The notes under the pieces: model-generated
Told to the model about the DNA's origin: nothing
Database searches by the model: none
What the model saw: the letters and a program-made list of their open reading frames with translations, nothing else
Source of the DNA: Nitrospirota bacterium
Lineage (GTDB): Bacteria > Nitrospirota > Thermodesulfovibrionia > Thermodesulfovibrionales > Dissulfurispiraceae
DNA length: 64,000 nucleotides
Assembly (NCBI GenBank): GCA_963790025.1
Contig: CAWBMP010000004.1
Span: 1,312,001-1,376,000, forward strand
Reading direction: 5' to 3'
Position numbers and translations under genes: made by a program
Shown: in pieces, positions 1 to 64,000 of the stretch
Numbering within the stretch: position 1 is the stretch's first letter
Layout of the letters: each line of letters starts with the position of its first letter

Positions 1-2
1 TA

Positions 3-680
3 TGTCCGGGACTTCTGGAGATTACCGGTGAGGCCGACAATATGTGGTTTCTTGGATTTCTGACCAGCACGGATGACCTTCGCACGCTTGCACGCATGCG
101 GGAAACAACTATCCGCAAGATCCCGGGCATTGGTAAGAAATATGCCTCTGTTATTGTTGAATGGCAGAAAACAGCACAGTTTAGTCACGACGTCGAGTGG
201 GTCGGTGAAATGATCCAGGAAGATGCAATCCGCGTGATGGAACTCCATGCCAAGATAAAATCACTTGAAGCAAAGATGGAGGGTGTTGCACACGGCTCGG
301 ATATTGCGCAAACGCTCGCAACCATTCCAGGATTCGGTTCCATTTGTACATCTGAACTCGCCGGAGAGATTGGAACTATCGAGCGCTTTGGCAGCGAAGC
401 AAGTCTGGCTCTGTATATTGGGATGGCGAATCTTGACAATAGTTCAGGCAAGCAAAAAGGATCAAAACCACCAACGCAGGTTAATACTCGGGCTAAGGCC
501 GCAATGATGGTTGCCGTAGATCGGCACCGAAAACAAGTTCCGCAGTCTCAACAATATTATGAGAAAAAAAGAGCTGAAGGCAAGAAACATAACCAGGCAC
601 TACGTGCGCTTGGTCGTCATCTTTGCCGTGTTATTTTCAAGATGCTGAAGGAGAACAGAGGGTACATCTTATCTAAATAA
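3..680 (+). mobile_element. IS110-family transposase, C-terminal part (5' end outside window)
   Basis: Frame is open from base 3. It carries HhH-like 'LATIPGFGSICTSELAGEIG', 'RFGSEASLALYIG', 'DNSSGK' and 'YYEKKRAEGKKHNQALRALGRHL', typical of the IS110 Transposase_20 domain. Confidence 0.9.
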
Positions 681-831
681 GAAAAAATATATTGAAAATT
701 CCAGCGGGATGTTCAGGCTTGATTATATGCATTTGCGGTCCATGTGTCCATGACTATTTTCATTTATAATCCGCACCATGCTTGGAAAGTCCGATGTGTT
801 TGTTTTTGTACGTAAAAGCGACACAAAAACC

Positions 832-1500
832 TTACGATTCCATCGGCAATATATTTGATTCAGAGTCAAACTTCGGGGAATTCACCGTGTTCGACACCTT
901 ATACATTTCCATCTCTTCTGAGGGATACGGTCTTAAAATCTCCTTCAATGCCTTATAATCCTGACATGCTGGATCGAGCCATATATCCACGTCCTCTGGA
1001 GGCACGATCACCGGCATACGGTTATGAATGGACGACACTAAATCGTTAGATTCGGTTGTTATTATCGCGCAGCCGCAAATTTTATCCCCGTCAAAAGAAG
1101 ACCAATAATTATAGATTCCAGCAAAACCAAAAGGCTTTCCAGATTTTAACCTTATATAAAATGGAGTCTTCTTCTGTCTCTCCCTCTTCCACTCGTAAAA
1201 ACCATCCGCTATTACCAGGCATCTTTGCTTTTTGAATGCCTCTTTGAAACTTGGCTTTTCATCTATTGTCTCGGCTCTGGCGTTGATCATGGGGCTGCCT
1301 TCGGAAAGATCTTTTATCCATGGGGGCAAGAATCCCCATCGACACCTTATCAGTTCCCTCTTGCCTAAATTGTTTACGATGATAATTTCTTGAGAAGGGG
1401 ATACATTATAGCTCGCGGAAAGGTCGAAAGAAGGAGACTCGATATGGAATATCTCGACGACAGACGTTATCGGAGCAATCCTGACAAAGCGGCCACACAT
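832..1500 (-). CDS. SOS response-associated peptidase (SRAP/HMCES/YedK family), abasic-site protection protein
   Basis: N-terminal MCGRF with catalytic Cys2, plus 'INARAET', 'ADGFYEW' and 'IHNRMPVI'. Confidence 0.95.
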   Translation of the reverse strand: MCGRFVRIAPITSVVEIFHIESPSFDLSASYNVSPSQEIIIVNNLGKRELIRCRWGFLPPWIKDLSEGSPMINARAETIDEKPSFKEAFKKQRCLVIADGFYEWKRERQKKTPFYIRLKSGKPFGFAGIYNYWSSFDGDKICGCAIITTESNDLVSSIHNRMPVIVPPEDVDIWLDPACQDYKALKEILRPYPSEEMEMYKVSNTVNSPKFDSESNILPMES

Positions 1501-1710
1501 AAATTAAGATACCATACCAGCCGTCCAGAGTGAGGACCATCTCGACTTATAACCCACCTGCCGTTTATGATATAACCATGACAATTTTCTACGGAATCAT
1601 TCCACTCGGCGCGGTTTTATTACGGCTCTACCTCCTGATTTCTTTCCTGAGCAGAAAACACCGGATATAAAATAGGAAACGCGGCAGTCTTTACTTAAAG
1701 GAGACCCACT

Positions 1711-1854
1711 ATGACAATTGCATGGGAGAAGTTGGAAAGCGAGACACGGGGCGTGGCAGACATATACCGGACTAAGGTTCCCGGCGGCTGGTTAGTGACG
1801 GCCCATGGTGGCGGGATAATGTTTGTACCTGATCCCAACCACAAATGGAAATAA
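1711..1854 (+). CDS. Small hypothetical protein (47 aa), absent from the ORF track
   Basis: AAGGAG RBS at 1698-1703 and ATG at 1711. It translates as MTIAWEKLESETRGVADIYRTKVPGGWLVTAHGGGIMFVPDPNHKWK, and its TAA overlaps the next ATG (TAATG). Confidence 0.7.
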   Translation: MTIAWEKLESETRGVADIYRTKVPGGWLVTAHGGGIMFVPDPNHKWK

Positions 1855-2558
1855 TGAGAACAGCTATTTACGCCCGAGTATCAACAGTCGATAAGGGCCA
1901 GGATCCGGAAATCCAGCTTCGGCCGCTCAGAGAATACTGCCAAGCTAGAAGCATGGAGATCGCTGGCGAGTATGTGGATCACATGACCGGCAGCAAGGAC
2001 CGGAGGCCTGAACTGGACAAATTAATGGATGCAGCTCGCAAGCGCCAGATCGATTGCATTATAGTTTGGAAGCTGGACAGGTTCGGCAGATCTCTTAAGC
2101 ATCTGGTAACTTCCATTGATGAGCTGAACAGCCTAGGCGTCGCTTTTATCAGCTATCAGGAAAACATCGATCTCTCCACGGCAGCCGGTAAACTCATGTT
2201 ACACATCATCGGCGCCATGGCCGAATTTGAGCGCGAGCTGATAGGGGAAAGAGTGAAAGCCGGAATTGTGAACAGCCGTGCGAAAGGTAAGGCGCATGGA
2301 AGGAAGTCTTTAGCGCCTGTTGATATCAGAAGGGTGATCGAGGCCTTCGAACAGGAGCCCACTGCTTCAGTTCGTAAGCTGGCTAAGCTAACTAATGTCC
2401 CTAAGTCATCAGTGGGCCGTATATTGACAGACTTTAAGGCAGGGCTCCTGGACCAGGATGGTCTGCGTTATGCAGCCCCTCTTTTGCCTGTCCCAAAAAC
2501 CACCTCAGATTCCGGGGGGCAAGATGACCAAAAGACGCCACTTTTGCCGGTCGTATGA
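1854..2558 (+). CDS. Small serine recombinase (resolvase/invertase family) with C-terminal HTH
   Basis: 'AIYARVST' with the catalytic Ser, 'RPELDKLM', 'VWKLDRFGRS', 'AEFERELIGERVKAG' and an HTH 'SVRKLAKLTNVPKSSVGRI'. Start moved to 1854 on the basis of the TAATG coupling. Confidence 0.92.
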   Translation: MRTAIYARVSTVDKGQDPEIQLRPLREYCQARSMEIAGEYVDHMTGSKDRRPELDKLMDAARKRQIDCIIVWKLDRFGRSLKHLVTSIDELNSLGVAFISYQENIDLSTAAGKLMLHIIGAMAEFERELIGERVKAGIVNSRAKGKAHGRKSLAPVDIRRVIEAFEQEPTASVRKLAKLTNVPKSSVGRILTDFKAGLLDQDGLRYAAPLLPVPKTTSDSGGQDDQKTPLLPVV

Positions 2559-2582
2559 TACTGTCCCACAAACAGATGTTTT

Positions 2583-2813
2583 ATGGACAAGATGAAAAGG
2601 GCAAAAATGATCAGCTCATCAGATAAAATCACCTGTCCCAAAGATGGCTCGACTCGGTATGTAGCAGCCTGCGAGCATAACTGCCCCAGGCGCGAAAAGT
2701 GCGGAGCCCTAGACACGTACCGGCACCCATTCCTTTTCAGTAAAGGGACAGACACGGTGTTGAAGGGGCCCCAAAGTGATTCTATGAGGCACAACACTAA
2801 ACAGAAGTCGTGA
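2583..2813 (+). CDS. Small Cys-rich hypothetical protein
   Basis: 76-aa ORF just after the recombinase, with four Cys (CPKDG...CEHNC...C). No family recognised. Confidence 0.35.
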   Translation: MDKMKRAKMISSSDKITCPKDGSTRYVAACEHNCPRREKCGALDTYRHPFLFSKGTDTVLKGPQSDSMRHNTKQKS

Positions 2814-3125
2814 CTAACACTTTCATATAGTAACTCTTGCCGACGCGCCATCAGTTAATACTAAAGATTTTTTTCCAGTATAAAACACCCATGGATGTTG
2901 ACTTCACCCCGCTAATATTTATAAAGAACTCAGCACAAAAAATAACCTCATAACTGTCAGTGTTCGATTCTATTGCCAGTTCTGCTGTTCTGACACTGAA
3001 TGATAGGATTAAATAGGGCTACTGCATCAATACCCACGCCACCGTTGCATTTTACAGCACATAGCTTCGTTTTGTATCTCATAATACTTGCCAATAAAAA
3101 CAACGTGTTACTGTATAGAATTTTT

Positions 3126-3147
3126 ATGTTGTTACATAGTACAACAT
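3126..3147. promoter_or_regulatory. Palindromic putative activator (enhancer-binding protein) site
   Basis: ATGTTGT-N8-ACAACAT, a perfect 7-bp inverted repeat upstream of the sigma54-like promoter. Confidence 0.45.
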
Positions 3148-3200
3148 TTGTTGGTTTGGTAAGGTTTAAAAAAATACCGTATAAACAACCATATTCGTTT

Positions 3201-3216
3201 TGGCACGGAAAGTGAT
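3201..3216 (+). promoter_or_regulatory. Sigma54-type (-24/-12) promoter
   Basis: TGGCACGGAAAGTGAT: perfect -24 box, with GA instead of GC at -12. It lies about 40 nt before the RBS of the 55-aa ORF. Confidence 0.6.
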
Positions 3217-3257
3217 ATATAGTAAATATAAAACAAAGCACTTAAAGGGAGGATACA

Positions 3258-3425
3258 ATGAGATTATTTGAAAGGTTTGAAAGAATCATGATGGCAGCAG
3301 CTTTTGCTGAAGAGGGAGAGCTTGATACTGCAAAGCAGATGATGAAAGAAAACGAAACAAGGAAGGACCTTCGTTCCACACAGCGGAAAGAGCATGACAA
3401 ACGGCAGGAATTGAGGGCGGAATAA
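3258..3425 (+). CDS. 55-aa small protein with AAAFAEEGE motif, copy 1
   Basis: GGAGG RBS. Translation MRLFERFERIMMAAAFAEEGELDTAKQMMKENETRKDLRSTQRKEHDKRQELRAE. Confidence 0.8.
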   Translation: MRLFERFERIMMAAAFAEEGELDTAKQMMKENETRKDLRSTQRKEHDKRQELRAE

Positions 3426-3438
3426 CAAGGAGGATACA

Positions 3439-3606
3439 ATGAGATTATTTGAAAGGTTTGAAAGAATCATGATGGCTGCAGCTTTTGCTGAAGAGGGAGA
3501 GCTTGATACTGCAAAGCAGATGATGAAAGAAAACGAAACAAGGAAGGACCTTCGTTCCACACAGCGGAAAGAGCATGACAAACGGCAGGAATTGAGGGCG
3601 GAATAG
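3439..3606 (+). CDS. 55-aa small protein with AAAFAEEGE motif, copy 2
   Basis: AAGGAGG RBS. The protein is identical to copy 1. Confidence 0.8.
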   Translation: MRLFERFERIMMAAAFAEEGELDTAKQMMKENETRKDLRSTQRKEHDKRQELRAE

Positions 3607-3608
3607 CC

Positions 3609-4034
3609 ATGAAAAGGAGTTTTGACACCCTAATGTCGGCAGTAACATTTGCCGAGTCAGGCGAGTTTGATACTTCGCGTGAACTCATGAAGGAAGGCAA
3701 GAGGATATTGGTATCGGTTAATTCAGAAACTTCTGGGAAGGAACTATTCCGCTATGCATCAAATATATGCAAGAGAACAGGGGCAAGTCTGGATGTTTTG
3801 TATAGCGGCAGCCTTGTTGACGGAGTATTGGCTAACAAGTTAACAAAACTTTTAGCCGATGATGTCAGCTACAGATTGGTGCTTGGGAAAGGCAATGTGA
3901 AAAAGGATATTATAAATTACACAAATACCCATTCGGACATAATTTTTGCGGTTGTTGATAACGAGGTCCCTAGTCTTCCACAAATCAGGCAAAGATTAAA
4001 ATGTCCACTGGTTGTAGTGTCGCGTGCAACATAA
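3609..4034 (+). CDS. Protein with N-terminal AVTFAESGE motif fused to a universal-stress-protein-like domain
   Basis: The N-terminus is homologous to the 55-aa ORFs. The rest ('KRILVSV...YASNICKRTGASLDVL...CPLVVV') follows the USP-fold pattern. Confidence 0.65.
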   Translation: MKRSFDTLMSAVTFAESGEFDTSRELMKEGKRILVSVNSETSGKELFRYASNICKRTGASLDVLYSGSLVDGVLANKLTKLLADDVSYRLVLGKGNVKKDIINYTNTHSDIIFAVVDNEVPSLPQIRQRLKCPLVVVSRAT

Positions 4035-4496
4035 ATCAACTGTCCTGAACAGCACTTACGTTTTCAACCTCTGTAAACGAAACTCATGGCTATCACTTTC
4101 AAATAGAAATCGAGACCATTAGGGAAGACGGCTTATCATAACGGTTTCTTCCGGCATAAAACATTCATAATGTTTTGACTCCACCCTGCAAACTGAGTCT
4201 ATCTCTATTTCAGGGATAATTGGTTATGTAGTTTTTATCGCTGGATTGGCGTAATAATATGCTCTTTAGATTATATATAAGGAAGTAAGATGAGAAAAGA
4301 TAAACCTCCGTTTACAAAATTTATTATTCAAATTCCTAAATAGTGTCTGTACATAAACTGATATAGAACTCAACACAGTTAAGAATACTGTGTGCCATAA
4401 CAGGGACAGCAGGAGCAGAAAAAAAACCGAATAACACTGATACAGACCCGGACATATACAGGCAGGGAAATTAAAAAACGAAAGGAGGAAAACATT

Positions 4497-5012
4497 ATGG
4501 AATATAAAAATCTGATGTTAGCTGAGTCCCGAAATGGCAATACTGAGGCAATCAAGCAGCTTCTTGAAGCGGGCACGGATGTGAATGCAATGAATAATTT
4601 TGGAGATACCCCATTAATGTTGGCAGCCCGTTATGGCCACACTGAAACAGTAAAGCTCCTTCTGGAAGCGGGCGCTGATGTTAATGCTAATAATAATTAT
4701 GGCTGGACTGCTCTAATGTGGGCGGCCCGTTATGGCCACACTGAAACAGTAAAGTTCCTTCTCGAAAAAGGCGCAGATGTAAATAGAGAGAACCGTCATG
4801 GCAACACAGCACTACTGCTTGCAGCTTATGAAGGCAGTACTGAGACGATGAAGCTACTTCTTGAAGCTGGCGCTGATGTTAACGCAACGAACGGAGAAGA
4901 CGATAGTGTATTGAGCTATGCCTATGAACTCAAGGACGAAGCCAAGCGAGAGGCGATAATAGAGATGTGTAGGGAATACGCCCTGGATAATGGTGGTGAA
5001 ACAAGTGACTAG
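4497..5012 (+). CDS. Ankyrin repeat protein
   Basis: Four to five 33-aa repeats (GDTPLMLAARYGHTETVKLLLEAGADVNA) and an AGGAGG RBS. Confidence 0.95.
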   Translation: MEYKNLMLAESRNGNTEAIKQLLEAGTDVNAMNNFGDTPLMLAARYGHTETVKLLLEAGADVNANNNYGWTALMWAARYGHTETVKFLLEKGADVNRENRHGNTALLLAAYEGSTETMKLLLEAGADVNATNGEDDSVLSYAYELKDEAKREAIIEMCREYALDNGGETSD

Positions 5013-5365
5013 TGGCCTTTCAGGGTACATAAAAAAAGGGTAGGCGAAGAAGGGGAAAAATACAATGTGCCCGGAACCCGAAGAATGTTTCTTGCTTCTT
5101 GATGGTAACAAGTATCTTTGGTTTCAATGTTTTATTCTCCTTTATCGAAAGAACTATAAAAACAATAATTATGATATCTAATAGGGAATATATAAGACAA
5201 CCAAAGAGGTAGGCTCGCCGTGTTCAAGAAGGAATTCCTTTTTAGTACACTCTTTCCTATGCTAAATCTTGAAGCATTTACACCAATTTTATAGAATACT
5301 TTTTGCCAAGTTTCTTGCTGTGGATGACCAAAGACAGTTCCCTGGCGGTCAAAAAGATTATGATA

Positions 5366-5551
5366 TTATTGCCTCCACCATACACGAAAAAGATAGATTG
5401 CAGGCACGATAAACACAATCGTCACAATAACGATCCAGTTAAGAAATAACGGTTGGAAGCAAACACCCAGGACAATTCCAAGTGAAATCATGGATAATTT
5501 TAAGAGGCCCACCTGCCACCATTTAAGCGTAAATGATTTAAATAAATTCAT
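5366..5551 (-). CDS. Small two-TM membrane protein
   Basis: 61 aa with two hydrophobic helices and an AGGA RBS upstream. Confidence 0.6.
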   Translation of the reverse strand: MNLFKSFTLKWWQVGLLKLSMISLGIVLGVCFQPLFLNWIVIVTIVFIVPAIYLFRVWWRQ

Positions 5552-5598
5552 AACATTATCCTACCATACTTGGAACATTGTAATAAGTTCTCTGACCC

Positions 5599-5808
5599 AT
5601 GAAGCTACCCATCCACTCGAAGGGCCACCTACTCCGTAGATATGGGAAGCGTAAACTATTGACCGGCCGGGGATTTAGTGGTACCATTCACCTGGCGCAT
5701 CGCCTGGATCGGGAAACAAGCGGTATAATACTTGCCGCAAAAACAGAAATTACCTACCGCTCGCTCTTGATTAATGCTATTTGGTGTTTGTTACTGTCAA
5801 CTATTTAG
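5599..5808 (+). pseudogene. Fragment of an RluA-family pseudouridine synthase
   Basis: Catalytic motif II 'HLAHRLDRETSGIILAAK' sits in a 69-aa ORF that lacks the rest of the fold. Confidence 0.7.
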
Positions 5809-5853
5809 CCTGCGAATAACACCTATATTCAAAATGAGTTTTACGCCTTCGCC

Positions 5854-7671
5854 TTACCTTAAAGCGGACACGTTTTTCATGAATTTGTGCACTTTTTCGC
5901 TTACCTCCTTAGGCCCTTTCACTGACGCCAAGCACCTTTTCCCGAAACACAAATAAAGAGCCTCCTCAAAGGGATAGCCGAGACTTGCAATCTTTGCCCT
6001 ATCTTTTTTCATCGACAGAATCCTGATTACCTTTTCCGGCATAAATATGATCTTCACCTCTGAAAGGAACCTCTCTGGCCTTTCCCTGGCGACAATAAGA
6101 ATCTCAAACGGGTCTTGAAACTCCCATCTTATGGTGCTCCCGCAAACTGCCGCAGCGGGGCCGAACCTCTCACAGCTCTTTTTCATGGCAGCGATGGCCG
6201 CGTCACCGGCCCACTTCAGGCTTAAATCACCTTGTTGACGAAAAAGCCTCTGGAGAAGCGCTGCAGCATGGAAATTTGACAAGGCGGAATTATATTCAAG
6301 CAACCTGCCGGGTGTAGACGGCTCAACAAGCATTGTCCCGAGATAGGGCCTGAACCCGCCATTTACGCGGTTAGTGAACTTCTCTACCAGAAGTCGTCCT
6401 ATATCTGAAGATACAGATATATAGGTCTTTGCTCCAGTTACATAATAAAGATCCATAAGCGCCTGACCAAAGAGGGCATTATCATCAAGAAAACCCTTCA
6501 GACCCTTCTCGCCCTTGCGGTAGAAACGAGAGACTCCGTCCTCCGGAGAATAAAGGTTCCGAAGCATAGAATCTGCAGCGGTGGTTGCATATTTAAGGTA
6601 AGTGCCCCGTCCCGTTGCACCGTAAGCTGCCACAAGGGCACTAATCATCCGGGCGTTAGGACCGGCATAGAACATAGTGTCAATATTTGGGGCTCTAAGG
6701 CCGGCACGTTTTCCGGATGTGTAATAGTGCTCATCTGCGTCTTGGCTTCCGTAAAAGAGGCCTTCTTGGGGGTCAAAGAAAGTTCTTATTATATAGTCCA
6801 TCGTCTCAACCGTGATTTTCTTATAAAGTGGCTTTCTGAAAACCTGGTAAGCAAAAGCGTAATTCCTTCCGATCTCCGCATTCAGATCAAGCATTTTTTC
6901 AAAATGAGGCGCTGACCAGTTGCTCCGCGTAGCGTATCGGAAGAAGCCGCCCTCCACGGCATCATGAATCTCTCCCCGCCCCATCTCGTCCAGCGTCTTT
7001 ACAATAATCTCTTTCGCTTCAACATCTCCTCTTCGAACAAATTCCGACAAGAGAAAATTGACAGCATCCGGATTCGGAAATTTCTGAGGTCCGCTGAAAC
7101 CCCCATATTTGTGGTCGAATTCTGATTTGAGAAATCCGACTGTTTTTTCGATATCAGACTGGCCCTGTGGAGAGATATTACTGTCCGAGGCCTCTTCCTC
7201 TTTTTCCCTTTCGTCCTTCCTGACAAATTGTTCCTGATAAAGGACAAGCGACCTCTTTAGCCATGAAATCATCTCATCAGACGGTATATAGGTGCCGCCA
7301 TGGATGATATCTCCAGCAGCTGTAAGCACCAGGGTGCTTGGCCAGCCCCCTTGGTTATAAAATGTGTCGATATCTGGCCTGATATCCGCATCGACCCTTA
7401 CCGGAATGAAGTTCTCGTTGATAAACCGTATTACGGCATCATCGGAATAGGTTGTTTCATCCATCACGTGACACCAGTGACACCATACCGCGCTCAATGA
7501 AAGAAGGATGGGCTTGTTATTCCTCTTCGCCTTCTCCAACGTATCCGTGTTCCACAATCGCCATTGAATAAGACCGGCCCTATTGAAATGCGGGGAGAAC
7601 CTGAAATCGGCCGCTGTGACCTGATCTAAGATGAAAAGGACGCAGAAAATAGTTAAGAAAAAACTCTTCAT
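5854..7671 (-). CDS. YyaL/SPATA20-like protein (DUF255 thioredoxin domain + alpha/alpha toroid), probable signal peptide
   Basis: 'WCHWCHVM', 'QGGWPST', 'GGFFRY' and 'PHFEKML' motifs, with a hydrophobic N-terminus. Confidence 0.9.
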   Translation of the reverse strand: MKSFFLTIFCVLFILDQVTAADFRFSPHFNRAGLIQWRLWNTDTLEKAKRNNKPILLSLSAVWCHWCHVMDETTYSDDAVIRFINENFIPVRVDADIRPDIDTFYNQGGWPSTLVLTAAGDIIHGGTYIPSDEMISWLKRSLVLYQEQFVRKDEREKEEEASDSNISPQGQSDIEKTVGFLKSEFDHKYGGFSGPQKFPNPDAVNFLLSEFVRRGDVEAKEIIVKTLDEMGRGEIHDAVEGGFFRYATRSNWSAPHFEKMLDLNAEIGRNYAFAYQVFRKPLYKKITVETMDYIIRTFFDPQEGLFYGSQDADEHYYTSGKRAGLRAPNIDTMFYAGPNARMISALVAAYGATGRGTYLKYATTAADSMLRNLYSPEDGVSRFYRKGEKGLKGFLDDNALFGQALMDLYYVTGAKTYISVSSDIGRLLVEKFTNRVNGGFRPYLGTMLVEPSTPGRLLEYNSALSNFHAAALLQRLFRQQGDLSLKWAGDAAIAAMKKSCERFGPAAAVCGSTIRWEFQDPFEILIVARERPERFLSEVKIIFMPEKVIRILSMKKDRAKIASLGYPFEEALYLCFGKRCLASVKGPKEVSEKVHKFMKNVSALR

Positions 7672-7864
7672 ATATTAATATATACCATACCTCGACAGCA
7701 GCTCTACACAATGACAACTCTCGGCTGATTGCCGATGTCTCACCTATTGCTAACCGAGAGTTTCAAAAAACGCTGGAAGTGGAGCAAAGTGAAATTTAAA
7801 AAAATCGGTTTCTCCAGAATGTCGATATTTATAATAAAAAGGCATTTCCTGATATAATGCTGCA

Positions 7865-8347
7865 GTGAAGAGAACAGAGCATTCAAAAGGCGGTCTTCTC
7901 ATCGTTGCTTTCTTTGAAGCGGCCAAAGGACTGCTTGTTTTGGTTACCGGTTTCGGTCTGCTGGCGTTTATTCATAAAGACCTTCACTTGGCTGCCATGC
8001 AGCTTGTTCGATACTTGCATATAAATCCTGCCAGACACTATCCCCAGATTTTCATCGATGCAGCCGATCACTTGGACGATGTGCACCTTCGGGTACTGGC
8101 CTTTTCAGCTTTGCTTTATTCAGCAGTTCGCATCGTCGAAGCTTTTGGTTTGTGGAAGCAGCGGCAGTGGGCCAAATGGTTTGCTCTTTTGACCGGTGGG
8201 ATATACATTCCTGTCGAACTATTCGCGATCACGCGCAGAGTGACCTGGCCTAAAGTTGCCGTATTTATCGTTAATCTAGGCATCGTGGTATATATGGGTT
8301 ATGTTTTATACCGATCAAGACAAAGCAGCAAACATGCCAAACGATAA
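7865..8347 (+). CDS. DUF2127-like membrane protein
   Basis: 'AFFEAAKG', 'VEAFGLW..RQWA' and 'IYIPVEL', with four TM segments. Confidence 0.8.
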   Translation: MKRTEHSKGGLLIVAFFEAAKGLLVLVTGFGLLAFIHKDLHLAAMQLVRYLHINPARHYPQIFIDAADHLDDVHLRVLAFSALLYSAVRIVEAFGLWKQRQWAKWFALLTGGIYIPVELFAITRRVTWPKVAVFIVNLGIVVYMGYVLYRSRQSSKHAKR

Positions 8348-8665
8348 TTGCCATCTAAGTTGCCCCATATAAATTATGCAGCATCATTGCAGTCCACGAA
8401 TAGTTTCATTTGATGCAATAAAATTCTCCCTCGCATTGTGACCATTTTTCTTCGATAGTGTCAAGTATTTTTCGCTTTTTATCTCATGACCCGACTCCTG
8501 CAGTATTTATGGGGAAGCGTTCAAATAAGCTTCCTTACTGTAACAAACAGTCCTGAGAGTTGCTATAATTATGTATGTTTCGAACGCTGATCGATAAGTT
8601 TCTCCAGAACAGACGCCCGTATAGTAACGATTGTTTTAGTAATAAATGAGAAAGGAGAACGGCAG

Positions 8666-9199
8666 ATGCAGGCACGCGGACCACTCATGATAGAGCACCG
8701 CCTTATTGAACGGATGCTCTCTATAATTCAGGCTACTCTGGTGAACGTTGAAGAAACCCAGAAAATTGATCCCCTCTTTATTGACAAGGCCATTGACTTT
8801 ATCATGACTTATGCTGACCGGACTCACCACGGTAAAGAAGAAGATATTTTGTTTAAGGACTTGAATAAAAAAGACTTGTCAGATATAGATCGTAAAGTTA
8901 TGAACGAGCTAATTGAAGAACATGTTTTCGGCCGGAGCACCACCAAGGCCCTGGTCGAGGCAAATGACCGCTATCGAAACGGCGACACCTCGGCCCTTGG
9001 AGATATTGTGAGTTGTATGCATACACTCGTGGATTTCTACCCAAAACATATCGAAAAAGAGGACACAGTTTTCTTCGCTGCCTCCCGTAAATACTTTACA
9101 GAAGCGGAGGACCAGGCAATGCTCGCCGAGTTTTGGGATTTCGATCGACGAATAATACACGAGAAATATAAGGCTGTTGTTGCTGATTTAGAAAAATGA
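8666..9199 (+). CDS. Hemerythrin-like (HHE) domain protein
   Basis: 'EHRLI', 'DRTHHGKEEDILF', 'EEHVFGR' and 'HIEKEDTVFF'. Confidence 0.9.
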   Translation: MQARGPLMIEHRLIERMLSIIQATLVNVEETQKIDPLFIDKAIDFIMTYADRTHHGKEEDILFKDLNKKDLSDIDRKVMNELIEEHVFGRSTTKALVEANDRYRNGDTSALGDIVSCMHTLVDFYPKHIEKEDTVFFAASRKYFTEAEDQAMLAEFWDFDRRIIHEKYKAVVADLEK

Positions 9200-9417
9200 C
9201 GATCAGATACTTCCTGAAGTGTTGTGAGTAGTGTATGAGGTCCTGAGAGTCTCACATTTTTTCTAAAAAAGAAGGGGCGACGACAGAGTGCTGGAGGCAA
9301 TAAGGATGAGGCGATCGATTATAAAAATGGGCCGTCTCATTAAAATTCATCTGACACTTTAACCGGAGCGATCGAGTAAAGTGATCGTGCACTCTATATC
9401 GAAGATGGAAAAATAGC

Positions 9418-9747
9418 GTGGAATTCAAATACTATCTTTATTTTTTGATCGGTGGGGCCATCGTAAGTTTAGTTACTTATTTCGCAAGTCACGCCAAACC
9501 TCTTCTGGCGGCTTTCTTTGCCACTATGCCGATCATCACAATCATCACATTTCTGAGTATTTATCATGAAGTCGGCGAGAAAGCCATTGCACCATATGCT
9601 AAGGGTTTGATTATTATGATGCTCCCATGGATGATTTATATTTTCTCAATTATTTTATTGACGTCAAGAGTTGGTTTTTTACCCTCGCTCATAACAGGGT
9701 ATGTTCTTTATATTGCAGTTGCCTTTATAATTTTGAAAAAATTATAA
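9418..9747 (+). CDS. Small four-TM membrane protein (DUF3147/GlpM-like)
   Basis: 109 aa, hydrophobic, with a 'FLIGGAIVSLVT...AAFFATMP' pattern. Confidence 0.65.
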   Translation: MEFKYYLYFLIGGAIVSLVTYFASHAKPLLAAFFATMPIITIITFLSIYHEVGEKAIAPYAKGLIIMMLPWMIYIFSIILLTSRVGFLPSLITGYVLYIAVAFIILKKL

Positions 9748-10007
9748 GATTGTTGCGTCCTGTAAAGATAACAAGAAAAGAGGCACCGGACACCTGGCAC
9801 TGGCTCCTCCCTAACAGAAATTTTTGATTGTATTATTATTGTTCAGATTACAATCCTTTGTTTATAGGGCATAATAATGTGGAACGTGCTCGGGTTGAGA
9901 GATAAGTATTGTGACCCCATAATTACTATGAAGAAAGTTAGGAAAGAGAATATGGGACTCTCAAGTGCGACGGAACGGGCCACAGCTACAATGACAGCAC
10001 GGTTTGT

Positions 10008-10277
10008 CTTCATTCTCACTTTCGTATTAGCCCCGTATGTCTCAGGAAAGACTTCTACGAAGCACACAAGGATCCAGTACACAAAAGTATGGAGAACATG
10101 CGCAGGGAACCCCGGGGTAGGCAGATCCTTATGCTTTTCCATGTTAACAGGCTCGTGCCATTCAAACCCTCATATATTGACAGTGTTCAAGTATTGCTGA
10201 GGGAGCACCAGAATCTCAAGATCAAGATTGCAAAGAAGAAATTAGAGAAATGCAATGAGGAAATGGAATTCCGGTGA
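10008..10277 (+). pseudogene. Probable C-terminal fragment of a PhnD-like substrate-binding protein
   Basis: The frame reads 'SPVCLRKDFYEAHKDPVHKSMENMRREPRGRQILMLFHVNRLVPFKPSYIDSVQVLL', resembling PhnD-like C-termini. There is an in-frame stop upstream at 9939. Confidence 0.45.
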
Positions 10278-10408
10278 CACAATACTTAATTCGACTTTTA
10301 CAACGGAGTCATCAAATTATTAATTATATATGTGGATTTAATCAATTTGTCTAATATAATGCAGTTTGCTATTATGGTATAAAAAATAGCCCGAGAGGAG
10401 GCAATCTT

Positions 10409-10828
10409 ATGAAAGACACGTTACAGCCTGGACTAACATACGAGTTTAGATTCACGGTCCCGGAGAACAAGACTGTACCTTTTCTTTATCCTGAATCACC
10501 GGAGTTTCAGGTGATGCCGAAAGTGCTGGCAACGGGATTCATGGTGGGACTCTTTGAATGGGCTTGCATCAAAGCTATAAATCCCTATTTGGATTGGCCG
10601 AAAGAGCAGACGGTTGGGACAGGCATCTGTTTGAGCCACATTGCCGCTACTCCACCCGGTCTTACTGTAACAGTGAAGGTGCACCTGGATAACCTGGAGG
10701 GACGAAAACTCACGTTTTCTGTAACAGGGCATGATGGAGTGGATAAAATTTCAGAAGGCACCCATGAGAGATTCGTGATTGATGCTGCCAAATTTGACAA
10801 AAAGGTGGGGGAAAAGGCAAGAATTTGA
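10409..10828 (+). CDS. FlK-like hot-dog thioesterase
   Basis: 'VLATGFMVGLFEWAC', 'TVGT...SHIAATPPG' and 'EGTHER', with a GAGGAGG RBS. Confidence 0.9.
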   Translation: MKDTLQPGLTYEFRFTVPENKTVPFLYPESPEFQVMPKVLATGFMVGLFEWACIKAINPYLDWPKEQTVGTGICLSHIAATPPGLTVTVKVHLDNLEGRKLTFSVTGHDGVDKISEGTHERFVIDAAKFDKKVGEKARI

Positions 10829-10986
10829 GAGGTCAACATGATGATTATCAAAAGTACTCATAACAGTGAGCGTGATAATCCATGGTGTTGTCTTCTGTCA
10901 ACTATTGGTTCTTTTCATCTGCGCTCTGCAGATGATATTTCCTTCAGACAAGAGATATAAAGAAGGCACATACAGAGAGGAATATA

Positions 10987-11451
10987 TTAAACTATTATTT
11001 CAGGTATGATCATCCACTGCAGCGACCACGCCAGATTTTCATACCGTTTAAGGCATACCACCCCTGCCATCCTGAAAAAAATCACATTTTTATCGGCATC
11101 TCCGCAAAGCAATAAGGAGGCAAGTTTTCCGAGATGAGGAAGATGTCCCACAAGCATCAAATTATCGGTCATCGTTTTTAAACGCTCTGCCCATATAGCA
11201 GGATCATCATCAGGTTTCAACCCGTCAGTTTCCGTGGGGCCTGTCAGCGGCCTCAAGTAGTCAGCCAGTATCTGCGCTGTTTGTTTTGCTCTTAACCTGG
11301 GACTATGATATATTTCAGTGACACTGATGTTCAGCCCCGATGCATAAGATGCCATCTTTGTAATATCGGCCACTCCCTTCTCGCAAAGAGGTCTTGCCGC
11401 ATCCACTTCTTCGTTTATAGCTTTAGCATGCTGTATCAGGCAAACAAACAT
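10987..11451 (-). CDS. sixA: Phosphohistidine phosphatase SixA
   Basis: 'LIQHAKA', 'RPL', 'HSPRLRAKQTA' and 'LVGHLP'. An AAGGAG RBS precedes the ATG at 11451. Confidence 0.85.
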   Translation of the reverse strand: MFVCLIQHAKAINEEVDAARPLCEKGVADITKMASYASGLNISVTEIYHSPRLRAKQTAQILADYLRPLTGPTETDGLKPDDDPAIWAERLKTMTDNLMLVGHLPHLGKLASLLLCGDADKNVIFFRMAGVVCLKRYENLAWSLQWMIIPEIIV

Positions 11452-11468
11452 AAGAACTCCTTTCATGC

Positions 11469-12614
11469 TCAAGAATCTTGGCCATCTCCTGCCTTCCTTC
11501 TGTCTTCAGCTCTTCTGTCTTCACCTTTTCGCCGATCGCAGCATAAAGCCGATCCCTTCGAAAGTATCTGCAACATATCGTCCGGCATAGGAGAATAGTT
11601 GATCGCATCTTCAGAGGATATCATGCCTTTTGTGTAAAGATCGTACAAAGACAGGTTCATCGTCTGCATGCCGGACCGTCCCTGCCCTGCCTGCATTAAC
11701 GGATAAATCTGTTGAAGCTTACCTTCGCGTATCAGACTCCTCACGGCGGGCGTTATCAGGAGAATTTCGAGTGCCAGCACCCTGCCGTTGCTATTGATGC
11801 TCGGGATTAGCCGCTGCGATATAATACATTCGAGCACGGAAGACAACTGAAGCCGGACCTGCTCCTGCTGGTGGGGCGGAAATGCGTCCACTATGCGGTT
11901 GATCGTCTGAATGGCCGAACTGGTATGGAGTGTTGTCAGAATGAGTTGTCCGGTCCCTGCAAGGCTTATAGCAGCCTCCATGGTGCCGGCGTCGTACATC
12001 TCGCCGATGAAGACAATATCGGGGTCCTGATGCATTATATTTTTTAAAGCATATTTAAACGACGTGGTATCTGAATTGACCTCTCTTTGATTGACAAGGC
12101 ATTTCTTATGGTTGTGCAGAAATTCTATCGGGTCCTCGACAGTGACGATATGCGCTTCGCGCTCGGAGTTGATCCTGTCAATTATTGATGCCATAGTAGT
12201 TGATTTTCCGCTTCCGGCAGGACCGGTCACGAGAATGAGTCCATGCGGTTTCTTCAACAGGTCCGCAAGCATCTCCGGCAGGCCCAACTCTTTGAATGAT
12301 TTGATTTCGAAAGGTATCGCCCTGAACGCGCCCGCAACAGCGCCTCTTTGCATAAAAATATTGGCCCTGAATCGGCTCAGCCCCTTTATGCCGAAAGAAA
12401 TATCAAGCTCACTGTTTTGTTCCAGCTTGTTCTTTTGCAGGTCTGTCAGAATGCTGCAACAAAGCGGCCGAGTATCATCCGGCGTCAGCGTCGGGGAGTC
12501 CTCAAAGGGTACGAGCCGGTCAACAATTCTCAGCATCGGAGGGCTGCCGGTAGTTATATGGAGATCGGAGGCCCCCTGTTCTATCATCCGTTTCAGAAAA
12601 TCATAAATATCCAT
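11469..12614 (-). CDS. pilT: PilT-family type IV pilus retraction ATPase paralogue with degenerate motifs
   Basis: 'GASDLHI', Walker A GPAGSGKST, Asp box TVEDPIEF, 'AVRSLIREGK' and 'GMQTM'. Confidence 0.88.
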   Translation of the reverse strand: MDIYDFLKRMIEQGASDLHITTGSPPMLRIVDRLVPFEDSPTLTPDDTRPLCCSILTDLQKNKLEQNSELDISFGIKGLSRFRANIFMQRGAVAGAFRAIPFEIKSFKELGLPEMLADLLKKPHGLILVTGPAGSGKSTTMASIIDRINSEREAHIVTVEDPIEFLHNHKKCLVNQREVNSDTTSFKYALKNIMHQDPDIVFIGEMYDAGTMEAAISLAGTGQLILTTLHTSSAIQTINRIVDAFPPHQQEQVRLQLSSVLECIISQRLIPSINSNGRVLALEILLITPAVRSLIREGKLQQIYPLMQAGQGRSGMQTMNLSLYDLYTKGMISSEDAINYSPMPDDMLQILSKGSALCCDRRKGEDRRAEDRRKAGDGQDS

Positions 12615-12634
12615 AATTAGCTCACAGTAGACCG

Positions 12635-14383
12635 TCAGTCTTCAAATGTGACCCTCAGTATCTCGTCGATCGAAGTGGTCCCGTCCAGCACTTTTTGGAT
12701 GGCGCTCCGGCGCAGTGTCGACATCCCCAACCGTACCGCCTCTTTTTTGATCTCGACTGTGGATGCGCCCTGCAGGATCAGTTCTCTCACATCTTCCTTA
12801 ATAGGCATAACCTCGTATAGCGCTATCCTGCCTTTGTATCCCGTGTTATTGCACTCAGAACACCCCAATCCTATATAACATTGGGCATTAGATATTTCCT
12901 CAGGCGTCATCCCGACTTTTAGAAGGGCTGTTTCCGAGATCGTTTGCTCTTCTTTACAGTTCAGGCATATCTTTCGTGCGAGCCTTTGCGCAAGCACAAT
13001 TATGACCGATGAGGATACCAAAAGAGGCTCAATTCCCATATTAATCAGCCTGGTAACTGTGCTCGGCGCGTCATTGGTATGTATCGTGCTCAAAACCAAA
13101 TGGCCGGTGAGAGCGGCTTTTATTGCAATCTCAGCGGTTTCAAAGTCCCTGATTTCCCCCACCATTATAATATCAGGGTCCTGGCGCAGAAAAGACCTGA
13201 GAGCAGCGGCAAAAGTAAGGCCTATATCCTCCCGTATGTGCACCTGGTTGATACCGAAAAAATTGTATTCCACCGGGTCCTCGGCCGTCATTATATTCAC
13301 TCCGGGCTTGTTGAGCTGTGATAGCGCGGAATACAGTGTAGTTGTCTTGCCGCTTCCGGTCGGTCCGGTGACCAATATCATGCCGTAGGGTTTTTCGATT
13401 GCATCCATAAAATGCTGAAGCGGTTTTTCTTCAAATCCTAATTTTGTAAGGTCCAATTGCAGACTTGACTTATCGAGGAGCCTCAAAACCACCTTTTCAC
13501 CCCAGAGTGTAGGAAGAGTGGAGACCCTGAAGTCTATTTCCCTGTCTTCACCGAATTTGAGTTTTATCCTGCCATCCTGCGGAAGTCGGCGTTCTGAAAT
13601 ATCGAGATGTGACATGATTTTCAGTCGCGATGTCAGGGCATTTTTAATCTTGACCGGAAGCTTCAGGACCGGCTGCAATACTCCATCCGTCCTATATCGT
13701 ACGCGGACGAGAGTTTCGGAGGGTTCTATATGGATGTCACTCGTACCCGCTTTTATGGCATTCATCAAGATGCCGTTCGCCAGCTTTACGATGGGGGCAT
13801 CAACTTCCCTGGGAAAGTCCTTGTCATCTTTTTCCTCAACTACTGTTAAATCCTCAAGAGCGCTGCCTATGACCTTGTTCAGGTCCTCGATTTCCAGCAG
13901 GTCCTTTTGACCGGCACTGGAATTTTTTGCGGATGCCTTAACGGTATCTTTCTTGGGATAATATTTTTCTATGGCATCCATAATCATCGACTCTGCCGCC
14001 ACATGCACCGAAATTTTCATGCCTGTAAGGAATCTCACTTCATCTGTGGCGAAGTTATTTGAAGGGTCCACAACAGCAACCCTTAAGGCTGCACCGTCTT
14101 TAGAAATGGGGATGAGCTGGTATTTCCTGGCAGTTTCATAAGGAATGAGCTTGAGCAGGGAAGTGTCGATTTTGTAGTCCGAGAGGTTGATTGCGGGAGC
14201 ATTGTATTGCCTGCTCAGAAAAGTTATCAGGCTCTCCTCATTAATAATCCCGAGCTTGAGCAGGATTGAGCCAAGTCTTTTGCCTTCTATTTTCTGAAGA
14301 CGAACAGCCTCGTTAAGCTGTTCTTCTGTGATAAGTTTCGCTTTGAGCAGCAACTGTCCTAATAGAGATGTACCTACCGTCAC
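12635..14383 (-). CDS. pilB: Type IV pilus assembly ATPase PilB with N-terminal MshEN-like domain
   Basis: 'SDIHIEP', 'ERRLPQDGR', GPTGSGKT, 'LRQDPDIIMVGEIRD', a tetra-Cys zinc motif and N-terminal (R)LG..LL repeats. Confidence 0.95.
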   Translation of the reverse strand: MTVGTSLLGQLLLKAKLITEEQLNEAVRLQKIEGKRLGSILLKLGIINEESLITFLSRQYNAPAINLSDYKIDTSLLKLIPYETARKYQLIPISKDGAALRVAVVDPSNNFATDEVRFLTGMKISVHVAAESMIMDAIEKYYPKKDTVKASAKNSSAGQKDLLEIEDLNKVIGSALEDLTVVEEKDDKDFPREVDAPIVKLANGILMNAIKAGTSDIHIEPSETLVRVRYRTDGVLQPVLKLPVKIKNALTSRLKIMSHLDISERRLPQDGRIKLKFGEDREIDFRVSTLPTLWGEKVVLRLLDKSSLQLDLTKLGFEEKPLQHFMDAIEKPYGMILVTGPTGSGKTTTLYSALSQLNKPGVNIMTAEDPVEYNFFGINQVHIREDIGLTFAAALRSFLRQDPDIIMVGEIRDFETAEIAIKAALTGHLVLSTIHTNDAPSTVTRLINMGIEPLLVSSSVIIVLAQRLARKICLNCKEEQTISETALLKVGMTPEEISNAQCYIGLGCSECNNTGYKGRIALYEVMPIKEDVRELILQGASTVEIKKEAVRLGMSTLRRSAIQKVLDGTTSIDEILRVTFED

Positions 14384-14449
14384 TATTTAGGATAATTGAA
14401 AAAAAATATTAAAGTCAATTAAGATATCGGCGGCGAGGGACCAATCACT

Positions 14450-17400
14450 ATGGATGAAAAAATGGAAGGGTTAACTGAAAATACTATTTTGACTGAATTA
14501 TACCGCATCGGCGTTGCCCTTCTGTCTGCCGGCAGGCTGGAGGACGTCCTTGATACCCTTCTCGCTGAGGCGCTAAATACTATGAAGGCCCCTGCGGGAA
14601 GTGTCGCGCTTTATGACAAAGAAAGCGATTCGCTTACGATCAAGGCCCTCAGAGGGTTTTCGAAGGATTTCTCCCTCGTGCCCCACTGGAAAAGAAAGAG
14701 CGGCGGGATGACCGATGCAGTACTTAACAAAAAGACACCGCTGGTAGTTTCGAATATGGAGAAGTTCCCATTTATTGTCAACGACCTCCTTGTCAGGGAG
14801 GGGGTAAAGAGCGTCATCGCAACCCCGCTTTATGCCGATGACAGAGTGATCGGCATTTTATACATTGACGACTTTTCAAATCGGCCATGGCAGCGGAGAG
14901 AAGTGAAGTTTCTGACCCTCCTGGGCATACAGGCAGCTTACGCAATCGAAAAATTCAGACTTATCGGGGCCATCTCCGAAGCGAAGGCCTATCTCAAAAA
15001 TGTCCTTGATGATTCCGCTGATATCATAATTACTACCAATACCAAAAATGAAATTGTAGAATTCAACAGCAGCGCGGCGCGGAAACTCGGGTATACAAAG
15101 CAAGAGGCAGCTGGAATGGAGGTCGCTGAATTGTGGCTGAATCCCAGGGAGCGGCAGGAAGTAATGAAAATTCTTCGACAGAATGGATATGTTACAAATT
15201 ATGAGACGAAGCTTAAAACAAAGCAGGGGGGCATAATCGATGTAAGCCTGACGCTGTCTCTGCTCAAAAGCGGTGATGGAGAAGTGCTGGGCACGGTAGG
15301 AATCAGCAAGGACATCACCGAAAAAAAACGACTCGAAAAGGCCGTAGAAGAGCGAACCCTTGAACTGCTGGCGATGAATGAAAAACTGGAAGACAAAGTC
15401 TATGAAAGGACAAGGGATATCGAACTGGCGAACCAAAAGCTTGAAAGGTCCAATAAGCTGAAAAGCCGGTTTATCGCTACAATCAGTCATGAATTGAGGA
15501 CACCTCTTAATTCGATACTGGGTTTTTCCGAACTGCTGCTCGATGAGGTATCAGGCCCCCTTACTGAGCGGCAGAAACGGCAAGTAAATAATATTTACAG
15601 TTCAGGCACCCATCTGCTGCAACTGATAAATAATGTGCTGGACATAGCCAAAATAGAGTCAGGCAAAGTCGAACTTCATAATGAAAGTTTTTTGGTAAAG
15701 GATGCCGTTATAGAAGTCGAAGGGGTAATACGGTCCCTCGCCGATAAAAAGAATCAGGTTGTGAAGATAAAATCAGACGGCATTCCATTCATTGTGGCGG
15801 ACCGGATAAAATTCAAGCAGATACTTTACAATCTCCTTTCAAATGCAGTGAAATTTACCCCGGACGGAGGAACTATAACGATAGAAGCCGGGATCATAAC
15901 CGCTGCCGGTCTGCCGCTACAGGCAAGAAACCTTGCCGCCTCTCCGGAAAAGAACAGTTTTTTACGGCTTTCGGTGGCGGACACGGGTATCGGAATAAAA
16001 AATGAAGACCTGGACCGGGTTTTCGCTGACTTTGAACAGGGGGACAACAGCCTGTCGCGGAGATACGAGGGCACAGGCCTTGGCCTCGCCCTTACAAAGA
16101 GGCTTGTTGAATTGCATGACGGAGAAATTTTTGTCGAGAGCACGGAGGGAGAGGGATGCAAATTCACTCTGATTATCCCGATTGTTGACACAACAGAAGT
16201 CGAAGAAACCGTTCCTCTTCAGGCCGGGACCGAAACCGAGACGTTCATCCGTGATGAACTTGACCCGTCAAAGCGCAGAGGCGACCCGCCGTTTATTCTC
16301 GTTGTAGAAGATGATCTGTCGACCTCTGAAATATTGACGCTTTATCTTGCTCAGGGTGGATACCGCATCGCCCATGCATATAATGGGGATGAGACCCTCC
16401 GGCGTATGAGAGAAGTCAAGCCGTTTACTGTGCTGCTGGATGTTATGCTTCCGGGGAAAGACGGGTGGGAAGTATTGCAAGAGATAAAATCCGATCCTGA
16501 ATTGAAAGAAGTACCGGTCATCATATGCTCCGCCAGAGACAATAAAGAGCTCGGTTTCGCACTCGGTGCGTCCGACTATCTTGTAAAGCCTGTTGACAAG
16601 AAATCACTGCTCATGAAACTCGATGAATTGAGTTCTTGCGTAAATAAACGCAAGGGACAGATGACTGTATTATTGTGCATTGATGAGCATGACGACACCG
16701 TCAATCTTCTGGAATCCTTTCTTGAGCCTGCTCAATATACTGTTATTACAGCTTGTTCCGGACAGCAGGGAATCGAAATGGCGGTAAAACACGTTCCTGA
16801 TTTTATTGTCCTTGATCTCATGGTGTCCCAAACTGACGGGTTCGAAGTAATGCAGGCGCTTAAAAGCAACGTCGCGACTGCAGACATACCGATCCTCGCC
16901 GTCACCTCAAAAGACCTTACCGTTCATGAGAGGCTGGCGCTCATGGGGAAAGTAGAGAAATATATTCGGAATAACAATTTCACCAAAGAAGACCTGCTGA
17001 TGCATATAAGAGATCTTGAGGTAACGTATCCTGCACGGGCGGGCCTTGTTGACGAAGTCAGCGGATTGTTTGACAACTGCTATTATCATCTGCGCCTTCA
17101 GCAGGAAATAGGCAGAACAAGCAGGTTTAATGGCACTTTTAGTGCCCTTGTGCTCGACCTCGACAATTTTACCGAGTACATAAGAGCTCATGGAATACGC
17201 CGGGCAAATATTTGTATTCGGAAGATAGCAGAGTTTCTGAGGAAAAGTCTGCGCGGTTCGGATGTTATCGCCAGGTACGGTATCGATGAATTTGCATCAA
17301 TGCTTGCCAACACCCCTAAAAGCGGGGCAGAAATCGTTGCAAAGCGGTTGTTGACCTACATTGAGAGCTACCCTTTTTATGGCGAAGAAGTAATGCCACA

Positions 17401-17536
17401 GCGAAAGGTCACAGCCAGCATTGCGATAATAGACTATCCTAACGATGCATCTTCACCTGATACAATTATATTGAAAGCGCGCCAACTGCTTCGCAGGGCA
17501 AAGGCGAATGGTGGCGGGCGGATAGAATCTTATTGA
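14450..17536 (+). CDS. Hybrid sensor kinase: GAF-PAS-HisKA-HATPase-REC-REC-degenerate GGDEF
   Basis: H-box 'SHELRTPL', N-box 'NLLSNAVKFT', G-boxes 'DTGIGI' and 'GTGLGL', two receiver domains and C-terminal 'RGSDVIARYGIDEF'. Confidence 0.92.
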   Translation: MDEKMEGLTENTILTELYRIGVALLSAGRLEDVLDTLLAEALNTMKAPAGSVALYDKESDSLTIKALRGFSKDFSLVPHWKRKSGGMTDAVLNKKTPLVVSNMEKFPFIVNDLLVREGVKSVIATPLYADDRVIGILYIDDFSNRPWQRREVKFLTLLGIQAAYAIEKFRLIGAISEAKAYLKNVLDDSADIIITTNTKNEIVEFNSSAARKLGYTKQEAAGMEVAELWLNPRERQEVMKILRQNGYVTNYETKLKTKQGGIIDVSLTLSLLKSGDGEVLGTVGISKDITEKKRLEKAVEERTLELLAMNEKLEDKVYERTRDIELANQKLERSNKLKSRFIATISHELRTPLNSILGFSELLLDEVSGPLTERQKRQVNNIYSSGTHLLQLINNVLDIAKIESGKVELHNESFLVKDAVIEVEGVIRSLADKKNQVVKIKSDGIPFIVADRIKFKQILYNLLSNAVKFTPDGGTITIEAGIITAAGLPLQARNLAASPEKNSFLRLSVADTGIGIKNEDLDRVFADFEQGDNSLSRRYEGTGLGLALTKRLVELHDGEIFVESTEGEGCKFTLIIPIVDTTEVEETVPLQAGTETETFIRDELDPSKRRGDPPFILVVEDDLSTSEILTLYLAQGGYRIAHAYNGDETLRRMREVKPFTVLLDVMLPGKDGWEVLQEIKSDPELKEVPVIICSARDNKELGFALGASDYLVKPVDKKSLLMKLDELSSCVNKRKGQMTVLLCIDEHDDTVNLLESFLEPAQYTVITACSGQQGIEMAVKHVPDFIVLDLMVSQTDGFEVMQALKSNVATADIPILAVTSKDLTVHERLALMGKVEKYIRNNNFTKEDLLMHIRDLEVTYPARAGLVDEVSGLFDNCYYHLRLQQEIGRTSRFNGTFSALVLDLDNFTEYIRAHGIRRANICIRKIAEFLRKSLRGSDVIARYGIDEFASMLANTPKSGAEIVAKRLLTYIESYPFYGEEVMPQRKVTASIAIIDYPNDASSPDTIILKARQLLRRAKANGGGRIESY

Positions 17537-17561
17537 ATAACGATGTGAAGTAGAAATATTT

Positions 17562-18626
17562 TTAAAGGTCCTTATTAAGTCTTTTCAGCAGTCTCTCCGT
17601 ATCGAACTGGGTATCAATGAGTTCTTTTATGCGAAGCACTTTTTCTTTCTGACAGATAGTTGTCTTCCCGATAAAAGCCTCTATTCTGTCTACTGCAGTA
17701 AAAGTATCCAGCGGGACCGACACTATCGGGATCCCAAGAAACTGTGCTTTCCCAAGTACGACGTCATTCGTATAGAGCCCTCCCGTGATGATAATGCATT
17801 TAGTCGATGTTTCCATGGCTACAAGCTGTATATCGGAACGGTTGGCACCGGTTATGACCGCCTTGTTAGGTATTCGGCTGAAATAATTGAGGGCGCTGTG
17901 CACATCCATTGCACCGATGGAAAAGTGTTCAACGAGTTCGTCGAGTTTGTCCTCGCAGCATAGCACCTTCCCGTTAAGTATCTCTACAAGCTGCCGTACA
18001 GAAATAGATTCAAGCAGGCTGTCCTTTTGAAAGATGCCGAAAATCGTCACGCCGATCTTTTCCAAAAAGGGGGTTGCTTTCTCCTTGACGTAGCTGAGCG
18101 AGTTTGCCGGCACTTTGTTGAAAATGCCTCCGATAAACTGTTCTCCAATAAGTTTGCCGGCGCCATAGAGGGAATCGATTGACTTGTATCCCCTCCATGC
18201 TTCCACCATAATCACCTTGGCGCCTGTCAGCTCAATCAGACTGGCCGCGTCAATGCCGAGTGTTGATCCTTCAAATAAATCACCCCCCCCGCCTATAATA
18301 AGAATATCTTTGTCCTTTTGCGCGTTGAAGGCATCCAGTATTTGCTCTTTTATATCTATAACATTCCCTTCAAGTATCAAATTTTGCATTTCATAGCTGA
18401 GCACAAAGGGCGAAATTACCTTAAGAGGGTCGGGGAGCGCAAGAGATTCCTGCATAAAAACGGCATCGGCAGCAAACAGATCGTGCCCTTTCTTAACCGG
18501 CGTCTTACCGACAGGCTTTAAATAACCTACCTTATACCCAAGCTCTATCAGCTTCCGGGCGAGCCCCAAAGCAAAAAACGTCTTGCCGGTGAAGCTTCTG
18601 TTTGATGCGATAAAAATAGGAACCAT
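17562..18626 (-). CDS. Phosphotransacetylase N-terminal-like protein (BioD-like P-loop + DRTGG domain)
   Basis: 'FTGKT...GL', 'GYLKPVG', 'IGAM', 'ITGANRSDIQ' and 'IITGG'. Confidence 0.85.
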   Translation of the reverse strand: MVPIFIASNRSFTGKTFFALGLARKLIELGYKVGYLKPVGKTPVKKGHDLFAADAVFMQESLALPDPLKVISPFVLSYEMQNLILEGNVIDIKEQILDAFNAQKDKDILIIGGGGDLFEGSTLGIDAASLIELTGAKVIMVEAWRGYKSIDSLYGAGKLIGEQFIGGIFNKVPANSLSYVKEKATPFLEKIGVTIFGIFQKDSLLESISVRQLVEILNGKVLCCEDKLDELVEHFSIGAMDVHSALNYFSRIPNKAVITGANRSDIQLVAMETSTKCIIITGGLYTNDVVLGKAQFLGIPIVSVPLDTFTAVDRIEAFIGKTTICQKEKVLRIKELIDTQFDTERLLKRLNKDL

Positions 18627-18649
18627 GATAGTCCTCCTTTTTAAAAACC

Positions 18650-18719
18650 AAGGTAAAGGTCAAGGTATGGGTAGAGTTTTTCATTTCTTTCGCTCTACCT
18701 TTGCCTCCACCTCTACCTC
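18650..18719. repeat. Degenerate hexamer repeat (AGGTAA-like) followed by its complement, forming a hairpin
   Basis: aggtaa aggtca aggtat gggtag ... ctacct ttgcct ccacct ctacct. A relative lies at 32570-32630. Confidence 0.7.
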
Positions 18720-18723
18720 GCCG

Positions 18724-20820
18724 TTATTCTGTTCGTGCAAAAATAATCCTTGCATCTATGGCAAAGGCACCTCTATCCAAAACCATTAAAGGATTTATGT
18801 CGAGTTCGCGTATAACCGGAAAATCTGTAACTATTGAGGATATTTTCAAAATGCCGTCTGCTATGGCATCGATGTCTACGCTTTTTTCTCCACGCGCTCC
18901 TTTCAAAAGCGCCCCGGTCTTTATCTCGCTGATCATGGATAAGGCCTCTCTGCGTGTAACAGGCGCAATCCTGAACGAGACATCCTTCAGTATTTCAACA
19001 TATATACCGCCCAATCCGAACATGATCATATGCCCGAATGTCCTGTCATAGGTTACGCCCAGGATTACCTCCTTGCCTCCCTTGATCATTTCGTACATCA
19101 TCACCCCGTTGATCATAGCATCCGGCATAAAACGTTTTGCATTGGCGGTTATTTCGATAAAAGCGTCTTCCGCGGCTATTTCGGAATTAATATTGAGCTT
19201 CACTCCGCCAACATCAGTCTTGTGGAGAATATCAGGAGATGAAATCTTCATTACCAGCGGGAACCCTATGCGTTCGGCAATGGCAGCGGCTTCTTTTGCC
19301 GTTCTTGCGAGGGCCCTTTCCGGAAACGTAAACCCATATTGGGAGAATATTGTCAGGGCGTCATCATCACCAACTTCAAACCTGCCTTTTTCCAAAAGTT
19401 TATCGATACTATTTTTTGTCGCATCTATATTATTTGAGGCGCTCGGGGCTATAAGTTCTTCAGTATTGTTCTTCCAGACCGTGAAATCGCAAAGCTTTTT
19501 AAGAGATTTTACCGCCGTTTCGGGAAAAGAAAACGACGGAACGCCGTTGACCTTCATCTTTTCGATTGAGGGCCTTACGCTAACTTCTCCTATAAAGGAG
19601 GTGATAATCGGCTTATCGGTCTCTTGCGCGGTACGAATTATGATATCGGCGGTGTTTGCAACATCGGTCATTGCCTGAGGCGTAAGGATAACAAGAATAC
19701 TATCGACATTGGGGTCGCTGATTGCGCTGTTGAGGACAACGGCATACCGCTCCGAAGTGGCGTCTCCGATAATATCGACAGGATTATATAATGATGCAGT
19801 TGAAGGGAGCATTTTTGAAATATAATCTATGCTCTTCTTTGTCATAATAGGCAGCATAATGCCGGTTTGTTCGGACATGTCGGCAGCCAGTATTCCGGGG
19901 CCGCCGGCATTGGTGATAATCAGCAGCCTGTTGCCGGCAGGGAGTTTCCCGGATGCAAAGGCAAGAGCGGTATCGAACAGGTCCTGTATACCCTGGGCAC
20001 GCATAATGCCCGTCTGCCTGAAAGCGGCGTTGAATGCGGTCTCCGATCCTGCGAGAGCACCGGTATGTGATGAGGCCGCACGGGCGCCGGCCTCGGTACC
20101 CCCGGATTTTATCAGGATGATCGGCTTTATTTTTGTCGCCTTTCTTGCCACATCCAAAAATCTCTTACCATCTATAACATCCTCAATATAGCCCAAAACA
20201 ACGTCGGTATCCGGGTCGGTGGCGAAATATTCAATAAAGTCTGTCTCATTGAGGTCCGTTTTATTGCCGAGACTGATGAACTTCGAGAATCCCATATTGT
20301 TACCCAGCGCCCAATCAAGAATAGCGATCCCGAGGGCTCCGGATTGGGAGAAAAAAGCTATTTTCCCTTTGGGCAGCATCCCACCTGCAAAAGAGGCGTT
20401 CATATTATTAGAAGTATTTATTATACCGAGACAGTTCGGACCCAGTATCCTGATACCGTGTGTTATGCTGATTTCCTTAAGTCTTTTTTCGAGTCTCACG
20501 CCCTCGGGCCCCGCCTCCTTGAACCCGGCGCTCAGAATGACCGCGGCCTTGACGCCTGCATTAGCGCAATCAAGGAGTGCATCAGGCACAGCACAAGCCG
20601 GTACAGCTATTACGGCAAGCTCCGGAGGCTTCCCAATTTCGGCAACCCTGCGGTATGACCTGAGACCTAGCAGGTTGTCGGCTGTCGGATTAACAGGATA
20701 GATGCTTCCTCCATAGTTGAACTTTATGAGATTGTGCAGGACGGCATAGCCCACCTTTTTGGGATCTTTTGACGCACCAATGACGGCTATTGATTCAGGA
20801 TCAAACAGGGATTCAAGCAT
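18724..20820 (-). CDS. ADP-forming acetate/acyl-CoA ligase (fused alpha-beta)
   Basis: 'SIAVIGAS', 'LGPNCLG', 'SQSGA', phospho-His 'SSHTGALAG', 'NPVD', and an ATP-grasp region with 'HKTDVGGV' and 'ELDINP'. Confidence 0.92.
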   Translation of the reverse strand: MLESLFDPESIAVIGASKDPKKVGYAVLHNLIKFNYGGSIYPVNPTADNLLGLRSYRRVAEIGKPPELAVIAVPACAVPDALLDCANAGVKAAVILSAGFKEAGPEGVRLEKRLKEISITHGIRILGPNCLGIINTSNNMNASFAGGMLPKGKIAFFSQSGALGIAILDWALGNNMGFSKFISLGNKTDLNETDFIEYFATDPDTDVVLGYIEDVIDGKRFLDVARKATKIKPIILIKSGGTEAGARAASSHTGALAGSETAFNAAFRQTGIMRAQGIQDLFDTALAFASGKLPAGNRLLIITNAGGPGILAADMSEQTGIMLPIMTKKSIDYISKMLPSTASLYNPVDIIGDATSERYAVVLNSAISDPNVDSILVILTPQAMTDVANTADIIIRTAQETDKPIITSFIGEVSVRPSIEKMKVNGVPSFSFPETAVKSLKKLCDFTVWKNNTEELIAPSASNNIDATKNSIDKLLEKGRFEVGDDDALTIFSQYGFTFPERALARTAKEAAAIAERIGFPLVMKISSPDILHKTDVGGVKLNINSEIAAEDAFIEITANAKRFMPDAMINGVMMYEMIKGGKEVILGVTYDRTFGHMIMFGLGGIYVEILKDVSFRIAPVTRREALSMISEIKTGALLKGARGEKSVDIDAIADGILKISSIVTDFPVIRELDINPLMVLDRGAFAIDARIIFARTE

Positions 20821-20955
20821 TGAATAAGTTTACCCGGGAATTACTCTGCGGTCAAGTGGCCCGGCACAGCATAATTAAAAGAAGATGTTAGAATACGGGC
20901 ATGGATGAGATAAATTCACGTATGCTTGCATTTAGACTTTGCAGATGCCGATCAG

Positions 20956-21405
20956 TCATCTATTGATTGCCGATTCCAACCATGCCCGCATCTCGGTTTC
21001 CGGATAAGCCCCGTAGAGTGTATCTACAAGCTTGCCGTTCCCGTAAACCAGTATCGATGGAACAGCCCTGATTTGAAAGCGGCTGGTAAGAACAGGTTCT
21101 CTTTCGATGTTGACCCTTACGACCTTCACGAGGCCGGCTTTCTCATGCGCCAGCCTTTCCAAGAGGGGCTGAATCATAGAACAAGCACTGCACGTTTGGG
21201 ACCAGAACTCGACTATTGCCTTCCCGGCCCATTCCAAAACTTCCTTCCCGTAATTCTCTATAGTCCCCTCGACAGGCCTCACAGGAAATTCGAGAAGGCG
21301 TCTGCATTTTCCGCAACGAGGCCGCTCCATCAGCCTGCTTGACTGGACATGGTTCAGAGTTCTGCACGACCTGCATCTGAGGTATACCGAATCACCTGTA
21401 TTCAT
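20956..21405 (-). CDS. TrxC-like thioredoxin with N-terminal zinc ribbon
   Basis: CRSC...CGKC zinc finger, then a thioredoxin fold with active site 'FWSQTCSAC' and a cis-Pro 'RAVP'. Confidence 0.85.
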   Translation of the reverse strand: MNTGDSVYLRCRSCRTLNHVQSSRLMERPRCGKCRRLLEFPVRPVEGTIENYGKEVLEWAGKAIVEFWSQTCSACSMIQPLLERLAHEKAGLVKVVRVNIEREPVLTSRFQIRAVPSILVYGNGKLVDTLYGAYPETEMRAWLESAINR

Positions 21406-21682
21406 GTTTAATATCTAATGGCAAATACGTAATTTCATATGATAACATGCAAAGTGCAGTACCATGTAAATTACGTCGAAGGCTTCAGTCTTCTGCTCCC
21501 GGCAAAACCGAGAATTTTGAAACTTTTCCCCATCATCATCTACCTCCCGATTAATTCGTCTACGATAGCAAGTCAAAAATAGACGCACTTAATGCATCTT
21601 TCTTACAGTGTATCATCTTTTATGCAATACCTTAAGAAAAGACATCGCGAAAGTGTAAATGGCGCCTATCCGCCTGATAGTC

Positions 21683-23035
21683 TTATATTACGGGCAGCCT
21701 GGCTATAGATTCTTTTATCATTGCCTCCGGATACTCGTGATCTATGAGTTTTCCTCTAAGGTAATCGTCATATGCAGCAAGATCGAGGTAGCCGTGGCCG
21801 CTAAGGTTGAAGAGGATGCATTTCTCCTTGCCTTCCTCTTTGCATTGCATCGCCTCATCGATCGCCGCACGTATTGCATGTGAGGTTTCCGGAGCAGGTA
21901 TGATCCCCTCGCTTTTTGCAAAAAGTACGGCCGCTTCAAAGCATGAGAGTTGCGGGTATGCCCTTGCCTCAATGATACCGTCGTAATAAAGCTGCGAAAC
22001 AAGGGGCGAATCGCCATGATACCGCAACCCTCCAGCATGAATACCAGGGGGAATAAAGTCGTGACCGAGAGTATACATCATCATAAACGGTGTAAGTCCG
22101 GCGGTATCTCCGAAGTCGTATCTGAACTCTCCTTTGGTAAGCGTGGGACAGGATGCCGGCTCCACGGCTATGGCCCGAAGTTCTTTTCCATGCATTTTGT
22201 CGTAAAGGAAGGGGAAGCTGATGCCGCCGAAATTGCTGCCGCCGCCACAGCAGCCGATTATAATATCAGGGTATTCACCTGCGAGGGCAAGCTGTTTTTT
22301 TGACTCGAGGCCGATAACCGTTTGATGCAGGAGTACGTGGTTCAAAACAGAGCCAAGGGCATAGTTGGTATCTGTATGAGTTGCAGCGTCTTCAACCGCC
22401 TCAGAGATCGCCAGCCCCAGACTTCCGGGAGTTGCCGGGTCTGCCTCAAGTGCCTTTCTGCCGGAATTAGTGACTGTCGAAGGACTCGGATGCACTGTCG
22501 CACCCCATGTCTCCATGGAAATCTTCCTATAGGGCTTCTGGTCATAGCTCACGCGCACCATATATACCGTGACATCCAATCCGAACATATTGCCTGCAAG
22601 GGCCATCGACGAGCCCCACTGGCCGGCGCCGGTTTCGGTGGCGATTCTGGTTATCCCTGCTTTTTTGTTATAAAACGCCTGCGGAACAGCGGTATTGGGC
22701 TTATGACTTCCAGCCGGACTCACTCCTTCATATTTATAGTAAATCCGGGCAGGAGTTTTCAATACTGCCTCCAACCGTTTTGCCCTGAACAAAGGGGCAG
22801 GCCTCCAAAGAGTATAAATATCCAGGACCTCATCGGGAATCGTTACCCATCGTTCGGCAGACATCTCCTGTTCAATAAGAGACATTGGGAATATGGCTGC
22901 CAGGTCATCAGGGCCGACGGGCTTTTTTGTTGCGGGATGAAGCGGCGGGCCAGGAATATGGGGCATATCTGCCATGATGTTGTACCATTGCTTCGGTATG
23001 TCTTTTTCAGGTAGAAGAATTTTTGTTTCGGACAT
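21683..23035 (-). CDS. trpB2: TrpB2-type (stand-alone) tryptophan synthase beta / PLP enzyme
   Basis: 'IPKQWYNI', '[11 protein letters not shown]', 'TETGAGQWG', 'GGGSNF', 'HAGGLRYHG' and 'NLSGHG'. Confidence 0.93.
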
Positions 23036-23193
23036 TTCCCCTCCATGCTATAAGTGCTTGAATCATGATGATCTTAATGGTTTATTATACAATTAAGATA
23101 GCATTTGTTGAACTCCGGCCGCTGCGCATCGCTATGATACAAATCCTCTCCTTAAACCAGGTATACGTTGTCTTTAAACAATGCGCCAAGGTC

Positions 23194-24426
23194 TTATGAT
23201 TGCTCCAAGGAGTCAGTATTCGTTAGCTGCGGGAAAAGGCGTGTCCATATTGCGATGATGATAAGTGTGCCAATGCCGCCGATCACTACAGACGGCACAA
23301 CGCCAAACCAGGCGGCGGTTACACCGGATTCAAATTCTCCCAGCTGGTTCGAGGTACCAATAAACATCGAGTTCACGGCGCTCACCCGTCCTCGCATTTC
23401 ATCGGGAGTCTTTATCTGGATAAGAGAGTGCCGAATGACAACGCTGATCACATCCGCAGCTCCAAGTACAACCATTGTACAAAGTGACAGGACGAACGAA
23501 GTCGATATAGCAAACACAATGGTAGCCACACCAAAAATCGTTACTGCACCAAACATGATCCGCCCGACTCGGCGTCGGAGCGGGTGGCGCGCCAGTAATA
23601 TCGACATTGCGAGCGCTCCGACCGCAGGGGCTGAGCGCAGCAAGCCCAATCCCCAGGGACCGGTTGACAGGATGTCTCGCGCATAAATGGGCAAAAGTGC
23701 CGTTGCTCCGCCAAAGAGCACAGCGAAAAGATCGAGGGATATGGCCCCCAAGATAGCCGGACGGCCTCGGATAAAGGAAATGCCCGCAAATAGTGACTGA
23801 AGGGTGACCAGTTCGTGCTTTGCGGGTACATGTTCACTCTTGATCAGGGAAGTGAATATGCTCGCCGCGAAAAACAAAACAGCGGCAGTAAAATAGACTG
23901 TGGCAGGGCCCGCAGCATACAGCAATCCTCCGATTGCGGGGCCCAGAATGGTGGCAGTCTGGAATGATGAGGCGCCCCAGGCGGCGGCACGCGGTATAAG
24001 TGCGATAGGAACCAGGGTAGGCATCAGCGACTGCATAGTAGGCCACTCGAAGGCATGTGCCGCTCCAACAACAAACAATGCGGCAAAGATGCTCCTCTCG
24101 CTCAGCCAGCCGCTGGAGCTTCCTATTGCCAGTACCCCTATGGCAACGGCCTCAATTGCCAGGCAGAGACGAGCAACAATGCGGCGGTTATAGCGGTCGG
24201 CAACATGTCCCGTAACAAGCGTTAGAAAAAACATCGGCAGAAACTGTACGAGGCCGACAAGGCCGAGATCCATTGCACTGCCTGTTAATGCATATATATG
24301 CCAGCCCACGGCAACTCCCAGCATCTGGAAGGCAAGGGAAGTGGACACCCGTGCGCACAGGAACAAAGCAAAGGGCTTGTGCCGCAGAATTGATTGAGAT
24401 ACAGCTGGATTAGGTGGCAGATCCAT
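23194..24426 (-). CDS. MFS transporter (EntS/H+ antiporter-like)
   Basis: About 12 TM segments, motif A 'GHVADRYNRR' and 'TPDEMRGRV'. Confidence 0.9.
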   Translation of the reverse strand: MDLPPNPAVSQSILRHKPFALFLCARVSTSLAFQMLGVAVGWHIYALTGSAMDLGLVGLVQFLPMFFLTLVTGHVADRYNRRIVARLCLAIEAVAIGVLAIGSSSGWLSERSIFAALFVVGAAHAFEWPTMQSLMPTLVPIALIPRAAAWGASSFQTATILGPAIGGLLYAAGPATVYFTAAVLFFAASIFTSLIKSEHVPAKHELVTLQSLFAGISFIRGRPAILGAISLDLFAVLFGGATALLPIYARDILSTGPWGLGLLRSAPAVGALAMSILLARHPLRRRVGRIMFGAVTIFGVATIVFAISTSFVLSLCTMVVLGAADVISVVIRHSLIQIKTPDEMRGRVSAVNSMFIGTSNQLGEFESGVTAAWFGVVPSVVIGGIGTLIIIAIWTRLFPQLTNTDSLEQS

Positions 24427-24485
24427 AATAGTATAAATGCAAACGCGGAATTGTTCTGTTCAGTCAAAAAACCGAGTACATCAGC

Positions 24486-25202
24486 TTACCGACCTTTTAC
24501 AAGCGGATCAGGCAATCCAGCTTCCTTGAACCCTTTTGCCCGTAACAAACAGCTATCGCATCGGCCGCAGGGAACAAAACCGTGCTGCGCAATGCGTGAC
24601 GCATGAGCAGCCTCATCACTGCCTTTCTGCGGGTCATAACAGCTCCAGGTTTGCGCATAATCCAGACCGAGGGCAACGCCTCTTTTAATTATTCCGGCCT
24701 TTGTCAGATCAATCAGAGGTCTATAGATTTTAAATTGCATTTTCCCCTCTACAGATATCTTTGTAGAAAGGTTTGCCATCATTTCAAATGCGGTGAAATA
24801 TTCCGGGCGGCAGTCAGGATACCCGCTATAGTCAATAGCGTTTGCACCAATAAAGATATGCGGCGCCCCGAGGACTTCGGACCATGCCAGGGCAAAAGAA
24901 AGGAAAATAGTGTTGCGCGCCGGGACATAAGTAACGGGAATATCGGATGACACATCGCGGTCTTTAGGCACTTCAATGTCCGAGGTCAGAGCGGAACCGC
25001 CGATTTCTCTGAGGTCGAATTTAATAAAAAGGTGGTTGCGAATGCCGAGGCTTGCCGCCACCATTTTAGCGGACTCAAGCTCTACACGGTGTCTTTGCGC
25101 GTAATCAAAGCTTAAAGCGTGCACATCGTAGCCCTCTGCTTTTGCAATGGCGGCTGTTGTCGAGGAGTCGAGTCCTCCGCTCAGAAGCACTACAGCTTTC
25201 AT
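24486..25202 (-). CDS. queC: 7-cyano-7-deazaguanine synthase
   Basis: 'SGGLDS', 'YVPARN', 'YSGYPDCR' and 'TWSCY...CGRCDSC'. Confidence 0.96.
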
Positions 25203-25837
25203 GTTTTTTGCCCCATTATGCTTTCGGTCCCGTCCAGCAGACGCTTGATATTATCCTTATGTTTAATGAAGATGAGCAGGGTCATAACGCATGAAATGAA
25301 TATCTTCTCTTTAGAATAGTCTATCAAATAAAAGCTTAGAGGCAAGAGTCCAAAGGCTGTAAGGGCGCTCAGAGAGGAGTACCGCGTCCACTTTGCAGTG
25401 AGGACCCAGATAAGGACCGAAAAAAGGGCCACATACGGTGACAGAACAATGAGGACCCCTATGCTTGTTGCAACTCCTTTGCCACCTCTGCCTTTGAGCA
25501 GAAAGGAAAAATCATGACCGGCTATCGAAGCGAGCCCCAACAATCCTTCGATTGCCGCATGAGGATCGGAAATTGAAAACGGCAGTGTGCCGGGGTCCCA
25601 AATCCGGTAACCCTGGCTGTCGAGAGTTTTATAAATAACCAACGGGACAGCCCCTTTAGCAATATCCCCGATAAGTGTGAGCAGAGCAGCCCTTTTGCCC
25701 ACGGCCCTCAGAACATTGGTGGCCCCGATATTGCCGCTCCCGACCTTTCTAAGGTCAATCCCTTTCACGCGTGCAATAATCAACCCAGTCGGAAGCGACC
25801 CGATTAAAAACGAAAACAGCACAAGGACTAATAGCAT
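25199..25837 (-). CDS. plsY: Glycerol-3-phosphate acyltransferase PlsY
   Basis: 'GSGNIGATN', 'DIAKG', 'GGKGVAT' and '[11 protein letters not shown]'. Confidence 0.95.
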
Positions 25838-25871
25838 GCCGTTTTCCTAAGCAGTAATTCGGAAAGCGATA

Positions 25872-25932
25872 AGTGTAATGAAGGATATGTTTCCGGAGCG
25901 AATCGCGGAGGAAACATATCCTTCATTACACT
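25872..25932. mobile_element. Short (61 bp) member of a palindromic MITE-like family
   Basis: Perfect 23-bp inverted repeat AGTGTAATGAAGGATATGTTTCC around GGAGCGAATCGCGGA. It shares termini and an internal motif with the copies at 39.4 and 41.3 kb. Confidence 0.85.
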
Positions 25933-25940
25933 GAAACCAA

Positions 25941-26477
25941 TCATTGAATCCGTTTCCAGAAAGATATGGTGTAGTTCACGCCGGAAGTGATCGCAAGCAC
26001 AAGGGCCACATACATAAGGATGAGGCCCACATCGTAAAAATCAACATTGCCGATGCCGCCGGGCAGAAGGAGGAGTACTATAGATACCATCTGCGCGGTA
26101 GTCTTTAGCTTGCCTCCTGTTTCCGCCGGGATGACGATGTCTTTCGACAATGCTACGACCCTTAAGGCAGTGACCACAAATTCCCGCACAATTATTATTA
26201 TCGCGATCCATGCGGAAAGCCTGACCATATCAACTAATAGAATCAGCGCGGAAATAACAAGAAATTTATCTGCGATCGGGTCAAGGATTATGCCGAATTT
26301 CGTTATTTGACCCGATCTTCTTGCCAGGTAGCCGTCTAAAAAATCTGTCAGTGAGGCAATCAGAAAGATGCTGATGCCCAAATACGGACTGCCTGGAGTA
26401 ATAATAACAAAGAAAGGAATAAGAAATATCCTGCTGAAGGTGAGGATTGTGGGTACATTAAACCTGATCGTACGCAT
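25941..26477 (-). CDS. pgsA: CDP-diacylglycerol--glycerol-3-phosphate phosphatidyltransferase
   Basis: CDP-alcohol motif 'TDFLDGYLARR...FGIILDPIADK'. Confidence 0.95.
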   Translation of the reverse strand: MRTIRFNVPTILTFSRIFLIPFFVIITPGSPYLGISIFLIASLTDFLDGYLARRSGQITKFGIILDPIADKFLVISALILLVDMVRLSAWIAIIIIVREFVVTALRVVALSKDIVIPAETGGKLKTTAQMVSIVLLLLPGGIGNVDFYDVGLILMYVALVLAITSGVNYTISFWKRIQ

Positions 26478-27039
26478 CCAGCAATTCGCCCCATTTCCCG
26501 TTCGCTTTTAATATCAGATCGCAAATCTCCCTCACCGCGCCTCTGCCGCCGCGCGCTTTGGTGACAAAAAGGGCCGCCTCCTTAGCCTCTTCAGCCGCAT
26601 CAGCCACAGCAACAGCAAGGCCGACTCTTTTAAACAGCGGAACATCCACAACATCATCCCCGATATAGGCCACTTCTTCAGCCGCAACTCCGAATTTCGA
26701 GAGCAGTTCCTGATAGGCTGTGATTTTGTTGTGAGAGCGCTGGTAGACCTCTGTGATTCCCAGCTCAGAGGCCCGCCTGTCCACAACTTTGGAATTTCTT
26801 CCTGAAATAATCGCAACTTTGACACCGGCCTTTTTGAGCATTACCAGCCCATGCCCGTCGCGGACATTAAACGATTTGAATTCATTGCCTTCGTTATCGA
26901 GAATAATGCCCCCATCCGTAAGCACCCCATCAACATCCAGTACAAGCAGCTTGATCTTACCGGCTATTTTTATTATGCTAAGCGGGATTTTTTCGAGTTT
27001 TGCCGGATGTTTCGTTGCCGGGGCTTTTCGTGCGCCCAC
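26458..27039 (-). CDS. kdsC: KDO-8-phosphate phosphatase (HAD)
   Basis: 'LDVDGVLTDG', 'FNVRDG', 'YIGDD' and 'GGRGAVRE'. Confidence 0.92.
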   Translation of the reverse strand: MGARKAPATKHPAKLEKIPLSIIKIAGKIKLLVLDVDGVLTDGGIILDNEGNEFKSFNVRDGHGLVMLKKAGVKVAIISGRNSKVVDRRASELGITEVYQRSHNKITAYQELLSKFGVAAEEVAYIGDDVVDVPLFKRVGLAVAVADAAEEAKEAALFVTKARGGRGAVREICDLILKANGKWGELLDAYDQV

Positions 27040-28007
27040 TACGCAATCCCCTGCCTGAGTATGTCGTGCAAGTGAATTATGCCTTTTGCCTTTCCCTCGT
27101 CATCAGGCACTGCAAGGGAAGTAATAGATTTCTCCTCCATAATTGCCAGGGCCTTCGCCGCGAGTTCATGTTCAGCAATTGTCTTCGGATTCTTCGTCAT
27201 CACTTCTTCAGCCGTCATATCGAAAAATGATCTGCCCCATTTTTCTATTCCCCTCCTCAAGTCGCCGTCAGTGACAATGCCCTGGATTATCATGTCATTT
27301 GCGCATACAAGCGTTATGCCTAGCCTCTTGTATGATATTTCCATGACCGCTGCTATCATGGGGGTTTCAGGGGAGACCACGGGAAGCGCATCTCCCGTAT
27401 GCATAAGGTCCTTGACCCGGATAAGCAGTTTCTTGCCGAGACTGCCGCCGGGATGAAAAAAAGCGAAATCCTCCTCATTAAATCCTCTCTTTGTCAAAAG
27501 TGCTACGGCAATGGCATCTCCCATCGCCATGGCGGCTGTTGTAGAGGCCGTTGGCACAATACCGAAAGAGCACGCTTCCTCGGCTACAGACACATCAAGG
27601 GCGGCATCAGCGGCTTTAGCCAATGTTGAAGCCGGGTTCCCTGCCAGGGATATCAACCGGACATTGAACCGCTCCAGAAAAGGTAGCAGCCCGACAAGTT
27701 CCTCTGTCTCCCCGCTGTTTGAAAGGGCAATAACAACATCATCAGAAGTGACCATGCCGAGGTCCCCATGCCCCGCTTCGGCAGGGTGCATGAAAAAGGC
27801 CGGCGTGCCGGTTGATGCCAGAGTGGCCGCTATTTTCTTACCCACCAGGCCGGATTTCCCCATGCCGGTGACAACCACCCTCCCCTTGCAGTTGAAGATA
27901 ATATCAACCGCCCTTGCGAACATGCCGTCGAGCTTTCCGATCAGTCCGGCGACCGCACCTGCCTCAATGGTAAAAACTTTTTTTGCAATATCAATTATAT
28001 TGTCCAT
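27039..28007 (-). CDS. kdsD: Arabinose-5-phosphate isomerase (KpsF/GutQ, SIS + 2 CBS)
   Basis: 'GMGKSG', 'HPAEAGHGDLG', 'HPGGSLG' and a CBS pair. Start taken at MDNII. Confidence 0.95.
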   Translation of the reverse strand: MDNIIDIAKKVFTIEAGAVAGLIGKLDGMFARAVDIIFNCKGRVVVTGMGKSGLVGKKIAATLASTGTPAFFMHPAEAGHGDLGMVTSDDVVIALSNSGETEELVGLLPFLERFNVRLISLAGNPASTLAKAADAALDVSVAEEACSFGIVPTASTTAAMAMGDAIAVALLTKRGFNEEDFAFFHPGGSLGKKLLIRVKDLMHTGDALPVVSPETPMIAAVMEISYKRLGITLVCANDMIIQGIVTDGDLRRGIEKWGRSFFDMTAEEVMTKNPKTIAEHELAAKALAIMEEKSITSLAVPDDEGKAKGIIHLHDILRQGIA

Positions 28008-28026
28008 GAAATCCCTTCTCAGATTT

Positions 28027-28482
28027 TTAATCGCATTGCAGCCATGCCGGAGGAATCTTTTTTCTGCGGGCTTCATCCTCGATACGGGCCAGATCTTTCT
28101 CCCTGTCTTTCAGGAGTTTATTAGCATCTATCAGATTGTCCTGAGTTTTCTTTATCTTTCTGTCTATATACTTTTTATCTTTCCCGGTTTCCTTACAGGC
28201 TGCATTCTTAAGATCAGACAGCAAAACTTCTTCCTTATCTATTTCATATTGTGCCTGCCCGATCCTTTTTTTGTAGTAAGCGGACCGCTTGCACCAATAT
28301 TCCTTCTCCGTGTCCTCTTTTGTTTTCGGGGGGTCCTCTTTCCCGCTGTCAGGCTTCGAAGCCTTTGCACCCTGTGCGGTATCATCAGAAGCCGTATCAC
28401 CGGTTGAATGGGCCACGGAAAAAAGACCTAACCACAGAGACACAGAGACGCAGAGATAAAAAATAAAAAGTCTGTGTTTCAT
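28027..28482 (-). CDS. Hypothetical exported coiled-coil protein
   Basis: Signal-peptide-like N-terminus, 'EYWCKR' and C-terminal '[12 protein letters not shown]'. It overlaps the kdsA stop. Confidence 0.65.
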
Positions 28483-29303
28483 TTTTCTTCCTGGGCAAGC
28501 AGGTCATGAATGGCCCGCAACGTTTTCAGTAAAGCTCCCAGACTTTCCAGCGGCAGCATATTCGGTCCATCGCATAGGGCCTTGTCGGGGTCGGGGTGGA
28601 CCTCCATAAACAGACCATCGACACCCACTGCAACAGCGGCCCGCGCAAAAGGCGCCCCGAATTCACGCTGGCCTCCTGAGGCGTTGCCAAGACCGCCGGG
28701 CAGTTGCAGGCTGTGGGTGACATCAAAAATCACCGGATAACCGAAAGAGCGCATGATGGGCAATCCCCTGAAATCCACCACAAGATTATTATAGCCGAAA
28801 GATGTGCCCCTTTCCGTGAGCAGTAGTTGTCTGTTTCCTGTTGATACGAACTTGTCGACAATATGCCTGGCATCCCAAGGAGCAAGAAACTGTCCTTTCT
28901 TGATATTTACAGGCTTGCCTGTTTCGGAGGCGGCAACAATTAAATCGGTCTGCCGGCACAAAAATGCCGGGAGTTGCAACACATCGAGGACGGCAGAAGC
29001 TGTTTTTATCTCCCGGACAGAGTGCACGTCGGAAAGTACCGGTATGCCGAATTTGCGTTTAACTTCCGCCAGTATCGAAAGACCTTTTTCAATTCCAGGA
29101 CCCCTATAGGACGAAACAGAGGTCCGGTTTGCCTTATCATAGGAGCTTTTAAAGATAAAAGGCAGGCCGGCAGCGCTGCATAAGGCCTTCAGCTTCCCGG
29201 CAGTGTAAAAAGTGATGTCTTCATTCTCTATAACGCACGGTCCCGCAATGATTACAGGTAAATTGCCGTTGCCTATGAAAAAAGTCTCTAATTGTATTTC
29301 CAT
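28479..29303 (-). CDS. kdsA: KDO-8-phosphate synthase
   Basis: 'AGPCVIE', 'KANRTS', '[10 protein letters not shown]', 'KKGQF' and 'ALCDGP'. Start taken at MEIQL. Confidence 0.96.
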
Positions 29304-29474
29304 ATGATTGACTGGTGAATGACTGCCCGATTTTTTGTGTATTATATCATTAAAGCGCTTAAATTCATAAATACGGTGTAGCACCGAGAGCGTATTTATG
29401 AATTTAAGCGCTGAGCTATTCTTTGTCAGTGGCGGGGGGACTAATCAGCTTTTTTTCCCCGCCTTCCGGATGGA

Positions 29475-29630
29475 GCAGTCGGCACTTTTCCCATTGTCGG
29501 CATCGGGGCATCCGCCGGAGGGTTGGAGGCGCTGGAGTCAGATCTGCGCCTTGCAAGAGGGGATTTGGAACAGCGCGTTGCAGGACACCAAGCAGAGCTA
29601 AAGAAGATCACCGGGATAAAACAATCATAG
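29475..29630 (+). pseudogene. Remnant of a CheB(-CheR-sensor kinase) fusion gene
   Basis: The frame reads 'FPIVGIGASAGGLEALE' (CheB catalytic Ser motif) joined directly to 'LRLARGDLEQRVAGHQAELKK'. No start codon follows the stop at 29442. Confidence 0.7.
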
Positions 29631-29733
29631 GCAAGTAATGGCTCAATCATTTGACATAATACCCTTACGTCATTAAGGTAGGTAATGTAGTGCTGCGCAA
29701 ACGCTCCGGGATGACTATGACAAGGGGACAAAT

Positions 29734-30357
29734 ATGCTTCATGCGATATATACGTTTTTCATTGCTTTGTCAAATAATTTCGATAATATTGGAGTCAGAA
29801 TTGCATACAGCATTCGTGGAATAAAAATATCTCACTCGATAAATCTTTGGATTTCCGTGATAACATTTTTTATTTCGGGTTTTGCCGCTTATTCAGGCAC
29901 AGTAATATCGGGGTATTTCAGCAAACAACTGTCCGGGATAATTGCCATGGTGCTTCTTTCCGCTATCGGTATATGGATGATAGGGGACGAGTACATAAAA
30001 AGAAGGCGTAATCGTAATCTTGCCGAAAAGTCCACCGAAGAAGATGCAAAAAATATCCTGGATATTCTGGCTAATCCCGAAAAAGCAGATATGGATAAGT
30101 CAAAACATATCGATTTCAAAGAGGCAACTGTACTTGGGATTGCACTCTCAATAAACAATGTTGGTGGAGGATTAAGTGCCGGGATGATCGGTTTAAGCTC
30201 CTTTTGGGTTGGATTGTTATCCGCCGTGATAAGTTTTATTGCCCTTTGGTCGGGAAACTACATTGCCGAATACTTTATAAAGTGGAATATAAGCAATAAA
30301 GCGACAGTTGCAGCGGGTCTTGTACTAATTGGAATCGGGATAGGGCAGCTATTCTAA
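29734..30357 (+). CDS. YtaF/MntP-family membrane protein (putative metal efflux)
   Basis: Duplicated 'ALSNNFDN' / 'ALSINN' motifs and six TM segments. Confidence 0.8.
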   Translation: MLHAIYTFFIALSNNFDNIGVRIAYSIRGIKISHSINLWISVITFFISGFAAYSGTVISGYFSKQLSGIIAMVLLSAIGIWMIGDEYIKRRRNRNLAEKSTEEDAKNILDILANPEKADMDKSKHIDFKEATVLGIALSINNVGGGLSAGMIGLSSFWVGLLSAVISFIALWSGNYIAEYFIKWNISNKATVAAGLVLIGIGIGQLF

Positions 30358-30370
30358 TGTTTTTGAAAAC

Positions 30371-30399
30371 TTGACATTTGGCCCGTCCATCGATAAAAC
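30371..30399 (+). promoter_or_regulatory. Sigma70-type promoter of the cobamide operon
   Basis: TTGACA-17 nt-TAAAAC immediately before the riboswitch. Confidence 0.65.
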
Positions 30400-30401
30400 T
30401 A

Positions 30402-30570
30402 TTTAACTAGGTGCCGAAAGGCTTAATAGGGAATCCCGTGAAGGCGGATAACGCTGATTCGGGAGCGGTCCCGCCGCTGTAACCGGGGACGAAAGTCGAC
30501 GCTGCCACTGGTAGAGATATCGGGAAGGCCGGCAAGTAGAATGATCCGGGAGCCAGAAGACCTGCCAGAC
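30402..30570 (+). ncRNA. Cobalamin riboswitch
   Basis: AGGTGCC...AATAGGGAATCCCGTG...GCGGTCCCGCCGCTGTAA...GCCACTGG...GGGAAGGCC...GAGCCAGAAGACCTGCC (B12 box), upstream of the cob genes. Confidence 0.95.
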
Positions 30571-30692
30571 AAACTAGTGTCAGTGTCAGTTTTAAGTGTC
30601 GGGGAAAAGTTTCATCTGCCACTAATGACAGACATTATTCACTAATAAGGCCTTCTCGCGGACGGAAGGCGGGGATGAAGGAATCAGGGTGC

Positions 30693-30729
30693 AATCCTCA
30701 AGACATTTTGTCTTGGGGATTTTTTGTTT
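30693..30729 (+). terminator. Leader terminator/attenuator of the riboswitch
   Basis: ATCCTCAAGACA-TTT-TGTCTTGGGGAT hairpin followed by TTTTTGTTT, just before the bzaF RBS. Confidence 0.8.
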
Positions 30730-30741
30730 GAGGAGGGTGGC

Positions 30742-32043
30742 GTGACACAATTAGAAAGAGCGGCAAAGGGAGAAGTTACAAAAGAGATTGCAACGGTCGC
30801 GGCAGCCGAAGGGCTTTCCGTTGATGTTGTAAGGGAAAATGTTGCAGCAGGGAAAATAGTCATTCCAGCCAACAGGAACCGTTTAAAAAGAACCATAGGT
30901 ATCGGTAAGGGTCTGAGGACCAAAGTAAATGCGTCAATCGGGTCCTCCACGGATATCGCGGATGTCGGGATGGAAGTGGAAAAAGCCGAGATTGCTGAAA
31001 AATACGGCGCGGACACTCTGATGGACCTAAGCGTCGGCGGCAATATATCCGGCATCAGAAAAGCGGTGATGGATGCAATAAGCCTTCCGGTAGGCACGGT
31101 CCCTCTGTACGAGGCCTTTGCAATTGCTATTGAAAAGTACGGCGCTGCTGTCAACATGCCTGCAGAACTCCTTTTTGAGATTACCGAAAAGCAGTGCGCA
31201 GAGGGGGTCGCCTTTATGGCAATCCACTGCGGCATCAACAGAAAAACAGTCGAAATGCTCAGGAAACAGCATTACCGTTACGGCGGCCTTGTCTCAAAGG
31301 GAGGTTCCTATATGGTTGCATGGATGGAGCACAACAAAAAGGAAAACCCCCTATATGAGCATTTCGACAGGGTAGTGGATATTCTTAAAAAGTACGACAC
31401 GGTACTGAGCCTGGGCAACGGTTTTCGGGCCGGCGCCATTCATGATGCAACCGACAGGGTGCAAATACAGGAACTGCTCATAAACTGCGAACTTGCAGAA
31501 CTGGGCAGGGAGCGGGGATGCCAGACAATGGTTGAAGGCCCCGGTCATGTGCCGATTAACGAGATAGAGGCGAATGTCATCATGGAAAAGAAGATGAGCG
31601 GCGAATCCCCTTTTTACATGCTGGGTCCGATTACGACCGATATAGCACCTGGCTACGACCATATCACCGCCGCAATAGGCGCAGCACTTTCATCTGCGTA
31701 CGGTGCGGACTTTATCTGCTATGTTACCCCTTCCGAGCACCTGGGACTCCCTTTTCCGGAAGATGTGCGCGAGGGCGTCATCGCATCCCGGATCGCAGCA
31801 CACATTGGAGACATGATAAAGCTCAAGAACACGGATGCCGACAAGTCAATGGCAAAGGCAAGAAGGGACATGCAATGGCAGACCCAGTTCTCTTTGTGCA
31901 TCGATGCCGAAAGGGCAAGAGAAATTAAGAGCAAGAGAGGAAACGGCAGTGACCACTCCTGTACCATGTGTGGAAAGTTTTGTGCGAATGATATACTTAA
32001 AGATATGTTTACCGGCAACATGAAGGGGTCCGATAAGCATTAA
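30742..32043 (+). CDS. bzaF: ThiC-like radical SAM enzyme, probably 5-hydroxybenzimidazole synthase BzaF
   Basis: ThiC-family motifs ('TKVNASIG', 'MDLS', 'EGPGHVP', 'YVTPSEHL', 'CTMCGKFC'). It is the first gene under the B12 riboswitch, followed by cobU/T/S/C. GTG start after GAGGAGG. Confidence 0.8.
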   Translation: MTQLERAAKGEVTKEIATVAAAEGLSVDVVRENVAAGKIVIPANRNRLKRTIGIGKGLRTKVNASIGSSTDIADVGMEVEKAEIAEKYGADTLMDLSVGGNISGIRKAVMDAISLPVGTVPLYEAFAIAIEKYGAAVNMPAELLFEITEKQCAEGVAFMAIHCGINRKTVEMLRKQHYRYGGLVSKGGSYMVAWMEHNKKENPLYEHFDRVVDILKKYDTVLSLGNGFRAGAIHDATDRVQIQELLINCELAELGRERGCQTMVEGPGHVPINEIEANVIMEKKMSGESPFYMLGPITTDIAPGYDHITAAIGAALSSAYGADFICYVTPSEHLGLPFPEDVREGVIASRIAAHIGDMIKLKNTDADKSMAKARRDMQWQTQFSLCIDAERAREIKSKRGNGSDHSCTMCGKFCANDILKDMFTGNMKGSDKH

Positions 32044-32571
32044 ATGGAGAATAGCGGAGGAAGGATTGTTCTTATTCTCGGGGGCGCCAGGAGCGGTAAG
32101 AGCGGTTTCGCCCTGAAAACAGCATCCGGCATTCCGGGCAGGAAGGCATTTATTGCCACGGCACAGGCCCTGGATGCCGAGATGGAGCAAAGGATAGCAC
32201 GGCATAAGGCGGCTCGTCCCGATGAGTGGCAAGTATATGAGGAGCCGGTAAACATACGGGACCTGATTGCAAGAATTCACGGAAGCTACGATGTGCTTCT
32301 TGTTGACTGTCTTACCCTCTGGATTTCCAACCTCATGCTTGGAAACGACGATGTTGAAGACAGAGCACGGTCGTTCATCGATACCCTTTCCGCCTGCCGG
32401 TCATCGGTCTTTATAGTGTCAAACGAGGTTGGTCTGGGAATTGTCCCTGATAACAGGCTGGCACGTGAATTCAGGGATGCTGCAGGCACGTTGAACCGGA
32501 TGCTTGGTGAAGTGGCGGATGAGGTATATTTCGTGGTAGCAGGATTGCCGATCAGGATGAAACCGAGGTAA
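32044..32571 (+). CDS. cobU: Adenosylcobinamide kinase/guanylyltransferase
   Basis: 'GGARSGKS', 'RIARH', 'DCLTLW' and 'SNEVGLG'. Confidence 0.96.
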   Translation: MENSGGRIVLILGGARSGKSGFALKTASGIPGRKAFIATAQALDAEMEQRIARHKAARPDEWQVYEEPVNIRDLIARIHGSYDVLLVDCLTLWISNLMLGNDDVEDRARSFIDTLSACRSSVFIVSNEVGLGIVPDNRLAREFRDAAGTLNRMLGEVADEVYFVVAGLPIRMKPR

Positions 32572-32630
32572 AACCAAGGTATAAGCATAGGCAAAGGTAA
32601 AGGTAAAGACTAACCTCTACCTCTACCTTG
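32570..32630. repeat. Degenerate hexamer repeat hairpin (AGGTAA-like)
   Basis: aggtat aagcat aggcaa aggtaa aggtaa ... taacct ctacct ctacct. It shares AAAACCAAGGTA with the 18.65 kb copy. Confidence 0.7.
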
Positions 32631-32649
32631 TATTTATGGGAGGTCGTGT

Positions 32650-33711
32650 ATGGATATGCTGAGCAGTACTGTCAGTAAGATTGCAGAGATTAACGAGGAG
32701 TTGTATGAGGTCGCGCAGAAACGCCTCGACAACCTAACAAAGCCTCCAGGCAGCCTCGGCAGGCTGGAAGAATTTGCACGAAGGCTTGTGGCTATAACCG
32801 AAAGCAATAGCCCCATGCTGGACAAGAAGGTGATTTTCACCTTTGCCGGGGACCACGGCATCACCGAAGAAGGGGTATCTGCCTATCCGAAAGAAGTTAC
32901 CCAGCAAATGGTGCTGAACTTTATCAGAGGCGGGGCGGGCATCAATGTGCTTGCACGCCACGCGGGGTCGGAAGTGGTTGTGGTGGATATCGGCGTTGAT
33001 TATGACTTCAAAGAGCTTGAGGGACTTATGCAGATGAAGGTTGTAAGAGGAACAAGAAATTTTGTCAAGGGCCCTGCGATGACAAAAGAAGATGCTGTTA
33101 AATGTATCGAAACCGGCATTACGCTTGCACAGGGATATGCGATAAAAGGATATAAGATATTCGGTACCGGAGACATGGGAATCGGCAATACCACTCCTTC
33201 AAGTGCCATTGCTGCGGTACTTACGGGCAAAACGGTAGCGGCAGTCACAGGCAAAGGCACCGGTATCAGCGATGCTTCGCTCAGGCAGAAGATCAAGGCA
33301 ATTGAAAAAGGCATCAAGGTAAATACGCCCGATCCGAAAAACGCTGTTGACGTGCTTTCAAAGGTCGGCGGGGCTGAGATTGGGGGTATTGCCGGGTTGA
33401 TACTTGGCGCCGCGGCAAACAGGATCCCTGTAATAATTGACGGGTTGATCTCGACTGCCGGCGCCATGATTGCGTATACCATCGAACCGAAGGTAAAAGG
33501 TTACCTGTTCGCAGCCCATAACTCGGTGGAAATAGGCCATAAGGCGATGCTCGATGCAATAGGACTACAGCCTATTCTCGACCTGAATCTCAGGCTCGGT
33601 GAAGGCACGGGGGCAGCGCTTGCCATGTTTATGATTGAGGCGGGACTCAAAATATACAGGGAAATGGCGACCTTCGGGGAGGCCGGGGTGAGTGACGAGA
33701 TAGTCAATTAG
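32650..33711 (+). CDS. cobT: Nicotinate-nucleotide--benzimidazole phosphoribosyltransferase
   Basis: '[12 protein letters not shown]', 'GDMGIGNTT' and 'LRLGEGTGA'. Confidence 0.96.
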
Positions 33712-34524
33712 ATGAAACAGATGCTGCTTGCGATTCAATTTCTTACCATCATACCGGTAAAGGTAAAGGGCACTTGCTCCGAGGAGGAGTTAGCGCGTTG
33801 CACCTCTTTTTTCCCCATTGCAGGCGCTCTGCAGGGCATTTTTATGGCGCTTACCGCTTTTGCCGTAATGCGCATATTCCCCGTCGAGATAACAAGCAGT
33901 TTTGTGATCCTTGTTCTTTTGCTGTCTAACGGCGGGTTCGACCTGGACGGGCTGATTGATACCTTTGATGCACTGGCTGTCAAGTCAACTGGAGACAGGG
34001 AACGTGACCGGGAAAAGCGGCTTTCGGTTATGAAGGAAAGTTCAATAGGAGCGGTCGGGGCAATTGCATTGGTTATGACAGTGCTTTTGAAATTTGTGCT
34101 GCTTAATCATCTGTTCCGTGTCCTTACGCATGTGGCGGTGCTTTCATTCCTTTTCATCATCCCGGTCTTCTCGAAGTGGGTAACGGTAATTGCCATGCTT
34201 CACGGCCGCCCTGCGCGTCAAGACGGTCTCGGACGCATCTTTATCGGCAGAGTGCGCAATAGACAGGTGATTTTTTCTTCAATAATTGTGTTCCTTCTGT
34301 ATGCGGTTGTTGCCGGACTGTATCTTTATCCACTGTACGGTATGCGGATAATAGTCCTGTTTGATTTACTGTTCATAATGCTCTACCTGCTGGCCGTCAT
34401 AGCAGTACGCTTTGCTATCAGGAAGTTCGGCGGCCTCACCGGAGATCATTTCGGGGCACTCAGTGAAATTGCAGAAATACTTTTATTGGCGGCTATACCT
34501 GTATGGTTACAACACTCTACCTGA
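33712..34524 (+). CDS. cobS: Cobalamin synthase
   Basis: 'QFLTIIP', 'DGLIDTFD' and 'GGLTGD', multi-TM. Confidence 0.93.
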   Translation: MKQMLLAIQFLTIIPVKVKGTCSEEELARCTSFFPIAGALQGIFMALTAFAVMRIFPVEITSSFVILVLLLSNGGFDLDGLIDTFDALAVKSTGDRERDREKRLSVMKESSIGAVGAIALVMTVLLKFVLLNHLFRVLTHVAVLSFLFIIPVFSKWVTVIAMLHGRPARQDGLGRIFIGRVRNRQVIFSSIIVFLLYAVVAGLYLYPLYGMRIIVLFDLLFIMLYLLAVIAVRFAIRKFGGLTGDHFGALSEIAEILLLAAIPVWLQHST

Positions 34525-35138
34525 TAAGACATGGAGAAACAATAGGGAGCGATGCAAAACGCTACAAGGGTAGCATCGATGTACCACTCTCCGAGCGGGG
34601 CATTGCGCAGATAAAAAAAGTATCGGTCTTTATCGCTGAAAAGCTGAAGCTCTCTGCGGTATACTGCTCCGGGCTGAGCAGGGCGGCGAAGAGCGCAGAG
34701 ATAATAGCCGAACCACATGGCCTGAAGCCGATGGTCATCCACGAGTTCCGCGAAAGAAACTTCGGTCTATGGGAAGGAATGACGTTCAGTGAAATAAAGG
34801 AGATGTACCCTGCCGAGTTCGAAGGTTGGGCGTCCGATCCTCTAAGGCACAGTCCGATAAACGGCGAGAGCACAATCGAGGTATATGAAAGGGTAATCGG
34901 GACACTCGACAGCATTGTGAGCAAACATACAGCGGAAAGCGATGATCAGAATCCAGTGGCCGACAACATTGCTGTTGTTGCCCACGGTGGCGTGAACAGA
35001 ATAATCCTTTGCCATCTTATGGGGGTTCCCCTTGAAAATTTCTTCAGGATCGAACAGGACCACGCTGGAGTCAATATCATTGAATTCTGGGAACGCTACC
35101 CCGTAATAAAATTACTGAACGGAGGACCTGTTGGCTAA
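34503..35138 (+). CDS. cobC: Alpha-ribazole phosphatase (histidine phosphatase)
   Basis: 'LIRHGET', 'ERNFGLWEG' and 'AHGG', in operon context. Confidence 0.88.
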   Translation: MVTTLYLIRHGETIGSDAKRYKGSIDVPLSERGIAQIKKVSVFIAEKLKLSAVYCSGLSRAAKSAEIIAEPHGLKPMVIHEFRERNFGLWEGMTFSEIKEMYPAEFEGWASDPLRHSPINGESTIEVYERVIGTLDSIVSKHTAESDDQNPVADNIAVVAHGGVNRIILCHLMGVPLENFFRIEQDHAGVNIIEFWERYPVIKLLNGGPVG

Positions 35139-36642
35139 GGCATTGATGGTGCAGGGAACAGGCTCCGGGGCAGGCAAGAGCCTCATTGCCGCTGCCCTGT
35201 GCAGGATTTTCAGGGACAAGGGGGTGAATGTCGCACCATTCAAGGCGCAGAACATGGCGCTAAACTCCGCAATAACACGGGACGGCGGGGAGATGGGAAG
35301 GGCGCAGATACTGCAGGCAGAGGCCGCAAGGGTGGAGCCCACCGTCGATATGAACCCCATATTACTGAAGGCATCGGGCGAGATGGGCTCGCAGGTCATC
35401 ATTCAGGGTAAAGTCCATTCATGTATGAAAGCCCGGGAATACTATGGCTTTAAGAAGACAGCCTGGGAGGCAGTCAAACAATCTTTCGACCATCTGTCAC
35501 GGCAGTACGAACTTATTGTGCTGGAAGGCGCCGGAAGTCCTGCGGAAATAAATCTCATGAATGTGGATATCGTAAATATGGCTGCTGCAAGATATGCGAA
35601 AGCCCCCGTGCTCCTGGTCGGTGATATCGACAAGGGTGGCGTTTTCGCTTCACTTTACGGCACTGTCAAACTCCTCGGCAATCAGAGCAGGCTTGTAAAA
35701 GGGTTTATCATAAATAAATTCCGTGGAGACCCGGCAATTCTCGCTCCGGGGCTCGACATGATACAGGACAAGACGGGAAAACCCGTTGTCGGGGTGCTGC
35801 CGTATATTTACGACATTGGTCTTCCGGAAGAGGACGGTCTCTCACTCCAGAAAATTTCAAATTTCAAGCCTCGAATCTCAAATATCGAAATGATTAAAGT
35901 TGTTGTGGTCAGGCTAAAATACATATCTAATTTCACGGATTTCGATCCGCTCCAGCACGAGCCCGATGTAGAACTCATTTACTCCTTAAATCCTGCCGAC
36001 ATAGAAAACGCCGACCTCGTTATCATTCCGGGTTCAAAAAATACAGTCAAAGATCTCCTGTCCCTGAAAGAACACGATCTTGATGCCAGCATAAAGCGGG
36101 CGCATGCAAAGGGCATCCAGATTATAGGTATTTGCGGCGGATACCAGATGTCAGGCAAAAAGATTTTTGACCCTTACAGCGTTGAAAGCAGCAATAAAGC
36201 TGTTGACGGACTCGGATTGCTGAACATAGAGACCACGTTCGGGAAAAAGAAAACGACATGCCAGGCAGAGGCGGAATTAATTGATGCTGCTGTGACAGGG
36301 AATTCATTGTTTTCACATCTACGCGGTTATGAAATTCATATGGGAGAAAGCACAGGGGACATCGGTGTATTTAAACTAAAAAGATTTTCCTCAAACGACG
36401 AAAGCCTGGCGCTGGAAGGCTCAAGGAATAATAACTGTTGGGGAACATATCTTCACGGCATTTTCGAGAACGATTTATTCAGAAGAAGCCTTCTCAACAT
36501 GGTCCGGACTCAAAAAGGGCTGCCTCCGTTAACCGATGCCCGCTCATATGGCGCAATAAAAGAAAAAGCACTTAACGCACTTGCCGACATCGTCAGGGAG
36601 CACCTTGACATGAAATTTATTGAGAGACTGGCCGGCCTATGA
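35131..36642 (+). CDS. cobQ: Cobyric acid synthase
   Basis: 'QGTGSGAGKS', 'PFKAQNM', 'EGAGSPAEIN', 'GICGGYQM' and 'GTYLHG'. Confidence 0.96.
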   Translation: MAKALMVQGTGSGAGKSLIAAALCRIFRDKGVNVAPFKAQNMALNSAITRDGGEMGRAQILQAEAARVEPTVDMNPILLKASGEMGSQVIIQGKVHSCMKAREYYGFKKTAWEAVKQSFDHLSRQYELIVLEGAGSPAEINLMNVDIVNMAAARYAKAPVLLVGDIDKGGVFASLYGTVKLLGNQSRLVKGFIINKFRGDPAILAPGLDMIQDKTGKPVVGVLPYIYDIGLPEEDGLSLQKISNFKPRISNIEMIKVVVVRLKYISNFTDFDPLQHEPDVELIYSLNPADIENADLVIIPGSKNTVKDLLSLKEHDLDASIKRAHAKGIQIIGICGGYQMSGKKIFDPYSVESSNKAVDGLGLLNIETTFGKKKTTCQAEAELIDAAVTGNSLFSHLRGYEIHMGESTGDIGVFKLKRFSSNDESLALEGSRNNNCWGTYLHGIFENDLFRRSLLNMVRTQKGLPPLTDARSYGAIKEKALNALADIVREHLDMKFIERLAGL

Positions 36643-37676
36643 CAATGATGCCAGTGATGCCAATGATGATAGCACCGCTGCAGCTTCTACTTGCATTTTC
36701 CCTGGACCTGCTGATCGGAGACCCCTTGTGGCTCCCTCATCCTGTAAGGACCATCGGCAAGTGCGTCAGCAGGCTGGAACGTTTTTTAAGGGCCCGCGCC
36801 ACCTCTCCGTCGGACGAAAGGAGGGCTGGAATCCTCCTCGTGCTGCTGATTGCTATACCGGCATTCCTGATAACATTTTTCATCCTTGCAATTATAAGGT
36901 TGTTGCCCGGTACTGCCGGATCATTAGCAGGGATGGCTGTAGTTATCTATCTTACCGCAACAACACTGGCAATCCGCGAGCTTGTCACATCCTCACAGGC
37001 TGTCATCCATCGGGTAAAGGAGGGAGACATTGAAAAGGCCAGGCACAACCTCAGCATGATCGTGGGACGGGACACACAGGACCTCTCCGGGAAGGATATT
37101 CTGAAAGCGACTATGGAGACTCTTGCCGAAAACCTTTCCGACGGATTCATCGCCCCTCTCTTTTATCTGGTAATTGGAGGTCTGCCACTCGCCATTACCT
37201 ATAAGGCAATCAATACGCTGGACTCTATGGTAGGATATAAGAACGACACATACCGGTATTTCGGCTGGGCAGCAGCCCGCTCCGACGATATTGCAAATTA
37301 TCTGCCTGCCAGGTTCACCGGCATATTGATAGTTTTTGCGGCATTTCTTGTTTCGCTGTTTAAAAACACCGCCCGGGCGTTCGCCTCTGCATGTTGTTCC
37401 TTCACTACTATGCGCCGCGATGGTAATAAACATCTTAGTCCCAATAGCGGCATACCCGAGGCTGCCATGGCAGGCGCACTTGGTATCATGATGGGAGGGC
37501 CATCAAGTTATGGGGGGGTTATAGTTGAGAAACCCTGGATCGGAGAAGCCGGGACAACGGTGGCTGTAGAAGATTATATTACTGCCTCTGAAAAAGCAAT
37601 CGGCATAGCTAAAATCACCTCTTTGCTCGGCATTGGTATCTCGGTGTTGATTTTAGCTGCGAGGAGGGTACCTTAA
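36639..37676 (+). CDS. cbiB: Adenosylcobinamide-phosphate synthase
   Basis: 'GDP..LPHPV', 'IVGRDT', 'AENLSDG', 'NTLDSMVGY' and 'SPNSG'. Confidence 0.95.
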   Translation: MTMMPVMPMMIAPLQLLLAFSLDLLIGDPLWLPHPVRTIGKCVSRLERFLRARATSPSDERRAGILLVLLIAIPAFLITFFILAIIRLLPGTAGSLAGMAVVIYLTATTLAIRELVTSSQAVIHRVKEGDIEKARHNLSMIVGRDTQDLSGKDILKATMETLAENLSDGFIAPLFYLVIGGLPLAITYKAINTLDSMVGYKNDTYRYFGWAAARSDDIANYLPARFTGILIVFAAFLVSLFKNTARAFASACCSFTTMRRDGNKHLSPNSGIPEAAMAGALGIMMGGPSSYGGVIVEKPWIGEAGTTVAVEDYITASEKAIGIAKITSLLGIGISVLILAARRVP

Positions 37677-38764
37677 TGCAAGGGTCGCATGGCGGAAATA
37701 TTTACCGGGCTGCCGAAAAGCTGGGAGTAAACGAGTACGAAATAATTGATTTCAGTGCTTCCATCAACCCTCTCGGCGTTCCTAAAAGTGTGTTATCCGG
37801 CATAAAGGATTCGATGAGATACCTCTATAACTATCCCGACCCCGATGCAAAGCAATTCACGCGCGCCCTTGCCGGGCACTTTGCAATCAACCCGGAATCC
37901 ATCCTTTGCGGAAACGGCAGCACAGAACTCATTTACCTCGTCATTAGGGCCCTAAAACCGGAAAGAATACTCATCCCGGCTCCCACATTCTCGGAATACG
38001 AGCAGGCGGCGGGCGATGGCAGGGAAATCGTCCATTACGCGCTCAACGCAAGGGACAACTTTGCAGTAAACCCGGACTCATTCATCGCCGCGATGGCCGG
38101 AGGCTCTGACTCAACGTCTTACAAGACTTCGCTCACAACTTCTGTCGATATGACATTTTTATGTAATCCGAACAATCCTACCGGGGGCATAACAAGAAAG
38201 ACCGATATGCTGAAAATAGCCGAGGCCGCGCGGGAACTTAAATGTCACCTCGTTATTGATGAAGCATTTATTGATTTTACACCTGATGAGTCACTGATAA
38301 ACGAGGTTGAGGACAACCCCTACCTTATTGTTCTCAGGTCCCTGACAAAGTTCTATGCCCTTTCAGGCTTGAGGGTCGGATACGGTGTTTTCCCGCTGAC
38401 GCTGATAGATACAATAAGAAAGCACAAGGAACCGTGGACAGTGAATACGCTTGCACAAGTGGCGGGGATTGCCGCACTCAAAGACGAGACATATAAAGAA
38501 GACGCATTCAAAATCATAAAAAACGAGAGAAAAACCCTCGAAGACGGATTCAGGCTATTGAAGATACCTTATTTCCCGTCGGCTGCCAATTTTTATCTCA
38601 TACAATTCGATAAGACCCGGGACGTTATCAACGCCCTCAGTGAAAAGGGTATTCTTTTAAGAGATTGCTCGAATTTCAGAAACCTTGACGGATCGTATGC
38701 CAGGGTAGCGGTAAAATCGAACCGCGATAACATGCGACTGCTGAAGGAAATGGCAAACATATGA
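37676..38764 (+). CDS. cobD: L-threonine-O-3-phosphate decarboxylase
   Basis: 'HGGN', 'DFSASINPLG', 'CNPNNPTG' and PLP Lys in 'SLTKFYALSGLRVGY'. Confidence 0.93.
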   Translation: MQGSHGGNIYRAAEKLGVNEYEIIDFSASINPLGVPKSVLSGIKDSMRYLYNYPDPDAKQFTRALAGHFAINPESILCGNGSTELIYLVIRALKPERILIPAPTFSEYEQAAGDGREIVHYALNARDNFAVNPDSFIAAMAGGSDSTSYKTSLTTSVDMTFLCNPNNPTGGITRKTDMLKIAEAARELKCHLVIDEAFIDFTPDESLINEVEDNPYLIVLRSLTKFYALSGLRVGYGVFPLTLIDTIRKHKEPWTVNTLAQVAGIAALKDETYKEDAFKIIKNERKTLEDGFRLLKIPYFPSAANFYLIQFDKTRDVINALSEKGILLRDCSNFRNLDGSYARVAVKSNRDNMRLLKEMANI

Positions 38765-40227
38765 ACAGCCTAGTAATAGCGGGCACACATAGCGGCTGCG
38801 GCAAAACAACCGTAACCCTTGGGCTTCTCGCTGCACTCAAAAAAAAGGGGTTGGAGGTCCAGCCGTTCAAGGCAGGGCCTGATTTCATAGATACAGGGCT
38901 TCACCGCCTCATTACCGGCAGGCCTTCAAGAAACCTGGACCTGTGGATGTGTGGGGAAAAAGCCGTGTTTGAGTGCTTCAAAACGCACACGGCCCATGCT
39001 GACATAGCTGTTATCGAAGGAGTCATGGGGATGTATGACGGAGATTTCAGCACCGCAGATCTGGCGTCCATTCTAGGTCTGCCTACAGTCCTTGTTGTCG
39101 ACGCATACGGAATGGCGGAAAGTGCCGGGGCGATTGTCAGAGGCTTTGCCTCTTCCGCGCTGCTTGCCGGCGTTATTTTCAACCGCGTGGCGTCGGATAC
39201 CCACTATGAAAGACTTAAAAGCAGTGTCCGCGATGTCCCAGTTTTAGGATATCTGCCAAGGGACCTGGATTTCGAGATGCCGCATCGTCATCTTGGTCTC
39301 GTCGTTGCCGAGGAAATACCCATCGGCGCGGATCGTATCGACAAGCTTGCAGATACTGTATTAAGTCATATCGATATCAATGCAGTTGTTTCGCTATGTC
39401 AGCAGTGTAATGAAGGATGTGTCTCTGTAGCGAATCGCGGAGTCTTGCAAACAGTTCTCGGCGAAGAGAGCGTTAAACAGTCGCAATGTTTGAGCTCGCA
39501 GAGCGAGTTTTGCGACTGTAGCGAACGAGCCGTTAGAACTGTCAAGACGGAGCGTCTGAGCGTAAGAGACATATCCTTCATTACACCACCGCACGTTCTA
39601 AAACTGGCGGTTGCTTATGACAAGGCGTTCTGTTTTTATTATGTAGATAATCTGGACCTCCTCAGGGAGGCCGGAGCCGAAATTGTTTTCTTCAGCCCTC
39701 TTTCCGACCATCAGGTCCCTGCAGACTCGGATGCCCTCTATATAGGGGGCGGATATCCGGAATTATACGCTGAAGCTCTTTCCGGCAACTCCTCTATGCT
39801 TGCTTCCGTAAATGCCTGGGCCAGTTCAGGCAAGCCGGTCTATGCCGAATGCGGCGGCCTCATGTATCTTTCAAAAGGCATCCATGATTTCGATGATAAC
39901 TTTTTTAGAATGGCAGGAGTATTCCCTTTTAAGACACAAATGAGGAAAGGGAGGTCACATCTGGGATACAGGGAAATAATGCTCGAAAAAGACTGTATTC
40001 TTGGTAAAAAAGGGGACAGGCTCAGGGGACATGAATTCCACTATTCGGAGATCGTTGATAGCGCTTTAGCCCTTAATCGTATATATTCAGTCTGCGACAA
40101 GTTCGGCCAGGAGCTTCCGGACGAAGGCTACCTGTTTAAAAATACTCTTGCAAGTTATGTTCACCTTCACTTTGCAGGCAACAGGCCAGTTGCAGAAAGT
40201 TTTATAACACACTTAAAGGAGAAATAA
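38761..40227 (+). CDS. cbiA: Cobyrinate a,c-diamide synthase carrying an in-frame ~61-aa element insertion
   Basis: 'SGCGKTT', 'FKAGPDFID', 'EGVMG', 'GGGYPE', 'AECGG' and 'GHEFHYS', with extra sequence in the interdomain linker. Confidence 0.95.
   Translation: MNSLVIAGTHSGCGKTTVTLGLLAALKKKGLEVQPFKAGPDFIDTGLHRLITGRPSRNLDLWMCGEKAVFECFKTHTAHADIAVIEGVMGMYDGDFSTADLASILGLPTVLVVDAYGMAESAGAIVRGFASSALLAGVIFNRVASDTHYERLKSSVRDVPVLGYLPRDLDFEMPHRHLGLVVAEEIPIGADRIDKLADTVLSHIDINAVVSLCQQCNEGCVSVANRGVLQTVLGEESVKQSQCLSSQSEFCDCSERAVRTVKTERLSVRDISFITPPHVLKLAVAYDKAFCFYYVDNLDLLREAGAEIVFFSPLSDHQVPADSDALYIGGGYPELYAEALSGNSSMLASVNAWASSGKPVYAECGGLMYLSKGIHDFDDNFFRMAGVFPFKTQMRKGRSHLGYREIMLEKDCILGKKGDRLRGHEFHYSEIVDSALALNRIYSVCDKFGQELPDEGYLFKNTLASYVHLHFAGNRPVAESFITHLKEK
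39404..39586 (+). mobile_element. Palindromic MITE-like element inside cbiA
   Basis: Termini AGTGTAATGAAGGATGTGTCTCT ... AGAGACATATCCTTCATTACAC, with internal homology to 41347-41536 in the opposite orientation. Confidence 0.9.
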
Positions 40228-40234
40228 CCCCGGT

Positions 40235-41299
40235 ATGGATGAGAGCATTATACTTATAGGCCATGGCAGCCCGAGAAAAGACGCAAACAACCTCGAACTA
40301 ATAGCGACAATGCTGCACAGCATGCTTCACCCAGGATGCAGCAGCGAGTGCGTAACGTCTTCCTATCTTCAATTCGCAGAGCCCGATATTATGAAGACCA
40401 TTAAGGGCAGCATAGAGAGCGGCGCAAAGAGGATTATCCTTCACCCCTTCTTTCTGAATGCCGGGATGCACGTTACCAAAGATATTCCCGAATTGATCAA
40501 AGAGGCCGGGGAGTTGTTCCCAGGCGTGGAATTTATTTACACGGAGCCGCTCGGCATACACGAAAAACTGGTCCAGATAGTTATGGAGCGCATCAGCTCA
40601 GCATCGGTCTGTTCCCGAAAAGGCACAGACTTTTCAGCGTTAGACAGCAAATTGGCCCCTGAAGAGATAGAAAGAAAGAGTTTTGAAATACTCTCGGAGG
40701 AACACGACTTGAGCAGTGTTCCGTACGATCAGCTTCCGATAATCCAGCGGGTCATCCATGCTACTGCCGATTTCGAATTCAAAGAAACACTTGTCTTTCA
40801 TCCTGATGCGGTTGCTGCCGGTATCAAGGCGATAAGAGAAGGTAAAAACATTCTTACTGATGTCGAGATGGTCAGGACCGGTATCAACAAACGGCTTCTT
40901 GACCGATGGGGGGGCAAGGTTGTTTGCGCCATTGCGGATGAACACGTGGCCCGTGAATCAAAAGAAACAGGCAGAACGCGTGCTGAAATTGCCATTGAGA
41001 AAAGAATCGGTGAGAACGTCGGAATCATCGCTGTCGGCAATGCTCCGACCGCCCTTTTGCGTGTTATAGAACTCCTCAGGGACACTTGCTGCTCATCGAC
41101 GGCCCCTTATAATTGCCATGGGGCGCCTCTGGTAATCGGCGTGCCGGTGGGTTTTGTGAAGGCGTTCGAGTCAAAAGCCATACTTGCAGGACAGGAGTTC
41201 CCGTTTATAACAAATCTGAGCAGAAAAGGCGGGACACCCGTTGCTGTAGCGATTGTGAATGCACTGCTCAAGATGGCTTCGGAGGGGAGTACAGAATGA
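40235..41299 (+). CDS. cbiC: CbiX (cobaltochelatase)-CbiC (precorrin-8X methylmutase) fusion
   Basis: N-terminal 'IGHGSP...PFFLNAGMHVTKDIP...PLGIH', then 'IERKSF...RVIHATAD...GNAPTAL...PVGFV...KGG'. Confidence 0.92.
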   Translation: MDESIILIGHGSPRKDANNLELIATMLHSMLHPGCSSECVTSSYLQFAEPDIMKTIKGSIESGAKRIILHPFFLNAGMHVTKDIPELIKEAGELFPGVEFIYTEPLGIHEKLVQIVMERISSASVCSRKGTDFSALDSKLAPEEIERKSFEILSEEHDLSSVPYDQLPIIQRVIHATADFEFKETLVFHPDAVAAGIKAIREGKNILTDVEMVRTGINKRLLDRWGGKVVCAIADEHVARESKETGRTRAEIAIEKRIGENVGIIAVGNAPTALLRVIELLRDTCCSSTAPYNCHGAPLVIGVPVGFVKAFESKAILAGQEFPFITNLSRKGGTPVAVAIVNALLKMASEGSTE

Positions 41300-41838
41300 T
41301 ACGGAGAAACGGCGACACTGGAACACGGCAAATCTGCAAATCATACAGTGTAATGAAGGCTGTGTCCCTTCCGCTCAGGCGCTCCGTCTTGACAGTTCTA
41401 ACGGCTCATTCGCTACAGTCGCAAAACTCAACTACTACCGCAAAAAATCTTCGATATTTTCGGGGACCCCTGACTTCGCCGAGAACTATTTGCATGACTC
41501 CTCGATTCGCTCCAGAGAAACATCCTTCATTACACTTATTGTGTTGCAGTTTGCTGTTTCTTTTACTGCTTACTTATTACTGTTTACTGCCTGCTCCTGT
41601 TTCTGCCTCCGATAAATGGCAAGGGGTTGATGAATCGGTTGTCGAGAAATACGCCAAAGAGCATGGCAGAGAAGCGGTTAAACCATTGATCAACATTGAA
41701 CAGGGAGACCTCCCCCTCTTTTTGTTTCTCCTTGCAGGGACCGCTGGAGGATTTGCAGCAGGATATTACTGGAGAAAACTTACTGAACCAGGTGACGGGA
41801 ATAAAACAAAAGGGGCAAAGGAGGGTCCCCAAAAGTAA
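41296..41838 (+). CDS. CbiN-like small membrane component of the cobalt ECF transporter; N-terminus contains the element
   Basis: C-terminal 'WQGVDESVVEK...GDLPLFLFLLAGTAGGFAAGYYWR'. The ATG at 41296 overlaps the cbiC stop (ATGA), and cbiQ/cbiO follow. Confidence 0.65.
   Translation: MIRRNGDTGTRQICKSYSVMKAVSLPLRRSVLTVLTAHSLQSQNSTTTAKNLRYFRGPLTSPRTICMTPRFAPEKHPSLHLLCCSLLFLLLLTYYCLLPAPVSASDKWQGVDESVVEKYAKEHGREAVKPLINIEQGDLPLFLFLLAGTAGGFAAGYYWRKLTEPGDGNKTKGAKEGPQK
41347..41536 (-). mobile_element. Palindromic MITE-like element, inverted relative to the cbiA copy
   Basis: AGTGTAATGAAGGCTGTGTC ... GAAACATCCTTCATTACACT, 190 bp. Confidence 0.9.
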
Positions 41839-42599
41839 TGGGAATGGAACATTTCTCCGAACATTTCAAGAAGCTTCACCTATTGACCGGTATCGATGCA
41901 CGGGTAAAATTTATCGTTGCCATTGCTGTTTTGATAATGATTATAAGCTATAATGGATTTGTTTTCCCTTTGATAGTAGTGGGTTTGAATATTGGACTGT
42001 GCATGAAAATGAGAGTGCCTTTCAAGGCCTTCATGCTCAGGTTGTCGGAGCCCCTCGTTATCATCTTAGTTCTCACACTGCTCAAATGTCTGTTCTCCGG
42101 GAAGGAGGCGCTTTTTTCTCTTTCGCTCTTTGGTTTGTCCGTAACCGGACATAAAGACGGACTCATTGATGGACTTATGATTGCAGTAAGGGTCCTCGGT
42201 TCGGTTTCAGTAATTGCAGTGCTCGGCTTCTCCACGCCTTTTACTGAGCTGATGTCGGGACTTTCATGGATGAGGATGCCGAAGGGGTTTATCGAGATAT
42301 TGATGTTCGCATACCGGTATATCTTTGTGCTTCTGGAGGATGCGATGGTGATCTATGATGCGCAAAAGAACCGCCTCGGCTATTGCAGCGTCCGGCGTGG
42401 CTTGAGCTCGTTCGGCACGCTTGCCGGTTCCCTTATGCTCAAGGCATTCGATCACAGCCAGAATACCACGACCGCAATGGTACAGAGGGGATATGACGGC
42501 AATATCCCGATGCTGAAGCATAAGCCGTTCAAGCCCTCGGAGGTCATAGCCTCGGCTATTTTCATCATCGCCATGGGATGCATATGGACCATCAGGTAA
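41838..42599 (+). CDS. cbiQ: Cobalt ECF transporter T component
   Basis: 'IDARVK', 'TPFTELM', 'YRYIFVL', 'RLGY' and 'AMVQRGY'. Confidence 0.9.
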   Translation: MGMEHFSEHFKKLHLLTGIDARVKFIVAIAVLIMIISYNGFVFPLIVVGLNIGLCMKMRVPFKAFMLRLSEPLVIILVLTLLKCLFSGKEALFSLSLFGLSVTGHKDGLIDGLMIAVRVLGSVSVIAVLGFSTPFTELMSGLSWMRMPKGFIEILMFAYRYIFVLLEDAMVIYDAQKNRLGYCSVRRGLSSFGTLAGSLMLKAFDHSQNTTTAMVQRGYDGNIPMLKHKPFKPSEVIASAIFIIAMGCIWTIR

Positions 42600-43444
42600 G
42601 ACTCGCTGTCAATGTAAGATCCTTTCATTATCCTGACCGCACGCAGGCAATGCACGATATCAGCCTTAAAGTGGAAAGAGGGGAATTCACGGGCATACTC
42701 GGGTCAAACGGTTCAGGAAAGACTACTCTGCTCAAGATTATGGATGGCCTTTTAAAGGATTTCGACGGATCGGTACACCTCGACGGCAGAAACATCGGGA
42801 AATTATCGCCGAAAGATATCTATAAGAAAGTAGGTCTTTTTTTCCAGAATCCGGATGACCAGCTCTTTGCTCCTACTGTTTACGAGGATGTTGCCTTCGG
42901 TCCTGTCAATATGGGATTCCCCGAACATGAAGTAGCCGCCAGAATCAGCGCCGCCCTGCATGACGTGGAAATGGAGGGGTACGCTAAAAAATCCATTCAC
43001 GCGTTGAGTTTCGGACAGAAAAAACGCATATGCATTGCCGGGCTGCTTGCAATGGGACACGAAGTGTTGCTGCTTGATGAGCCGACAGCCGGACTCGATC
43101 CGATGGGAGAATACAAGATGATGAATCTCCTGACAAGGCTGAACAAAGACAGGGGAGTTACTATTGTCATGGCAACGCACAGCGTTGATTTGGTGCCTCT
43201 CTTCCTTCACACGCTTTATATTTTGAGCAGTGGAACTATTATAAGGGGCGGTGTTCCCGAGGAGGTTTTCAATACCCCCGAGGACATGGCTAAAATCAAG
43301 CTCAGGCTGCCTCAGGTTGCTGAGCTAATTTACCGCCTGAAGCACGAAGATAAGGTCCCGTTCGGGAAGGTCCCTCTAACCATAGGCGAGGCACGGAGAG
43401 AAATAATAAAAACAAGCAAGAACTGGGAAGCAGGAAATGCGTAA
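42578..43444 (+). CDS. cbiO: Cobalt ECF transporter ATPase
   Basis: GSNGSGKT, 'FQNPDDQLF', 'LSFGQKKR' and 'LDEPTAGLDP'. Confidence 0.93.
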   Translation: MHMDHQVRLAVNVRSFHYPDRTQAMHDISLKVERGEFTGILGSNGSGKTTLLKIMDGLLKDFDGSVHLDGRNIGKLSPKDIYKKVGLFFQNPDDQLFAPTVYEDVAFGPVNMGFPEHEVAARISAALHDVEMEGYAKKSIHALSFGQKKRICIAGLLAMGHEVLLLDEPTAGLDPMGEYKMMNLLTRLNKDRGVTIVMATHSVDLVPLFLHTLYILSSGTIIRGGVPEEVFNTPEDMAKIKLRLPQVAELIYRLKHEDKVPFGKVPLTIGEARREIIKTSKNWEAGNA

Positions 43445-43958
43445 GGGGTACATCCAGGTATATACAGGTAACAGCAAAGGCAAGACCACTGCTGCATTGG
43501 GTCTGGCCTTGAGGGCTGCAGGCGCCGGCCACAGAGTATTTATAGCTCAATTCATAAAACAGCGCCGCTGCAGCGAACATAAGGCACTGGAGGACCGGTT
43601 CAGCGACATCATTACTTTCGAGCAATACGGCAAAGGCTTTATACGGGGGGCGCAGCCTGGAAAATCCGATATCGAAGCTGCCGAAAAAGGAGTCAAAGAG
43701 GTAAAGAATATTATTGCGTCGAAACAGTATGATGTCGTCATACTCGATGAAATCAATATCGCCGTCCACTACGGACTTGTAAGCATTGACGAACTCATCG
43801 AAATAATGGAAAAAAAACCTGTGGAAGTCGAGTTGGTACTGACAGGAAGGTATGCCGACAGCAGGATTATTGAGAAGGCGGACCTTGTCACGGAAATGAA
43901 GGAGATCAAGCATTATTCCAGCCGTGGGGTGAAGGCGAGAGCAGGCATAGAATGCTGA
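43437..43958 (+). CDS. cobO: Cob(I)yrinic acid a,c-diamide adenosyltransferase (CobO/BtuR)
   Basis: 'YTGNSKGKTTAALG', 'ILDEI', 'LTGR' and 'ARAGIE'. Confidence 0.95.
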   Translation: MRKGYIQVYTGNSKGKTTAALGLALRAAGAGHRVFIAQFIKQRRCSEHKALEDRFSDIITFEQYGKGFIRGAQPGKSDIEAAEKGVKEVKNIIASKQYDVVILDEINIAVHYGLVSIDELIEIMEKKPVEVELVLTGRYADSRIIEKADLVTEMKEIKHYSSRGVKARAGIEC

Positions 43959-45115
43959 GGAAAAGACTCCGTTCCGGATACACGACTGGCGCCTGCGCCG
44001 CTGCCGCCGCAAAAGCCGCAACTTTACTCATAATGCGCAATGCGTTTAGCGTGAAGAATGAGGCCCCTATCACGGCCATTGAGATTCCCTTCCCTGACGG
44101 CAGCAGAGTGAGTTTTGAAATCCATGGATCAGGGCTGAGAAATGACGGGCAGATTGCGTGGTCATCTGTAATTAAGGATGCCGGCGACGACCCCGATGTG
44201 ACAAACGGCGCCGAAATAATAGCGGAAGCACGCTTCATTTCTTTTTCTCCGTGTTCCCGTGTCCCCGCCTCATCGCGTCTTATGATAACGGGCGGCAAAG
44301 GCGTCGGCGTTATTACCAAGCCCGGCCTTCCTGTTGGGATAGGGGAACCTGCCATCAATCCCGTGCCGAGGAGGATGATAGGTGAGGCAGTGATGGAAGC
44401 CTTATCTTCAGGAGGGGAATCCCCGGGGCTTGAAATAACCATCTCCGTTACTCGTGGGGAAGAACTCGCAAAAAAAACTCTGAATTCCAGGCTGGGCATT
44501 ACCGGCGGTATTTCGATCCTCGGCACTACGGGTATTGTACGCCCGATATCCGCAGACGCATGGACAGCCACGATATCCGCATCAATGGATGTTGCAAAGG
44601 CTATGGGTTGCGGCAGTATCGTGCTTTCCTCAGGCAGGGCGTCCGAGAAGGCGCATATGAAAAAATTTGCCTTTCCGGAAGAATCATACGTTATGATGGG
44701 CGACTACCTTGAATTTGCCCTGCTCGATGCGGTACGGCACGGCTTCGACTCTATTCACCTGTGTGCCCAGTGGGCTAAAATGCTCAAGATCGCTATGGCT
44801 AAGCCCCGCAAAGTTGCCGACTTTGTGGGATATACAACCCATGTGCGGCACGGCGCGATTGCAATGAAAGAGGCCGTGGAGTTGCTGCGGTCTATGGGGG
44901 CCGAAATTCCTGCCAAGACCCCGGATGGACGAGAATTCAATACCGCCAGAGAGATTTTCGACTTTATAGCCTCATCGTGCATCACCCGTCATCCATCATT
45001 GTTATCGGATGTCTGCGCCGGGGCAAAAAAATACTCTGAAACAATTTCATCGGGAATCCCGGTGACAGCCCACCTTGTGTCTTATGGGGGTGATATAATT
45101 GCAAACAGTGAATAA
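43952..45115 (+). CDS. cbiD: Cobalt-precorrin-5B C1-methyltransferase
   Basis: 'LRSGYTTGACAAAA', 'KDAGDDPDVT', 'AINPVPR' and 'GGISILGTTG'. Confidence 0.96.
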   Translation: MLRKRLRSGYTTGACAAAAAKAATLLIMRNAFSVKNEAPITAIEIPFPDGSRVSFEIHGSGLRNDGQIAWSSVIKDAGDDPDVTNGAEIIAEARFISFSPCSRVPASSRLMITGGKGVGVITKPGLPVGIGEPAINPVPRRMIGEAVMEALSSGGESPGLEITISVTRGEELAKKTLNSRLGITGGISILGTTGIVRPISADAWTATISASMDVAKAMGCGSIVLSSGRASEKAHMKKFAFPEESYVMMGDYLEFALLDAVRHGFDSIHLCAQWAKMLKIAMAKPRKVADFVGYTTHVRHGAIAMKEAVELLRSMGAEIPAKTPDGREFNTAREIFDFIASSCITRHPSLLSDVCAGAKKYSETISSGIPVTAHLVSYGGDIIANSE

Positions 45116-46394
45116 ATTCTACGTTATAGGCATCGGCTATAAGCCCTTTGATAAAAAGACACATGAGCTTATTTTAAGCTCCGACGTAATTCTTACGTCC
45201 AAGAGGCTTTTTGAAGTCTTTCAGAGATATGAAGAGTTCCACGCTGTAGAAGATAAGGTCATCGTGCTGAACAAAATAAATGACACAATTGAGTTCATCC
45301 GCAACAACTTTAAGACGAAAAAAGTGGTCCTGATGGCCTCTGGAGACCCGCTGTTTTCGGGTATCGGCAGAAGGGCTGTTGACGAGTTCGGGGAAAATGC
45401 CGTAGAGATAATTCCGGATTTATCAAGCATTCAGATCGCGTTCTCACGGATAAAAGAGCCGTGGGATGACGCATTTTTTATTAGCCTGCACGGAGGGCCA
45501 GATCCGACAAAGAGGAGACGTTTGCCTTATGAGATGCAAGACATTCCTTTTTTACTTGAGCGGCATAATAAAATCGCCGTCCTGACGGACATAGAAAACA
45601 ATCCGACAGAGATAGCCAAAGTCCTCAGCCTCTCGCCTATTTCTTGTAGCCTCTTGCCAATACTTTACGTCTGCGAAAGGCTCGGCTATGAAGATGAAAA
45701 AATCACACAAGGGTCACCTGAAGAGATTGCAGCTATATCATTTTCCGGCCCTAATGTCGTTATCATTCTAAGTTCGCAATCAACGGCTCCCGGCCTTATG
45801 CCTTCAAACACAACTTTCGGATTGATAGAAGATGAAATATCACATTCACGAGGGCTTATTACAAAAGATGAGGTCCGGGCAGTTACCATCCACAAATTAA
45901 AGCTGCCGGGAAAAGGCGTATTGTGGGACATAGGTGCAGGCTCGGGCTCCGTATCGATAGAAGCAGCACGGCTGTTTCCGGGATTAAAGGTATTTGCCAT
46001 CGAGAAGAACAAAGAGCAGATAGCCAATATAAGAAAAAACAAGATCATGTTTGAAGCTTCAAATATTGAGATTATAGAGGGCGTTGCGCCGGATGCCTTA
46101 AAAGAGCTCCCTATTCCTGACAGGGTGTTTATAGGAGGCAGCGGCGGCTCACTCCAGGACATAATACGCCATATAAGCGGAACAAATATCTCCGGGACCT
46201 GTGGAATTATTGTGCTGAATATTACTAAAATAGATGCTTTACACTTTGCATCCGGGACGCTAAAGACAGAGGGATATGTTACAGATATCTCCCAGATATC
46301 GGTCGCAAGGGCGCGGGCCATCGGGGAGGGGACGTACCTGTCAGCCCTGAACCCGGTCTTCATAATAAGAGGTGAAATGAGGCATAACGAATAA
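45099..46394 (+). CDS. cbiET: Fused precorrin-6B C5,C15-methyltransferase CbiE-CbiT
   Basis: 'ASGDPLFSGIG', 'SLHG', 'ITKDEVR', 'WDIGAGSGSV' and 'FIGGSGG'. Confidence 0.93.
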   Translation: MQTVNKFYVIGIGYKPFDKKTHELILSSDVILTSKRLFEVFQRYEEFHAVEDKVIVLNKINDTIEFIRNNFKTKKVVLMASGDPLFSGIGRRAVDEFGENAVEIIPDLSSIQIAFSRIKEPWDDAFFISLHGGPDPTKRRRLPYEMQDIPFLLERHNKIAVLTDIENNPTEIAKVLSLSPISCSLLPILYVCERLGYEDEKITQGSPEEIAAISFSGPNVVIILSSQSTAPGLMPSNTTFGLIEDEISHSRGLITKDEVRAVTIHKLKLPGKGVLWDIGAGSGSVSIEAARLFPGLKVFAIEKNKEQIANIRKNKIMFEASNIEIIEGVAPDALKELPIPDRVFIGGSGGSLQDIIRHISGTNISGTCGIIVLNITKIDALHFASGTLKTEGYVTDISQISVARARAIGEGTYLSALNPVFIIRGEMRHNE

Positions 46395-47110
46395 TGACCG
46401 GCACTCTTTTTGTCATAGGAGTGGGACCCGGGGACCCGGAACTACTGACGCTGAAGGCGGTCAGGATACTGCGTACCGTAAATTGCATCTGCGTTCCCAA
46501 GGGCAGGGAAGAGGGCAGCAGCATGGCATTGGATATTGTAAAAAAAGTCATTGACATAGACAACAAGGAGATAATCGAGGCGCACTTCCCGATGCGGAAA
46601 ACAAAGGCCTCAGGCTACGCCGGCGAGCTGGATACAAAGTGGAATGAGACTGTGAAAACCGTTCTGGGCATCCTCAACAAAGGGACTGATATGGCATTCA
46701 TTACTATAGGGGACCCCTCGATTTACAGCACTTTTTTCTATCTCTATGACCGTCTGCTTGAACTTAATCCTTCACTTCCTGTCGAGACGATTCCCGGCAT
46801 ATCGTCGATTACGGCTTCAGCGGCAAGGGCAAAGATATCCCTTGGGCTGGCTGATGAAAAAATCGCCATACTCCCTGCAACCTATGCACACGATATGAGC
46901 ACGGTGCTCGATCACTTTGATACTGTAATACTCATGAAGGTCCATAAAGTATTTGACAAGGTCCTTGCCGAGCTGGATGCGGCAGGGCTTACAAATAAAT
47001 CTTTTTTCATCTCGAGGGCCGGAATGACTGACGAAATGGTGGTGCGCGATATCGGCTCTTTGAGGGGCAAAGAACTTAACTATTTTTCGATGGTAATTGT
47101 TAAAAAATGA
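46394..47110 (+). CDS. cbiL: Cobalt-precorrin-2 C20-methyltransferase
   Basis: 'GVGPGDPELLTLKA', 'FPM', 'GDPSIYSTF' and 'YFS'. Confidence 0.92.
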   Translation: MTGTLFVIGVGPGDPELLTLKAVRILRTVNCICVPKGREEGSSMALDIVKKVIDIDNKEIIEAHFPMRKTKASGYAGELDTKWNETVKTVLGILNKGTDMAFITIGDPSIYSTFFYLYDRLLELNPSLPVETIPGISSITASAARAKISLGLADEKIAILPATYAHDMSTVLDHFDTVILMKVHKVFDKVLAELDAAGLTNKSFFISRAGMTDEMVVRDIGSLRGKELNYFSMVIVKK

Positions 47111-47907
47111 ACAGTAATGATATGCGGCTATTGAAACAATGGTTTTACGGTTATTGCGCCTCTTTCCATACATCCGATGATAAAGAGACGCAGAACTTCA
47201 TACTTAAAGAGAAGCACACTGAAAAAGTCTGCGCATATATTATTGAAATAGCCCGGGATGAATCGCTCGACCCAGCTGATGTAAAGCTTGCAGAAGCAGT
47301 TGCGCTTTTTCACGATGTCGGGAGGTTCCCGCAGTATGCAAAATACAAGACATTCAGGGACCGTGATTCTATAAACCATGGGGAACTTGGGGCCTCTGTG
47401 CTTTCAGATTCGGGAATTCTTAAAAACATACCGGTGCGGGAGCGGGAAATAATTACTTCGTCGGTCAAATTCCATAACGCCTTTAGGATGCCCGATTTGG
47501 GACACAGCGACAGTCTCTTCTTTTTGAGACTGGTCCGCGATGCCGATAAGCTGGACATATGGCGTATTTTTTTTGAATATTTCACTCAGCAAGCCTTTGA
47601 GGAAAGACCATCTGCCGTAACACTCGGCTTTGCAGATACACCCGAATATTCAAAGAAAGTGGTTGACTGCATCCTTAACAGGCATCTGGTTTCGCTCGCA
47701 ATGCTCGATACGCTCAATGATTTGAAACTTACTCTGTTATCATGGGTGTACGATCTCAATTTCAGTTCCTCTTTCAGGTTAGCCGTTGAAGGTAACTATG
47801 TAGACAGGATTGCAGCGACTTTGCCGCAGACGGACGAGATCAAACATGCAGTCGCCTCTATGCATGAATATATCCGACTCAGACTGGAAGAGGGAAACAA
47901 TGGCTAA
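47107..47907 (+). CDS. HD-domain metal-dependent phosphohydrolase
   Basis: 'KEKHT', 'LFHDVGRF', 'NHG', 'FHN' and 'RDADKLD'. Confidence 0.88.
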   Translation: MNSNDMRLLKQWFYGYCASFHTSDDKETQNFILKEKHTEKVCAYIIEIARDESLDPADVKLAEAVALFHDVGRFPQYAKYKTFRDRDSINHGELGASVLSDSGILKNIPVREREIITSSVKFHNAFRMPDLGHSDSLFFLRLVRDADKLDIWRIFFEYFTQQAFEERPSAVTLGFADTPEYSKKVVDCILNRHLVSLAMLDTLNDLKLTLLSWVYDLNFSSSFRLAVEGNYVDRIAATLPQTDEIKHAVASMHEYIRLRLEEGNNG

Positions 47908-48655
47908 AGTGTATTTCATAGGGGCTGGACCGGGGGACCCTGAATTGATAACGCTCAAGGGCAGAAGGCTGCTGGACCAGGCTGATACGGTAATTTATGC
48001 CGGGAGCCTGGTAAATCCCTCTCTTCTGGACGGTGTAAACGCGGAGATCCACAATTCCGCGTCAATGACGCTTGAGGATACAATAGCGGTTATCGAACGG
48101 GCCGTAAAGGCAGGCAAGGTGGTTGTGCGGCTACATACAGGAGATACGGCTTTATACAGCGCCATATCCGAACAAATCGAGCGGCTCAGGAAATCGGGCA
48201 TCGAGTACGAAGTCATACCAGGCGTCTCTTCCGCCATGGCCGGGGCAGCGCTGCTCGGGCAGGAACTCACCATCCCAGAAATAAGCCAGACCGTCATATT
48301 CACGCGCATTGAAGGAAGAACACCGGTCCCGCAGACCGAACGACTCCGCTCTCTGGCAAAGCACCGGGCAACAATGGTAATTTTCCTGAGTGTCGGAATG
48401 ATCGCAAAAGTAAAAGCTGAACTCATGGCAGGATATCCCGGGGATACGCCTGTAGCCATAGTCGAGAAAGCCTCCTGGCCTCAGCAGAAGGTTGTCAGGG
48501 GATTGCTAAAAGATATTGTTGAGCTTGTGGAAAGTGAGGGCATCAAAAAAACCGCCCTCATCTTTGTCGGGGAATCCCTGAAAGCTGCAACTTGCTCTAT
48601 GGGCAAAGAGTCAAAACTATACAGCAGGGACTTCACGCATGAATACAGGAAATAA
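47900..48655 (+). CDS. cbiF: Cobalt-precorrin-4 C11-methyltransferase
   Basis: 'VYFIGAGPGDPELIT', 'YAGSLV', 'RLHTGD', 'ELTIPEISQTV' and 'SKLY'. Start at MAKVY. Confidence 0.95.
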   Translation: MAKVYFIGAGPGDPELITLKGRRLLDQADTVIYAGSLVNPSLLDGVNAEIHNSASMTLEDTIAVIERAVKAGKVVVRLHTGDTALYSAISEQIERLRKSGIEYEVIPGVSSAMAGAALLGQELTIPEISQTVIFTRIEGRTPVPQTERLRSLAKHRATMVIFLSVGMIAKVKAELMAGYPGDTPVAIVEKASWPQQKVVRGLLKDIVELVESEGIKKTALIFVGESLKAATCSMGKESKLYSRDFTHEYRK

Positions 48656-50390
48656 GGCTGTATTCTACATAACGGACACCGGACTTGCATTGTCGGCAAG
48701 GCTCAAGGACCTCTATCCCGGCCTCAACATTATCAAATACAGCGCCGGGGCAGTGCGCGATTTCTGGGGTACTGATAAGAGTCTAATTTTTATTATGGCT
48801 GCAGGGATCGTTGTGAGGACAATAGCTCCTCTGGTCACAGATAAACGCACAGATCCGGGCGTTGTCGTGGTGGATGAAAAAGGACAGTTCGCTGTCAGCC
48901 TTCTGAGCGGACACCTTGGCGGCGCCAACAGGCTGGCAACCGAGATTGCCCAATTTCTGCGCGGCAGGGCGGTCATTACCACAGCGTCAGATGTTAATAA
49001 TGTGCCATCGCTGGACTTGTGGGCAAAAGAAAAGGGCCTTGTAATTGAGGAATGGGGGCTTCTGCCCTTTGCTGGGACACAACTGCTCAATAACGGGGTC
49101 CTCAAGATATATACTGAGATACCTGTTGAACTACCGCCTGTTTTTTTAGAGACTGATGACCCCGGCATTGCCGATTTGTGTATTACAAACAAAAAACTAA
49201 TCCATTCGCCACAAAAGAAACAACTTTATTTGAGGCCGCAAAATCTTGTTGTGGGCATAGGATGCAATAGCGGGACTACGGCATACGAAATCCAAAGTGC
49301 GGTAATAAAGGTATTCGATGAGCATAATCTATCATTCCAGTCTGTCCGCGTTCTTGCTACCATTGATCTAAAGGCTGAGGAGCCGGGGCTTGTGGATTTT
49401 GCCGGGAAACACAAGGTCAAGATCGTTACTTTCACCCCCCACGAACTGAACAATGCTCCTGGTATGGATAATTTTATAGAAAAGTCAGAGGCTGTATTTA
49501 AAGCAACAGGGGCTTATTCGGTTGCAGAGGCGGCAGCCCTTATTTGTTCAGGAAGCAATACGCTCATCGTGCGGAAGCAGAAGGTCGGAAACTTGACACT
49601 TGCCGTAGCTGAAGAAAAGAGTACTCGCGGTAAAATATACATCGTAGGCACAGGACCTGGAGGAGTTGAGCACATTACGCCCTATGCGCAAAAGGCGATA
49701 AAGGAATCCGAAGCCGTTGTAGGGTACGGCACATATCTAGATTTAATAACGGAGCTGATAAAAGATAAAGATGTCGTCTCAACGGGCATGACGCAGGAAA
49801 TAGACCGCTGCCGAACAGCAGTAGAACTGGCCCTCAGCGGAAAAACCGTTGCAGTTGTGAGCGGTGGTGACCCGGGGATTTACGCGATGGCCGGCCTGGT
49901 GCTCGAAATACTCAGCGCTGAGGATCGAAAACGAGAAACGCCGTTTCCCCGTGTACCCGTCGAGGTCATTCCTGGCATATCGGCATTGAATGCCGGCGCC
50001 TCCAGGCTCGGAGCGCCGCTCATGCACGACTTTGCGGTCATAAGCTTATCAGACAGGCTCACTCCCTGGGAACTAATAGAAAAAAGGCTCGACGCCGCTG
50101 CAATGGCCGACTTTGTTATAGTCCTTTATAATCCTAGAAGCAAGGGAAGACCCAGCCATATTGACAGGGCACAGGAGATATGCCTCAGATACCGGGGTGC
50201 TGAAACCCCTGTAGGCATAGTAAAAGCTGCCATGAGAGAAAATGAGAAGGTGATTGTTACAAGTCTTTCTGATATGCTCGATCATGACATCGATATGCAG
50301 ACGACGGTTATTGTAGGCAATTCCGCTACTTTCACATGGAACAATTTCATGATCACGCCCAGAGGATATACAGCTTCGAAGAGACTGTAA
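48639..50390 (+). CDS. cbiG: CbiG-CbiH fusion (cobalt-precorrin-5A hydrolase + precorrin-3B C17-methyltransferase)
   Basis: 'DKRTDPGVV', 'LSGHLGGAN', 'GIGC' and 'SVAEAAA', then 'VGTGPG', 'SGGDPGIY', 'ISLSDRLTPW', 'YNPRS' and 'TPRGY'. Confidence 0.93.
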   Translation: MNTGNKAVFYITDTGLALSARLKDLYPGLNIIKYSAGAVRDFWGTDKSLIFIMAAGIVVRTIAPLVTDKRTDPGVVVVDEKGQFAVSLLSGHLGGANRLATEIAQFLRGRAVITTASDVNNVPSLDLWAKEKGLVIEEWGLLPFAGTQLLNNGVLKIYTEIPVELPPVFLETDDPGIADLCITNKKLIHSPQKKQLYLRPQNLVVGIGCNSGTTAYEIQSAVIKVFDEHNLSFQSVRVLATIDLKAEEPGLVDFAGKHKVKIVTFTPHELNNAPGMDNFIEKSEAVFKATGAYSVAEAAALICSGSNTLIVRKQKVGNLTLAVAEEKSTRGKIYIVGTGPGGVEHITPYAQKAIKESEAVVGYGTYLDLITELIKDKDVVSTGMTQEIDRCRTAVELALSGKTVAVVSGGDPGIYAMAGLVLEILSAEDRKRETPFPRVPVEVIPGISALNAGASRLGAPLMHDFAVISLSDRLTPWELIEKRLDAAAMADFVIVLYNPRSKGRPSHIDRAQEICLRYRGAETPVGIVKAAMRENEKVIVTSLSDMLDHDIDMQTTVIVGNSATFTWNNFMITPRGYTASKRL

Positions 50391-50492
50391 CAATCCGGAT
50401 TTCAGCCCGCATTATTCATAACATTAGCACTATGGTCAGCCTGCCCTTGGGTTTGAATTTATGACTGATGTGGGTTAGTATAAAATTGAGGT

Positions 50493-52409
50493 GTGACCTT
50501 GAAAAAATCAATAGCGAGAATACTCCTCATTGAAGATGATGATGGAGATGTGGAGTTAATCCGGGAAATGCTGTACAGTTGTAAAAGTAAATTTATTCTT
50601 GAGAGCTCCAATCGGCTCTCGTCTGGATTAAAGCTCCTCGAAGAAGATTACTTCGATGTGGTCCTTTTGGATCTCGGATTGCCTGATAGCAGCGGAATTG
50701 ATACTTTGCTCAAGGTCCAGGAAAAAGAGCAGGTGCCGCCTATTATCGTCTTGACAGGTTTGTCGGATGAAGAACTGGCCGAAGAAGCGATCTGGGTTGG
50801 GGCGCAGGATTACCTGGTAAAAGGGAAAATCGATGACGATGTGCTTTATCGTTCAATCACATATTCAATTAACCGAAGACAAGCTGAGAACGCGGTCCAT
50901 GCTGCCGAAAAGAAATTCAGGGATTTTCTGGAAACCATACAACTGGTGGCAGTTATGCTCGATCTTGACGGCAATATTACCTTCTGTAATAATTACCTTC
51001 TAAGCCTGACCGGGTGGTCCAAAGATGAAGTACTCTATAAAAACTGGTTTGATCTGTTTATACCTGAAAAAGATAGAGACAATACCAAATCAGTTTTCAA
51101 GGCAGTCATTAAAGACGGACCCATGCTGCTCTGTGATTACCAAATCCTCACACGCAAGGGAGACTTGAGGGAACTTGAATGGGACAACACGCTTTTGCAT
51201 TCTCCTGAAGGCAGTGTAATAGGAACTGCAAGCATCGGCATTGACATTACGGCGCACAGGCAGATGGAAGCGCAGTTGAGACAGGCGCAAAAAATGGAAG
51301 CCATTGGTCAGATTTCAGGTGGGATAGCCCACGACTTTAACAATATTTTGAGTGGGATGATGGGCTATGTGACACTGCTTCAGATGAAATCAAAAGAAGG
51401 CGACCCTGCAAGGCAATATTTGAACCAACTGCTTTCGCTTACGGAAAGAGCGGCAGCCCTTACCAGGAGTCTCCTGGCGTTCAGCAGGAAGCAGATACTG
51501 GACATAAGGCCGACAAATCTTAATGATATAGTCGGCATGGTTGGGAAACTCCTGTCCAGAGTGATAGGTGAGGACATAGAGTTAAACCTGAAGCCTTCAG
51601 ATAAGGATGTAGTGGTAAATGCTGATGCAGGGCAGATAGAGCAGGCCTTGATGAACCTTGCAACGAATGCCAGGGATGCCATGCCTGAAGGAGGCACATT
51701 GACCGTAAGCACGGGACCTTTTGAAATGGATAATCACTTCATAAACATGCATGGATATGGGAAGCCGGGTAAATATGCCCTTTTGATAGTACAGGACACC
51801 GGGATGGGAATAGATGAGGAGACAAGGAAAAAGATATTCGAACCCTTTTTTACCACCAAGGGAGCAGACAAAGGCACAGGACTTGGACTTGCGATGGTAT
51901 ACGGGACAATAAAGCAGCATGATGGATATATAAACGTTTATAGTGAAGAGGGCAAAGGGACAACATTCACAATTTATTTGCCGGCGATTGAGGCTGAAGC
52001 GGCGGAAGAAAAGACCGTGGACAACATCCCCCGGAGGGGCGGTACAGAGACAATACTATTGGTTGAAGATGAAGCATCATTGAGACAGGCGACAAGGAGC
52101 ATACTGGAAGAATTCGGATATAGGGTAATAGAGGCGGAAGACGGGAATGACGCGGTGAACAAGTTCGCGGAACACAAGGCAGAGATCAAGCTTGTGTTAA
52201 TGGATGTGATAATGCCGGGGAAAAGCGGCAAAGAGGCATATCAGGAGATGCAGAAAATACAGCCTGACGCGAAGGTCATATTCACCAGTGGGCATACAGG
52301 GGACATGCTGACAAGCAAGAAAATAGCTGAAGAAGGTTTACATTTTATTTCAAAGCCTGTTTCACCAAGAGAGCTTTTCGAAAAAATCAGGGACGTGCTG
52401 GACAATTGA
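50493..52409 (+). CDS. Hybrid sensor histidine kinase REC-PAS-HisKA-HATPase-REC
   Basis: N-terminal receiver, PAS, 'GIAHDFNN', 'NARDAM', 'FFTTK..GTGLGL' and a C-terminal receiver. Confidence 0.93.
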
Positions 52410-52445
52410 ATAGAGAATAAAGACCCTTAAACTCAACCTCGCTTA

Positions 52446-52979
52446 TCACTCCCTCAATCTGTTGTTCAATAGATATTCTACCTCACCTAGAATCAAATCC
52501 GGCAATAAATCCCTGTTGGTTAAGGTCACTTCACATATCTCAATATCTCTCCTGCCCTTTATGTTTTGGATAAAGTCATCGCCACCCAGCGTAATGGTGC
52601 CGATCACAATATTAGGGGAATCGAGTGCTGCCAGCACAGACTTCCTGAAGGCCTCTGAAAAACACTCCATCTTGCCGATTTCATCAAGAATGATAATATT
52701 GGTGTTACGGGGAATGAGGGAAGGGACGGCAATAGACTCAATATTTTCGATACTGACCCCGTACCTTCTGATATGGACAGGGGACTTGATATCCTGATGA
52801 GCAAGGTAGCCCTTTGTACCCTCAAGGGTTTTCATTAGAAAGCCGGTCCTGTTGCCTTTTGCTCTCTCCTCTTCAGTGTAAAATCCGTTGGCAGGGGCCG
52901 CCAGGGCCGCAATTATTTTTTTGATGACCGTTGTCTTTCCTGATGAGGGTGCACCTGTCAGGAATATATTCTTCTTCAT
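52446..52979 (-). CDS. THEP1/NTPase_1-family nucleoside triphosphatase
   Basis: 'TGAPSSGKTT', 'GFYTEE' and 'ILDEIGKME'. Confidence 0.9.
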   Translation of the reverse strand: MKKNIFLTGAPSSGKTTVIKKIIAALAAPANGFYTEEERAKGNRTGFLMKTLEGTKGYLAHQDIKSPVHIRRYGVSIENIESIAVPSLIPRNTNIIILDEIGKMECFSEAFRKSVLAALDSPNIVIGTITLGGDDFIQNIKGRRDIEICEVTLTNRDLLPDLILGEVEYLLNNRLRE

Positions 52980-53076
52980 ACCAATAATCGTACCCTACGG
53001 GAGAGAGAAAAAGGAAGAAGAAAAGGCAAACAAAATGGAGTAAAATAAAATATGCTGAATAGGAGTTGTAGAACAA

Positions 53077-54387
53077 TTGACAAAGCCTGATTGTAATATT
53101 GCCCTCTTCTGGGATGAGTCCTTTCTCTGGGGATTAATGGCTTATAAGGCGTTAAAGGCCGCATGCCTTCCTTTCAAGCTGATTTGTGCAGAAGATATCA
53201 AAAAGGGTGTCCTTGGGGAATACAGACTTCTTTTCGTTCCCGGCGGGTGGGCCTCAAACAAAATCAAGACGCTCGGTACCGATGGGATTATTAAAATAAA
53301 AGCATTTGTCGGCAACGGCGGCAATTACCTCGGCTTTTGCGGCGGTGCAGGGCTTGCGACACTCGACGGCATAGGACTGCTGAATATCAGAAGAAAACCT
53401 ACAAAAGAGCGGGTCCCGAGCTTCAGCGGGAGGATACGCCTTAACCTGTCTGAACACAGTATATGGCACGGTATCACAGAGCCTGTGTTCCACGCGTGGT
53501 GGCCCTCGCAGCTTGTCCTGGAAGATAAGTCTATAAGAATTCTGGCGACCTATGGAGACGCCTTGCCCGACTCATTTAGTTCAGACTTAAACGTCGGCGA
53601 TATTGGGACCGGCGGCAACTGGGTGGAGATGGAAAAAACCTACAAGATTAACCTTGATCCCCTGCGGCTGAATAATGAGCCTGCTGTTGTCGAGGGCGGC
53701 TATGGCAAGGGAAAAGTCTTGCTCTCGTTGGTCCATTTTGATACACCCGGTGATGCAAACGGCACTGTCGTGCTGAAAAATATATGGCACTATCTTGCTC
53801 CGTGTTTTCCTGTCTCCGTGTCCCAGAGTCGGAGTCCCCGAGAAGTCCTTCGACTTTTTGGCGCAGGTCTCCGTGTCGGGGTCCCAGCGTCGGGGTCCCC
53901 GAAAAGTCCTTCGACTTTTTGGCGCAGGTCTCCGTGTCGGGGTTCACAGACTTCCAGGCTGTTTTCTGAATTCGAATCGGCAGTCGATGATCTGATTGCT
54001 CTTGGCGAGCTGAATTTTATCTGGTTCCGGAGAAACGATATGCTTTTACAATGGCGGAGGGGAGTAAGGGGGCTCGAATACTGTACCTTGAATATATTAA
54101 TAAAAGAAATATCGCAAATTATAAAAAACCGGGGTATTGACCCTTCAGGCATTGCCGATTGCGCATTAAGGATTAATGAATTGCTCGTCCCTTTTGTCGA
54201 AAAGGCAAAGCATCTTCTTATTCTGGAAAGAAATGCTTTGCATAATGGGCATATCACCTATGAAAAGTGTGACGACCCCGAAATCCGGAAAATAAGAAGC
54301 GAGCTTTTTTCCAACTCGAAAAGCTATGGAGGATTATTTAAAGAGCTGATAGATGAGGTTGATGCGCTTTTGTACTCGCTCCTTTAA
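53077..54387 (+). CDS. BPL-N-like (class I glutamine amidotransferase-like) protein with an in-frame repeat insertion
   Basis: 'LFVPGGWA', 'GGNYLGFCGGAG' and 'GKGKVLLSLVH'. Confidence 0.8.
   Translation: MTKPDCNIALFWDESFLWGLMAYKALKAACLPFKLICAEDIKKGVLGEYRLLFVPGGWASNKIKTLGTDGIIKIKAFVGNGGNYLGFCGGAGLATLDGIGLLNIRRKPTKERVPSFSGRIRLNLSEHSIWHGITEPVFHAWWPSQLVLEDKSIRILATYGDALPDSFSSDLNVGDIGTGGNWVEMEKTYKINLDPLRLNNEPAVVEGGYGKGKVLLSLVHFDTPGDANGTVVLKNIWHYLAPCFPVSVSQSRSPREVLRLFGAGLRVGVPASGSPKSPSTFWRRSPCRGSQTSRLFSEFESAVDDLIALGELNFIWFRRNDMLLQWRRGVRGLEYCTLNILIKEISQIIKNRGIDPSGIADCALRINELLVPFVEKAKHLLILERNALHNGHITYEKCDDPEIRKIRSELFSNSKSYGGLFKELIDEVDALLYSLL
53820..53943 (+). repeat. Two tandem 61-bp units, each containing a GGGGTCCCCGAAAAGTC-CTTC-GACTTTTTGG-type hairpin
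   Basis: 53820-53880 and 53881-53941 differ at three positions. Confidence 0.9.
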
Positions 54388-55259
54388 ATAGTTCCTATAA
54401 GCTTAATACAATAATCCTGCGCGGCTTTATTGAATAGGAGCGACAGATGGTTAGAATTAAAATTACGATGTTCATCGGCAAAGGGAAGCACTGCGCTAGC
54501 TGCTGAAACAAGACCATCCCCATGTCCTTTTTTCATTTCTTCAGGTAAGGACTTGCCGGGCAGCAGGCGCCGGGCAACCTCGGACAGTGAAAGGTCTCCT
54601 ATTCTGAAAAGTTCGGCATTTGTACCCCCGGCGGACGCATATAGGATGTGTTTATGCTTCCTGTCTTTGAGCCCAGCATAAAACGGCGATTCAGGAAGCA
54701 ATTCCTTCAACCCCGTGCTGGTAAAAAACAGGAGAATTCTCTGAAAGGCGGATTTGGCAGAATTTTTTTTATGCATTTCGAGTGCCTGTAAGGCAAAAGA
54801 GGCCAGCGGCGACAGGGAGGAGGCCCATTTGGCCATTGTAGTTCCCTGATGCGGAGTGGCAAGAGTGAAGAGACCTCTGACCAAAGGACGGCCCCCCTGA
54901 AGATATTTTCTGGCGATCAACCCACCTCTGCTGTGTCCTATGAGCACCACACCGTTCCCTGTGTGCCGTCCAAATGCTGCAATAAGTGAGTGCAATTCGT
55001 CCACGGCTGACATCATCGGCCCCACAGGCCTGCGCTGGCTCCACGTAAGCACCGAAAAGCCGCGGTCAGCAAGCTCAATAAATAAGCTTTTCATTTCACT
55101 GTCGCCTTTGCGCAGCAGTATCTGAAGACTGTACTTGCCGCCCATAACGCGTGCTTGCAGAGGATTGCTCCAGACTTTCACGTCCATTCCCATGCCGTGA
55201 ATAAATACGGCAAGCGGTTTATCGGCGCTGCCCTCGTAAAATACTGTTTCATTCACCAT
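54384..55259 (-). CDS. Alpha/beta hydrolase (lipase/esterase, PGAP1-like)
   Basis: 'FIHGMG', nucleophile 'GHSRGG', 'LATPHQG', 'GDGLV' and 'NH'. Confidence 0.88.
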   Translation of the reverse strand: MVNETVFYEGSADKPLAVFIHGMGMDVKVWSNPLQARVMGGKYSLQILLRKGDSEMKSLFIELADRGFSVLTWSQRRPVGPMMSAVDELHSLIAAFGRHTGNGVVLIGHSRGGLIARKYLQGGRPLVRGLFTLATPHQGTTMAKWASSLSPLASFALQALEMHKKNSAKSAFQRILLFFTSTGLKELLPESPFYAGLKDRKHKHILYASAGGTNAELFRIGDLSLSEVARRLLPGKSLPEEMKKGHGDGLVSAASAVLPFADEHRNFNSNHLSLLFNKAAQDYCIKLIGTI

Positions 55260-55325
55260 TTGCGTCCCCTATTGGTATTACTATACAGGATATCACTATT
55301 CCTGGCGACTTTCTCCCTTAAAAGT

Positions 55326-55505
55326 GAAGAGGCAGTGGGTCAGTTTGTTTTTTCTCTGGCTCAAATAGTCTTTTCTATCCAATCACAGGCATGTACTGAA
55401 GATTATCTGACAGCCACTTCTTAATATGTGGGCTGGGCGGTTACCAGCCCACTGTTGAGAACCCGGGTGATCCAGAGCAAAAACAAACTGACCCACTGCG
55501 TCTTC
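55326..55505 (+). ncRNA. ssrS: Probable 6S RNA
   Basis: 180-nt intergenic rod closed by a 34-bp stem with 2 mismatches and containing the internal hairpin GTGGGCTGG...CCAGCCCAC. Size and shape fit 6S; the strand is inferred. Confidence 0.6.
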
Positions 55506-55508
55506 CTA

Positions 55509-55538
55509 TTGACAATTCGATAGCCTTACTGTTATAAA
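55509..55538 (+). promoter_or_regulatory. Sigma70 promoter for the dsrH/E/F-like-tusA operon
   Basis: TTGACA at 55509 and an extended -10 TGnTATAAA ending at 55538. Confidence 0.65.
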
Positions 55539-55631
55539 TTATGTTGCGTATATCGACATCTTTTTTTCATATTATTCACCTGATATTATAATAAAAGTCT
55601 GTATGCCAGACTAAAAAACGATAGAGGAGGT

Positions 55632-55934
55632 GTGAGCGTGAAACTGGGCGTTTTATTGAGTGAATATCGTAACGGAGCTGATGTCCTCGATAGATTGACT
55701 GCCGATAAGCTCGGCGTAATTCTTGTTGGTAATGGCGTATACAATGCTGCCGTTAAAGAAAAAGGCAAGGCATCCTCAGTCCTCGAAAAACCTGCAACCT
55801 TTTATGTACTTTCTGAGGACCTTGAAAGCAGAGGGTTCACTGCTGCGGACGTCGACAGCCGGGTAAAGGTGGTGACCTACAGCGATCTTGTCGACCTCAT
55901 TTTTAATGACTACGAAAAAACAATATGGATATAA
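55632..55934 (+). CDS. DsrH/TusB-like sulfur relay protein
   Basis: 'LVGNGVY', 'YVLSEDLESRG' and 'YSDLVDL'. Confidence 0.8.
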   Translation: MSVKLGVLLSEYRNGADVLDRLTADKLGVILVGNGVYNAAVKEKGKASSVLEKPATFYVLSEDLESRGFTAADVDSRVKVVTYSDLVDLIFNDYEKTIWI

Positions 55935-55953
55935 TTTTTAAAAGGAGACGAGC

Positions 55954-56316
55954 ATGGGAAAATTAACAATAGGCTGCTTTTCATCGCTGGTCGGCTCGCT
56001 GTCCCTCGATTTCGCCGTCAAACTTTCTGATGCGGCCATACAAAAGGGGCACAAGGTTGATCTGTGGATATCCGGAAACGCCACGATGCTTTCCAAAAAA
56101 GGCCAGAAGGCATTTAAGGATTACTCTGCCCTTGCAAAAAAAGTCCAGGAACTCGTTGCTGCCGGCAATCTGCAGGTAACAGCGTGTGAGGCATGCGCTG
56201 AGGCAAGAGGCTATCACAAAGAGGACACAATGGAAGGTGTTAAAAGATTCAGCATGGACTGGTATCTTGCAAGCACTTTCACAGCTGACAGGGTCCTTCA
56301 TATAGGAGGCGATTAA
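55954..56316 (+). CDS. DsrE/TusD-like sulfurtransferase
   Basis: 'AIQKGHKV', conserved Cys in 'ACEACAEARG' and 'ADRVL'. Confidence 0.82.
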   Translation: MGKLTIGCFSSLVGSLSLDFAVKLSDAAIQKGHKVDLWISGNATMLSKKGQKAFKDYSALAKKVQELVAAGNLQVTACEACAEARGYHKEDTMEGVKRFSMDWYLASTFTADRVLHIGGD

Positions 56317-56317
56317 T

Positions 56318-56731
56318 ATGGCGACAAAAAAACTGGGATTTGTTATCAGGACTCTGCCTTATAAAATTGAAGGCTCAAGGCTTGCAATGACCCACGCGAT
56401 TTCGAGCCAGACCGTTGAAATATATCTGGAAGACGGAGATATGGTTGAACCAGTGGTATGCTTTATCGGCGATGGCGTACTCAATTGCCTCAAAAACCAG
56501 CAGGCAATGAAACATTACGGCATCACCAGTCTCGAACAGCATATAAAAAATTCCCTTTTACTTGATCTGAACGTATTGATATGCAAAGAGGACATCGACA
56601 AACTCGGCATTAAGGAAGACGCACTGATAATGGATGCTGAGGACATCGGGGGGGAGACTGTAGCAAAGATTGTTCCCTACAGTGAAATTCAGAAGGCGAT
56701 GGAATCGGTAGACCATCTTCTCTTCTGCTAA
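56318..56731 (+). CDS. DsrF/TusC-like protein
   Basis: 'KKLGFVIRTLPY' and 'FIGDGV..CLKNQ'. Confidence 0.75.
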   Translation: MATKKLGFVIRTLPYKIEGSRLAMTHAISSQTVEIYLEDGDMVEPVVCFIGDGVLNCLKNQQAMKHYGITSLEQHIKNSLLLDLNVLICKEDIDKLGIKEDALIMDAEDIGGETVAKIVPYSEIQKAMESVDHLLFC

Positions 56732-56756
56732 TAACCGCAACAGGAGGATTTTTAAA

Positions 56757-57008
56757 ATGGCAGATTTAAAGTCACAAGCACCGACAGAAACATTGGATGT
56801 TTTAGGAAGGGTCTGTCCCTATCCGTTGGTATTGACCAAGAAACAGTTGGAGAAAATGGGTGGAGGCACACTCCTCAAAATTCTGTGCGATGCCCCGGCC
56901 TCTGCCGAGGATTCCATACCACGGTATGCCGAAAAGCAGGGATTCCCGATCGAAGTGGTAAAGCTGGAAGATAAAGGCTACTGGGAGATTTACATCCAGA
57001 AGAAATAG
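56757..57008 (+). CDS. tusA: TusA-family sulfur carrier
   Basis: 'LDVLGRVCPYP' (CPxP), 83 aa. Confidence 0.92.
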   Translation: MADLKSQAPTETLDVLGRVCPYPLVLTKKQLEKMGGGTLLKILCDAPASAEDSIPRYAEKQGFPIEVVKLEDKGYWEIYIQKK

Positions 57009-57027
57009 AACAGCCCCGGCAGAAAAT

Positions 57028-57064
57028 AAAAAGGAGCCGAGTTGAATGCTCGGCTCCTTTTTTA
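57028..57064. terminator. Bidirectional intrinsic terminator
   Basis: AAAAAGGAGCCGAG-loop-CTCGGCTCCTTTTTTT between the convergent tusA and ferredoxin genes. Confidence 0.9.
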
Positions 57065-57090
57065 TTGCGGTCCGGGAATAGGGGAAATGC

Positions 57091-57276
57091 CTATATCTCG
57101 GTTATGGTAATTGCGGATGACGGACATACGCCGGTGCAGCTCTCGCAAAAAACGCATTCGCCTGTCTGGTAGGGATCAGACTTGCCGTCTACCATTCTGA
57201 AGACTTCGTTCGGGCATACATTCACGCACTCTTCACAGCCTTCGCATTTGGCTGCATCAATAGAAACGTTATACAT
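57091..57276 (-). CDS. 2[4Fe-4S] ferredoxin (61 aa)
   Basis: CEGCEECVNVCP and CVFCESCTGVCP, with a GGAGGTG RBS before the ATG at 57276. Confidence 0.93.
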   Translation of the reverse strand: MYNVSIDAAKCEGCEECVNVCPNEVFRMVDGKSDPYQTGECVFCESCTGVCPSSAITITEI

Positions 57277-57514
57277 TATGATAACACCTCCTGTTTTTCC
57301 TAATATTTTAAAATTTATCGGCACTAAAAATCAAATGTGCTGACCCCTGTGTTTATGACTATATTTTATATGGCTATAATTAGCTTGACGCCAATCCATC
57401 TAAGGGATAAACTTGAGGAAAATGGAGCGGGCAACAGAAATGAGAGGCTATATAGAGCTAATCCTTAAGGGTCTACGCACAAATAGACTTTAAATTAAAA
57501 AGGAGGTTTGCAGC

Positions 57515-58732
57515 GTGAATGCCGTCATTATCGGCTTAAGTGCCGCGGGGCTGTCCTGTCTCGACACACTTTTGAGGTTCTCTCCCGAAGTTAATATAAC
57601 CGCAATATCTGAAGAAAAACACATGCCATACTGCAGATGTATGCTTACGCACTATCTTGGCAGGGTTGTCCGGGAAGACCAGATGATCATAAAAGACATA
57701 TCCGCCTGCCCTGCCAATGTCAATTTCATCTTCGGCGAAAAGGTGGAATCAATTGATGTACACAAAAGGTCTCTGACCTTATCCAGCGGGAAAGAAATAA
57801 GCTATGACAGGCTCCTGGTCGCCACCGGCGCCAACGCCGTCAAACCATTGTATTGTGATGAAGGTAAAAAGACTTTTACTCTGCGCTACATGGATGATGC
57901 AAGAAAACTCGAACAACATGTGAAAGACAGAGCGGTGGTCCTGGGCGGCGGTTTTGTAGGAATAAAAGCCGCGTATGGATTAATTGAGCGAAACGTTAAC
58001 GTTGAAATGATCGTTTCATCTCCTTATCTTCTATCTCTGGTTTTGGATGAAAAGACCTCACGCTTTTTGGAAAAAGACCTTCGTGGATTGGGCATTGGTA
58101 TAAGGACAAAGGACGACATTGCGGAGATAAACATGGAAAAAGACAGTGTTGCCGTTTCACTCAGATCCGGCGTCGAGCTATGCAGCGATGTTGTGGTAGT
58201 TGGAAAGGGTGTAAAACCAAGGGTTGACGTTGCCAGAAAATCGGGACTAACGATCGATCTGGGAATCATGGTAAATCAATTCCTTGAAACATCAGCAGAA
58301 GGTGTTTACGCTGCCGGAGATTGTTGTGAGACCATGGATATAAGCAGAAAAATTCCGTGGATCAATGCGATATGGCCTGTTGCAGTTGAGCAGGGCTATT
58401 TTGCCGGCCTGAATATGTTGGGGTTTAATGCCTCATATCCTGGAAGCATCGGAATGAACAGCCTCAAGACCCATGCCTTCCACCTTATTTCCGGGGGGGT
58501 GCTGAAGGAAGAGGACGGTGTTACCATTTATGAGAAGCACTTCCCGCAAAGAAAACAATTCCGCAAGTTGGCAGTAAGAGACAACGTCCCCGTGGGCATG
58601 GCTTTTTATAACTGCCCGGAGGATGCGGGAACTTATATCAACCTTATCAAAAAAGGTATGCCGCTCAATGCCGACCCCGCTAAGATTGTTAATGCCGAGG
58701 TAAGCATAGCGGACATCCTTAAACCTGTATGA
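57515..58732 (+). CDS. FAD/NAD(P)-dependent oxidoreductase associated with CODH
   Basis: 'IIGLSAAG', 'LVATG', 'LGGGFVG' and 'VYAAGD'. Confidence 0.88.
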   Translation: MNAVIIGLSAAGLSCLDTLLRFSPEVNITAISEEKHMPYCRCMLTHYLGRVVREDQMIIKDISACPANVNFIFGEKVESIDVHKRSLTLSSGKEISYDRLLVATGANAVKPLYCDEGKKTFTLRYMDDARKLEQHVKDRAVVLGGGFVGIKAAYGLIERNVNVEMIVSSPYLLSLVLDEKTSRFLEKDLRGLGIGIRTKDDIAEINMEKDSVAVSLRSGVELCSDVVVVGKGVKPRVDVARKSGLTIDLGIMVNQFLETSAEGVYAAGDCCETMDISRKIPWINAIWPVAVEQGYFAGLNMLGFNASYPGSIGMNSLKTHAFHLISGGVLKEEDGVTIYEKHFPQRKQFRKLAVRDNVPVGMAFYNCPEDAGTYINLIKKGMPLNADPAKIVNAEVSIADILKPV

Positions 58733-59343
58733 CGGAGGTGTATATGAATGTGGTCGTCGTCAAACCCGAGCGCTGTGTAGGATGTCTTCAATGCCGCTTT
58801 GCCTGCGCCGTAGCCCACTCGATCAGCGATTCACCTTATGCGGCACCCTATGAAACGGTCCTTTCCAAGCCCCGGATACATATCGGTTTATCAAAAAACA
58901 AAGATCCCTTCCCAAATAAATGCAGGCACTGCGACCCTGCGCCCTGCGAGATGGCATGTCTCCCGAAAGCCATATTCAGGGATTCCGCGACCGGCATGGT
59001 GCTTATCAACCCTGACCGGTGCATAAACTGCGGCATGTGCGCAATGGCTTGTCCTTTCGGCGTTGTAAGGTATCATGTCCATATTAACAATAAGACTGCC
59101 GCTCATAAATGCGACCAATGCATCGCGCGGCAGAAGGAAGGCAGGGTCCCCGCCTGTGTCGAGGTCTGCAAGGTTGGCGCTCTTCTCTTCGAAGACTACA
59201 ATAAAGTAATGGACAGGGATACCGACGAAATTTCTTCCCTCGTCTATCTTGGAATAAGATCAAAGGAACAGTCACAAGGACCATACCAGTCCCTGACGGC
59301 ATATAAACACGGATTGGAAGAATTAAGGAGGAAGCAGTCATGA
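58729..59343 (+). CDS. cooF: CooF-like 4x[4Fe-4S] electron transfer protein
   Basis: CVGCLQCRFAC, CRHC..APC..AC, CINCGMCAMACP and CDQC..PACVEVC, directly upstream of cooS. Confidence 0.88.
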   Translation: MTEVYMNVVVVKPERCVGCLQCRFACAVAHSISDSPYAAPYETVLSKPRIHIGLSKNKDPFPNKCRHCDPAPCEMACLPKAIFRDSATGMVLINPDRCINCGMCAMACPFGVVRYHVHINNKTAAHKCDQCIARQKEGRVPACVEVCKVGALLFEDYNKVMDRDTDEISSLVYLGIRSKEQSQGPYQSLTAYKHGLEELRRKQS

Positions 59344-61214
59344 GTGAATACGATAAGCTTTCGATATGCAAAGACGCCCAACTCACACTCAGAAAGGCCC
59401 ATGAAGATGGGGTTGAAACCGTCTGGGACAGATTCAAGAAACAGGAGCCTCAGTGTGGATATTGTGAATTGGGGGTGTCATGCCGCATATGCGTTATGGG
59501 ACCATGCCGTATTGATCCTTTTGGCGAAGGACCCCAATACGGGGTCTGTGGTGCGGACGCAGACATCATGGTGGCAAGAAACCTCGCGCGAATGATCGCT
59601 GCCGGGGCCGCATCCCACTCTGACCATGGCCGCGATCTGGTCGAGGTCTTGCACAAAATAGGCGAAGGGACTGCTCCAGGATACACGATAAGAGACGTCG
59701 ATAAGCTTAAGAGGGTGGCTGCTGAATATGGCATTGATCCCGCAGGACTCAGTAATGAGGCTATTGCTAAACAGCTGGCTGAGGCCATGATGGAAGATTA
59801 TGGGATGAAAAAGAAACAGATTACTCTTATTAACAGAGCACCCAAACAGCGGATCGAGTTATGGGAAAAGCTGAAAGTGATACCGCGGGGCATAGACATG
59901 GAGACCTCCGAGACCATGCATCGCACCCACATGGGGGTTGATAATGAATATGTCTCTATATTGCTGCATGCGGTAAGAAACAGCCTTGCCGACGGTTATG
60001 GGGGATCGATGATAGGCACGGAGCTGTCTGACATCATCTTCGGAACACCCAAACCCGCTTTTTCCGAAGTCAACCTGGGAGTACTGAAAGAGGATTATGT
60101 CAATATTCTGGTCCATGGTCATAGCCCTGTGGTTTCCGAAATGGTCGGACTGGCGGTTGATGACAAAGAGATGGTCGCCCTCGCAAAATCAAAAGGTGCA
60201 AAGGGCATCAACCTCGCAGGACTCTGTTGTACGGGCAACGAGCTGATGATGCGAAAAAAGATCCCCATGGCCGGAAACCACCTTATGACCGAACTGACTA
60301 TGGTAACCGGGGTTGTGGAATCCATGATCGTTGACTACCAATGCATAATGCCGTCGTTGGGACAGGTGGCACAGTGTTATCATACCAGAATGTACACGAC
60401 ATCGGACAAGGCCAAGTTCCCTTTTATGGAGCATGTTGAATTTACTCCTGTGAATGCCAAAGAACAGGCATTCCGAATAGTGAAGGAATCCGTGGACAAT
60501 TTTGACCGCAGGAATAAGGACAAAGTATACATTCCCGATACTCCGGTCAAAAACATGACGGGATTTTCTGTTGAAGCAATAGTTGGAGCGCTCGGCGGGA
60601 GCCTGACGCCATTAATCGACGCTATCAAGGCCGGCAAAATAAAAGGGGCTGTCGGCGTAGTGGGTTGTAACAACCCAAAGATAAAGCAGGATTATGGCCA
60701 TGTTGAACTTATCAAGCGTCTCATCGCAAACGATATCCTGGTACTCACGACGGGATGCGTAAATGTTGCGGCAGGCAAGGCAGGACTTCAGGTGCCGGAG
60801 GCAAAAGAGCTGGCCGGGCCTGGACTCAAAGAGATATGCGGGCTTCTGAATATTCCGCCTTCACTGCATGTCGGCTCGTGCGTGGACAATTCCCGGATAG
60901 TCGCCATTGCTTGCGCACTGGCAAATGCCATAGGAGTAGATATTGACAAATTGCCGCTTGCAGGGGCCGCCCCTGAATGGTATTCCGAGAAGGCGGCAAC
61001 CATTGCCTTTTATGCCATGGCCAGCGGAATATATACTGTGCTGGGGGTGATGCCTCCCATCCTGGGGAGCAAGAACGTCACGGAACTTGCCACATCGGGA
61101 TTGAATGGCGTGTTCGGCGCCTGCTTTGCAGTGGAGCCTGATCCTGTAAAAGCGGCCCAACTCATAACGAATCATATCATGGAGAAAAGGAAAGGATTGG
61201 GACTGGACGCTTAA
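59340..61214 (+). CDS. cooS: Anaerobic Ni,Fe carbon monoxide dehydrogenase catalytic subunit
   Basis: 'CRICVMGPC', 'CGA', 'HSDH', 'HGHSP', 'CCTGNE', 'DYQC', 'GCNN', 'TGC', 'GSCVDNSR' and 'SEKA'. Confidence 0.97.
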   Translation: MSEYDKLSICKDAQLTLRKAHEDGVETVWDRFKKQEPQCGYCELGVSCRICVMGPCRIDPFGEGPQYGVCGADADIMVARNLARMIAAGAASHSDHGRDLVEVLHKIGEGTAPGYTIRDVDKLKRVAAEYGIDPAGLSNEAIAKQLAEAMMEDYGMKKKQITLINRAPKQRIELWEKLKVIPRGIDMETSETMHRTHMGVDNEYVSILLHAVRNSLADGYGGSMIGTELSDIIFGTPKPAFSEVNLGVLKEDYVNILVHGHSPVVSEMVGLAVDDKEMVALAKSKGAKGINLAGLCCTGNELMMRKKIPMAGNHLMTELTMVTGVVESMIVDYQCIMPSLGQVAQCYHTRMYTTSDKAKFPFMEHVEFTPVNAKEQAFRIVKESVDNFDRRNKDKVYIPDTPVKNMTGFSVEAIVGALGGSLTPLIDAIKAGKIKGAVGVVGCNNPKIKQDYGHVELIKRLIANDILVLTTGCVNVAAGKAGLQVPEAKELAGPGLKEICGLLNIPPSLHVGSCVDNSRIVAIACALANAIGVDIDKLPLAGAAPEWYSEKAATIAFYAMASGIYTVLGVMPPILGSKNVTELATSGLNGVFGACFAVEPDPVKAAQLITNHIMEKRKGLGLDA

Positions 61215-61241
61215 TAGGCGTTTAATATTTATTTTGTGAAA

Positions 61242-61281
61242 GGGGCACTCTGCCGATAAAGACAGAGTGCCCCGGTTTTTT
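61242..61281 (+). terminator. Intrinsic terminator after cooS
   Basis: GGGGCACTCTG-loop-CAGAGTGCCCC followed by GGTTTTTT. Confidence 0.8.
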
Positions 61282-61315
61282 ATGAACTGAATTTATGAAC
61301 TGAACAGGGCAATAC

Positions 61316-62509
61316 TTAATGCCCGCTGCCGTGCCACCCCTCCTGGATATCTCCGGCCTCTGATTCCACCCTGACAGAAACGGCCACCTTATAAAGAACG
61401 GTGAGGGCGAGAGCGCCTATCCCATAAACCCCCAGGGTAATAAGGAGTTCGGGCACTGTTGGGGTATACTCTACAACCCTCTCAAAGGGGTTGGGGACAA
61501 ATCCGCCGACAACAAGGCCCATACCTTTATCTATCCAGCAGGCAATAAAAACGGCGACAAGTGAAAAAGATAGAATGCTCTCGTTCTTCCGCGTATTCGG
61601 ATAGACCAGCAAGGCAATGCCGGCAATCGCAAGCACCGCAGCGGTCCGCATAAATGGGACCAGTCTTGTGTGGCCTTCGAGTCCTACAAACAGATACTTG
61701 ATTGGGGCCATTTCGCCCGGTATCTTGCTGTAGAAGGCTGTAAAAACTTCGAGCAGTAGGAAAAACACATTTACGCACATCGCATAAGTTACTATTTTTG
61801 CAAGCGACTGGATCGCCTCTTTACCCGGGTCGAACTTGCTGACCTTCCTTACGATCATAGCGAGCAGGATAAGGAGCGCGGGGCCTGCCGCAAAGGCCGA
61901 AGAAAGGAATCGTGCCGCCATTATAGCAGTAAGCCAGAGGTGCCTTCCAGGGAGACCGGCGTAAAGAAAAGCCGTTACAGTGTGAATGCTGACCGCCCAT
62001 GGGACTGACAGGTAAATGAGGGGTTTCACCCACGCCGGCGGAGGGAGTTCTTTCCTGTCTGCGCCGAGTGTGGTCCAGCCGATGATCAGGTTGAGCATGA
62101 GATAACCGGACAAAACCAGCATGTCCCAGAACATGACCGAGTTCGGAGTGGGGTGCAGTATAACATTCATAACTCTCGTCGGCTGTCCCATATCGCAAAA
62201 AATGAACAGCATGCACATTATGACCGAAGCGATCGCCAGAAATTCCCCCAGTATAACGATCCTTCCGAATGTCTTATAATCGTGCAGGTAATATGGTATG
62301 ACCATCATAACTGCAGATGCTGCCACGCCGACAAGAAAAGTGAACTGGGCGATATAGAAGCCCCAGCTTACATCCCTGCTCATGCCGGTAATGCCTAAAC
62401 CATAGTTGAACTGCATTAGATAGCAGAAGAAACCGGTGCCGATTATCGCAAGCAACAGAAATATCCATGCCCAGTATCCTTTTCCACCGGTAAGCGCTTT
62501 CTCAAGCAT
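61316..62509 (-). CDS. dsrP: DsrP (NrfD/PsrC-family membrane subunit)
   Basis: 'GLGITGMSRDVSWGFYI', 'DMGQPTR' and 'SIHTVTAFL', about 10 TM segments, in dsrKJOP order. Confidence 0.92.
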   Translation of the reverse strand: MLEKALTGGKGYWAWIFLLLAIIGTGFFCYLMQFNYGLGITGMSRDVSWGFYIAQFTFLVGVAASAVMMVIPYYLHDYKTFGRIVILGEFLAIASVIMCMLFIFCDMGQPTRVMNVILHPTPNSVMFWDMLVLSGYLMLNLIIGWTTLGADRKELPPPAWVKPLIYLSVPWAVSIHTVTAFLYAGLPGRHLWLTAIMAARFLSSAFAAGPALLILLAMIVRKVSKFDPGKEAIQSLAKIVTYAMCVNVFFLLLEVFTAFYSKIPGEMAPIKYLFVGLEGHTRLVPFMRTAAVLAIAGIALLVYPNTRKNESILSFSLVAVFIACWIDKGMGLVVGGFVPNPFERVVEYTPTVPELLITLGVYGIGALALTVLYKVAVSVRVESEAGDIQEGWHGSGH

Positions 62510-63299
62510 TTTCGTTACCTCCTACGATGTAGTAAACACTGGGCTCTGTCCCGAGTTCCACCTTTCTCCTGATAGTGTAATGTTTGCTGATGAGCTTTCT
62601 TACCTCCGACTGCGGGTCTTCAAGATCACCAAACATTATTCCACCCTGCGATGCGTCAACGCACGCCGGGTTAAGCCCCTTGGCAAGACGCTCATAACAG
62701 AAGGTGCACTTTTCCACTACACCCTTTGTACGTGTCGGGAATTCGGGATTCTCCTCTTTTATAAAAGGTCGCGGGTCCCTGAAATTAAAACTCCGCGCGC
62801 CGAACGGACAGGCCGCCATGCAGAACCTGCAGCCGATGCAGCGGTGCATATCCATCATTACAATGCCGTCTGCTCTTTTGAATGTGGCTTTGGTAGGGCA
62901 CACTCTGACGCATGGCGGGTTGTCACAGTGGTTGCATAAAACCTCGAAAGGCATGTCCTTCATTCCCTCGGCCATGTACTTGCTTTCCTGTCCTGGGAAT
63001 ACGTGTTCATACGTGTCCTTCCATATCCACTTGATCTCTTCCTTGGGGTTGCCGATATCAGGCACATTATGGATACTGTGGCAGGCATGCATGACCCTCT
63101 TATAATCGTCATCAGTCTTGAATTTGCTCATATCGACAACAAAGCCCCAACGCTTTGCTTTCAGTGCGTCAGTACTGGGCTCAAACTGAGAGGCTTGCAC
63201 CGGACCTTGGCAGAGACTGTTCACCCCTGTAATGGCCCCCATCCCGAGTATTGTCGAAACTCCAGTTAATTTTAGAAATTGCCTTCTGTCCATGCTCAT
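62502..63299 (-). CDS. dsrO: DsrO periplasmic Fe-S protein (Tat signal)
   Basis: 'MDRRQFLK' twin-Arg, CNHC..PPC..VCP, CIGCRFCMAACP and KCTFC. Confidence 0.93.
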   Translation of the reverse strand: MSMDRRQFLKLTGVSTILGMGAITGVNSLCQGPVQASQFEPSTDALKAKRWGFVVDMSKFKTDDDYKRVMHACHSIHNVPDIGNPKEEIKWIWKDTYEHVFPGQESKYMAEGMKDMPFEVLCNHCDNPPCVRVCPTKATFKRADGIVMMDMHRCIGCRFCMAACPFGARSFNFRDPRPFIKEENPEFPTRTKGVVEKCTFCYERLAKGLNPACVDASQGGIMFGDLEDPQSEVRKLISKHYTIRRKVELGTEPSVYYIVGGNENA

Positions 63300-63694
63300 A
63301 ACTTGTTCTCCTTGGGTGCGATATGACAATCCCAGCAATAAGGCTTCACCGACATAAAATTATGGCAGCTGTCGCAAAACTCTTTCTTGTTCGAGTGGCA
63401 ATGCATGCAGGTGTTCTGGAGGCTCATGTTGTAATGTTTTCCCCCGAAACCTACATACACCCGGTTGCCGTCCCGGACTACCGCATCCCTCCAGTCGTTA
63501 AGCAACTGCATATGCTCGGACCTCATGAAGGCCCTGGGCTCAACACACTGTTTTACCGCCATCTGCTGAATAACAGGGGTATCGATTTTAGGTTCAGGTT
63601 TCACAATAGGCGTCCCCGCACTATATACAAAGGGGAAAGCGATTATTGCTGCAAAGACAAGAAGTCCCGCTATTATTTTTCCGCTGTCATACAT
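63296..63694 (-). CDS. dsrJ: DsrJ triheme cytochrome c
   Basis: CMHCH, CDSCH and CWDCH, with 'HMQLLNDWRDAVVR'. Confidence 0.95.
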   Translation of the reverse strand: MYDSGKIIAGLLVFAAIIAFPFVYSAGTPIVKPEPKIDTPVIQQMAVKQCVEPRAFMRSEHMQLLNDWRDAVVRDGNRVYVGFGGKHYNMSLQNTCMHCHSNKKEFCDSCHNFMSVKPYCWDCHIAPKENKL

Positions 63695-63695
63695 G

Positions 63696-64000
63696 TTAGC
63701 TTACCTCCTCGCTGCCTTCTTTTCCAGGAAGGGGCTCAAGTCGCATATCGAGCGTCCTCTCCTTCTCCCCCTTCATCACCATGGCGTTTGCTACAAGCTC
63801 TGTTACCCCGGCGACACCGACTTGAGGCACCCAATATTCCACTCCAGCCGAAAGGGTGGCCCTGTCGATCGCACAGACACAGGCAAGCATATTCACTCCA
63901 TATTTTTCGTGTACGAATTTAACCGCGTTCGCCCTTGGGAGAATGCCCCTCATGCGCAGTTCCATATTCTCCGAGGCATTAAGCCCTGAGCCGCTACCGC
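63696..64000 (-). CDS. dsrK: DsrK C-terminus (5' part outside window)
   Basis: Frame is open to the window edge and reads 'GSGSGLNASENMELRMRG..PR...ACVCAID', directly upstream of dsrJ. Confidence 0.85.
   Translation of the reverse strand, partial: GSGSGLNASENMELRMRGILPRANAVKFVHEKYGVNMLACVCAIDRATLSAGVEYWVPQVGVAGVTELVANAMVMKGEKERTLDMRLEPLPGKEGSEEVS

Follow-up and report, generated by a model that had tools for sequence, protein, structure and literature searches.

Hairpin-shaped MITEs in a Nitrospirota genome, probably mobilised by a DDE insertion sequence, and the in-frame residence of one copy in cbiA

Introduction

The closest described counterparts of the repeats studied here are the Rickettsia palindromic elements (RPEs), MITEs of the Correia/NEMIS and ERIC types, type II MITEs of the IS4 superfamily, and REPIN repeats with their RAYT transposases. 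According to PMC2229807 and PMC10969869, RPEs are palindromes of about 100–190 bp with inverted-repeat ends, a long stem-loop and open frames, and they can reside in frame within conserved enzyme genes without destroying them. In-frame MITE fusions are reported for several bacterial families in the same two papers, so the phenomenon itself is not new. Correia/NEMIS and ERIC-type MITEs combine terminal repeats with a target-site duplication (TSD), lie in the short intergenic spacers of operons and form a stable hairpin if transcribed. Open frames of some of their subtypes are fused to genes (PMC2229807), and RNase III processing has been reported for Correia element hairpins (PMC10969869). Type II MITEs of the IS4 superfamily have only their terminal repeats in common with the autonomous element, carry several unrelated interiors under one terminal sequence and make a duplication as long as that of their insertion sequence. 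REPINs are long hairpin repeats in which pairing is kept by compensatory change.

The family described here shares with RPEs the size, the palindromic form, the inverted-repeat ends, the open frames and the ability to reside in frame in an enzyme gene, but the host lineages are unrelated and the two systems are set side by side by description. Furthermore, RPEs are often found in genes, whereas the Nitrospirota repeats are mostly intergenic. For the latter, both a TSD and a parent insertion sequence could be recognised, two entries that are marked as unknown for RPEs in a table of PMC2229807. Correia/NEMIS and ERIC elements differ in their termini and produce a TA duplication, in contrast to the approximately 9-bp TSD and CTGCAATTCAGACAGT ends of the present family. 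With the type II MITEs of the IS4 superfamily it shares the agreement in duplication length between MITE and insertion sequence (here 9 bp) and the exchange of interiors, but the parent insertion sequence of the present family has an extra small ORF (with DUF6788 in three of five cases) and scores under the NCBIfam IS-family cut-offs, and searches of the MITE-bearing genus did not find it. Compared with REPINs, the hairpin and the compensatory changes are alike, while the TSD, the DDE-type termini and the lack of a linked RAYT gene are not. The element is a member of the ordinary MITE class and not a new element type, and no major view is changed by it. Among the papers listed by a literature search, none was relevant by title or abstract to MITEs in Nitrospirae/Nitrospirota or Thermodesulfovibrio, and there was none on DUF6788.

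Results

The window, that is, the whole stretch of 64,000 nucleotides that was analysed, contains three palindromic repeat copies. The first-pass annotation had placed them at 25872–25932, 39404–39586 and 41347–41536, and inspection of the sequence located all three there, with the termini it gave, the internal GCGAATCG(C/A)GGAG motif and a 23-bp inner terminal inverted repeat in every copy. These termini are, however, subterminal and lie about 13 bp too far inside; the true ends are CTGCAATTCAGACAGT. The short copy (25851..25932, no strand assigned) combines the 61-bp hairpin at 25872–25932 with an outer terminal repeat on its left side, at 25851–25871, that has become degenerate. It occupies the spacer between plsY, encoding glycerol-3-phosphate acyltransferase (25199..25837, minus strand; Pfam PF02660, E 2e-51), and a pgsA-like gene for a CDP-alcohol phosphatidyltransferase (25941..26477, minus strand; PF01066, E 1.6e-43). 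The third copy, in minus orientation, extends over 216 bp (41334..41549) when its degenerate outer repeats, CTGCAAATCATACA...TTGCAG, are included, with remnants at 41334–41347. The sequences ATAAGTGT...ACACTG, which had been taken for flanks shared by the 25.9 and 41.3 kb copies, are indeed present in both but belong to the outer region of the element. When the outer palindrome AATTCAGAC..GTCTGAATT was considered as a separate, pre-existing target, no empty match was found in the five genomes searched, and the outer repeat was accordingly assigned to the element. In the cbiA copy (core 39404..39587, plus strand), outer terminal repeats were not recognisable.

To place these copies in the genome of 3.45 Mb, we counted the sequence GTGTAATGAAGG, which occurs 16 times (9 forward, 7 reverse) compared with once for a reversed-pattern control and far more often than chance would give, nearly always as inverted pairs spaced 61–63 or 180–190 bp apart. 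A search with a profile of the full-length copies gave 11 full-length copies (E <= 2.5e-50) in this source genome (G000), along with about six partial copies and four short hairpin forms. They measure 61–216 bp, are dispersed on three contigs and mostly occupy short intergenic spacers, 3–73 nt from the flanking ORFs. Further copies, for which the first-pass annotation had proposed a search, exist in relatives as well: within the bacterial family, 23 of 68 genomes have the core, as do 11 of its 24 genera, and a separate search found it in 13 of 41 relatives. Allowing at most one mismatch, TGCAATTCAGACA occurs 68, 80, 38, 13 and 6 times in G002, G001, G004, G005 and G000, respectively, with 1–2 occurrences for controls, and the outer repeat CTGCAATTCAGACAGT is carried by copies of G002, G005, G004 and G001 and by copies of subfamily B. 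When G000, G002, G004 and G005 were searched for an autonomous element bounded by the inner termini, all inverted pairs were about 60–250 bp apart. Alignment A1 of the copies omits three 223-bp variants (L099, L103 and L104), which the profile match did not span, and the weak, partial loci L134–L136. The copies of G004 sit within a larger repeat of about 700–800 bp, and an IS3-family element adjoins one of them; this element is an unrelated insertion.

The first-pass annotation saw no TSD, which is true for the three window copies and, by comparison of flanks, for the other copies of the source genome; the missing TSD in the window is attributed to the age of these copies. The family does make one: among copies with intact ends in sister genomes, 15 of 23 are bordered by a direct repeat of about 9 bp (at most one mismatch over 9 flanking bases), compared with 1 of 506 control pairings, in which the left flank of one copy was set against the right flank of another. 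The complete form comprises about 195–215 bp, with CTGCAATTCAGACAGT inverted repeat ends, a flanking TSD of approximately 9 bp and no coding capacity of its own. A second, unrelated interior shares the same terminal repeat and duplication, as expected if one transposase serves several MITEs. At L137–L142, where outer repeats are unpaired or lie far apart, there was no transposase and nothing but other MITEs. Terminal inverted repeats, a TSD, small dispersed copies without a transposase, an autonomous partner and presence or absence at orthologous sites were all found. We therefore hold it highly probable that the repeats are decayed copies of a hairpin-shaped, non-autonomous type II MITE with CTGCAATTCAGACAGT ends that was moved in trans by a DDE insertion sequence. 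The earlier description of a non-autonomous mobile family agrees with the copies elsewhere and the empty sites.

The candidate parent was recognised by its ends. With 0–2 mismatches, the same 16-nt ends bound insertion sequences of 2.2–2.5 kb at five loci (L172, L180, L280, L283 and L284), the last three of them from the same order or class as the host. The L172 element measures 2244 bp and has a perfect 9-bp duplication, AAAGCATTG, the L180 element measures 2463 bp, and L283 is flanked by a duplication of 9–10 bp. All five transposases (516–590 aa) contain a DDE_Tnp_1 domain and pass its Pfam cut-off (33–53 bits, cut-off 23), and DUF6788 was found in the small upstream ORF of L172, L180 and L280, but not in that of L283 or L284. 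Against the NCBIfam models IS4_1 and IS4_2 the transposases reached only 17–33 bits, far from the cut-offs of 115–152 for membership of the IS4 family, and scores for the IS1380, IS701 and IS982 models were similarly low and far under their cut-offs. Judged by the DDE_Tnp_1 domain of its predicted transposase, the parent insertion sequence is IS4-superfamily-like.

The first-pass annotation had also stated that the mobiliser is not in the window. In agreement with this, a parent-type transposase was found neither in the source genome nor in four further genomes of the genus by family search and three by protein search. Among 13 PF01609 transposases in five genomes of the genus, none had similar ends. 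A DUF6788 search of five genus genomes gave 0 of 5, a weak result as the control genomes gave 0 too, and a plasmid collection searched with the parent transposase gave no match. The search proposed earlier, for a transposase bounded by the same termini, thus succeeded in other Thermodesulfovibrionia with the 16-nt outer ends, but neither in the genus nor with the inner termini. Insertion sequences are frequently missing from metagenome-assembled genomes. Since no such transposase was found in the genus, the argument for mobilisation in trans is the identity of the termini, by which a transposase of the parent type would most likely have moved the MITE.

The copies of the source genome have a mean pairwise identity of 0.81, compared with 0.97 in G002. 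With copies about 81% alike and outer ends decayed, the family in the source genome is old and inactive, and the hairpin forms of 61–63 bp come from internal deletions. The plsY-pgsA spacer holds a full-length copy of 182 bp in G004 and the 61-bp form in G000, is empty in G006 and contains a different hairpin element in G007. A further copy of the source genome, at C4:1508856, faces empty orthologous sites in G002, G006 and G007. Empty alleles, which the first-pass annotation had named as a check, therefore exist at two sites.

The cobyrinate a,c-diamide synthase gene cbiA (38761..40227, plus strand) encodes 488 aa, with the CbiA domain at residues 4–178 and GATase_3 at residues 282–474 (Pfam). 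The full-length MITE core at 39404..39587 corresponds to residues 215–276, in frame between the two domains. The 488 codons run through the MITE without a stop, both domains are retained and the protein keeps all invariant columns of a 31-sequence alignment, in agreement with the earlier claim that this copy is read in frame. AlphaFold2 assigned pLDDT values of at least 90 to most of both domains and below 50 to residues 219–275, otherwise only to residues 177–184; the PDB held no solved CbiA homologue at E <= 1e-5. This copy landed in the variable segment that links the ATPase domain to the glutamine-amidotransferase domain, and by this prediction it would be translated as a disordered loop of about 61 residues that the enzyme tolerates.

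The linker is filled in three of eight genomes of the genus (G000, G005 and G007), always in frame. G005 has a longer copy and G007 a truncated one, both in minus orientation, with linker lengths differing from that of G000 by +39 and −111 nt, respectively, both multiples of three. The G007 copy is without its right half, so that the hairpin cannot form, and the frame is still open. In a CbiA tree, G005 and G007 group together (100/99) and G000 branches first (82/91). Because the G000 copy is oriented opposite to the other two and lies outside their group, either two separate insertions occurred at this site, or a single old one became inverted and subsequently disappeared from other lineages. 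Given these copies kept in frame, the interdomain linker of CbiA tolerates 24–74 foreign residues. Contigs of sequencing run X1, possibly the source sample and then not independent, cover parts of the stretch; one of 257 nt reads across the left boundary of the cbiA copy with no difference, and no joint skipping the element was found among them.

Downstream of cbiA, a cbiX-cbiC fusion (40235..41299, plus strand; Pfam CbiX and CbiC) ends in a stop codon that shares bases with the start ATG of the following ORF (ATGA). This ORF (41296..41838, plus strand) has 180 codons: 12 from the former cbiM start, 72–73 from the MITE, and a CbiN-like remainder that resembles a small membrane protein, with a hydrophobic segment and DKWQGVDESVVEKYAKEHGRE..., its similarity to CbiN being sub-threshold (E 0.011–0.065). 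It is followed by cbiQ and cbiO, the T and A components of an ECF transporter (41838..43444, plus strand; PF02361 and PF00005). In G005 and G009, cbiM lies between cbiXC and the CbiN-like gene; it is missing in G000. A GGAGG motif precedes the ATG of the chimeric ORF, and none precedes the TTG codons downstream of the MITE. The first-pass annotation had described this copy as a second one translated within a cobalamin gene; it does lie in an open frame, but at a deletion junction where cbiM was lost and not in an intact cobalamin gene. The MITE is joined in frame to the former cbiM start codon on one side and to the hydrophobic N-terminus of the CbiN-like gene on the other. From this arrangement we infer a MITE-associated loss of cbiM, and the MITE-CbiN-like chimera may be translated. 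Such a rearrangement seems to go with the decay of the cbiMN cobalt-uptake genes in the genus.

As for the fold, the 184-nt copy forms one long hairpin of −96.2 kcal/mol (z = −10.2), a stability reached by none of 200 shuffles, and the 61-nt copy forms a near-perfect hairpin (DNA fold, z = −11.4). An Rfam match would have spoken against novelty; apart from a cobalamin riboswitch, there was none at E <= 1 in the interval 25000–42500 of the window, nor in six loci of other subfamilies.

Discussion

The ends, the TSD and the parent-type elements are explained by a type II MITE. The interior shows more than a DDE cut-and-paste element needs. Across 45 copies from eight genomes, 97.4% of the cells are paired, and changes on both sides were seen in 28 of 45 pairs, compared with 13.9 ± 1.7 in shuffles (0 of 500) and 3–9 in slid controls, counts that are not independent because the copies share ancestry. 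The pairing is asymmetric between strands: on the plus strand there are 89 G·U cells compared with 12 A·C, and parsimony on the copy tree gave 49 changes to G·U compared with 12 to A·C. The plus strand folds better than the minus strand in all 45 copies (mean −13.2 kcal/mol), and the advantage was repeated in 20 of 20 further copies from seven genomes outside the first set (mean −16.3). With 2.2 occurrences per copy, GAGCG is confined to the plus strand; being present there on both arms, it is a direct and not an inverted motif. The core is, moreover, retained under at least three different terminal sequences. Covariation and the one-strand G·U preference hint at an added function.

We speculate, as a minority view, that the conserved core of about 150 nt is a functional single-stranded molecule, most likely the plus-strand RNA, to which the terminal repeats merely add mobility. 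Its role might be, for example, that of a processing, stability or protein-binding element, and "MITE" would in that case be a correct yet partial description; this too seems doubtful. The same tentativeness applies to the wording that the transposon carries the core as a structured RNA, or else as a single-strand-specific DNA signal, with pairing selected on one strand only. Such a function is opposed by the lack of Rfam matches, by the orientation of source-genome copies between co-directional genes (two plus and five minus relative to host transcription) and by the persistence of deleted forms. If it were true, the MITE would be no mere deletion remnant but would transport a functional RNA module, for which at least three sets of ends have served as carriers across a bacterial family, and that the element survives in frame in cbiA would be incidental. 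The G·U bias of one strand provides an inexpensive way to test whether selection acts on bacterial MITE hairpins as RNA.

The first-pass annotation called the family RPE-like; that it lives by in-frame insertion into protein genes we regard as very improbable. Of the 11 full-length copies in the source genome, two or possibly three are fused in frame to ORFs (in cbiA, in the CbiN-like gene and possibly in a signal-peptide gene at C4:1508856), and in minus orientation one frame is open in 20 and another in 23 of the 45 copies, compared with about 9% of frames in shuffles. However, the frequent residence in genes that marks RPEs did not appear: none of 40 copies sampled in other genomes, a sample that excludes L113–L116 (8-kb loci to which the assumed element position does not fit), was in a frame open to both locus ends, and most copies of the source genome lie in spacers. 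The frame used in its cbiA is open in just 6 of 45 copies, and the DDE-type terminal repeat and TSD also speak against this reading.

Weakest, and scarcely credible, is a REPIN-like doublet moved by a RAYT (Y1/HUH) transposase: the long imperfect hairpin, the fit of one-strand selection to a single-stranded DNA mechanism and 11 Y1_Tnp (PF01797) matches in the source genome, eight of them in open frames of 306–333 aa, are outweighed by the 9-bp TSD, which HUH transposition does not make, by termini identical to those of the DDE insertion sequence, by the lack of Y1_Tnp genes within 10 kb of any source-genome copy and by G001, which has about 40 outer-repeat copies yet no Y1_Tnp match.

The cbiA gene provides a clean comparative case, from outside Rickettsia and enterobacteria, in which a conserved enzyme has retained an in-frame MITE while species diverged. 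The shared ends also link an abundant, unnamed group of insertion sequences (DDE_Tnp_1, with the DUF6788 ORF in three of five) to its MITEs, and this accounts for breaks in the assemblies of Thermodesulfovibrionia genomes and for their spacers rich in repeats. At least 2178 relatives of this group were found in metagenomes, mostly on contigs of 2–3 kb.

Copies, number and fold of the element

The three repeats that the first-pass annotation had described in the window, a short one at 25872–25932, one at 39404–39586 in cbiA and an inverted one at 41347–41536 in a second open reading frame (ORF), were confirmed in position, termini and internal motif. In the 3.45-Mb genome, 16 occurrences of GTGTAATGAAGG were counted, compared to one for the reversed control; they nearly always form inverted pairs spaced 61–63 bp or 180–190 bp apart. 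A genome search with a profile built on ten full-length copies detected 11 full-length copies (E ≤ 2.5e-50), four partial copies (contig positions C4:1198510–1198633, C5:584467–584568, C4:63204–63367 and C4:860029–860109), two weak partial copies and four short hairpin forms, including the one at 25872–25932. Upon folding, the 184-nt copy formed a single long imperfect hairpin (−96.2 kcal/mol, z = −10.2), and the 61-nt copy an almost perfect one. In Rfam, neither window positions 25000–42500 nor six loci from other subfamilies gave a match to the elements; the sole match was a cobalamin riboswitch (RF00174, 108 bits, full length) at 30392–30583 on the + strand, upstream of the cbi/cob cluster. 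Our literature search returned no account of MITEs from this lineage. The repeats are a real multi-copy mobile element family, another MITE of a known sort.

True ends and target-site duplication

The inner inverted repeats proposed as element ends turned out to be subterminal. In the young copies of the sister genome G002, the element extends outward to ...CTGCAATTCAGACA/GTGTAATG...CATTACAC/TGTCTGAATTGCAG; the mean pairwise identity is 0.97 among these copies and 0.81 among those of the window genome (G000). The outer 13-mer (at most one mismatch) was counted 80, 68, 38, 13 and 6 times in G001, G002, G004, G005 and G000, respectively, with controls at 1–2. Because no "empty" outer palindrome was present in the five genomes searched, the outer repeat belongs to the element. 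The GTGTAATGAA segment is missing from a second subfamily, whose outer ends are unchanged, and a third, from other genera, has diverged ends (..CCAAATCCAGCGATAAGGAT).

At 15 of 23 intact-ended copies, at least 8 of 9 bases were directly repeated on both sides, while pairing the left flank of one copy with the right flank of another gave such a match in only 1 of 506 cases; insertion in this family thus produces a ~9-bp target-site duplication. The earlier statement that no duplication is evident thus holds for the window copies, where none was seen, and fails for the family. Its absence in the window fits the age of these copies, which average 0.81 identity. Only remnants of the outer repeat persist there, such as CTGCAAATCATACA at 41334–41347 and ...TTGCAG ending at 41549.

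Subfamily B copies (L117–L122 and L128; G005, G002 and G004) are 95% alike across three species, compared to 76–80% for host genes, which suggests recent interspecies spread or strong constraint.

A candidate mobilizer

Scanning public genomes for the 16-nt terminus returned mostly chance matches and MITE copies, together with inverted pairs 2.2–2.5 kb apart. The insertion sequences at L172 (2244 bp, with a perfect flanking 9-bp duplication, AAAGCATTG) and L180 (2463 bp) each carry a DUF6788 ORF of about 130 aa and a DDE_Tnp_1 transposase of 520–590 aa. Complete elements of 2.27–2.40 kb with the same termini (0–2 mismatches) were also found at L280 (same order) and at L283 and L284 (same class), L283 being flanked by a 9–10 bp duplication; all three have DDE_Tnp_1, and among them DUF6788 is present in L280 only. 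The small upstream DUF6788 ORFs (L172 4181–4573, L180 2040–2450 and L280 2976–3437) contain a Cys/His-rich stretch, and no mention of DUF6788 was found in the literature search. The transposase scored under every curated NCBIfam IS-family cut-off, with IS4, IS1380, IS701 and IS982 as the best at 17–33 bits, and has at least 2178 relatives (E ≤ 1e-20), most of them on 2–3 kb contigs; the group is large and without a name in the sources compared. A protein search found homologues in 10 of 301 genomes of the class, in none of 53 sampled genomes of the window's family and none in G000.

A second MITE has an unrelated interior with the same ends and duplication, and the element is therefore a type II MITE, a term applied in PMC10969869 to MITEs that have only the terminal repeats in common with their insertion sequence. 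Judging from the shared ends, we infer that the MITE was probably moved in trans by the DDE_Tnp_1 transposase of the same-ended insertion sequence.

The cbiA copy

The first-pass annotation placed two copies in frame inside cobalamin genes, and of these the cbiA fusion is solid. The ORF (38761–40227, 488 aa) runs uninterrupted across the element, which forms codons 215–276; the nucleotide-binding domain (residues 4–178) and GATase_3 domain (282–474) are in place, and the protein agrees with a 31-sequence alignment at every invariant column. The interdomain linker is hypervariable, total lengths ranging from 444 to 543 aa across 33 Thermodesulfovibrionia sequences. In an AlphaFold2 model from the 31-sequence alignment (mean pLDDT 83, pTM 0.82), both domains were of high confidence and residues 219–275 fell below pLDDT 50, as expected anyway where the alignment is gapped; nothing in the model speaks against the insert being a surface loop.

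The junction lies eight residues past a conserved H-I/V-D-I motif. A longer copy occupies it in G005, and one without the right half in G007; G003, G004, G006 and G009 have no element there, and G001 has an unrelated insert. Linker lengths of 255 nt in G000, 294 nt in G005 and 144 nt in G007 differ by multiples of three (+39 and −111), and the ORFs are open in all three. The G007 remnant keeps the frame despite being unable to fold into the hairpin, so the comparison argues for an insert that would be translated rather than removed at the RNA level. The element interior in G005 and G007 is opposite in orientation to that in G000, and in the CbiA tree G005 and G007 are sisters (100/99), with G000 branching first (82/91). 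The copies may descend from a single old insertion that inverted between its terminal repeats and subsequently disappeared from other lineages, or they may reflect two separate insertions at one nucleotide position.

CbiA linkers elsewhere (L005, L008, L028, L029, L035, L038, L041, L043, L045, L051 and L074) have recurring peptide strings, such as SFPLVGN..SSEGL..RTSRND and PLHSRKAS..DCPGFTGAAVESGLSPTS, which look like other translated repeats.

The second copy and decay of cbiM-cbiN

The CbiN-like fusion is arguable and lies where cbiM has been lost. A cbiM gene separates the cbiX-cbiC fusion from a small CbiN-like gene in G005 and G009; G000 lacks it at this position and has a stand-alone cbiM (C3:66381–67145; L092 2882–3646) beside a TonB-dependent receptor on a different contig. 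At precisely the position of the cbiM start in G009 and G005, G000 has an ATG (41296) that follows a GGAGG and overlaps the stop of cbiX-cbiC. The frame opened by it (41296–41838) comprises 12 codons, the 216-bp element, a hydrophobic segment and the conserved CbiN-like body. The TTG codons immediately past the element have no Shine-Dalgarno-like motif ahead of them, and translation through this copy therefore seems likelier than a start downstream of it. The missing duplication and the missing cbiM suggest a deletion or recombination involving the element. Within the genus, the cobalt-uptake pair cbiM-cbiN is in decay: the cbiXC-cbiQ interval retains only a frameshifted cbiN remnant in G007 (L083 3143–3262) and neither gene in four other genomes.

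In-frame residence across the family

In all 11 full-length G000 copies, and in 31 of 40 copies sampled elsewhere, one or more frames are open throughout the element. Nevertheless, an in-frame way of life like that of RPE, as proposed earlier, was not borne out: in none of the 40 did a frame stay open to both ends of the ~450–520-bp locus, and most G000 copies lie in spacers, 3–73 nt from neighboring ORFs, and one occupies the 5ʹ leader of a gene for a CooC/ParA-like ATPase. One solid and one arguable in-frame fusion are located in the cobalamin cluster. In the "−" orientation, two frames stay open, one in 20 and the other in 23 of 45 aligned copies, compared to about 9% in shuffles, while the frame used by G000 cbiA is open in just six of the 45. 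RPE, ERIC and the 107-bp Correia form are among the MITEs for which in-frame fusions to genes are described in PMC2229807 and PMC10969869.

One-strand bias of the hairpin

Covariation was assessed at 45 consensus pairs in 45 copies from eight genomes (G000, G001, G002, G004, G005, G007, G021 and G023), including window positions 39415–39577 and 41358–41525. Cells were paired in 97.4% of cases, and double changes occurred at 28 of 45 pairs, compared to 13.9 ± 1.7 in shuffles (0/500) and 3–9 in slid controls. On the strand with GAGCGAATCGCGGAG near its 5ʹ end, there were 89 G·U and 12 A·C cells (49 and 12 events, respectively, by parsimony on the copy tree), and all variants common to four or more copies were G·U. 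This strand folded better than its complement in 45/45 copies and in 20/20 further copies from seven genomes outside the first set (65/65 together), and it carries 2.2 GAGCG per copy, a motif never found on the other strand. Cut-and-paste movement of a DDE element requires no such bias, which points to selection acting on a single strand, perhaps on an RNA; against this, copy orientation relative to host transcription in G000 is not biased (2 against 5).

Orthologous sites and neighboring repeat families

Empty orthologous sites were found at two places. The pgsA-plsY spacer, which holds the 61-bp form in the window, is empty in G006 and has a different hairpin element in G007; in G004 the copy is full-length and shares the unusual left end of the window copy, and hence the 61-bp hairpin arose by internal deletion in place. 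The C4:1508856 site is empty in G002, G006 and G007, and in G004 a further, different MITE lies within a few bases of it. Several MITE families thus reuse short spacers beside gene starts.

Other hairpin MITE families of the genus are ~95 bp (ends CGGTTTCGTAAAAAG), ~190 bp (ends GTGCTTCAGTTCATAAAT) and ~185 bp long, the last having the CTGCAATTCAGACAGT ends of the present MITE and an unrelated interior. Such elements lie at L299 (G007 plsY-pgsA spacer), L308 (G004, 5ʹ end of the orthologue of G000:C4:1508816–1509778), and L138 285–467 and L140 301–484 (G002). G000 also has eleven Y1_Tnp (IS200/RAYT-type) matches, eight of which fall within 306–333-aa open frames (C5:249450, C2:671964, C2:673191, C4:1215216, C2:336999, C5:56404, C4:1525625, C4:751959, C4:1309644, C5:305484 and C4:1210660 for all eleven); one is ~2 kb upstream of the window, and none is near any MITE copy. 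In G004, the MITE core lies within a larger repeat of ~700–800 bp present in several copies (L113 3470–4272, L114, L115 and L116), one of which is split by an IS3-family element with orfA/orfB at L113 4313–5775.
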